Position numbers and translations under genes: made by a program
Assembly: GCA_037379345.1 (NCBI GenBank)
Contig: CM074524.1
Coordinates: 7,165,635-7,229,634, forward strand
Length of the DNA stretch: 64,000 bases
Reading direction: 5' to 3'
DNA from: Perna viridis
Taxonomy: Eukaryota
The notes under the pieces: model-generated
Told to the model about the DNA's origin: nothing
The model's database searches: none
The model's input: only the letters and a program-made list of their open reading frames with translations
Shown here: piece by piece, positions 1 to 64,000 of the stretch
Position numbering within the stretch: position 1 is the stretch's first letter
How the letters are laid out: every line of letters starts with the position of its first letter

Positions 1-248
1 ATTTTCCTTTCCTCGTTCTTCTACCCTTGACTTGACTTTTTCTAAGCAACTCGGCGGTTGTTCTAGAAAAGCAGAGGACGCTTACCCTACCGGTGAACCT
101 GGTCCATGTTCCCAGTGCTTAGTGGAGTCCGAGTTGCTCATTTGCTTTTAGTTACTTCATGTCCTTTGTTGTGTATGTCTGATTTTCATGTCCAGTCTTT
201 GATATTATTTTGATTACCGCTACAGCCTTGGTTCCCTTAATTATTCTT
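1..248 (+). mobile_element. PLE 3' UTR copy
   Basis: agcaactcggcgg..ctagaaaagcagaggacgcttaccctaccgg..ccgagttgctca..ttggttccct. Confidence 0.85.
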
Positions 249-1454
249 TAATAGTTAGCATGTATAGATTGGTTCTTAAAACGAAATAATGTAATTTAAT
301 CTTTAAAAAGTTGATTTGTTGATGTCCTTCATTTTTTGTAACTGTTTTGAAAATGTTTTCTTCGGCATATTTTGAGAGCATGTCAATATTTCAGTACAAA
401 CGTATTTTTATCTTCCTAGAAGTCGCTTAGGCTCTTGGCAAAAATAATTTGTAACTTTCACTATGTGTATTTTTGTATTGAACTGATATGATAAACATAT
501 TTAAAAACACATAAAAACTCAGGGATTAATGGATTCAAAGACTTCCATAATATTGGCAGACGTTGACAGCATTCATCTCAATTTACTTAAATAGCAAACA
601 ATAATGTGATGGTGTAACATTATACCAGTTAAAATGATACGCACAGTTATTTTTTAAATTAGTATTTCTTTACATTATTTACACTTTTTGAATTGGGACA
701 TACAGTACAACAATACTTGAAATGTGGACAAGTAACAGAGATGTATACTTTAAAAGCGTTTTTCATCAGACAAAAAGCTAGGTGCCACCTTTGGCTTCGT
801 TATTTTTTACCGATAATTACCTCCATCGTTCTCATTTGTCTATCAATAAATGTCTACAATGTAATAACATTGTACGTAAGTATGACTGTTAAAATTGAAC
901 ACAATTTAGTCGTCGGAGTCAAATGCTTTCAGCAAGAGAATTTTCGCATCAAAAGTAAATTTAGATCTTGCCCCGTGTTAAGAACCGCAATGGGAAAAAA
1001 ACCGCAAAGGATCAATATTTTTCGACTACATGTATATACATGTAGCAATCAAAATGTATACTCAAATCCAATTATAACTGAGAGAATGGATTTTTGTTCT
1101 TTAGCTTCAATGTGTTTGGTAATCGCGAAAATTAGTACCCGTGAATTCGATTTTAACACGCTTATCATATTTTTGATACCGCGAAAAATGTAACCCGCAA
1201 ATATGTTTACTTGATTCCTCGAAAATAAGCAACATACAATTACATGAAGGACATTGTGTCATTATAGTTGATATTGTAAGATTGTTATAGGTGGTTACAA
1301 TTTTATTTTTTTACGTTATCAAATTTTGTTTACATAAAAAAGTCTTGGTAAAATATGACACAGGAGTAAACGTTATAACAACATACTTCACGCGCACCAA
1401 CTTATTATGTACTAAAAAGAAATTCCCATGTAGATCCGTGATTGATATACTCAC

Positions 1455-1592
1455 CCCAACCAAATAGGCTGCATTTTAACAGAAACTTGGAGAAGTAAGT
1501 ATTGTAAACTTTAATAAGAACAAGGTACATGTAGAATGCTTCAACTAACATCCAGCGGACAATATAACGTAGTGTAGAGATGCTGCAATGAT
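1455..1592 (-). pseudogene. aGPCR exon: TM3-TM4 (frameshifted)
   Basis: IIAASLHYVILSA / frameshift / WMLVEAFYMYLVLIKVYNTYFSKFLLKCSLFGWG|gtgagt; no AG before ATC ATT. Confidence 0.88.
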
Positions 1593-2509
1593 ATTTATAT
1601 AATCTGTATATCTTCATTTTTTTATATTCTAACATCTTTCACGTTGTGACTAGTTTTTCGTATAATAATTCTAGATTTACACATGACAGAGTTATCTCCC
1701 TTTGTCCACCATTTGCGTAGGTATATTTATATAGCCACAATAGTGAAGATCAAGTCTTATTTTTTACTAAATTATTTCCTGACCAAATTTTACACAATGT
1801 AGAGGTTGATTTTTAGCTGAATTTGATACGTATCCTCGAGGTCATATTTTTGTCTCATCCGATATAGAAACATATTTTGACAAAAACACAGAATAAATAA
1901 ATTTCCCCATTGATCCTATGTTAAAATAACTACCGACAAGGCAGATTACTCTTGCATTATGCTTTAATTATGTCTTGTGGCCCCGGCATGTGTAAATAGG
2001 GAATTGCTTTTTGAAGAAAGCAATTATGTCAAAACAATAGAAATGACAGTGTTTCCTACCAATTTCTGAAAATAATGAGTACGCTATTTTTTTTAACACT
2101 AAATGTCTTGTATAATTTTAGTAGTTTCATTTTGATTTGTTATATATTATCTACGATCTAGAATTTGTAGCAGTACAAAATTCAAGAGCCCTTAAATATT
2201 AAGGCTCAACTCATTGTAATGTTATTTGTAATAATTCTCGATTATGGATCATGGATTTGGCATTTGGCTTCTTTTTCCGAATTTGTTTTCTTTGAGTTTT
2301 CCATTTTTCGGTTTATCATTTTCACAAGACTCAAATCGACCTCCTTCCCCCTTTTTTCTTAAAGTGGATTTAAATTTAAACTCGTTTTCAGGTCATTTGA
2401 AAATAACGGGAAATTACAAATCAACGGGTAATTTTCGAGGTGAATATGTGCCTTATTTAATTAACTTGCTTTTGTCAAATAGTTATGTTAATGCAGATGC
2501 GTTACATAC

Positions 2510-2633
2510 CTTACAAAATATATCATGGTTGACCGCATGTTTCTGAATACCAATCAAAAATATAACGTTTGTCATTGCCAAAACAATACACAAATTGATC
2601 AGTATCTTTGATGGGGGTTTTCTCCGCAGTTTC
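2510..2633 (-). pseudogene. aGPCR exon: TM2
   Basis: gttgcag|G KLRRKPPSKILINLCIVLAMTNVIFLIGIQKHAVNHDIFCK|gtatgt. Confidence 0.9.
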
Positions 2634-2698
2634 CTGCAACAATTTGTTTAAAAACATAAATATTTGGAAGGACTTCACATAAGGACAAAATAACATTT

Positions 2699-2785
2699 AA
2701 AGAATAATCAATGGAACCAAAGGTTATAGTGGTAATCAAAGGAAGGTTATCTAGGGACAAAGACCAAACATGGAAAACAAACATA
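2699..2785 (-). mobile_element. PLE 3' end fragment (diverged)
   Basis: gaataatcaatggaaccaaaggttatagtggtaatcaaa..gggacaaagaccaaacatggaaaac. Confidence 0.7.
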
Positions 2786-3403
2786 TTTATGTAAATATAT
2801 AAATATTCTTTGTCAAAATTCATTAAAAAGGAAACATGAAACAAATAACATAAATAATACGACAGATGACATAATATAGAGGTATCTTACTTAATAAAAA
2901 CGACTGTATTTACCAATAGATGAAACAAACGTCAACTCTGGTATGTTGTTTGAGTATCGCAGAAAAGAAATGATAGACATAAGAGTATTGTACTCTTATA
3001 ATAGAAATTTTATATAAAGGTATATATTTTTCTTAATACTGTGCCCTGTCTGCATGTTGACCTATATATTTAAACAAAACGTGTTATTCTCGATAGATAA
3101 GGTTGCAGAGGTCGTATACGTATCATGCGAAACTTTTAAAATTAAATGTCGAAAACAACTTAAATGGATCACATGCAAAGGTCACCTTATGGTTGCACAA
3201 AAAAGGTAAAAAATTATATTTTTTTAGGAATGGTTCATAAGAATACATACATCCTGAAATTTGATTATCAACTTTTTTAGCAATACATTGCCAGTGTTTT
3301 TCGCTACATTCTAGCACTATAGGTTCTTATTTTAAATATTGATTTCAAAAATGTAATGTCGTTATCTCCTGTTTTCTCTATCTTTGGTGATTTAACTAAT
3401 AAC

Positions 3404-3591
3404 AGAGTAATCAAGGGAAACAAGATTCTAGCGGAAATCAAAAGAATGTAATCCAGGGACGAAGACCAGATATGGAAAACACATCAAAAGTATTAAATAA
3501 CAAATAAATACATAGAAAGGAACAAACGTAAATGAATAACTCAGACTCTGCTATAAACTGGGAGCATGGATAATGTGCACCGGTAGGGTAG
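3404..3591 (-). mobile_element. PLE 3' UTR copy (diverged)
   Basis: agagtaatcaagggaaacaag..ctgggagcatgga..gtgcaccggtagggtag. Confidence 0.8.
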
Positions 3592-3645
3592 CTACATAAA
3601 TAAATATTTTATGTATACTAATGAATGCAATGCACGTGTACTCAC

Positions 3646-3762
3646 CTGCGTGATTAGAGTGAGTACTAACCCCAGTAGAGATACACCACAGCCAATATAG
3701 GATATAAACGTCAAGGCCGCACGGTTTGCATTGCTCAACCTATTTCTAGTCTGATAAATATC
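3646..3762 (-). pseudogene. aGPCR exon: TM1
   Basis: aaacag|DIYQTRNRLSNANRAALTFISYIGCGVSLLGLVLTLITQ|gtgagt; ends in phase 0 whereas the next exon needs phase 2. Confidence 0.9.
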
Positions 3763-5553
3763 CTGTTTATAATGAATATCATTATAATGATATATTATTC
3801 ATTAACTGTTATAGTATCCCTTCAGATGACACTAACACTGGGCCAATACAGAATAACTGATCCGATATCGATATTGCCGTGGTTCAGATCAGTCCAATAT
3901 GAAATTTTTAAGGAATGGTTTCGTCTTAAATTACCTAACGCTTAGCCGAAGAGACTATTTACATGTCGCAAATAAAAACAAAAAGACAAAAGAAATGGAA
4001 AAAAATGAGAGATGTTTTTGGTAGAAAATGACAGTCGATGTTCCGAGTCAATCTCCTCCGCAGAACTTAAACCATTTTCTGATTCATTACATATCATTCT
4101 CTAGCGTATATAATTTAATATACAGGATATCAAAAGATATTCACAACGTATGATCACTACTGATAACAAATCTGCAAAGCTACTTCCGTTGTACTGTACT
4201 AATTTACATAAAGATGCGTGGTTAAGTATTGGATGAGGCAGAGAAATAAAGCTTTGAAATAGCGAATATACCTTCTACGTGAGATATTGGAAAACACGCT
4301 CGATCCTACAACATGGTCATGATGAGGATTTGGTCTTAACAGTTGAATATTTATTGAAAAGTTTATAATTGGAGACATAGGACAAGATTCCGTATAGTTT
4401 TGGAAACGGGCATCTTCATCCTAGAATACAGATAATAAACAACATTACGTCGTGTCAAGATCTTGAATCCGTCGACAAACACAGAGGTAAATCTGAAATA
4501 CCCATAGAGTTAGGATGCATTCTGCCTCGTTTCTTACTTAGTGGTCAGAAAGAGAGATAATGATAAATATTGAATTCAATACACGTATTTCTTCTAAACA
4601 ACAGAAGTTTTTTTCGATCAACTGTTATATAATAAAAAAAATATTCATATTTAACGATATCCCCATTCAAGGCATCTTATTTTCATTTCTTAGTTATTAA
4701 ACGTTAAGATGATATATGGCATTGTTATTGGTCCTAGGTCAGCTGTTCTGGCATACAACAAGCATCGGGTCAGATACTTGGTCAATAGAGAAATTACACA
4801 TAGAAATATTATTTATAATAATTTCTAAATTAATTTCAATGGAACATCCCTAGAAAGCAACCGGTTATTATATCCTTGAATTTGCATGGAAGCTATGATT
4901 TAACTTCGACAAAAGAACTGAAGCGTTCCTAATTTTATTCGACAACATTACCTTGTTGTCAAGTGTTAACACAAAGCATCAACCTCGTGTAATGAAATAT
5001 CTGTTTGGAACCACATTTACGTATATAAATGCAATAACACTGTTATTTTAACTAACTCTCTAATTAAAGCACATACCTCATATTTTTGAAAAATGAAATA
5101 ACTAAATTGTCTATACTGAATATTGACGTAATTGCATTTCTCAAACTTTTTGAAGATGTACATATAACAAACGAAGATATTCATTTCTGCAATTGTTAAT
5201 TCACTCTCGTAATCAAGTCGAGCACTTTTCAATTCAAACTTTTCAAGGTTAAGGTCGAATTACAATGTTCAACACAATGCCATCCCCCCAAATTTGTCAC
5301 CATTCACCAAAAAGGTTACCTATTGAGTGATTGTACACTAAATGGCAGGATAATCATTACCATAATAAAGTACAAAAACATACCTAATTGTACCATGCTT
5401 TTTTTCTAACAAAATTGATAACGAAAGAAGTTTGATTGAATTTTTTTAAAATATTTTTGTAGATAAATACAAGGTGCATTGGGTAGTTAACAGAATGAAA
5501 ACGTATAAAAATATAGCAAAAATAACATTCAATTCTTCGTCTTATGTAATTAC

Positions 5554-5703
5554 CATCAGTAACGCAAAATTTGTGAAATGGTTGCATTCACAGTACGTGT
5601 GACTACCTGGCATATGGTTTGTAACATTACATCCCCCGGTTGACCACACAAGATCTGACGCACCCTTTGTAACGATGTAAGCGCATTGTGGATTGTCCGA
5701 ATT
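5554..5703 (-). pseudogene. aGPCR exon: GPS motif and Stachel
   Basis: ttgttttag|NSDNPQCAYIVTKGASDLVWSTGGCNVTNHMPGSHTYCECNHFTNFALLM|gtaatt; 150 bp, phase 0-0; not in the ORF track. Confidence 0.93.
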
Positions 5704-6425
5704 CTAAAACAAAGAAATAAACAACAGATAATTTATACTTTATTTTTAGGACCTTCGGAAATGTTTTATTGGGTGAGTGTTACTCAAAGTCAAATTGATG
5801 GAAAAATTGTTTGTTATGCATGTCTACCTAACAGACATAAGCAGATAAAAAAGGATTTGGAATACATGCGGCAAACAAACTGGAATGAAAGCAAAAATTG
5901 ACATAACAACTTTATTTCTTCTTACCAGTAATTGAAATTTAATTTTTACAAAGTTTATCAAGGATAATTGCCGAATGGTTTCAAATTATAGCAAAAACAG
6001 CAAAGCAAAAAATAAAAGTTAATGTTTAAAATAGTGAAAATAAAAAGAAACTGGAAGTTGGTGTCGCTTTAGTGTAAAATCAAATCCCATTTTTCAACAT
6101 AATTATATAAAGCTTGTCCAATGTAGGAAGTACTGAGAAAACTGTATGAAAATACAAACAAATGAACACTGTAATCATTAGATATCACCTGCAAAGTAGT
6201 ATTGAATGACACAGATGCAGTTATAAAGCCACACTGAGCAGCAAAACGTCTAGACGTATAGACCAGCAACACCAGGATGTTCTCCGTCCTATTTTAAAAG
6301 TATTTTAAAACATGTAACGAAATCATTCATTTTAACGACTATAAACCTGAGACAAAGAGATTGATATTTACATGACTAACTTTTTAATTCTGAAAGAATT
6401 ATTTACCAAAATATAATTTGAAGAA

Positions 6426-9151
6426 CTTGAAATGTTTGAATCTAAACACTACGGGGTACTGAAGGTTCCTTACATCTGTTTTCTGTAAAATGGCAGATAT
6501 GACCAGTCCGTTTACTTTATTTGGTGCATCTACGTTGGACGTCGATAGGTTAGTGTCGTCTATAACCTGTCACAAAAGGTTAGAACACTGATCCCATTAT
6601 CTATACAGAATAAACAACTTTTGAGATGTGTATAATTTCATATTTTCACAAAAAAAACTCATTTTTGATTACTTTGTTACATTATTAAATAAAGTTTACA
6701 TTATTACATTCTTCTGCATTTTAGTGTATTGTCTTTTCTCAATTGAAATCTAACTGTGGAATCTAAAACGCTTTTCAACCAATTTCCAAATTATTTGCAT
6801 TCAAATTCTCCATCCCAATGTGAAATAACCATTTTCTGTCCTTCGACTTATTATAGAAAGGAAAGGAGATGCGGCGATAAAGGGTCTTATTGGCCTAAAA
6901 TGCAACTGAAAATCATAAAGTGTTGAATGGTTTAATAGTGAATTTACAGACTTTAATCCATCAGAAAGGAGAAAACATAAAGACTTTTCTGTGAAACCAC
7001 CATTTTAAAAGTATCGTTATTTTCTTTAAATTGGCAGCTACAGAATTAACTGAGTATTGAAAAAATGAAGTTTTGATTTATTTCTTAGATTTGAAATCAT
7101 GCAAATCTCCCGTCAAGAATACAAAATTTGCAAAAAATGTTCTACTTTTTAATACATTTGAAAGACATTATTATCATGAATTAAATGTTTAAAACATTTT
7201 TGTCATTTCAAGTTCTTTATTATAATATTCATATTTAATAATTATTTTTACAAACAATTGTTAGGAAACGTATTAAAATGAATTCGTAAACCTATTCAGT
7301 TGTGAAGAAAAAATTAGCGATGAATAACAAAACCATGACACATCCACATATAAGACTCTCTTTCAACAAAATACTGAAGGAATAATATTTTCATACAGTG
7401 GATGTTAAGGATTGTGTTATCTTTCACGAGTATAAGAAATTCAAGTCTTTGTTCGCGAGTGGAACGTAGCCTAACTAATAGAACGACCAATCGTTTCTCA
7501 AATTCGTGAAAGATAACTTGATCTTTGATCTTCAATTAGTATAAGCACCCATTTTCACTTGCAACTTGAATACCAATACTAACCGTGAATAGTTTAGTGT
7601 TACTATATATAGCAAATGCAAACTTCGATGATGTATTCAGAGTTGTATCAAAAATTGAAGATGGAACCACTACGCCAGAGTCCAGAGCAGAGATACCATC
7701 TCCTTCCTTAATTTCTATCTTTGAAAAAAAAATTAAACGTTATAACTGCAACTGCGTACCTATTTTGATAGGAGAGGTAAATCTATTGGTACAGATTTAA
7801 TGCCTATGATTCAAATTCAGCAATAACTCTTAATTTACTGAATTATGTTTCGTATTTATTTTGACATGTTACATTGCAATTTATTAATGTCTCATGAAAC
7901 ACGGGGTAAGTGTATCAACCGTCCGTGCAATACTCGTAAGAGTAGCAAAGGACGTTAAAAACCCTTAGTACAGGGAAAGAAACTCATCGATACATAATAG
8001 TTTCATGCTTATGATTCAATTTCAGCAAGAAATCAAAATTAAAAATCAAAATTATTGTAATTATGGGTTTCAGGAACAATTTGTTTTAATGAGTAACCGA
8101 GTTATTTTTTATCATGTCCTGAATCTTTTTTTTAAATGCTACTGTTAACAAAGGGCATATTAGACACCAGGAAAACCACTTTCGTAGAATTTCTTGGTGC
8201 AAAAGTTGGCTTTCTTTTTCGAATGTGTTGGTTTGAAATTTAGTGTAAACAATTGATTTTAACTTTGCATTTCGTTCTTATCCTGCAGATGAGGGATGAC
8301 TTCTTGAAACACGTGTACGGCACACCAAAATGTATCATATTTATATATTTGGTGTTTTTGTATTGAACCCGTTAATTATCAACTTCTGAATATGATCACA
8401 CCATTGAACCCATATAACGAATAAGGTTTATATATCCATACCTTATCTGTTAATGATGTACCAGCCTTCAATATTGCATTAACGATAACTCCATTAAATC
8501 TATTAGGATCCGTTTGTCGAACAAGTAGAGCAAGATTTTCATGAACAACAGAGAAGTTATCGCTAGATGTAGCAATATTATTGGCGAGAATGTTCATTGA
8601 AACTGACCACCTCTTTGCAGACGTACTTAATGTGGTGGACCTAGGGGAAGGGACATAACTCTTTAATTTCGGTGATATGTTTGTATCATATTCAATTTCA
8701 CCAAAGCCTATTAAGCTTTCGTTTGAAACAGAACGAAATCAGTCCAAGTTAGTTTGATGCTTACATAAGATTTATGTAAATTGCTGATTACAAACGTTCC
8801 AATGATTTGTAAGAGTTGTGTCCCTTACTCTAGGTCTACCTCCTTAATACTAAAAGTAATCATATTTTTCTCATATCATCGTTTACTTTAAATCAGATAA
8901 AAACACAAAGTGATATTAACCTTTCAGATGATTAGTTTGTTTTTTTTTTTTAGAAATTGCATCATCTCGAAGGTTGAGTAAATTACTCAAACTTTCGACC
9001 ATTTCCTCAATCATTGATTTATTCGAAAATACAGATTTGTCATCTAAAATATGTTCTATAACATTCAAAGATAAGGACACATCAGAACTAGTGAATTGTG
9101 GTGACTCTTTTGTGAGCAACAGCAAATCTATCTGAACATTGGCTGCATTGG
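6426..9151 (-). pseudogene. aGPCR exons 9151-8921, 8610-8442, 7718-7584, 6566-6426: GAIN domain
   Basis: ..FTSSDVSLSLNVIEHIL..MVESLSNLLNL.. | ..NFSVVHENLALLVRQ.. | ..VVVPSSIF..FAFAIYSNTKLFT | ..VNGLVISAILQKTDVRNLQYPVVFRFKH; frameshift at the end of 9151-8921 and no in-phase GT after 6426. Confidence 0.85.
8631..8843. mobile_element. ~212-bp MITE, TTAA-flanked (Kolobok-like termini)
   Basis: Imperfect ~32-bp TIR GGAGGTAGACCTAGGGTAAGGGACATAACTC / GAGTTGTGTCCCTTACCCTAGGTCTACCTCC, TTAA on both sides. Confidence 0.85.
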
Positions 9152-9605
9152 CTGTAAAACAAATTAACTTTTTTAACAAAATGCCATTCTTATAAATTAA
9201 TAAATTGGAGCACAAACTCACTCAGTTTTTAAGCTATAATGATTAAGACAAATCGAATTTTATGACTATGACAAAAATTCTATAATCATAAACATGACCT
9301 TCTGTGACTTTAGAATTTCGTAGAGGATTTGACACCTCATCAATCATTTATTATTGACACCTCATGGAACTTTTCTATTTCTTCTTATTAAAGCAAAGAT
9401 CTTTGCTTTTACGACAATGGTTTCTTATTTTTAGGTATAGAGTAGCAGATTCGAAACATGTTTCATGACCATCGAAAGTACAGATACACTTATAAAAAAA
9501 ATAAATCGGAGACATACAAATTTGAAAATGCTTTTTATTGATTGCGTGTGCTTGCATGTTCTATGTCATACATTTTATGATTTTAAGGCCGGTACCTCTT
9601 ATTAA

Positions 9606-10206
9606 TCTATCGAAACTGCTTTGTTACTTGTCTGACGCGCTAAGCAACATCCTGCAGCTAAGAATGTAACTTGGATACTCCATCTCAAAGCCAACTAGTC
9701 GTCATCGATCGAACCTGCTTTGTTACTTGTCTGACGCGCTAAGCAACATCCTGCAGCTAAGCATGTAACTCGGATACTCCATCTCAAAGCCAACTAGTCG
9801 TCATCGATCGTACCTGCTTTGTTACTGGTCTGACGCGCTAAGCAACATCCTGCAGGTAAGCATGTAACTCGGATACTCCCTCTCAAAGCCAACTAGTCGT
9901 CATCGATCGAACCTGCTTTGTTACTTGTCTGACGCGCTAAGCAACATCCTGCAGCTAAGCATGTAACTCGGATACTCCCTCTCAAAGCCAACTAGTCGTC
10001 ATTGATCGAACCTGCTTTGTTACTTTTCTGACACGATAAGCAACATCCTCTAGGTAAGCATGTAACTCGGATAGTCCTTCTCAAAACCATGTAGTCGTCA
10101 TCTATCGAACCTGCTTTGTTACTTGTCTGACGGGCTAAGCAACATCCTGCAGGTAACCATGCAATTCGGATACTCCCACTCAAAGCCAACTAGTAGTCAT
10201 TCTATC
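9606..10206. repeat. 99-bp x 6 tandem array
   Basis: Unit atcgaacctgctttgttacttgtctgacgcgctaagcaacatcctgcagctaagcatgtaactcggatactccatctcaaagccaactagtcgtcatcg; register points 9608, 9707, 9806, 9905, 10004, 10103. Confidence 0.95.
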
Positions 10207-10723
10207 TCCGGAGATGAAGCGAATACCAATTTTATAGTGTACAAATTATGTACCTCCCACCCTGCAATCACGTTACCACGAGAACAAATAGCAGTTACTA
10301 AGCACCACTCTGAGTAAGAATCAGGCAATGAATGGCACATATTGTTGCTCAATTTGATCTTTTATTCCTCAAATACATTCAAAACATCTTTAAAAACAAC
10401 CAAAAAAGCTATTTATTTATTTCCCGAAGCATCAATGACTTAGACATTTGTTTTACTGCTTCAATAGGGAAAAGGTACGGGAAAATTGTTCCGCTTTTTT
10501 AAAGTTCATTTCAACAAAATTTGACCTATCAATATCTAAGAAGACAAACGTTTCAAAAAATTAAATGGTTATTTTTGGTAATGTAATTGAATAATGCAAT
10601 AAAACATCTGCAGTTATTTTTCTTCGTGTGCCTCACCTTATACACAGTTTGCCTGATCTTTAGAAAGAGAAGTGCTTAAAGTGTTCTTTTCTACATTGTA
10701 ATATATCATTATATACATATTAC

Positions 10724-12374
10724 TGCTAGTTACGTTAGTCTTTGAAAGATTCTCCAAAGTCCTGGTGTAAATGCTGTTATAAGGACAACCGGAATAATCT
10801 GGCACTCCCCATTCAGCATTGCTGGCATTTTCCATCATGCTGAAACTAAACAAATATATTGGAATGAATTACCTTAGTAACAGGATTTTAGAAAAAAAAT
10901 AGTTTGTAGAATCTCACTGCTACATCTGATTTTTCTTAAATGCAGAAAACGCTATGATTTAACGAGGCGACGATAATTCTTCTTGACATGTGTATTTTTG
11001 TAGCTATTTCTCACATTTAAACTTTTCATGGTTTGGTAATTCAGAACAACCTCAATGTTATTATTTTCTTTGTTTATTTTTTCTTTATATTCCATTTAAG
11101 GAGGTAGACCTAGGGTAAGGGACATAACTCGTGAAATCAGTGATATGTTTGTATTATATTCAATTTCACCAAAGCCTATCAAGATTTCATTTGACACAGA
11201 ATGAAATCAATCTAAGTTACTTAGATCCTTATATGGCATTGATGTAAAATGCTGAATACAAACGTTCCAATGACTCTTAGGAGTTGTGTCCCTTACCCTA
11301 GGACTACCTCCTTAAAAACGGATTTTGTATGTATGTTTGTTTTTTTTAAACATTGAAATATAGAAGGTGTTAAAATAAACTGTTATCTTCTAAGCAACCA
11401 CAAGGTTGCATTGTAATTCAAGTAAGAATATCTGATGTATATACCACATCTGTCTTTTTATATTAATGGGTGGCTAACATAAGCTGCATGTATTATGTAT
11501 GATGTGTCATCATATGCTTATAATTATGGTGATTGGTATAAATCTTGTATTTCTGTATTCAGTAATGATATTAACATAAAACATTGGACAAGTTCTCTTG
11601 TCAATATGGGGCTCCCGAATTTAATTATACATGTATTTTTGAAACATTTTACAATTGCAAGAATCTATGACTGTGTATAATCTGTGAAATAAGACAAACA
11701 ACTATTATGCTCATACATTCCTAAACCGACTGTTATCAAATATAGCTGGACCATTTTGGTATACTATAACAATAAACATCACAATTTGAAAAATGGATTC
11801 ACACAGAGTAAGACCTAGTGTTCATTACGTACACGTCTCGTCTTTTAAGGAAGAATCTGGCAAACTGGAAATAATATGAAATGTATACGCCATAAACCAA
11901 CAGATCCGACAAGAAATATCACGCATTGAAGTATGCTTCTTAACACAAAATTGCCACTGTTTGAGCTTTGCATAACATGTATATATGTTTTACATTAGAA
12001 CTTAAAAACTCAGAGTTTTGGAAAGACATGTGCCCCTTAAATACTCGTTCGAAGAGCATGTCTGGGAAATTACTTCTTTCTTTAATTATATAAAAGATTT
12101 TACTTTCGTTTCTTGATGTGAGTGTAACGAGAATAAGTATGGTGAATTTGTCAAAGAGAAAATAAAATCAACGCGATGAAAATGTCAGCCCAAGGCCACA
12201 TATTGGTCTTCAATGAACCACGAGGGAAAAAACAATAACATATTTACCACTTTCTGATTGCAAGAAATGCAAAATTGTTTGGGCAATCCACTGTTGCTGT
12301 TTTGCCAATATCAGTAGAAGGCCATTCAAATTCATCTTTGCTGTTATTGGTTATTTCAGAAGAACACTGCTGAT
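10724..12374 (-). pseudogene. aGPCR exons 12374-12248 and 10839-10724: hormone-receptor (HormR) domain
   Basis: DQQCSSEITNNSKDEFEWPSTDIGKTATVDCPNNFAFLAIRKC|MMENASNAEWGVPDYSGCPYNSIYTRTLENLSKTNVTS; canonical C..WP.T..G....C...R.C....W..PD.S.C. Confidence 0.88.
11100..11311. mobile_element. ~212-bp MITE, TTAA-flanked
   Basis: ttaa|ggaggtagacctagggtaagggacataactc...gagttgtgtcccttaccctaggactacctcc|ttaa. Confidence 0.9.
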
Positions 12375-12617
12375 CTACGACGAAGACAAATAACATTCTC
12401 ATTACAAGAAAAATCAATTTGGTATCATACTATGCGATCATTCAGTGGTGTGCTCATACACTTATATATATTATTTAGACGATCTTTAAAAAAACTATGG
12501 ACTTGGAAGTTTTTGTTTTTGATAAAAATACACATTGTACATTTTCAACAACTTTCGACGGACCCCGCGTTTTTCGTGAAAGAGAACTGCCTATACAGAA
12601 AAGGGTAACATAAAAAT

Positions 12618-12787
12618 TAGTTGCTGATCCAAGGGGTGCAGGGGCAGGCATCCCTCCTTTCAATAGGAAAATTTGTCATTTTCATTTGTAAAATTGACAG
12701 AAAATGGTAAATAATGTTCTTGTTCCAAATTTGTCTGAGGAACCCCGGCTGGCATCCTTTTTTTCAAAGTGTCTGGATCAGCCCCTA
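12618..12787. mobile_element. Degenerate hAT-like MITE
   Basis: tagttgctgatcca ... tggatcagccccta terminal inverted repeat. Confidence 0.55.
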
Positions 12788-13235
12788 AAAATGTAATGAT
12801 TACTTTGCATTGTCCTTTTTATCGTTTCAGTCCATTTCCTAATTTTTCACAGAAGACATCTACAGATACAAGGACGTTACACAAAATGCCCTTTCATTGA
12901 AATATTATTCAATTGGTTAATGCATTACACGCGTTCTGAAGTCTAAGAAGTACTCAAAATCAAAAATATTAAAATGGTAAACACTTTTGAGTGATATAAC
13001 TCAGCATTGCCGTAACATGTATGATCGAATGAACCCGAAAGGTTCTATATTTATTACCCAATAGTACAACATGGGTCTTTCCAATTCTGTATGAGGCCAA
13101 TTTTGGTAAACCATTGGTAATTTTGTCTTTGATATATTTGTCTTTGTATTCCTCTCGGGTCGTCAGGGCTATCTGAATGTCGACTACGACTCGTGGACCA
13201 CTGCATAAAACAAAGTAAGAGTAATAGTAATACAA

Positions 13236-13495
13236 TGAGAACCAAAAGTCTGACAGGAATTATAAAAATGTATTCCAGGGACAAAGACAGGACATGGGCA
13301 ATAGACACATACAATAGAAATATAGAATAACCAAAATGATACGAACAAAATAACAAAAGTAATTGAGCAACTCGGCCTTCACTCAAAAATGGGAGCATGG
13401 GCTAGGTGCATCGGTAGGGTAAACTTCATCTGACATACCCACAGAGTTGTTCGTAAAAAGTCAAGTTCGGAGTACACGAAAGAGGAAAGAAAATC
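13236..13495 (-). mobile_element. PLE 3' UTR copy (diverged)
   Basis: ccagggacaaagac..tgagcaactcgg..gggagcatgggctaggtgcatcggtagggtaa. Confidence 0.78.
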
Positions 13496-13941
13496 TATGA
13501 GACGTTGAACAAATGGTTTTTTTATGTTGTGATGAAACAATAAAAACTCAAAGTACCATAAGTATGGAGAAAGCTTCCAATTCTTTGGTATATGGGGGAT
13601 GGGGAATGGGAATGGTGTATAGAGGGATGGGGATTAAGGATGGTGTATGGGGGGACGGGGAAATTATTTTTAAACAATTTATTGATTTAAAAATATGTAT
13701 TAGATCTAGTTTAAAAAAACGCGTATCTTCAATTCAATTTGATAATATAACTATTTGATAAGAAATGTGCAATGGGGATTCTATGGGGATGGGATTTTTG
13801 AATGGGGGGGGGGGTTGTATATGGTAAATATGGGAGGCTTATACCATTCAAGAGTCGTAAACTTCAGAAATTGAAGCAGATTTAATGTAGCGACCAATTA
13901 TCTAGCACATTTTTCCTTTCCCCTTTCGTCCACCTCTGATT

Positions 13942-14745
13942 AGGCTGACTTTATAGCTGATCTGATCCAAAAGAAAGAATATCAATTAGCTAGATCCTTT
14001 AATCTCAGTTTCCGTTATATAGATGACGTATTATCTTTAAACAATCCTAGTTTCAGAGATTTGATACATTGCATCTACCCCAAAAAACTTGAGATAAAGG
14101 ATACTACAGACACTGTGAGGTCAGCCCCATATCTTGTCCTACACTTAGAAATCGATGGAAAATTGTTGACCAAACTTTACGACAAACGTGATGACATTTC
14201 ATTGAGAATTGTCAATTTTCCTTTCATCTGTGACAACATCCCTTCAGCACCTGCGTATGGAGTGTTCATATCACATCTTATACGTTATGCCAGAGCTTGC
14301 CGAAACAACGCAGACTTTTTGTATCGCGCAAGAATTCTAACAAACAGGCATCTGGAACAAGGTTTGTTGCTACAAGATTGAAGTCATCACTACAGAAATT
14401 TTATGGTCGTCATCATGAACTCGTGGATCGCTACGGATCCATCTGCGTTATGAAAACTGATTTGTTCAAAGGGTCATAGTTTTCCATTCACCGGAAATAA
14501 CTGTTTATTAGCAACTCGGCGGGTGTTTCTATAAAAGCAGAGGACGCTTACCCTACCGGTGCACGTGGTTTGCTCCCAGTTTTTAGTGGAGTCCGAGTTG
14601 CTCATTTACTTTTGTTACTTTGTATGTATGATTTTAATTACTTTATATTCTTTGTTGTGTATGTCTGTTTTCCATGTCTGGTCTTTGTCCCTAGATTACA
14701 CCCTTTTGATTACCACTGTAACCTTGGTTCCCTTGATTACTCTCT
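13942..14745 (+). mobile_element. 5'-truncated Penelope-like retroelement (RT C-terminal part + 3' UTR; Naiad-type layout)
   Basis: FRYIDDVLSLNN (YIDD 14016-14027), TKLYDKRDD..IVNFPFI..NIPSAPAYGVFISHLIRYARAC, then after a frameshift LKSSLQKFYGRHHELVDRY..TDLFKGS* with no C-terminal GIY-YIG domain; followed by the UTR shared by all short copies. Confidence 0.85.
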
Positions 14746-14759
14746 CTTATGTGTCATTT

Positions 14760-14930
14760 TATTAGCAACAAGGTGGGTGTATCTAGAAAAGCACAAGATG
14801 TACCTGTTCCATGCTCCTAGTTTGAGTGGAGTTTTGGTTACTAAATTAATTTTGTTGATTCCTTGTACGTGTTATTTTGGTTATATCATGGTCTTAGTTG
14901 TGTGTGTCTATATTTCTTGTCTAGTCGTTA
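14760..14930 (+). mobile_element. Older diverged PLE 3' UTR copy directly behind the RT copy
   Basis: tagcaacaaggtgggtgtatctagaaaagc...cctgttccatgctcctagtttgagtggag aligns to the family UTR. Confidence 0.7.
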
Positions 14931-17050
14931 AACCAAATTTTTATTAAACCAAAAACCTGTCTAAAACAAGACACATTCTTTCAGTCCAAATGTATTTTGA
15001 ACCTTGATGAACCGAACACCTGTCTAAATCGACCGAATTCTACAGTCCAAAAAGGATTCGATTAAAACAAGTTTCAGTTTATATTTTAAGTATTGATATT
15101 GTCTTTTTTTAAATGATTAGAACTCATAGTATTTTTAAATTGCAACCGATATTTATTCACAGCTTAAAATCGTCCCTTTTAAAAATTATACATTGTAAAA
15201 TGGTAAATGGTAAATTACACCTTGTAAGTGCTGTAACATATTATCAAATGTGATTTTTCTAAAACACAATCAAAGAAGGAGGGAAAGTCTTTTTCCAGTA
15301 TTTGGTGGAGTAAAAAAATATTTCACAAATTAGATCTTACCTTGTTTTCAAAAAAAGTAGATTCAAAGACTCCGAATGGCTGCGCAAGAATATTAAGGGC
15401 TCTATCAATCTGTAACAGTTTGTTTCTTTCTTATATGATTTGATAAATAAATCATCGTTTTTTCTATGCAATCTATTTTCATGAAAGACAGCGGTTTAAG
15501 GCATTGGGCTATGAAATCTGCTTGGAAGTATTCATTCGTAAATATCATAAATGTTCGGACAGAAATTGAACTGAAACGTGTATCAGTTACTTACACCAAA
15601 TATATTTGGCGCCTCTAAAATCATTATTTTTTCTATTGTTGTTTAATCCAATTTCAGTTGTAGTATGCATTCGGGGACAAGAGCGTCAGACCATTTACAC
15701 ATACCTTGTTTGGTGGTATGGTCGTTGAACTTGATTGATATTGTGCTACCACATATAAGCAATAGCAAGCAGGTAGCTATAGCCATGTCACTAAACTCCA
15801 TATTTAACCGACTCAGTCTACCACTCGTACATATGTAACTTGGCAGAAAAGCAGTGAATATCGATTTTAAGTCTTTTTTTTTAAACTTTAGTATCATCCT
15901 TTGAGATGATCAAGCTACCACAAGATCACCACCCCAAAGCAGTTTCTTTGAATTTTGAGCAATTGGAGATATCCACTCCCTCCGTTTGTCAGAAATTATT
16001 ATTATTATTATTATTTTATTTATTTATTTATTTATTTTTTGATTTTTATTAGAATTGTATCATGTCGAATGGGCTAACGTAACCATGGTAACGAAAACCC
16101 TTACCATTACTTACGTCATTTTCTATTGATATCTTAAAGGAGTCATTAACAGTATCTTCTGTTTCTTTTACTTCATTTAAATAAACATCGAGGTCAATGG
16201 TTGCCAAATATGTAAAACTGCACAGTCTATCTGAAATGGAACAGAAAATTAAATTTAAAGTTATAATTATCATTTCATCAAAAGTAACATAGCGTAAACT
16301 CTTCCCGTTTAAAAACAGAAATTTGTTGGGTTTTTGGTTGTTTTTTATTACATCTTTAGTATGTTCCTGGCTAAGTTCCATCTACAAAATTCCCATTATT
16401 TGGAACTGAGTGGACATGTTTAGGAATATTTTAACAAACCCATTAAAACGTGTTATTATATTTCATAATAATGTATCGATTTATATGTCATTTTATTTCA
16501 ACAGTGAATACGGATTCATCTGTTCGTCTATCCACATGTTTCCGCATCCAACTTATTCTAGAGAAGCAAGGAATACCATCCCTAGCTACCAATAAACTTT
16601 TTTGGTAATCAGATATATGTGCAAAAATGAATAATGAAACCTGAAATGTTTCAGTAACCATATTACTATAACATGATTATCAGATGATATTCACAATAGT
16701 GTATTTAAGTATCGTCATGTGACTCTGTGGAATCTACCATTCAAATGCAATGAGATTCGTCATTTATAGAGCCTTGAATTTAGTATTAAAAAAACATGTT
16801 CTGTGTAAAAATACCAATAAAATTGTCATTCTTTATTTCTACATGATACAAGTGTTCAGTGAATTTGCATTAAATTTAGGTCTGTCTACGGATTTCAATG
16901 CGTCTTACATCGGAAATTCCAGCCGGGAAAATTAAACTTTAACGGTTATAAACTAACCCTAGATGTTGTCTATTTGTCTGGTTTTACTTCCTTTCTCTAA
17001 ATATAGGTTCAAAAGACAATATTTATACGTAATTATCACGCAAGTCCTAC

Positions 17051-18294
17051 CTGAAAGAGCTTCTCTATTGCAGAGTGCACCAACACAGCAAAATCTACAC
17101 GATTTAGATTTATAACCACTCTAACATGTGTTTTCATTATTTCTCTCCACATTTAAACATTGTTTATAGTCTTGACAGCTTTATATATTCCATGTGAATG
17201 GTAGTTCTCAAACTTGATTTCCTCATAACAGACTGGCTAAAATGTGTAATAATATGAGAAAAGGAAATCATTTTCTTGTGTATAATTATAATTTTCTTCA
17301 AATTTTATCCTAAAATCTATACCGGATACAACTTAGATTATAACAATATACAACTTCAAACTTCTCATATAAATTTTGGAATTTAAGGATGATAAGATGC
17401 AGAACAAAATGTATCGCCAAGGTTGGTGAGAGTAAGACGATAAAATTACACAAAAAAAAAAAAAAAACACACAAAGCAAATGCTTTCCAAAGTACAACAG
17501 AATTAGAATTAGATCTCGAAAGCTGAATAAATTACCATACTTATTAAAAGAGAATACACAGAACAATATCAATACACTACTGACTAGATTAAAGAGTATA
17601 CAGAAAATAAATTAATAAATAAAGTAGCACATTATTGATGAATCATTGTATTCCAAGGAAGGCAACTCCAACATCTTTTGATTGAGACAGTTATATGAAA
17701 ATAGTAGATTGGATCAGAAAAAAGTCTCAGCTATGATCAATTTGCTCATAGAAAGAGTAATCAAGGGAACCAAGGTTATACCGGAAATCAAAAAATGTAA
17801 TCCAGGATTAAAGACCAGACATAGAAAACAGAAATACACAACAAAGAACATAAAGTAACCAAAATCATACATACACAGTAACAAAAGAAAATGAGCAACT
17901 CGGACTAAAAACCTGGGAGCATGGCCCAGGTGGTTCGGTAGGGTAGGCGTCCTTTTCTCCTTTTCTAGAAAACTAGAGTTGATGAATTTGATAATAAGTT
18001 TACACACTGAAGGGTTTTCATTAATGAACAACTAGGAAAGTTATTCTATAGAATTGTTAATAATATTTTATTGAGACATTTTCCTACTTCCTCCTTCCTG
18101 TTATTATCACATTTTGGACTTTGCAATGTTATTTAAATTTTTGCAGATTACAAAATGTCTAATATCCATTCTACTTATACTTACATTTGTGTACTCTGAT
18201 ACAGAACATTTTGTGAAACGATTTTGTTGTAAGCAATCCATCGTACTTGTTGCATTTTTACAACCTATACAGGTTGTATCTTTAAACAAATTAT
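17051..18294 (-). pseudogene. aGPCR exons 18294-18185 and 17236-17051: Ly6/uPAR (three-finger)-like domain
   Basis: TTCIGCKNATSTMDCLQQNRFTKCSVSEYTN|PVCYEEIKFENYHSHGIY/KSCQDYKQCLNVERNNENTC*SGYKSKSCRFCCVGALCN; CxxC...CCxxxxCN pattern; 1-nt deletion near 17181 and TAG at 17123-17121. Confidence 0.78.
17752..17972 (-). mobile_element. PLE 3' UTR copy
   Basis: aaagagtaatcaagggaaccaaggttata..atgagcaactcgg..ggtagggtaggcgtcc. Confidence 0.85.
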
Positions 18295-18796
18295 CTGTAA
18301 AATTAAGCACGAAAATAGTTTGTTTATCAACTTATCCACTCAATCTGAAAGACTAAGTTTTTTCAGTATGATTTTTTTATTGTAACTGTCGTAATTGTAC
18401 AAACATATTTAGTGGTAGTCTTTGTGGGAATCATGCAAATTCTGTAAAATGTGATGCCCCCCCCCCTCCATAAAATGTTTAGTTTTTCAATCCAATCTTT
18501 CTGCTCTTAGGTATAAATGCACATTGAAAATCCAATAGTTTCTATTGAATGTAAGTTACATATATAGATTACACTTCCTCAATTTGAAATTCTACAGTGC
18601 ATTTCATACAATTTCTATCTTTTATCAACAATGGTTCTATGAAAAGTCACAGTGCAATTTCCTGTTTACATAAGCATTTTAAACAAAATATAACAAATAC
18701 AAATATGTAGGCTTTCCAACAATGTATCCCATTTTGTATAATTCTTAGCTGGAGTGCAACTCAATAAGATATTCTTAAGACTCTGTAAAAACTTAG

Positions 18797-18938
18797 TATT
18801 GTGCATCAAGGGAGAAGATGTTAAATTCTTCATTTTCATGATAGATAACCAAAAACAAAATCGTTTGCTCTAGCACGAATTGCTTGTATAAAGGCCTTCA
18901 TCTCACAATCACATGTAAGTGGGTTATCAGTAAACGAT
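18797..18938 (-). pseudogene. aGPCR exon: LRRCT (frameshifted, donor lost)
   Basis: ttcatctag|A SFTDNPLTCDCEMKAFIQAIRARANDFVFGY, then TGA at 18838-18836; shifted frame reads YHENEEFNIFSLDAQY; the donor position reads ctaagt. Confidence 0.8.
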
Positions 18939-19074
18939 CTAGATGAAAACGCATGCAAAGAGATAATGATGAAAGTAGCTGTTTATTCAAATGCATGAAG
19001 TCTTTTTTTTTCTCATTTCTGTGGCAGAACGACCTATCTGCGTTGTAGTAAGTTGTGAAATTTAAATAGCAAGT

Positions 19075-19172
19075 TAATTGACTTGGCAAAAGGATTAATT
19101 CGAGCGGTCTAGGGTTCGATCCTCGGTGGCGGAGTATAATTTTGTGAGTCAAATCATGCCCTCTCGTTACAT
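19075..19172 (+). mobile_element. Degenerate tRNA-derived SINE head
   Basis: B-box-like gggttcgatcc at ~19112; no complete cloverleaf. Confidence 0.4.
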
Positions 19173-19400
19173 TTCAGTAATTGTCATTTTTTTACATCGT
19201 GCATTTTGCCATGTGTTAAATCATCGGCAAAATACAAAGGGACAATCCAATGATACATTATAGGCCAAGCTTTGGCAAAATCATGAAAACAGAAAACTGA
19301 AATATGCATACACCAATATGATTAAAATCAAATCTCTAAATTTTTCCCCGTTTAATGACACGCGAAATATCTACCAATGGCTTGTTTTTATTTGTTGTTT

Positions 19401-19643
19401 ATATGAGCAACTCGGTTGATGTCTCTAGAAAAGAAGAGGACGCTTACACTACCGGTGCACCTGGTCCATGCTTCCAGTTTTTAATAGAGTCCGAGTTGCT
19501 CAATTGCTTTTGTTACTTTATATATATGATTTTAGTTAATTTTTGTTCTTTGTTGTGTATGTCTGTTGTTCATATCTGGTCTTTCTCCTTGGATTATATT
19601 CTTTTGATTACCGCTATAACACGGGTTCCCGTGATTACTCTTT
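19401..19643 (+). mobile_element. PLE 3' UTR copy
   Basis: atgagcaactcgg..ccgagttgctca..gattactcttt. Confidence 0.85.
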
Positions 19644-19858
19644 GATTAGACTGTACATACGCAATATAGACAATAGAATAAGACAAAACTACATTTATAA
19701 ATTGAAGATAAAAAATAAATGTTTCAAAATAGTTTGCAATACTGTACAATATTGTCATATCATTTTAGATCATAAATTTATTCCTTACATTATTTCCAAT
19801 TTTACATACAAAATAAGTTTATACTATAAGTCATTTATGTATTTTTATTCCAACTTAC

Positions 19859-19930
19859 AACTTCTTCAACAGCGGTAGCCGGAAGATCAAATCCCGTTCA
19901 ATGGTGGCAGTGCTATTAAATGATATAAGA
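19859..19930 (-). pseudogene. aGPCR exon: degenerate LRR (72-bp footprint; usable acceptor gives 54 bp, 19912-19859)
   Basis: LISFNSTATIERDLIFRLPLLKKL|gtaagt; no AG at the 72-bp position, in-frame tttaatag 18 nt inside. Confidence 0.65.
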
Positions 19931-21196
19931 GAAAAAATGTTTGTTGCTCTTGAACATGTTGTACACTGGAAAGGGTGCAATGCATGTATATTATGTTTAA
20001 AATATGAAAGAGATACGTCAAATATGTGTATTTTCAAATATGCGATTTTCATGCGTTCGGTATTTACTGAAATACGTTTTACATGCCTTTGTCAAAACAC
20101 AAAATCAGGAACAAAAACATGAAAACATGTACTTTTACATTCGTTATAATTTTGTCTGATTGATGTATTTATAGGTCCGGAAAATATAAAACAATGATAA
20201 TAAAGAATTAGTTATTCTTACGAAGTACCTAATATTGTTAGCACATGGAAATGCAAAAAGTGTAAATACTTACGGGTTCGTTTTAACCTCATAATACACT
20301 GGGACAAATAGGGTTAATATTTATATAGTGTTATCGGTAAAATGAGTTCGTCCAAAGAAGTCATTCGAAAAAAACTACATGCATATGTTTGAAACGGTTG
20401 GATTTTATTGTGTCTTTTGACATGTTCCCCAATTCCAAATTGGAAAATGGACAGAATTAGGGTCATACATATGTTCAGCAATGTTTTCCGCACCCGGAAT
20501 ATGTCTTCGTCTGGCCCCAGAAATGAAAAATATATCGGATCAGGTATATCGAGAGATATAAAATATCTACATATTTATGTATCTGGAAATACTCTTATCA
20601 TAGAAAAAGAAAAAAAAATTAAAGATACATATGATCAAGAGATTAGCCATTCAAAGACAAAACATTTCAAGCGAGTCTACACACGGTCATCATATGTCAA
20701 AACGAGCACACTGACCATTCGTTGTTCTTCAATTGTTGTAGCATGAAAGATCTTATTAGATTTGAAATGGAAGCGAAGCAATCACAAATGCATAATTCAT
20801 TTTTTCCCTAAAACAAATACAATTTAGTTGCGTCATCAGATAATACATTAAGCTGCAAACATTGTCGTGCTAAGTATACCCCCACTCGTTATGCAAATGA
20901 ACAAATAGAAGATCGATATCAGATAGGAAAATCAAACCTCCCTCTTCCATTGCGGCCTAAATATACCAGTAGTGATTAAATAACATTTGCTAGCTATTGT
21001 GTCATAATTATTCAGTGGTCATACCAGTGTAAAGAATGATTTACAAAAAACAATCATAACTCGTGGTTTTAGAAGAAACTGAGTATTTTCAAACAAGGAC
21101 TGATATTTCGAATTGGGACGAAGGTATGGACGGATTTTGTGATTTTTATAAATGCCCATCTCGTTGAGAGGGCATGATATTTACTGTACTTCTTAC

Positions 21197-21268
21197 AAAG
21201 TCACTAAGAATGGAAGATAAACAAAAGCATAGGTCTTAATTTCAGTCAGCTTGTTCTCTTGAAGACTT
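21197..21268 (-). pseudogene. aGPCR exon: 72-bp LRR
   Basis: ttttttcag|A SLQENKLTEIKTYAFVYLPFLVTL |gtaaga; phase 2-2. Confidence 0.85.
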
Positions 21269-21841
21269 CTGAAAAAATTAATGCCACTTTCATATCGTGT
21301 ATACATCGAGAATCTGTTAAAGTTATACTTCTATTTTACAAGTTTGAAACATTGTTAATATGTAGGTTTTTTAATTGGAATCATATGTAATTGAGGTCAA
21401 TTAGATATCACAAACTCGAATGCTAAAGTAAATTCCATCCTTCCAACCCAAACCCTTATGAACCTCCAACAAATAAATACAAATACAAACAAACGAAAAC
21501 AGAAGACAAAAATAAATAATATGATATCTGAAATTTTCAAAGGACGACAGGATAATGAAAACATAATTGTTAGCTGCTAATTGTGGAATTTCCTGTTAAA
21601 AGTTAATTGTAAAGTGTTTTTGGATCATAACTATATCGTTATTATTATAAAATTACGTTTAAAAGGAGCAATATCCAATTAAAAGTGACGTAAGTTCCAT
21701 TGTGTATGAACTATACAATTTAGCGTATAAAACAAAATGTTGCATATATCGTGAAAATGGGAAACATGATTGAGACTAACTGTGAATGAATTAAGAATTT
21801 TCAAGTTTTATTCTTCAATGAAGTTCGATCGTAACTTTTAT

Positions 21842-22101
21842 ATCTACCACGGACTTGACTTTTTGTGAGCAACTCGGCGGGTGTTTCAAGAAAAGAAGAG
21901 GACACTTACCCTTCCGGTGCACTTGATCCATGCTCCTAGTTTTTATTGGAATCCTAGTTGCTCATTTACTTTTGTTATTTTGAATGTTTTATTTTGGTTA
22001 TTTTATGTTCTTTGTTATGTTTTCTATGTCTGGTCTTTGTCGGTGGATTGTAGATTGTATTCCTTTGATTTCCGCTAGAATTTTGGTTCCCTTGATAACT
22101 T
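21842..22101 (+). mobile_element. PLE 3' UTR copy
   Basis: tctaccacggacttgacttttt gtgagcaactcggcgggtg..ttggttcccttgataac. Confidence 0.82.
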
Positions 22102-22823
22102 ATTCAAAATGGGAAAAATACCAAATTAATTTAATCGGTACATGTCATTATATGTACACTTACAAAATTTTAAGATTAAACAACTTTTTAAATGCTCCAT
22201 GTGCAAGGAATTGTATAGCATTTTGCTGTAGATATCTGAAAGTTAAACAAAAAGTTTTTTAGGATATGCACTATGACAAAATAATTGCAACACATCATTT
22301 ATATCAATAATAGAATTAAAATTAAAAAAAAAACAATGTTTTTCAACAAATACAAATGCACTCGAGAAATGTGAAATAAAAAACAATCTTTGACGGGTAA
22401 CTCTCTGACATAGAAAGCATCAATGCACAAGTAATGGCATTTGCTTTACGATGCTATGTTGTAATATACAATAAGACTGATGAAACAGTAATAGGACGGA
22501 ATTTAAAGCTTAAGAGGCAGCCTTGGGGATGTCTTATATATGTCTGTTATGATAAGCTGGGTGTCGACCTTGATCAGACATTGAGTACCTTGTGTATGCT
22601 GGATGTATTTTAATATTTTAAACATGCACCGCAGATCACTTAATATTAGACTGAAATCAATTTCTCGGTCATTCTATTTAAAGATTTAAGGTCAAAGTCG
22701 TATAGATTGCCGGTTTGAGGGTTTCGTCATTGATGAGTCGTGAAAGACCAAATTTAAGATACACAATACATAAAAAATGTTCTTTATAACTAAACAATTT
22801 ACATAATGACATAGAATTTTTGA

Positions 22824-23097
22824 TGAATAATCAAGGGAACCAATGTTCTAGCGGTTATCAAAAGAATGTAATCCAGGGACAAAGACCAGACATGGAAAAT
22901 AGACATACACAACAAAGAACATAAAGTAACTAAGATCATACATACAAAGTAATAAAAGCAAATGAGCAACTCGAACTCCACTAAGAACTGGGAGCATGGA
23001 CCAGGTGCACCGCTAGGATAAGCGTCCTCTGCTTTTCTAGAAACACCCGTCGTGTTGCTCATAAAAAGTCAAGTCCGGGGTAGAGGAAAAAGGAAAA
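22824..23097 (-). mobile_element. PLE 3' UTR copy
   Basis: gaataatcaagggaacc..atgagcaactcg..cacccgtcgtgttgctcataaaaagtcaagtccggggtag. Confidence 0.87.
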
Positions 23098-23892
23098 GAA
23101 AGCTAGAACACGTTGAATAAATCAGTTTTATGTATGCTCCTGTTGCTGACTGGCAAACACTATGCTTATAAAAATGCTAAACAAAAATCATTACAAAAAG
23201 TATTCGATGAAAAAATAAAGAAAGATCACTGAGTGTACTGTATTTATGTACACCACTTTACGGTGTAACAATACAATGTTTAAGATTCAACAAATGAGCT
23301 GCGTACATGTATTACTTCTTTGTCAAAAAAACTAATGATTTTAATGTTACAAATGTGTTAGGACATCTTATTACGAACTGACAGAGTGACTAAATTATCG
23401 ATAAACTACTTTTTCGGCCTTTCAAATTTAAGATTCATTTTTGCCTCAGTGTCAACTTATCATTCGTTTACATGACTTTAGACGCATATGTGGAAAGAAC
23501 AATTAACAGAAAAGTACTTATGTAACTAAGATATGAAAAAAAAGTTTTGTTCTACATACTTTATTTTTTTATTGTAGAATAATCCTAGGAAAATGATAAT
23601 GGTTGTTGCATAATTTATTTTTAAACACCAAATTAGATAACATGAACTGGGCTACAAAAATATATGAATTTTAATAATATTATATCTCTCAATAAAACCT
23701 CTCTACAAATTCGAAAGGATTTTTTGCAATGTGAAGACTTTACAAATTAGAATAAAAGCGCTGCTGTCAAGATTCCTGATATATTCTTTATTTGGATGGT
23801 ACTTTATCATTGTCAACTGTGTAAAGGTATATGCATACACATTGGAATTATTTATATATTGAGTTGGTAGTTTGTCATTTTTTATTGTTTAA

Positions 23893-24105
23893 GGAGGTAG
23901 ACCATGGGAAAGGGGCATAACTCTTGAAATCAGTGATATGTTCATATCATATTCAATTTCACCAAAGCCTTTCAACCCTTCATTTGAAGCTGAATGAAAT
24001 CAATCCAAGTTACTTTGATGCTCACATAAGATTGATATAAAGAGCCTGAATACAAACGTTCCAACGAATTTCTAGAGTTGTGTCCCTTACCTTATATTTA
24101 ACTCT
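23893..24105. mobile_element. ~212-bp MITE, TTAA-flanked
   Basis: Same family; right TIR eroded. Confidence 0.85.
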
Positions 24106-24673
24106 TTAATTTATGGTTAATTCAGTATTTTTGTCTGTTGGTGAAGTTGGTGATTTGCTTTATGGAAACTCTTAGTTGTAAATAAAATTATAGAATGCAG
24201 TCAAATGTTTTACACACTAAAAGCAGGCAAATATGAATATCTTGCATTCTTAGGAAAATGATCGCTGCAATGTTCCCCCTTTTACATACAGGCTATTTAA
24301 AAAGATATTTCCAAAATGGTGCTGAGTATCCCTCTGTCCAATGTTTAGACACTGCAATAATGAACTACTGTCTATCACCTGACTGTCATATATCTCATTA
24401 TGTAAATGAATGTTTATGGTTATTTCACATTAAGTACATGATATAAGTTGTTTACTCATTTTCGGAACTCCCAGAGTAAATAAGAATAATAGAGTATCAT
24501 TTTAAAATGGACAACAACCAGTAATAAATTAATTTGAGATAAATACTGTACCTGATTGTTTAAAACAATTTTGATATATCTCAATGGATGAAAAAAATAC
24601 TGACACGCCCCTATTCAGTTAAATTCAGAGCTACTTTCCTCATGTTTAAAGATAAAAATATGTTTTAAAATTA

Positions 24674-24831
24674 ATTTATAAGAATTGGCTATAATAAAAA
24701 TTTTGTCTATTGAAAAATAACATATTTTTCATTTGAATATTTTATACTTCGCTCAATAAAAAAATATGCACTCGGAAAATTTATGTTATTTTTCGATAGA
24801 CAAAATTTTATTATTGCCAATTCTTATAAAT
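24674..24831. mobile_element. Foldback MITE
   Basis: atttataagaattggctataataaaaattttgtctattgaaaaataacata... and its reverse complement ...tatgttatttttcgatagacaaaattttattattgccaattcttataaat. Confidence 0.8.
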
Positions 24832-25275
24832 AATGTAGAGAAGTTAAAATAGAAAGCGACTTGTCTTCTGACAATTGATGATATTCAGAGTTATAATAAA
24901 AAAATTTACAAAAGAAGTCAATTTTGATTCATTCGGTAAACAGCAGATTTTGCTGAAAACATGGATCAGAGCAAAGCCATACATGGATTAGTGTGAAGAA
25001 GAATATATTTCATACTCTGAAAGTCAGGAAAGTGGGTTTAGAGTAACAATACAATCATAGGTACTCCCTTGATGATGAAATTAAAATACATGAACTTCAT
25101 TTATATCTTGAATTTCTGACAGTTCAAAAAAGAAATAAATGCCATGTATGTATTTCAGATAACACTTTGACTGTAGCTTTGTTGATATTCGTTATTGTCT
25201 TTTTACAAACCATAACTTATTACTGGATCAAGGAACAAGAAATCAATACACCTTTAAATTCAAAATTGTACTTAC

Positions 25276-25347
25276 AGTGCTTTGAGGATTCCAAGTCCGT
25301 GAAAACTTTGACCTTCTATAGTTTTTATATCATTCCGACTTAAATCC
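25276..25347 (-). pseudogene. aGPCR exon: 72-bp LRR
   Basis: ttttgcag|G DLSRNDIKTIEGQSFHGLGILKAL |gtaagt; phase 2-2, exactly one 24-aa LRR. Confidence 0.88.
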
Positions 25348-26288
25348 CTGCAAAATTTATGTGTGTTTAATCATATTGTTTACAAAGAAAACAGCTCTGA
25401 ATGATTTTAGCCTTTTACAATACCTGAATGGTGCGAGCTTCTCACTCATTGGTATATGAGGCAAAAAGGGATTGGCCCTTGGAAACGAGATCTTTGGTAT
25501 TCAGAAAATGTAGTAATTTGGCTCATAAACAAGCTATTTTTTTAAATTAATTTAGTAAAATGTAATTCAGTATACTCTTTATTATGTATGTGTGGATATT
25601 GAAAATTAATGTGGTACGGGTCATGGTGGATGGATAATAAGTGATATGTCATGGGACAATTAGGGATTGGGTATTGAGGCATGCAGCATAGAAAATGCGA
25701 CTGTGGGAGAATGGAGATGTTGGAAGTTAACCTCATATAAGATCTGTTACAATGACAGTATCAAAACAGAACAAAACGTCATACCAAAAAGTCTAGAAAT
25801 TACCAAAAACCCTCAAGTTATGCACTCGTTCTCCGTTTCCACTTTGGATCATGAACTGATGAGTTTTGGTATCATATCTAAATTTTCATTTTGTAAGGAA
25901 ATTCATGATTTGAAAGAACCACGAAAACCCCAAAAATTGTACCCCATAGTTTTGTTAATACATTCAGTGCAGTTAATTAATTAAAACGTAACTATTTTCG
26001 TTGGATTCAGTAAGAGCTGAATAAAAAGATCTTATGAACAACAAATATAAACAATCTGTTGAAATATCCGGTGATTCCCTAGACTTTCAAAGCACCAGGG
26101 ATAACACTCATTTTTATAAGGGTTCGTACTGATTCTAGTTTGGATTTCTGTTGTTTCATACGCTTCACTTTCGTATGTGTGTCATTTTTATTGTTTCCGA
26201 TGGTGTTTGTTTCAAGGATTGTGTACAATCGGTAATGATACGTTTTCTAATTACGCGTGATAGTTGAATATTGTGTAGATACATTTAA

Positions 26289-26478
26289 GGAGGTAGGCCT
26301 AGACTTAGGGACATAACTCTTGAAATCAGTAATAATTTTGAAACATGTTAAATTTCATCAAAATCTGTCAGTCATGCATTAATACCAAAATCAAATCGAT
26401 CTTAGTTACATAGATGGTTACATGAGATTAATGTAAAATTTGTGTACATAAATTTTCCAATGATGAGTTATGCCCCTA
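26289..26478. mobile_element. Diverged partial copy of the TTAA MITE
   Basis: ttaa|ggaggtaggcctagacttagggacataactc..gagttatgcccct. Confidence 0.75.
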
Positions 26479-27589
26479 TTTTCCAAACATTAACAATGGG
26501 GGTTACGCTATGACACGTTAAAAATGATACATTTCAATATAATTTTCAATTTTTGATTAAATATAGCTTAATATGCTCAATCTACAACTGAAAATAACGT
26601 CCTTGGTAAAAAAAGTTATTATTTCAGTTTTTAGAAATGAATCTATTGCAATCTTTTTAGAAAATCTTCTTTGCGTTGAAACTGTGTTTTCAATTGGTTG
26701 TAATCGTTATTCTTTAAAAAAAATGAACATTTCAATAATTTAAACCTCCACTGCATTTTCACAAAATGAAAATTCTTCGTATTCAGTGGAGGAAGTTTGA
26801 ATAAAAGCTAACTCTGTACTAACAAAATTTTTGTACCTAAATCAAAGGCTAACAAAACGTCGTCTTTTAACATCAACCAATTAGAGATGATGTCGTTATT
26901 GTAAAAAACAATATTTTGTATTAATTGCAAACTGTTATTTTCTATTATGGTTTTCAACATGTTAACTAAAAACTGCAAAAAAACTTCATTTTTTGCCTTT
27001 CAAGGGCAACCACTCTAACAAGTAGTCGTGTGTTTTGATACAACTTTAGTGATGTATATCATAAAACATAATTTAGGATAAAAAAGTGAAATAGTTATTT
27101 TTACAAAATCGGAAAAATATACTGTAAATTTGTGACATTTATACCACTAGAACATTGGTGTCCTTGAATACTCTTCAAGAACTTCCTTGAGATATGTTTC
27201 GATTTCAAGTTTAAAATTACTTTTTGATATAAATGAAAATAACCTGTCATTTCTTTGTGCAATTGTCTAAATAATCGAAAGGGCACCAAATTATCAAATA
27301 AAAAAAAATGTATATTGTCTACTTGCTGGAGAGTATTGCAAAAGTTATATGACCCAATGAAATACGCGCTGTCAGCAAGCTTCCCAACAATACTTTTATT
27401 TTAAAAAAATTAATTTTGTATTATTGCATTGATAGTTAAATTTATATAAAGTTTTTTTTATTTTTAAGAAAGATTGTATTGTGTTTTATATTAATAATTT
27501 TCAAGTTTCAACTTTTTATGTGTTCTTTTATGATAATATAAATAATGATGATTTATAAACGCCCCCCAAAAAGCAACCATCAATACTGT

Positions 27590-27810
27590 TATTTTAAAGG
27601 GGGCGAACAAAAAATCCCGGCTCAGTTTACCTGGCATTAAAAGACAAACTACTCTAGTATATCCTAAGAACATTCATTCCAATTTGAATTTCAATCCATC
27701 TGTTAGTTTTACATGAGAAAATATTTGAACATCAATTTAGAGACGACAATTCACAACTGACGCCAAGTGATGGCATAGCTCATATACCCTTCGACATGGT
27801 AAGCAAAAAT
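27590..27810 (+). mobile_element. Helitron/Helentron-derived non-autonomous element 3' end
   Basis: gacgccaagtgatggcatagctcatatacccttcgacatggtaagcaaaaat resembles the subterminal hairpin end of bivalve HINE-type elements (recognised from memory, not searched). Confidence 0.5.
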
Positions 27811-28300
27811 AAGTTTGAGCAATTAAATAAGGAAACTTAATTACTTTTGATGTCGATACTAATATCTCACCCACATGATACTGTTTAATTTACAGTCAAA
27901 AGCAACAGTTATTTAGTTTATCGGTAACCCAACTTTTTTAATTTTTAATCGCTTTGATGTACATTCAGTTCATGGGCTACTTTTGTTGCACACAACTTCT
28001 AGAAGTGCGGCTACACGCAGTTTATGCGTTATGGCATTTTCAAAACTCTAAAGAAGGTTTTAAGAAATTACAATCCCTCCAAATGTTTTGACCGATATTT
28101 TCGAATATATTGTCATGTACGAGAGATACAGACTTTTCTGTCACTAAGATATAAGGGACAAAGTACAAAATAGCCGCAATCTTTTTTGATTGAAATAGTG
28201 CAAAAGTGAGCTGAGAATTGTATTTGATAAATTATACATGGTTAATGGTAGGAATCTTCTAGTCTGAATACAGAAATTGCAATTCTTATATTAAACTTAC

Positions 28301-28518
28301 AGAGTAGAAACATTTTGTTGAATTCCCACTGGTACTTTTGTCATCGACTTTTCTTTACAGTCGACCTCCAGTTGGTTATTGTTGAATGTACAATTACAAT
28401 TTGGACCTGAATCGTTAGTACACAAGTCCACAGCCTGTACCTGTTGTGCAGAGATCATTAACGAAATCATTATCCAAGCATCCGATGTCAATAGAATGGT
28501 ATAACCGACTTTCATCAT
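28301..28518 (-). pseudogene. aGPCR exon 1: signal peptide + LRRNT
   Basis: MMKVGYTILLTSDAWIMISLMISAQQVQAVDLCTNDSGPNCNCTFNNNQLEVDCKEKSMTKVPVGIQQNVSTL; phase-2 donor CT|gtaagt. Confidence 0.85.
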
Positions 28519-28841
28519 GATATATATTGCTTCTCTTATTGTTAAACAATGGAGTTCAGGACAGTCGTTGTCTAAAAATATTGTCAAAATCAAAAAGGTA
28601 GAACCGTATACAGTTGTAAAATGCAATCAGTCATATTCCATTTTTTTGGAACATTCAAACGTTAATTTAGGAATGCATGACAGTGAAAAAGTTTCAAAGG
28701 TTTAACAGAAGGTCGGAAGAGGTCTATATGGGTAACTTTCAAGTCAAATTTATCTGAAAACCGATTTTTATTTGAATGATCAACTCACATCAATATTAAC
28801 TCCGTTATATCAATATTTTCAATTCAGGTGAAGATTATATT

Positions 28842-29042
28842 CAGGCGCGTAGCTGAGGCCAAATTAAAGTGTAGGCAAAATTACGGCAGGGGGTCTGGGG
28901 GCCGCTTAATGCCCCCCCCCCCCGAAGATAGCGTTTTAGAACATCATTTATGCCTCTCCTGGATGTATTTTATTTCCAAAAAAAAATTGGCAAAATTAAG
29001 TGCAGGCAAAAGCTTTTTTGTATAATGGCAGCTACGCACCTG
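28842..29042. mobile_element. GC-rich MITE with CAGG termini (hAT-like)
   Basis: TIR caggcgcgtagctg / cagctacgcacctg; atatt on both flanks; internal ggggtctgggggccgc..gccccc. Confidence 0.72.
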
Positions 29043-30888
29043 ATATTATGTAATTTCTTATGAAATACGTTTGGCGTTATGGTTAAAACACAATATAACA
29101 CTCAGCGAAATATTTTACATTCAATTTTAAAGTTTAAATTGAATCTTCATAAATGCAGTAGCCTAATGTACAAAGTCTTTCGTTTCACAGTTTTACTGAA
29201 TGTACTATTAGAATAAACGTTTTGTTTAATTGGGTATGCACACATAAAAGTGTAACCCTTTAATGCGTAAGAATATATATTATTATAGTTATTTCAAAAT
29301 TAATAATTTTACTTATGTATTATCCGTATAACTGTTCTAAATGTATGTCATTATTAAAAAAATGTATAAAAACATTTCCGTCTATTTCTTTTGTAAGCTT
29401 CCAAGAACTACAGATCACCCCGTTCAAACTAATAATAATTACACTCCTTTAAAATAAATGGTAGTCGTGGTTTTTAAATATTTCAAAAAAAATACACAAT
29501 TATTATCTTGTCATTTTAAGCGTATTTTCTTCCCTAATATGACATCACACTTCTATTGTAGACAACATCTCTTGAAACAACAACGATATTTTGAACATAA
29601 ATATAAAAATGAAACAATACCTAAAGAGAAATGTCTGATTTGGGACAGACGCAAAAAATGCGGTGGGGTAATATATGCCCATCAATCAATCCAAGATGAG
29701 AATTCCATTAAAAAATATAAGGAACTTGATTCAAACATAATATTATATTTCCCCATTGACATTAAGGAATAAACATTGTCAGTTCAACGGTCTTTAATGA
29801 ACGACGAGGAAACTCTCACACCACAGGGAAGGCTACAGCTGGCCCCAAAACAACATTATACACAGGTACAGAGAAATGCACTTGGTTAAGGTACTTAGTC
29901 TTTCTGAGTTATTTGCCTTAGAACATTTGATTAAAATGATATTTTATTTTATACGCAAGTGTACGTAATTAGTTTTATATAACCTTAAAAAAATCCCCAA
30001 AGATAGGCAAAGGTTAAATACAAATAATTTCGAACTAGATTATCGGTGTTGCATGTATCAATGGGTAATATTGTTTAGTTCATGGTATCCAATTTAGAAC
30101 GAAATTTTGCAGGATAATCATGGTGTCAGTTTTGAAGGATGTACTTTTTGTTATTAATAACACTTCATTATTAGAAGTAAAGCAGCTTTTTTACTGGCGG
30201 TACTTCAACTTTGGCCTGTTCGGTTTTTTAGTTTAATGGACCAAACGCGTTATGTAGGCAATATGTAAGAGTAAACTCCCCTTTGGTACTGTAAATTATA
30301 AAGACATCCGATAAAAATTGAACTTGTTGTTCTTTCTTTATTTATTTTCATGTTTCGTCTGTGAAATAAGTTCAACAACCAATCATAACTTACAAAAACG
30401 TTATACGCTAATTAGATTGGAACTATTATCCGATAAAAATGGACAGATCTTGCTCATAGTAGCTAAATACAAAAGGTGGATGTCAAAGAAAGGTGATTCT
30501 GCTTTAAGAAATGATCTTACACCTGATAAATATGTTTTAACCTGGCTTTACCTAATCCCTTTGGTAGTGAATAATTTGTTTGGTTAAGACTCTGTTAACA
30601 CAGTTTCCAAAACTAATATCATTGTCATATGTCATGAATGGACTTCAGAAAAAACTTTGGTTAAGACATGGTTCGATTAACACAGGTTTCACTTAATTGC
30701 AAAGGTTTTGATAAACTTGGAGAAGAAATATAGCTATATATACTTGTCCCTGCTTGCAAAATGTGCCATATTCCAGTGGGGTCTAGGTTATAACATACCT
30801 TTCGTTTATGCAGCTATTATGGTAACAACCAAGTCCAATAAATGAAAATTCCACCATTGATATTTATAAATTTATTATTAAAATTATA

Positions 30889-30977
30889 AGTATTATGTAA
30901 TATAAACACGGATACTGAGTATTATGTAATATAAACACGGATACTGAGTATTATGTAATATAAACACGGATACTGAC
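30889..30977. repeat. 29-bp x 3 perfect tandem repeat
   Basis: agtattatgtaatataaacacggatactg x3. Confidence 0.95.
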
Positions 30978-31832
30978 TGAATTATTTTACTTCATTCTTA
31001 CTGTTTAATATGCCCAAGATCAAAGTTTTATTCGAAAAGAAATTGTGTCTGAAATCTGCGAATCACCTTTATGACTGAATTCATGTTGTTCAATACAGGA
31101 TCAATTTCCTTGAAATTCATCTTAGTTTTCAATATGGTATTAATGGCATCACGATAAAATTACTTAAACATTAAGTTTTCTTAACACTATAATTCTGAAT
31201 TCGGTCTGCCAAAAACTATAAAATTTCAGTATCAAGTGTGCCCGTTGGACCATTTTGGCTTGATTTGATAGCCGTTGTTCAAGTATGTTGTTATGAGGTA
31301 TACGCGTTTGTTCATTTGCGCCATTTCTATTACCAATTCGTATAACTATATCTGTAGACATTGAAAGAAATTCCAAAATCAACGTAGATTCTCCCAGTTA
31401 ATCTCACAGGTATAAAGATCGCTATATATCATAATACGGGTTAGACAAAGACGGTTGACATCGACAATCCACTTAGGAATAGAGCAGTATATAGATCCTA
31501 CACGTATTAATGAAAGTACAAGGGAAGTTGAATAAGCTTTGATTCTTTGAAAATACATAATTTTTATTATTTTTAACATAAGAATTATTTGTTATTCATT
31601 TTTCCTAATTTACTCTATAGACACTGAATCCTTTTTTCTTAAAAAGTATTTAAATTTGAATATTTAACACAACTGTATTTAAAGGGAAGTTAGTTGTGCC
31701 CTTGTGCTTTTATGTAGTTTAAAACTCATAATCAGTTGGTTTTTTTAGATAAAATCTAACTTTTAACTATCCGTATATAAATGTGTACAGACAAAAGTAA
31801 TTGTTTAAAACACAACCAAATCATTCCGTTTG

Positions 31833-31975
31833 TAAGAGTAATCAAGGGAACCAAGATTCTAGCGGAAATCTGAAGAATATAATCCAGTCATTGAAAACAG
31901 ACACACACCACAAAGAGCATAGAATTACGAAAATAGTACTTGCAGAGCATCAAAAATAAACAAGCAACTCGGACT
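31833..31975 (-). mobile_element. PLE 3' end fragment
   Basis: aagagtaatcaagggaaccaag..agcaactcggact. Confidence 0.78.
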
Positions 31976-34695
31976 TCATTCGATGTTTTTGGTAAGAATA
32001 TTCACGTGACATTTAAACGAATATAATTTATGAACCTGTTTTTTTATATGACAAGTTGATTTTGCATTTGTGCATGGAATACCATGTACATTGGCGTTAC
32101 CCAGCACTCCACAGTTTGGTTTAGTTTCGCATTGTTGGCTAGGGATGAAAAATGACATAAATGGAAACTGGTGGTTACTATAGTAATTAAAAATGCAAAA
32201 TCCATTGTTGATAAAAGGGGACTTTTAGAAGTATTTTTGCAATGTCTCATATATTTTCAATGTTGAAGTGGCTTTTTTTTTCATTAACAATTTGACTTCA
32301 TTGTGAAAATAAAAGTAAATCATTTTTACCTTGCTAAATTTGATAAGTGGATTATAAAGTAAAGTAGCTAAGAATCTAACAGGTTATGTTCATATGAGGA
32401 AGGGGTTTTCCAAGGAAAAAGTTTGAACAGTTTCAGATCATGAAATAAAACATTTAAGACATTTTACGGGAAATTTAATATTTTTAAACCTGATTTTATC
32501 AACTTTTTTGCAAATTTATGCATGGTTTCTATGGTAATCCTATTTTTTGTGGGTAATATTTTCCCGAAAATTTTACTGCAATCTGAAGGCCTTGACTTGA
32601 GCTATTCCTAGACATATAGCTTTAGAGATGCTTGACAATTGTTTAAAGTGTAATAAATGTTACAAAGCATCAGATAACAAGATGCAATTCTACAATACTG
32701 TGGAGTGCTGGCTTAATGTTTGAAATTCAATAAAAGAAAACCCCCTTTTAAAATTGGCCGAAAGACTTAGCGTCAATTTACGACATACATTTTGTCATAA
32801 AATATGCTAGACTGTGATAGATTTTTTTTAGTGATTACAACATAAAACTGTTTTTAAAAACTGTAATTTTGACGCAAAAATTAAGTATATCATTTCGGAG
32901 CTTTGTGACGGTCCTTGTTCTATTGAGTCTAATTGATGCCAAATTTCCGCAAGCGGCAGTTATTAAGCTCCCGCCTTGAGACGGGTAAGGCAGTGGGATA
33001 TTAATGTATTATAATATATATATATATATATTTCAATTTCCTTACATTAATTTCCTATTATTCGTTACAATGAGTACATTTTGCATTAATTGAAGAAAAT
33101 GTTGATGTCATTTGTTATCCTTCTCATTTACATATCTTAAAACTTCGTAAATATTATATCCATTGGTTTCTGTTAAAAGTAATAATAATCGTATCAACAA
33201 TGAACTCTACATGTACGTACTTATTGTATTTTTCCTTTTGTACTTGGAAAACATTGAAGACAGCAGTGATGTGTCTTTCTGTACTTAAGCATAAGAAATA
33301 TCAGGGACTCTTAACTGCTTATCTTGAAGATGTTTTCTCTCATGGTCATACCATATAGCTAAGGAGACAATGATAACACATGATTTGTATATTTGTCTCT
33401 TCACTGTTGATTCTATTTTCAGCGGAACAATCTGGATGATCCCCGAACTTTACACTACTTTGCGGAACGGAGGACAAATAACTTTTTTGCGTATAGATTT
33501 TAAATGCGTGGGAGTAAAGATTCTTTACAGAGATAATATTTGACTGTACTAAATCGAGACTGCCCAACATGTCTTTTTTCTCATATTTACATCAGGCGCT
33601 GAAGCTAAACTTGATACCAATCCACAGATCCTCTTTAGCCAGAAGGAAAACAAATTCTCACTTTGTATGCGTATATAACTCACACAAATAATGTAAAATA
33701 AAACGCCAAGATGAAACTGTTGCTTAGTTTATTCAACATTTACTAATTGAATACCCATATAACGTCCTGTATTTCTTTGTAAACGAAAATAAATTTTACT
33801 TTTTGATTTTGTTTAAAACGAAGATGAAACAAATTGTTGTAATTGAAAACAAATGGTTAAAAAATTAGTGTAGTAAAAGGAGGTAATTTCATTTCTTCTA
33901 TAGTAGGCGCTACAGAGCCTCATGTACCCTCATCCATAGCGCATTTCAAAAGATAAAGAATTTAATGTGATAATGTGATTAAGGAATGCAAAGCGGTTTA
34001 TAAAAAGTGTTAACTGGACCAAACTAGGTAATTAAACATAATTTGTACAAAAATTAGAAGCATTTCTTATAATTTAATTTCTAAAGGGTGATAGTACAAA
34101 TATTAATAATTGACTCGTAATTAAAACGTTATTGTGTTTCTGATTATTGAAACCGCAGACTGTGGAACAATCGACGTTTATGACGCCAAAGTACCAAGCC
34201 ATGCTACACAAAATTACATGTTTTGCTCAAAGAGATCTGGCGAATCAGCAACTAAAAAATCAATTAAAATTTAAAAAAAGAAGTGCAACGTGAAACAAAT
34301 AAAGATACTACATGAATCAGGTCAAAGAATAAAATAAAATAAACATTCCTATCTTTTGGACGTGTATGTACAATTATTGCTGGTTCAAAATTCTGCTAGC
34401 TCTGCTATCTATGTGGTTTTGTCGTCAATAACAATTGAACATTCTATTTTGTTCTTGATTAATAATATATAACTGGTGAATTCTCGGCCTAATCGGTCCG
34501 TTATTGATCTGCAAAAAAATCTAGTACATTTCAATTACATCTTTTTTCAATTTGAAGAAAAAGAACAGAGAAACAACAAATTGATAATGTATATTTTTTA
34601 CCTTTATCATCAATTGTTCCGATTTTTAAGACTAAATTGAAGACTTTGATGTTTGTATTTACAAGAAGTAGTATCAATATCTGTGGATGCAAACG

Positions 34696-35073
34696 TGGAA
34701 AATCCGTTGACATTCTTTGACGAGACAACACAATGGGAAACCCTTTGACATTTTTTACAAGACAATTTATTGGAAATCCGTTGACACCTTTTGACAAGAC
34801 AACTCCTTTGGAAATCTGTTGACACCCTTTGACACGGCCATTCTTTTTTAAAATCATTTGACAGCCTTTGACAAGACAACTATTTTGAAAATCTTTTGAC
34901 TGACTTTGACAAGACAAGTCCTTGGAAAATCATTTGACACCTTTTGGCAAGACAACTTATTGGTAAATCTGTTGTTGTCCTCTAACAAGAGAACTCATTG
35001 GGATTAGTTCGATATCCTTTGACATGACAATTTCTTGGGAAATCCCTTGACATATTTTGACAAGACAACTCCT
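34696..35073. repeat. Degenerate ~37-bp minisatellite (~10 units)
   Basis: ggaaatccgttgacaccttttgacaagacaactcctt variants. Confidence 0.85.
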
Positions 35074-35681
35074 TGTACACCATCTTCAACACAAGAAGAA
35101 CATAACATACAGCTATAAGAACAAAGAAATACAGCTTATCAAATTAAAATTCCATAATTTTGTGAATATGCAAGAATCTATGTGACATTAGAGAACTCTA
35201 CAGACTAAATGATGCCAAGTATAGTGCCTGGTATGCACTTAGGAGTTCCTGCCAGACCATAAAACTATAAATGAGACAAATTCGCTTTGGTTACATTTGC
35301 TTTTCAAGAGAGATTGAAAAACACTGTACACTTTCACCGTTTAAAAACAAGCAACCACTCAAAGACTAATCACTCTAGCGCCAACTGCTCATATTGCTGT
35401 ATAAATTAACTCAACGGTCATTCTTATCAGGGTAATTTACGTACGCTACCCATTGTGTTTCTCAGGAAATGACCGTAAATCATCCAACCCCAGTAATAGA
35501 CAAACCATGAATACGACGTTGAAACTTTAAAACCTGCATTATGGGTTAAACGCGGTTCTTGTACATGAGACTTTTTGTCTTCTAAACTATGCTGGTGATA
35601 ATAAAATGAAAGTACATATCAACGTCCACTGACGTACTTTTCTCATTAACAAAGCGTCTGTTTGCATAGATGTACAGACAG

Positions 35682-35713
35682 TATATAAAAGCAGAGCCCA
35701 CGCAAAGTCATTC
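35682..35713 (+). promoter_or_regulatory. Candidate TATA + Inr core promoter
   Basis: TATATAAAAG at 35682 and TCATTC at 35708-35713 (28 nt from TATA start to the A); TGACGTA half-CRE at ~35630. Confidence 0.35.
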
Positions 35714-36140
35714 CTTCGTTACCAATGAATACAAATAAGCCATCATTAGAATATTTCAGTGTGATCAAATAGTATATAATGCAATAATAATATATTGTTT
35801 CTCTAATACAGGTCCGTCACTTTCAAGATAAATTTCTGGGTCAATTGATTAGGAAACGTCAATTAAGTAAAGACACTGTCTGTTCCACGCACTGTGGTGG
35901 TCACTTTCAGCTGTTGAAAATGACGCGTCTGGGTAATGTTTTGAATTATATAATAGCTTTAGAACGTTAGTACGTTGTCGCACAAGGAGATTTAATTAAT
36001 ACGGAAATTATCCTAAAGAAAAAAAACGAAATAGTAGCTGTTGATCTATCAGTTAGATACAGACATATATTGCTCACGAGAAGTTCATTAAACCGAGCTT
36101 CACATGATATTCATATACACTTAACTAAAAACTAAAGTTT

Positions 36141-36143
<3 letters not shown>

Positions 36144-36216
<73 letters not shown>
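36144..36216. repeat. (TA)n microsatellite
   Basis: Perfect TA run of about 36 units. Confidence 0.98.
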
Positions 36217-36218
<2 letters not shown>

Positions 36219-36735
36219 TTTTTTCAAGAAATTCATTTCGCATGGTTTTGACTGAAATTCACATTTTAGGCATATGTGAAGGCTCAGTTCATGTAATGTC
36301 TTCTAAAAGGTCAGTCCGACTACAAATTATGAAATCCAATATTTGATAAATTGTTAACAATGTCAACTTTTTTTATTATCAACTGAGCTTGATAATCAAT
36401 AATCGTTCGATTAGTTACCGATAAGCGATTGATAATCACGATAATCACTATAACCAATTAGGTGTGTCTTGGTGTGATGGATTCTTAACAATTGCAAAAA
36501 TGTGACGGTACGATTATTTACTGACAAACAGATTAACAAGCGTTAGAAAATAAGATGAAAACAATCATTCAAAACTAGAAAGTTTACATTGAAGGAATAA
36601 TTACTTGTTTATTCGTAACAAAAATATCTATATAAAGAGTACATTTCAAATCCAAGTGCTAGAAGCTCATGGAAATCAGTAAACATTATTGAAAGATTGG
36701 TTAACTATGAAAATCAAACATTTTTTCAACGTATG

Positions 36736-36870
36736 AAAGAGTAATCAAGGGAACCAAGATTCTTGTGGAAATCAGAAGAATGTGAACCAGGGACAAAGAT
36801 ATGGCATGGAAAACACAAACACGACAAAGAGCATAAAGAAACTAAAATAATACATACAAAGTAACAAAAA
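36736..36870 (-). mobile_element. PLE 3' end fragment
   Basis: aaagagtaatcaagggaaccaag..catacaaagtaacaaaa. Confidence 0.78.
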
Positions 36871-39236
36871 TTAACTATTTCGAAACTGTAAATATTACTT
36901 ATTTACTAAATTATAATCAACATATAATTTAACAGTCAACAACTAAATGGAAGCTTCACTTCAAAAGTATTGAATTTCGCAATGTATTAATTTGCGCTAT
37001 TTTCATGGATGACCAATGACGTCAAAATATATTACCCACAAACAATATTTACCTTTCAAAATTTGCAAACTTAAGCATCCACTTATTTTTTTTCATGATT
37101 GTTTTCACATTCTCTAATACTCTTATGCTTAATTTTAAGTGATTTGATTGTCTTGAAAACTTTATGAAGGATTATTTTAAGTCATTCTAAAATTTTAATA
37201 AGATAGGGACTAGACGTAAAAGTCTTAATCACATATTTTGATTTTGGACGAAATTTTGCCCGTAACATTCGCATATTTTCCCGACATTGCAAGATTTTTC
37301 CATTTACTTAGAGGGTCTTCAAAGCATCTGCAGTGAACATGCACTTTTACGCTATTTGGAGCTTGACAGGCGTTATACTACTTGCAAATTTTGATTGCAG
37401 CATCTAAAAAGGTACATTAAGTTAGACTCTATTTCTGCTTAATATTAAATAAATGTATGTAAATAAATCAGTTTTAGACATTAAATGACTGTTTTTAACA
37501 ATTCTGCTTGTTATCTTGGCCGAAATTTGCTTTATGGTGCGGATCGTACCCTTTGTCCACATCTTGACCATTATTACTTAATTATTTTTATTTGTACCTT
37601 TCCATTTTGAGGGTTGTCCCAAAAAAGTTTACCCCGACGATAATCGATAGCTTAGGTAAAGATGGGTCATCACATATATCTTTTCTATGGATCAGACCAA
37701 TTCAGATTCACCTTTAATGGTATTATTACACCTAGCTTATTTGGTGGTGAATAATGTTGAAACAAAATAATACTATTACCCACAAAACCCAATGAATATA
37801 AATGAATACAAATTAGAGCGACAGTAACACTGTTATTGGGTGATAAAACAGCATAATAGTACGATAATTACAGTGTACAACCGCATCGCCGTGGATTCCT
37901 TCAGCTGTAGTTGTTTTTGCATTGGGTTCTTAATTGAAAAATACCAATTTAGTTATGTGTAATTCTAACAGTAAATTTTAATTTGACGACATTAATTTTT
38001 GTTTTGTTTTGTGAATTAACTGTTTTTGGATCCAGCGTAGATAAAAACGACGTCGATTTAATTTTGTGTTCTCTCTACTCGAACTTTGTCATACAGAAAC
38101 ACGTAAGTAAAATTATTATATCACATACTAGTACTACATCTTTATATTTTATTTTATTTTTTTTATCTAATAAGGATACAGATACAGATATATTTTATAT
38201 TATTTTATAATTTTATTTTTCCAAATGTAGAGTTGGATCTTTTATTCTTTAAAATAGTTATTATACTTTTTATTTCATAAAATGGATTAACAATACATGT
38301 AGTAGTGTCTTTTCATTAAATATGATTACATGATTGTATCAATGTTTTTGTTTTGTTTTGTTTTTTTTAAGAATAATACCAAATATCTAAATAAAATATT
38401 TCTGCATAGACGTATTTTTTAGATTATCATTACTTTTTGGGAGGATTTTTTTATGCTCGTGTATATGTATTTATTTATTTTATCTTATTATTTTTATTAT
38501 TTTTTATTATTGTTTTTGTACTTTCAATGTTCTTTCTTGCTTTTAATAGTTTATATACCAGCGATATAACAACATAGCCGTGTATTACCAACAAAGTGTT
38601 ATTTGAGATTAAATAGCTCCGTCCCTCGTGGAGAAATTCTGCAAATCATATTAGGTTTAAAGGTTCATATATATTTGGAAGTGGAGAAATTGTACGATTA
38701 TCTCTTTATAGTAAATCATTCGTGCTACATGAATGAGCAACAATTTTAAGCAAAAATTTAAATTTCATATCTGTTAAAACGCTAACGCTATAACCTACTT
38801 ATTAAAAAAGTTCTTTGAGAAAAAAAATCATAACTCGCAGGAAACATCTTACTTAATGTTTTTGCTGCGTAGTGCGATGATTATGAAATTCAAAATGATG
38901 AGAACAGATTGATATAATCTAAACCTAATAGTTTTACTTTGCATATTTTTATACAGAAATATAAATATGAAAATTACAAAAACATATTGACGAGTCTAGT
39001 TGCAATACGTTTTAAGCAATTTGTAATGCTCTGTTTTTAGTGTACTTTTATGTATTGTTTTACCCTACAAATGTTGAATAAAAATGTAGGAATACATGTG
39101 TATGCAAATATAATAGTTGAGAAAGAAAGAAATATAAAAAGTAATGACAATAAATACAGAAAAAAGTGTCTAAACCGAACACCTGTCCAAATCAGAAACT
39201 TTCTACGCTCAAGTCATGTGTATTCAATTGTATTTA

Positions 39237-39450
39237 CACAGGCAAATATTTTTCACGTGAAATTCATGTTAATCAAACTTCACGTGAAATTCATGTGAAA
39301 TTCACTTGAAATTAACATGATTTTCACATGAAGTTCACGTAACACGAATTTCATGTGAACCTTTCATGTGAATTTCATGTGAATGCTGTATTCACCCGAA
39401 TTTCAAGTAAATCATGTGAAATTCATGTGAAAATCATGTGAATAATTGTG
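39237..39450. mobile_element. Second copy of the CACAGGC MITE, nested in a cctgtctaaaccg-type MITE (~39160-39545)
   Basis: ta|cacaggcaaatatttttcacgtgaaattcatg... is the reverse complement of 56714-56939; the flanks resume the host element (other host copies ~14945-15082, ~53000-53105, ~62335-62445). Confidence 0.75.
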
Positions 39451-41365
39451 CTTTTGTAAACCTTGGTAAACCGAACACCTGTCTAAACCGACCCAATTTC
39501 AAAGTCAATCTGATAAAGCTTCGGTTCGGACAGGACTCACTGTATCTGAATATATGAAAATACATTAGTTTTATAGAAAGTATTTAAGAAACTATAGAAA
39601 AGTGTATGACATGAATTTTGTTTTTTAAAGTTTTTCAGTAGCAGTCTTTATAAGAATCAGGCACATTCTGTAATATGTGATTAACCTAAAATAAGGCTGC
39701 ACATTTTTACTTTTGTTACTTTAAGTTATTTTGTGGGTCTATATGATAAATATTTTATCATTCATTCCAATTTGTCTGCTCTTAGGAGATATTCCAATAG
39801 TTTCTATTGTATTCTAGTCCTTAATTTTGAATTTTACAGTACACTATAATATTTTATCTCCTTTAAGCACGGGTTATATGAAAAGTCCCATGGTAATTTC
39901 TGTTAAATATAACATTTTTAACAAGACATCAAAAAGAAAAAAATATGTAGGTTTCAAACCAGTTATCACATTTTGCATGATTCTTGCCTTGAATGCTACT
40001 TAATTTTCTTCGTTAGTTGAGGTATTTTTTTTTCGGAATATTATTATAAGGCTTTATAATAGAAATATTTCATTTCAAAATACTTTTAAGCAGATAGTTT
40101 GACAAAACCGTCCAAGATCTGCACAACAAGGGTAGCTTAATACTGCTTTAGAAATAAAATAAGGGTAACAACAAAATAATAGAACACTAATCCGATCCAT
40201 AGTCAAATCAAGTTCAAAATAAATCTGGCAGAATAGATATATAGATATCACACCATCGGAGCAGCTGGTACCACAATGGTCTTGACTTGGTACAGGTATT
40301 TCAAACGAAATGGTGGATTAAATCTAGGTTTTACAACGTGCTAATAAGAGATAGTGTACTAGTACAATTGGAAACACGATCATTACTTTTTCATCAGTTA
40401 GGTTCAATAAAAAATCCTCAGAATAGTTTACTACTATTAAACAAAGCCGGCAAACATTTACTGAATCATTAAACCTAGGATAATTCACAGCTTTCAAAAT
40501 GCAAGAGCATGGCCTAAATTGGAAAACAAAAACAACAAAGAATATCCAATCTACATATAACACGTAGCAATCGTAATATAATACAATTACGTGTACTAAC
40601 TAAAACAAGACAACAAAAGGAGGTTAAGCATTCCTGCTCCGCAAATATCACCCGTCAGATTGAGAGTAAGAGAAATACGAGTCTCGCTACAGTGAAGTAG
40701 CTCTTTTTCAATATGTAGTAACGAAGAGGTCAGACCAAAAATAACTGAGCTATTCAAACCTTGGCGATATCATTTGCATTAATAAAGTTTTATGGCGAGA
40801 AAAATTTAGAAATTGTTGAAATTAATCTGAAGTCAACAAATACAAATTTTGAAGATCAAAAACCGCTTTTATACAAAGGACAATGCAAGAAACGCAGAAA
40901 GGTTGATCTTGAATTTGATAATAACAAATCAATATAAATAATAAATACCATCATGCGAAATGAAATGACTAAACATAAAGAACTTTAATTTTTTACGGGA
41001 AATGAATTGTGTCTTTATAAGCCCTTACATGATAGTAGTATGATTAAATACTTGCAAAGGAGAAAGTATGTTTGCATCGTCATAAGACCTAAGTCTTGTA
41101 TCTCATTTAACACAGTATATCAAAGGAGCTTCAACTTTGTAGTTATTATCAAGTTATAAGCCTTTACACGTCCTATAAGACATCAAATCAAAATATCATA
41201 TAGAAATAACGGAATCAAATTCAAAAATACATGTCTCAAAATTTAAAGTTTTAATTATATCTCTTGACTGAGGCAATTCTCACCAAACTCTTACTATTGA
41301 TATTGTCAGAAAAAATTGCCTTTTTTATACATTCATTATTTCAAATTTGCTGATCTTTAATACTC

Positions 41366-41452
41366 ACACATTTCTCTGACGTACATCACTTTAACACATT
41401 CCGCTGACGTATATCACTATAACACATTCAGCTGACGTGTATTATTGTAACA
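41366..41452. repeat. ~28-bp x 3 tandem repeat
   Basis: acacattccgctgacgtatatcactata variants. Confidence 0.8.
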
Positions 41453-41765
41453 CTTATATTATCGTCGAAGAGTTGTTAGTTCATTTCCGTCTGTCGCAAA
41501 ATTCAAGAACAATAGTTCCTTAGTCTTTATACTTTACTTGACTCCGACATTGTTTCGCCTTTAATCAAGAAGTTTACATCGTCGATATTTATAACACTTA
41601 TATTATGTCTGCAAATTGTAAAAATGGATCGGACTTATTGTTATTTATATCTATTATTTGTGTTTTCCAAGATATGTTTTTTACGTTGATTAAAATTGTA
41701 CCTTATAAACTGAACTGTTTCAATACAAATGTAAACAAATGGTTAGGATTCGTTTACTTCGTTTA

Positions 41766-41842
41766 AAAGAGTAATCAAGGGAACCAAGCTTATGGCGGTA
41801 ATCAAAAGAATATAATCCAAGGACAAAGACCAGACATGGAAA
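41766..41842 (-). mobile_element. PLE 3' end fragment
   Basis: aagagtaatcaagggaaccaagcttatggcggtaatcaaaagaat..gaccagacatggaaaa. Confidence 0.8.
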
Positions 41843-42436
41843 AATCTTCGTTTAAAATTATCAACCCAATGTGAGAGATAACATAACACCATTATGAATC
41901 CAAAACGTTTCCCAATAATGTATTCGTTTTTTATCCTATTGTTCATTGCAACCTTAAAAGGTGTTTCGTGACGTGTGGTTTTCCGACGCAGTCGGTATAG
42001 TTTCGCTTTTTATCCTTTGACGCTCTTCCATGGAAACGTACGTCATCTGATCTAAATTATGTTACTCGATTGGCCAAATACTGATAACTTAGTGCCGTTC
42101 GAAAAACTGTATCGGAAATTAAAATTGCGTGCCATGTGTTATTTCCTCAATGAAATTTAGAAAATTATAAGTAAAAAGAACAATTTTTTGCAAGATAGTA
42201 CTTGTTCTAAATTATTATTACCAAGAGTGACAAATCAAATTAATCATACCTACATGCATATTTAAGTTATTCTCATTTCTACAATGTACATCTGTTAAAT
42301 ACTCTCTATATGCATGTACAATTTTTTCAATCTTTTATTTGAAATTTGTTCATGTGTTAGTCCATTACATCAAGTTTTGGTAACTCGAGCCTTCATTTCT
42401 TAACTAGAAATACTTTTAAGGTAACAATATTGGAAC

Positions 42437-42900
42437 GTTTTGCCGAAACTACGCAGACTTTTTGTATCGCGCTAGAACTCTAACAAATAGGCTTCTGGAA
42501 CAGGGTTATGTTGTATGATTGAAGTCATCACTACAGAAATTTTATGGTCGTCATCATGAACTCGTGGATCGTTACGGTGTATCCATCTGCACAATGAAAA
42601 CTGATTCTTCAACGGGTCATAGTTTTCTTTTCCTGGTTTGTCTACCCCGGATTTGACTTTTTATGAGCAATTCGGCGGGTGTTTCTAGAAAAGCAGAAGG
42701 ACGCTTACCCTACCGGTGCACCTGGTCCATGCTCCCAGTTTTAGTGGAGACCGAGTTGCTCATTTGCTTTGGTTACTTTGTATGTATGATTTGAGTTACT
42801 TTATGTTCTTTGTTGTGTATGTCTGTTTTCCATGCCTGGTCTTTGTCCCTGGATTACATTCTTTTGATTACCCCTATAACCTTGGTTCCCTTGATCACTT
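42437..42900 (+). mobile_element. PLE RT tail + 3' UTR
   Basis: Near-identical to 14297-14745 (tgccgaaactacgcagactttttgtatcgc...ttggttcccttgatcac). Confidence 0.88.
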
Positions 42901-43333
42901 TTATATATGTTTATCATCTAAATCAACCAAACAAATATACCGCAAAATTAAAATAGATCGAACTTTCGCGTAAACATTTGATGAAAAATACGCTTACATG
43001 AAACAGCAATCAAGTAAACCAAGATTCGTGCTCTTTCTTCTGTGAGCTAGCAAACTTCTGAGTAAAAGTAGGGTCAATTAGACAAACGTTCGCGTCTAAG
43101 GACGCTAAATCTCAATTAATCAATCAATTAATCGACCAGATAAATGCTCAACACGTTACATTTGTTTAAGCTGTGATTATATATATTTTTAAGTGTTTTA
43201 ATGCTTTTTATTACTTATCATAAAGACTTATCAATCATACCACTATATGACCGATATGCACATTTTAGTTTTAGAACCGCTCATGCTCAGCCTTCCTTAA
43301 TAATTCAAGTAGTACTACATATCATCAATTTAA

Positions 43334-43545
43334 GGAAGTAGGCATAGGGTAAGGGACACAACTCTTAGAAATAATTGGAGCGTTTGTATTCATCATTTTA
43401 CATCAATCTCATGTAAGCATCAAAGTAACTTGGATTGATTTCTTTCTGTTTCAAATGGAAGCTTGATAGGCTTTGGTGAAATTGAAAATGATACAAACAT
43501 ATCACTGATTTCAAGAGTAATGTCCCTTACCCTAAGTCTACCTCC
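43334..43545. mobile_element. ~212-bp MITE, TTAA-flanked (opposite orientation)
   Basis: ttaa|ggaagtaggcatagggtaagggacacaactc...tgtcccttaccctaagtctacctcc|ttaa. Confidence 0.88.
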
Positions 43546-44012
43546 TTAAACATAAAATTTATTCAATGATGATACATTTAGAATGTTTTACTCCAGAAAC
43601 AGGTAGTCATCAAAACAGAAACTTGGTTCACTGAACGGCTTTAAATCATAAATTTCCGACACAAAGATTATTTGCATCTCAGCTATGCCATCAAATTCCT
43701 CTTATGAAACTGTTATTGCCTGATTTGATTAATTTCTATAAAGAAAGGAAATTAAACACTTGTTACGATAATTTTTAGACTGATGTAACAACGATGCCTT
43801 TATTCTTGTTGAATTGTTGTTGTGGTAGAAATGTGATTTTTACACGAGATAATTTTACAGTCTCTTTAAACAAGCTAGATAATGACTCGAGTCTTGTCGA
43901 GATGCCATAGGCAATATACGTAAGGAGAAAAGCATTCTTATGTCACGTCTTAATATCGTCTTCAGCCAAATTATGTGTGAAAACACCGCATAACCTATAA
44001 CGATCATTTAGA

Positions 44013-44222
44013 TACAGTGGAAGTATTATTGCTTATGGGGTATAAATTTTCGTGGTTTTCGTGGGTTAGCTAAACCACGAAATTTGGTTCTCACCGAAGG
44101 AAAATATCTTATTTGTTTGTATGATAGAGTTGTCAAATCAACGAATTCAAGAATCTACGAACTGTTCACTCCCATATGAACCACGAAAATCGGTTCCCAC
44201 GGATAAAAGAACTTTCACAGTC
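44013..44222. mobile_element. Non-autonomous DNA element with TTTCGTGG/CCACGAAA inverted subterminal repeats
   Basis: ttttcgtggttttcgtggg ... ccacgaaatt, ccacgaaaatc ... tttcacagt. Confidence 0.6.
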
Positions 44223-44345
44223 CTTGTAATGTAAAAAAAAATCTAAATTCAATATCAAAGGTAAATGTTTGCAACGATCGAGGATTCCTGTTGTACTTCC
44301 TCTGTTGATAAAAGGGACTTCGTCTTTTCTTTCTAAAAAAGCAGA

Positions 44346-44570
44346 GGTGTTTCTAGAAAAGCAGAGGACGCTTACCCTACCAGTGCACCTGGTCCATGCT
44401 CCCAGTTTTTAGTGGAGTCCAAGTTGCTCATTTACTTTTGTTACTTTTTATGTTTGATTTTAATTACTTTACGTTCTTTGTTGTGTATGTCTGTTTTCCA
44501 TGTCTGGTCTTTGTCCCTGGATTACATTCTTTTGATTACCGCTATAACCTTGGTTCCCTTGATTACTCTT
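44346..44570 (+). mobile_element. PLE 3' UTR copy (young)
   Basis: ggtgtttctagaaaagcagaggacgc..ttggttcccttgattactcttt. Confidence 0.88.
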
Positions 44571-46844
44571 TGAAACAACAAACAATGTACAAATTGCCAC
44601 GTTAAGGTGGAAGCACTTCAAAGGTGATCATGCTTTTCCAATGTCAATGGCTACCGCTTATCACATGGGAAAACACTTACTGACAGTTAGATCTTTTAGT
44701 AATTTTATATGTATTGATGAATTAAGCAATGCTGGACCAATAAAAAGACTTAATAAGTTTGTCTAACTTGTGTTTAATCCCTTTTGCATAATTACGCAAA
44801 TAAAATACGTTTAAACAAAACCAATAAAACCTTTATACAATCTGACCTTTTTGTCTTGATTAAGTCTAGAATATAGTGGAGTTACCATTTGTTTCCGTAA
44901 ATTACTAATCTTACACTTTTGATATAAATGTTTGGTTTATAAAATAATTTTACGTTAAGTTCGTAAGTCATTTCAACAAACGGTGATTCTTTTACAGGAA
45001 TAAAATTCGTTGTGTTTATTTTTTCTATGTAACTTTACGTATCGCTCGTAACGCTCGAGTGCTACATCCAAGAACACAATGATGAGTGTTAATATATAAT
45101 TTTAATTTGTTTAGATACTCCATAAATTTCCAGGTATTCCTGTGAATTCAACAATTTTTCTTTTACTTTTGATGATTTGAATGTAGTATTTAGTTTTTTG
45201 GGTTGTACGAAATGTATTAATCTGTTGTCATTTTGGTTTATCTTGAATTGTTTTGACCACAATTTTTTTCTCGTTTGTAAAGCATCATTTTCTATACACA
45301 TTTATTAAAAGATTTGTTTATTGACAAAAGAGCGTTTGTACTTCCCCGACTATCAAGAAATAGATAGACATATATAAATTATTCAAATTTGATTTGATTT
45401 GATTTGAAATGAACATTTTGCTTGTAACGTGTTGATTAAGAATATATCCATGTTTGGGCTGGGATCGATTAGAAATTGATTTAGATGGATCTTTATTTAA
45501 TTTTGACAAAAAAAAAAGAAACGCTTGCAAAACCAACTCTTGACCAACTTACGTTTGGACGTAACACGCTCCACTTCGTGATGCCTAGATAGTCGCGGCA
45601 TTGGCTTTATATCGCAGAAGTTGGTTAAAAAGTAGAATCGATCTTGAAATAAATCACAAGTATTCCATGGGGGTGGACAGAAAGATTATTTTGATACTCT
45701 ATCACTCTTCATCTTAATTCTTTATTACAATATGTAAATAAAAGCCAAGAAAACAAACCTAAGTCTTTTCTTTCCTTCGTGGTATTGAATCTGTTGGAAA
45801 ATCATCAATATTCGTACTTATAAATTACTAATACTATCCCACGACATTGTGTATGTAAAACAGGAAATAAATCCTCGTAGATAAATTTCAATTTACGTAA
45901 CAATTTGTTCGTCGTCTTTTTTGTTCCAATTTTAAAACTATTTGTCTTCCAGAAGCCCCATGGATTAGATGGCTTCTCATTTAGCTTAAGTTCTGCAGTA
46001 GAGAGGATTTCCATTAGTATTAGAAGGCTTTCAGGAAATCTTTAATTACAACAACCGATTTATTTGTTAATGTCATTGTCAATTGCAGGCTTCAGAAAAA
46101 AATGCGTTTCTTCTTACGATGTAATTTTATTTGGTGTACATCCATTTGACGAACATACCGAACTTGTGAGAAAAAATAGTAAATACCTATTTTTTTTTCC
46201 TGCAAAACATCAAAATATGGTAAGTGTGTAGATTTTTAAAATAATTATACCAAGTTCCGTTGGTTGAACATTGGCTGTAACGTATCCTAAAGAAAAACTA
46301 GGTAAATTTCTTGAATTCTCGATGGTCATATAACCAAGACAGGACAACATTGCACGTTTAAATCTCGAAACCATGCCAAATTCATGACTTATAATAGTAA
46401 TGTTGCTGACATGAAAGACAGTACCTCCTTCGTGTTACATTTGTTGTCTTAAGTTGTGACTTTATGGACACATTTCCTTTCAGATTATCATTGTAACTTC
46501 CTTATTACTTAACGTGGTATGAATTATAAAACTTACATTTAAGGCCTTTCAGAACTCATCTTTTGATATCACTCGGCATGAAATTTTAGTTTTAGTTTCA
46601 TTTAATTAGTAGTATGTGTAACTTTTGTATTTGTTTTTAAAGCTTGTTGTTATTCTTGATTGTTATGATAATGATTTTTCTTTGAATTTGTTTCCGGTCA
46701 GTTTCCTTCGAATGCAATATTTTTTCTCATTGCTTGTCGTAGTACAAATTTCAATTATAAAAGGAGAATCGATTTGATGATTAGAACTAGTGTAATTATT
46801 GTACTCAATACATAGATCCTCACATTTCATCGTCATCGTGTTAA

Positions 46845-46991
46845 AATAGTAATCTAGGGAACCAAGGTTATACCGGTAATCAAAAGAATGTAATCCAGGG
46901 ACAAAGACCAGACATGGAAAACAGACATACACAACAAAGAGCATACATACAAAGTAACAAAAGCAAATGAGCAACTCGGACTCCGCTAAAA
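46845..46991 (-). mobile_element. PLE 3' end fragment
   Basis: agtaatctagggaaccaaggttata..atgagcaactcggactcc. Confidence 0.85.
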
Positions 46992-47833
46992 CAAGTCTTC
47001 GTATGAATCAGCCAGTCTAATTAAACTATACATTTAAAAAACTACCGATCTACTTTAAACAATATGTTATAGTTTAACTTCTTCAGATGTAACCTTATTC
47101 CGGTGTTATCACAAATTTTAATTATTTTTTCTAACGAAGAGCAGGAACCTACTCGTGTGGATCATGTGTCATCTAGGTCAAATCAAGAGGTGTTTACTTA
47201 CATATAGAGATCAGCTAAACATTTATGAATTATTATTTTTTGCAATCGCTATTTACTATATCTTTTCAATCCTTTTACGCATTCAAAATTAGATTTATTA
47301 TTGATTTTCAATCTAAAATAAATTACACAAAACTTATTAATCGTCCGCTACTTAGGAAGCATTCTTCACTGAAATAAGATGTTTTCATAGTGCACGCATG
47401 ACCAAGAATATCGCCTTTGCACAAAATATGTCAATTAACTGGTTTTTTTTCAAATTTCAATTGAAGGCGTAATAGTTTGACCACTGGAATGGGTAAACCA
47501 AGTATACTTTCAATCAAGGTAGTCTTCTCTATTTCAAATTATCACTGATTAATTTCGGAATCCTTGGATATGTTTGGAAATTTTCATAAAAAATGAGGTT
47601 TTTGGCATAGATATTTACCCAGGATTTTGTTTTATTTACAGTGCATCTCAATGAAATTATAATTCATTTTACATAAATAATACGAAACATATTGTATCTA
47701 TTCTATGATTTCAATGTTACAAGCAATCTAGTTATCGTTTCAAAAAAGGAAGGTTTTTATCATGTTTCACTTACTGTCTGATCTAATAGAGACTTGCACA
47801 ATACCCTTGAATGTTCATCCTTGTTTGCAATTG

Positions 47834-48131
47834 TTCTAACAAATAGGCTTCTGGAACAGGGTTATGTTGCTACAAGATTGAAGTCATCACTACAGAAGTT
47901 CTATGGTCGTCATCATGAACTCGTGGATCGTTATGGTGTATCCATCTGCACCATGAAAACTGATTTATTCAACGGGTCATAGTTTTCTTTCCCTCGTTTG
48001 TCTACCACGGACTTGATTTTTTATGAGTAATTCGACGGGTGTTTGTAGAAAAGCAGAGGACGCTTACCCTACCGGTGCACCTGGTCCATGCTCCCAGTTT
48101 TTAGTGCAGTCCGAGTTGCTCATTTGCTTTT
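47834..48131 (+). mobile_element. PLE RT tail + partial 3' UTR
   Basis: LTNRLLEQGYVATRLKSSLQKFYGRHHELVDRYGVSICTMKTDLFNGS*, UTR breaks off just after the long hairpin. Confidence 0.88.
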
Positions 48132-48960
48132 GTCGTGAACTGTCAATAATTGGCTAGATTGGATCAGGGAATCAAGTAAAATGAGTAATAGAGCGAAACT
48201 GAGAACGAAATCTTTAGCAGATACATGAATATTGCTAGTCATCCCGTTATTTTCCAGTGGCAAGGCTTTCTATTTTCCAATTCCCAATATCCTATACCCA
48301 ATTACCCCATTTCATTTTTCCCATCGCCGTAAACGTCTATCCATGGATGATACATGAAACAATTTTGATTTATAATCAATTCATGTTTTAGGTGTAAACC
48401 TTTACTTTAAAAAAATAATTGTGTGTCTGTTTAATTCGAATTCCTCGTTTCTTTATCCATATTTCTCGTTTTATTATTACCTCATGCCTATGCCAACTTC
48501 TAAATTGCTCAAAACCTCCATTCAGGTATCATATTTGAAAATGTATGATTGAACACTGAAAACAAAATGTTTCGAGTAAATACTGACTTTGTCAACTAAA
48601 ATTATTTTACGTGCAACCATGCCTACAGTGACGTATTTGTCTTTATCTAGACACTTTGTTATAGTTCTAAAGGGCAATAAAAATGTCATAAAGAAAACAC
48701 ACGATATTGTTTCGCCAAAAGAGTTCCTTTAGGAAATATGAACCTATTAGTACGGTTACTATTGACATTTCAACACTTAATGTGGCAAAAAATGAGTTTT
48801 TAATAGAAATACTAAAAAGTTATATCACAAGTTTCTGTTGTTCGAATTTTAGATTATTGCCAATTCGTCACGATTATGGAATTTTGTCCATTTTTTAACA
48901 TTCAAGCAAACGTAATGGGGATGATCACATTACAAATTCGGCATCACAGAGAATAATTAA

Positions 48961-49250
48961 GTAGCTGTTTTTGTAAGAATCATGCAAAATATGGAAAATG
49001 TGATACACCCCAAAAAAGGCTACATATTTGTATTTTTGCAAGATGTGCCATTTACAGAATTATCTCCCTATATTTTGCAATCTACAGTGCATTCTATTTA
49101 ATTTTTATCCCCTAAGAGCACGGGTTATATAAAAAAAACACATGTTTATTTCTGTTTACTATGACATTTCAAACAAAATATCCTAAATAAAAATATGTAG
49201 GCTTTTTACCCATAAATCACATTTTACGTGATCCTTAGCTGGAGTGCTAC
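48961..49250. mobile_element. Second non-autonomous DNA element family (copies also ~18410-18762, ~39638-40003)
   Basis: ttaa|gtagc..taagaatcatgcaaaat ... attttacgtgatccttagctggagtgctac|ttaa; shared internal blocks (ggttatatgaaaagtc, aatatgtaggc) in three copies. Confidence 0.65.
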
Positions 49251-49729
49251 TTAAAATCTATTGCATTTCAACACACATTTGGTGATCGTTGCCTACATTG
49301 AGATTTACTGTTTACTGTTTATTATTAAGAAAACTCAGCCCCAGATTACTGCATAACAGGAGTAAATGCATATAAATATACATATAAATATTACACAATA
49401 TCAATCACATACATGTATGATGACAAAAACAATGAATCATTACATAAACATATAAATGATAAATCAACGTAACAACTTCTGGATTTTTTGAATGGAAATT
49501 GATAAATTTATCAATTCTTTTACATTTTTTCTCTATCAGGATACCTAATACGTTCACTCGGAATAAATTTTCTTCTGATATCTAAAACTATATTATTATT
49601 ACATTCAAATAAATAATGATATTCGTCCCCGAAACCTGGAAATGAAAACTGCCTTGACTGGATCACACCTTAGAAGTACCATCTTGTCAGTGGGTATACA
49701 GTATGTTAGTCTCGTCAGATGACTCAGAG

Positions 49730-50030
49730 GTTTCACGAGATTGGATCCTATTTTTCCATTCTAGTGCGTGAATATTTGTTATTCACAGAGCTTTGTACCT
49801 TAGTATTAAAACCAAAACATTCTTTGGTTTAAAAAATACCGACATAGACAAAAAATATGTATTTCTAAATGATAAAGAAAAAACACAAAATAGAAGATTT
49901 AACATTGTGAAGTAGCGTTTTGAGATAACTGAAGTAACCTATAAAATGCAGATCGGTCTACGGATTTCGCTACATTCTAGTCCTAATTGGAAGTTACGTT
50001 TAGGAAAATGAAACTAGAATGATACTTACA
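49730..50030 (+). repeat. Old interspersed repeat (homologous copies ~53945-54250 and ~16770-16940)
   Basis: Shared blocks tttcacgaga..ggatccta, aaataccgaca, aaatagaagattt, ataaaatgcagatcggtct, gaaaatgaaac. Confidence 0.65.
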
Positions 50031-63640: not shown

Positions 63641-64000
63641 AAAGAGTAACCAAGGGACCCAAGGTTATAGCGGTAATCAAAGAGTAATCAAGGGACTAAA
63701 GGTTATAGCGGTAATCAAAGAGTAATCAAGGGACCCAAGGTTATAGCGGTAATCAAAGAGTAATCAAGGGAACCAAAGTTATAGCGGTAATCAAAGAGTA
63801 ATCAAGGGACCCAAGGTTATAGCGGTAATCAAAAGAATGTAATCCAGGGACAAAGACCAGACATGGAAAACAGACATACACCACAAAGAACACAAAGAAA
63901 CTAAAATCATACATACAAAGTAACAAAAGCAAATGAGCAACTCGGACTCCACTAAAAACTGGGAGCACGGACCAGGTGCACCGGTAGGGTAAGCGTCCTC
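63641..64000 (-). mobile_element. Young PLE 3' UTR copy with a 5x tandem 38-bp 3' terminus (runs off the window edge)
   Basis: gagtaatcaagggacccaaggttatagcggtaatcaaa repeated at 63644, 63682, 63720, 63758, 63796, then normal UTR. Confidence 0.9.

Follow-up and report, generated by a model that had tools for sequence, protein, structure and literature searches.

The window analysed here is a stretch of 64,000 nucleotides from Perna viridis (contig CM074524.1). Modules leading from leucine-rich repeats (LRRs) to a seven-transmembrane (7TM) domain are located on its minus strand between positions 28518 and about 1450. The original prediction had read them as a single adhesion GPCR combining LRR, Ly6/uPAR (LU), SEA, HormR and GAIN/GPS parts with TM1-4. 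The exons are:

28300..28518, minus strand: exon 1, with start ATG, signal peptide, LRRNT (4 Cys) and the start of the first LRR; phase-2 GTAAGT donor; Pfam LRRNT E 3.8e-4, 20.4 bits; 47-58% identity to the same exon of four paralogs
25275..25349, minus strand: LRR exon a, one repeat of 24-25 aa; Pfam LRR_8 E 9.5e-4; kept in 4/4 paralogs
22163..22237, minus strand: LRR exon b; tblastx 72-75% identity to paralogs C14b and C14a
21196..21270, minus strand: LRR exon c; 63-70% identity to paralogs
19858..19929, minus strand: LRR exon d; tblastx 50-53% identity to paralogs
18790..18940, minus strand: LRRCT exon; 5' half (CxC motif) conserved, 3' half degenerate
18185..18294, minus strand: LU (Ly6/uPAR-like) exon A, CxxC and two more Cys; intact; phase-1 acceptor, phase-0 GTAAGT donor; four paralogous exons in the genome, 44-51% identity
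17051..17236, minus strand: LU exon B, 8 Cys, CCxxxxCN at the end; phase 0 to 1; disrupted
16115..16230, minus strand: SEA-like exon 1, strand 1 and helix 1; phase 1 to 0; tblastn 37-40% identity; same structure in paralogs
15327..15409, minus strand: putative middle exon of the SEA-like region (strand 2); phase 0 to 2; uncertain donor
13059..13200, minus strand: SEA-like exon 3, strand 3, helix 2 and strand 4; phase 2 to 1; tblastn E 3e-9 to paralog C14b
12250..12374, minus strand: HormR exon 1; phase 1 to 2; Pfam HRM E 1.6e-4, 22.5 bits; begins a split Cys codon
10716..10839, minus strand: HormR exon 2, whose first base completes that codon; 42-53% identity to paralogs
8949..9152, minus strand: GAIN subdomain A exon; Pfam GPR128_GAIN_subdomA 24.6 bits (cutoff 22); 60-64% identity to paralogs
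8442..8594, minus strand: GAIN exon; 52-61% identity to paralogs
7581..7709, minus strand: GAIN subdomain B exon; 50-58% identity to paralogs
6432..6566, minus strand: GAIN subdomain B exon; 53-63% identity to paralogs
5554..5703, minus strand: GPS exon, cleavage motif CxCxHF/T and tethered-agonist start TNFALLM; Pfam GPS E 7.8e-12, 46 bits
3646..3762, minus strand: remainder of the tethered agonist and TM1; Pfam 7tm_2 positions 3-35; 74% identity to paralogs
2507..2635, minus strand: TM2 exon; Pfam 7tm_2 positions 29-63; 58-67% identity to paralogs
1453..1592, minus strand: TM3 and start of TM4, disrupted; Pfam 7tm_2 positions 94-126

The start ATG at 28518 and the boundaries 18294, 17051, 16230 and 13058 proposed earlier proved to be correct, the latter being real AG/GT sites of the right phase, and phase-1 introns do border both the LU and the SEA module. 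LRR exons are present as expected; their number has to be revised, since four single-LRR exons, not three, are kept in the paralogs. In searches with single exons, three separate window exons matched Pfam 7tm_2. The SEA-like middle exon, which was picked by a scan for splice sites and phase scored over four loci, is the weakest element of the gene model: an alternative strong donor (AAG|GTAAGA at 15341) is out of phase.

The same exon order occurs at five collinear loci of the genome, window copy included, so that the exon set of the window is far more than a product of chance. Intact paralogs had been expected elsewhere, and four intact-looking loci were found at C14:5.19-5.28 Mb (two copies), C6:37.79-37.82 Mb and C6:41.91-41.97 Mb, in addition to full-length homologues in bivalves and cephalopods. 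A search with the LU exon B profile against 1.84 billion proteins gave 23 matches, among them full-length Ylistrum, Saccostrea and Octopus proteins containing LRRs, the module, GPS and 7tm_2; a full-length Pecten homologue was added by a further search. The RefSeq models XP_060084150 (Ylistrum balloti), Pecten maximus isoform X2, XP_062597425 (Saccostrea cucullata) and XP_052827273 (Octopus bimaculoides) have an identical domain order, and the succession LRRCT, LU, SEA-like, HormR, S/T linker and GAIN can be read directly in the scallop, oyster and octopus proteins. RefSeq names such homologues from scallops, oyster and octopuses "ADGRG6/G2-like"; they are 35-60% identical to the Perna viridis copies, and their automatic names omit the LU and SEA-like parts. 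The order in intact members, from the N-terminus, is: signal peptide, LRRNT, about five LRRs, LRRCT, one LU domain, a SEA-type domain and HormR, followed by a Ser/Thr-rich linker, GAIN with GPS, and a 7TM domain closest to ADGRG2/ADGRG6. The proposed architecture was recovered in paralogs and mollusc homologues. The family is real and spans at least bivalves and cephalopods, which contradicts the narrow lineage-specificity assumed before.

The SEA-like domain comprises about 105 aa, is ferredoxin-like and lies directly N-terminal to HormR. AF2 models of the scallop and octopus proteins show the succession beta-alpha-beta-beta-alpha-beta with pLDDT values of 64-85, and the Foldseek list for this region includes MUC16 SEA domains. 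The assignment as SEA rests on this generic, modelled ferredoxin-like fold and on the position before HormR, as in ADGRG6; Pfam makes no SEA call in any family member.

The Cys-rich module consists of 12 Cys in about 90 aa, is split over two exons with phases 1-0-1 and has the pattern CxxC...CCxxxxCN. It is present in the window as predicted, but can be read there only across a frameshift (17178/17179) and a stop codon, TAG, at 17123-17121. CD59, Lypd6 and the activin/BMP receptor ectodomains share the CxxC start, the CCxxxxCN end and the length; however, these Ly6/uPAR proteins possess 8-10 Cys and are GPI-anchored or secreted, whereas the module is part of a multidomain 7TM receptor. One paralog lacks exactly one Cys pair of the module. 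That the module adopts some other small disulfide-rich fold, with the CCxxxxCN ending arising by chance, is unlikely. Such a fold would agree with several negative results: Pfam makes no LU call in any family member, LU exon B of the paralogs reaching UPAR_LY6_2 (E 0.015-0.046) and Activin_recp (E 0.022) below threshold; the sequence profile of the module has no match in the PDB; and neither the Foldseek nor the VIA fold-search lists, obtained with AF2 models whose LU part has pLDDT values of 30-65 in both scallop and octopus, contain three-finger proteins. As the models are poor over this part, they do not demonstrate a three-finger fold; the N-terminal half of the module is of low confidence, and a helix is predicted after the central hairpin. 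A helix at this place is, however, also a feature of CD59-type LU domains. Moreover, the weak Pfam matches, which stem from three paralogs, all belong to the LU clan and lie where they should, in the C-terminal part of the profiles, and the module profile aligns Cys for Cys with all four LU repeats of the sea-cucumber (Holothuria) protein KAJ8019844, the first of which passes the gathering scores of Pfam CD59 (48 bits) and Toxin_TOLIP (39 bits). An independent HMM survey also finds LU domains in mollusc GPCR-like proteins, according to the searched text of PMC13719153. By its sequence, the module is a divergent LU domain. Far less probable still is a division of the locus into two neighbouring genes, one for the LRR-LU half and one for the SEA-HormR-GAIN-7TM half. 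RNA support for joining them is absent from three runs for this genome, and RefSeq holds Octopus models with LRR and LU only ('slit homolog 1-like', P0023 cluster); but order, strand and intron phases match at 5/5 loci, LU exon B is followed by neither a stop nor a terminal exon, SEA exon 1 is preceded by neither a start nor a signal peptide, and the halves are joined in models of Ylistrum, Pecten, Saccostrea, Octopus bimaculoides and O. vulgaris. Because the exon order recurs at other loci and in models of other molluscs, both halves belong to one gene family, as the original prediction had proposed.

The exons of the window copy are in place, but three of those claimed to be phase-consistent (LRRCT, LU exon B and TM3) are broken and TM4 is only half present; the set as a whole is not fully phase-consistent. 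For LRRCT, a three-frame reading against the intact paralog exons and a DNA alignment revealed in the 3' half an in-frame TGA near 18841, indels, and the loss of both distal (C-terminal) Cys codons and of the GT donor. The frameshift in LU exon B is due to a 1-nt deletion, and its TAG occupies a site where the paralogs have Tyr. In the alignment of the TM3 exon, a 7-nt deletion near 1550 causes a frameshift that runs into a stop; in addition, the acceptor AG is replaced. The small exon encoding the second half of TM4 (TM4b) exists in just 4 copies genome-wide, with no candidate for that of the window copy anywhere in the genome. No TM5-7 exon follows the TM3/TM4 exon within 21.5 kb downstream. 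The genome contains five TM5-7 exons. In the 30 kb upstream of the fifth, at C14:8636968(+), no further exon of the family is present; this fifth exon is probably the TM5-7 exon of the window copy, 1.47 Mb off and on the opposite strand. A scaffolding inversion, instead of evolution, could have caused this displacement. RNA depth over the LRRCT, LU and SEA exons of the window was zero in three RNA-seq runs (tissue unspecified, about 20-25% sampled). At such sampling, a nerve- or sensory-restricted adhesion GPCR could escape detection. In most exons of the copy the reading frame remains open, and their identity to the paralogs is 50-85%; hence decay, if any, is recent or partial.

It is quite unlikely that the window gene is nevertheless a working receptor, with lesions that are assembly errors or are spliced around and with 3' exons that a scaffolding inversion spanning about 1.47 Mb put in the wrong place. 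The comparison beyond the assembly covered LU exon B and the LRRCT region; the other lesions rest on the assembly sequence. A DNA contig from an independent individual (run X3) contains the base missing at 17178/17179, which makes at least one lesion an assembly error or a polymorphism. In addition, the orphan TM5-7 exon is fully open and 68% identical to C14b, which resembles the divergence of the other window exons, the LU and TM5-7 exons of the genome, five of each, would fit a one-to-one pairing, and dropping both LU exons preserves the frame (phase 1-1). However, the same contig lists no difference at the TAG and shares the LRRCT region except for one substitution. Several independent errors of unlike kinds would be needed (the TAG substitution, the 7-nt deletion, the lost acceptor, the LRRCT indels and the lost donor), there is no N gap at either putative breakpoint, TM4b is missing near both of them as well as genome-wide, and no RNA was seen in the three runs. 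With the LRRCT cap lost, a stop in LU, a frameshift in TM3 and TM4b absent, the window copy cannot encode a working receptor; it is very probably a decayed and apparently silent fifth copy, i.e. a pseudogene, of a molluscan LRR-LU adhesion-GPCR family.

Among vertebrate receptors, ADGRA2/ADGRA3 (GPR124/125) have the order LRR-Ig-HormR-GAIN-7TM. The family shares with them the N-terminal LRR block with LRRCT and, further down, HormR and GAIN, but has LU and SEA-like domains where they have Ig. The best solved relatives of its 7TM and GAIN profile are ADGRG2 and ADGRG6, i.e. members of the G subfamily, and no ADGRA chain is among the 60 matches listed. ADGRG6 (GPR126) is CUB-PTX-SEA-HormR-GAIN-7TM (Leon et al. 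2020, PMC6954182). The common core consists of a SEA-type ferredoxin-like domain, HormR, GAIN/GPS and 7TM; in both cases, SEA escapes sequence profiles and is revealed by structure only, and both have a tethered-agonist motif of the TxFAxLM type. In contrast, the family carries LRR and LU instead of CUB and PTX at its head, has neither a furin site nor a GSVVV motif in the strand 2-3 loop, and possesses a mucin-like linker after HormR. By domain content, its members are not ADGRG6 orthologues.

The LRR-LU adhesion GPCR family is not new, as its proteins are already in public databases and have recently been noted in the literature. The octopus branch is probably, by description, 'group 3' of an octopus adhesion-GPCR expansion with LRRs (Ritschard et al. 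2019, PMC6408891). The assumption that no adhesion GPCR with a Ly6 domain had been described does not hold: besides the RefSeq proteins, the searched text of Lyukmanova et al. 2024 (PMC11595613) presents starfish GPCR-like proteins with an LU domain (LyAr2, XP_033635539.1), and that of an HMM survey (Acta Naturae 2026, PMC13719153) presents such proteins in molluscs and arthropods, a figure legend naming LRR, LU, GPS and 7TM GPCR. The term GAIN is absent from the searched text of both papers, and GPS from that of PMC11595613. As described there, these proteins likewise are 7TM receptors with a three-finger-type LU domain in their N-terminal ectodomain, and they are likely the same as the family considered here. 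In its intact members, the LRR-LU head would bind a partner, and the SEA-HormR-GAIN stalk would work as in ADGRG6. Cleavage would occur at the GPS (H-L/F | T), and the conserved TNFALLMDIY following the cleavage site would serve as a tethered agonist which activates the 7TM domain and its G protein.

In the window, short exons of the receptor gene copy form a chain on the minus strand, beginning with the ATG at 28518 and reaching to about 1450. The genome comprises 723 Mb with a G+C content of about 31%. Domain searches were performed exon by exon for the genomic copies and otherwise on homologues found in the databases. Reading of the sequence confirmed the splice sites that had been proposed at 18294, 17051, 16230, and 13058, together with their phases. 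The original prediction had listed three LRR exons; a comparison with the paralogs, i.e. four other loci of the same genome, gives four. A further candidate LRR exon (24789-24884) was dropped, as it has a counterpart in none of the four paralogs. The domain assignments in the window are as follows.

Domain assignments in the window copy
Single exon, minus strand: LRRNT (Pfam, 20.4 bits)
Single exon, minus strand: LRR_8 (Pfam, E 9.5e-4)
25349-25275, 22237-22163, 21270-21196, 19929-19858, minus strand: four one-repeat LRR exons (paralog comparison)
Half-domain exon, minus strand: HRM (Pfam, 22.5 bits versus a cutoff of 26.2)
Single exon, minus strand: GPR128_GAIN_subdomA (Pfam, 24.6 bits, above the cutoff of 22)
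5545-5703, minus strand: GPS, end of GAIN (Pfam, E 7.8e-12, 46 bits, cutoff 22.5)
Three exons, minus strand: 7tm_2 (Pfam)

The LU and SEA exons of the window gave no Pfam match. For HormR, four cysteines, a conserved tryptophan and CP motifs can be read over two exons; among the 37 family members searched with Pfam, HRM was matched in four, with E 0.0097 or weaker. The tethered agonist (Stachel), TNFALLM followed by DIY, is found in the window exons 5554-5703 and 3646-3762, and also in the Ylistrum balloti protein XP_060084150. A six-unit tandem array (9605-10200, 99-bp units, 91% matches) is located in the intron that separates HormR exon 2 from the exon for GAIN-A; on the minus strand, it can be read as a repeated open unit of 32 aa.

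The two exons of the Cys-rich module, which is of the Ly6/uPAR type (LU; exon A 18185-18294 and exon B 17051-17236 in the window), each occur in four further copies in the genome. For the paralog comparison, 40 kb around each LU copy were considered. Exon order and strand are common to all copies: LRRNT, LRRs, LRRCT, LU-A, LU-B, SEA-like region, HormR, GAIN, GPS, and TM1-7, the TM end being that of the paralogs. On C14, the contig of the window, and on a second contig, C6, the paralogs are located as listed.

Paralogous loci
C14:5.19-5.28 Mb: two tandem paralog genes, at C14:5189400-5225400 and C14:5244600-5275600
C6:37.79-37.82 Mb: paralog gene, at C6:37785100-37823000
C6:41.91-41.97 Mb: paralog gene with very long introns, at C6:41907100-41967300

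When the four intact LU-B exons were combined into a profile, it matched 23 proteins in a library of 1.84 billion representative proteins. Of the long matches, those of Ylistrum balloti, Saccostrea cucullata, and Octopus bimaculoides are RefSeq models and that of O. vulgaris is from GenBank; these models are named 'adhesion GPCR G6-like/G2-like' and contain LRR, GPS, and 7tm_2 according to Pfam. With residues 190-520 of the scallop homologue as the query, a word-based protein search retrieved only this protein itself and the Pecten maximus orthologue. Direct reading of the homologues gave the order LRRCT, 12-Cys module, a region of about 105 aa, HormR, a Ser/Thr-rich linker, GAIN/GPS, and 7TM. 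In paralogs and homologues, a complete secretin-type 7TM domain follows the GPS (7tm_2 down to E 1e-50). The predicted LRR-LU-SEA-like-HormR-GAIN architecture and the expected paralogs elsewhere are thus supported by five collinear loci and by full-length mollusc homologues. The possibility, raised together with the prediction, that the LRR and GAIN halves are separate genes was contradicted: because the exon order is shared at the loci and the halves are joined in the homologue proteins, both belong to one gene family, which is present at least in bivalves and cephalopods. The P0023 cluster of Octopus sinensis ('slit homolog 1-like', 13 isoforms) and the protein P0013 consist of LRRNT-LRR-LRRCT-LU without GAIN or 7TM; either their gene models are truncated, or the family may have genuine isoforms that are secreted or short.

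The Cys-rich module is, judged by its sequence, in all likelihood an LU domain. In intact paralogs it is encoded by two exons (phases 1-0 and 0-1) and possesses 12 cysteines, beginning with CxxC and ending with CCxxxxCN. LU domains have such a framework with 8-10 or more cysteines in about 70-90 aa, and the 12-Cys pattern was found in paralogs and homologues alike. In the window copy, it becomes visible only by reading through a frameshift and a stop codon. With exon B alone, the Pfam profiles UPAR_LY6_2 (E 0.015-0.046, 14-16 bits, cutoff 31.5) and Activin_recp (E 0.022, 16.1 bits, cutoff 20.9) matched below their cutoffs, in each case with the C-terminal part of the profile, and Pfam assigned an LU family to none of the 37 family members. 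Searching the library of 1.84 billion proteins with the exon-B profile detected the Holothuria protein KAJ8019844 at E 3.5e-5. In a local hmmsearch, each of its four 12-Cys repeats received a domain match, and repeat 1 scores above the Pfam gathering thresholds for CD59 and Toxin_TOLIP. In this protein of Holothuria leucospilota (P0010), the four LU repeats are nearly identical to each other, Thr-rich linkers of mucin-like character lie between them, and a Cys-rich stretch forms the protein end; its UniRef name is 'Apple domain-containing', and its LU architecture is unusual. In the paralog at C6:37.80 Mb (L012:1679-1870, minus strand), exactly two of the eight exon-B cysteines, i.e. one Cys pair, are absent, and the second finger contains an insertion of 11 aa. 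The missing pair is consistent with a disulfide that is additional and dispensable. The same exon is matched identically by a Logan-derived ORF (P0001).

Structural models were generated with AF2 for the scallop fragment P0005 and the octopus protein P0042, based on alignments of 30-37 rows; the genome's exon-A and SEA exon fragments, which were misaligned when added, were left out of the alignment for fold prediction. In both models, the N-terminal half of LU has a pLDDT of 30-50, and the remaining hairpin, helix, and strand reach 57-76. A three-finger protein was found neither by Foldseek with both models nor VIA-wide with the octopus model, in which searches the N-terminal half of LU entered with a pLDDT of only 30-50. 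The exon-B profile matched nothing relevant among the PDB sequences, and for the LU part the ESM Atlas gave a single unnamed cluster (0.75), which was uninformative. The PDB search with the alignment of the whole family was dominated by LRR proteins and adhesion GPCRs; among the matches listed, ADGRG2 and ADGRG6 were the nearest solved 7TM relatives.

Three exons, of phases 1-0, 0-2, and 2-1, encode the region between LU and HormR, the middle exon being the least certain. [quoted passage not shown] Foldseek listed SEA domains of MUC16 at E about 0.02; the other matches were generic ferredoxin-like folds. Pfam SEA matched none of the 37 family members. Neither a GSVVV-type autoproteolysis motif nor a furin motif was seen in the loop between strands 2 and 3 (exon junction region in the paralogs and XP_060084150); such sites are a feature of many, not all, SEA domains. 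The SEA domain of Gpr126, located directly before HormR-GAIN, was likewise missed by sequence methods and found by structure (PMC6954182). Both the position and the modeled fold of the region fit a SEA domain, of which it is a candidate member only.

The window copy itself is very probably a pseudogene. In comparison with the paralogs, the 3' half of its LRRCT exon contains indels and an in-frame stop, and neither the two distal Cys codons nor the donor are preserved; in the TM3 exon, 7 nt are deleted and the acceptor AG is lost. In LU exon B, one nucleotide is deleted at 17178/17179, and a TAG (17123-17121) takes the place of the paralogs' tyrosine. The main rival explanation, namely that these lesions are assembly artefacts on a live gene, appears improbable to us. 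Over 13040-19039, the sequence was compared with three RNA-seq runs and a DNA contig of an independent study. This contig, from an independent individual, contains, inside the coding exon, the base missing from the reference at 17178/17179 (C on the plus strand); this frameshift is therefore an assembly error or a polymorphism. At the TAG codon, no difference was present among the contig differences listed, one further difference not being displayed. RNA depth was zero on the LRRCT, LU, and SEA exons in the three RNA-seq runs, where coverage was confined to interspersed repeats.

At about 13840-14840 and 17640-18040, the introns contain high-copy interspersed repeats, which account for almost all RNA-seq depth (up to about 200) and show a huge DNA word depth; at 14365, 14430, 14571, and 17751 within such repeats, many reads continue into unrelated sequence. 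At 16640-16839, all three RNA runs show a strand-biased depth of about 10, and essentially all reads carry T>A at 16751. The signal has the appearance of a transcript from a near-identical copy elsewhere or of a small intronic transcript.

The 7TM domain of the decayed copy is incomplete and consists of TM1, TM2, and a frameshifted start of TM3/TM4. The small exon encoding the second half of TM4 (TM4b, 26 aa) has four copies genome-wide, all of them at the paralogs. The TM5-7 exon has five close copies in the genome, none within 21.5 kb of the window copy; the fifth, including the tail, is intact and open and is found on the plus strand at C14:8636968-8637363, at a distance of 1.47 Mb from the window. 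Within 30 kb upstream of this orphan exon no other family exon was found, and the search for TM4b was negative next to both the orphan and the window. Probably, the orphan is the last exon of the window gene, displaced through either an inversion or a scaffolding error that spans about 1.47 Mb. No N gap exists at the window end or at the orphan site; a run of 234 N (57307-57540), representing an assembly gap or a masked stretch, lies outside the receptor gene copy.

The original prediction had known of no adhesion GPCR with an LU domain. Ritschard et al. (2019) described an expansion of octopus adhesion GPCRs, some with LRRs, which are expressed in axial nerve cord, suckers, and skin (PMC6408891). 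The accessible parts of two further sources report LU-bearing GPCR-like proteins, namely in starfish (Lyukmanova et al. 2024, PMC11595613) and, in a survey whose figure legend lists LRR, LU, GPS, and 7TM, LU-bearing receptors in molluscs and arthropods (Acta Naturae 2026, PMC13719153). Given these three reports, and as far as the accessible parts of the last two extend, this kind of receptor is already known, and the statement is not supported. The literature found, within the same limits, does not mention the core of SEA-like region and HormR, its parallel to ADGRG6, the family with its five loci in this genome, or the decay of the window copy.

In intact members, the LRR-LU head would bind a partner; the SEA-HormR-GAIN stalk, together with predicted GPS cleavage between H-L/F and T, would expose the conserved TNFALLMDIY tethered agonist, which could then activate the 7TM domain. 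In ADGRG6, CUB and PTX precede SEA-HormR-GAIN, whereas the mollusc family has LRRNT, LRR, LRRCT, and LU at this position; the CUB plus PTX head that marks an ADGRG6 orthologue is missing from the LRR-LU family. Tentatively, the intact members may be regarded as a mollusc-wide family combining an ADGRG6-type SEA-HormR-GAIN-7TM core with an LRR and LU head, whose five-module architecture and kinship to ADGRG6 would be undescribed and whose LU domain might serve as a built-in ligand-binding or self-regulating module.

The overall weight of the result is modest. For annotation, the window locus should be flagged as a pseudogene, and the four paralogs should be named LRR-LU-SEA-HormR-GAIN adhesion GPCRs rather than plain 'ADGRG6-like'. 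The family would represent a natural head swap on an ADGRG6-type stalk, LRR plus LU replacing CUB plus PTX, with phase-1 introns bounding each module. For LU biology, it would be among the few cases of a three-finger-type domain inside a 7TM receptor. If the octopus homologues belong to the expanded group of Ritschard et al. (2019), the intact genes would be reasonable candidates for sensory or neural adhesion signaling (PMC6408891).
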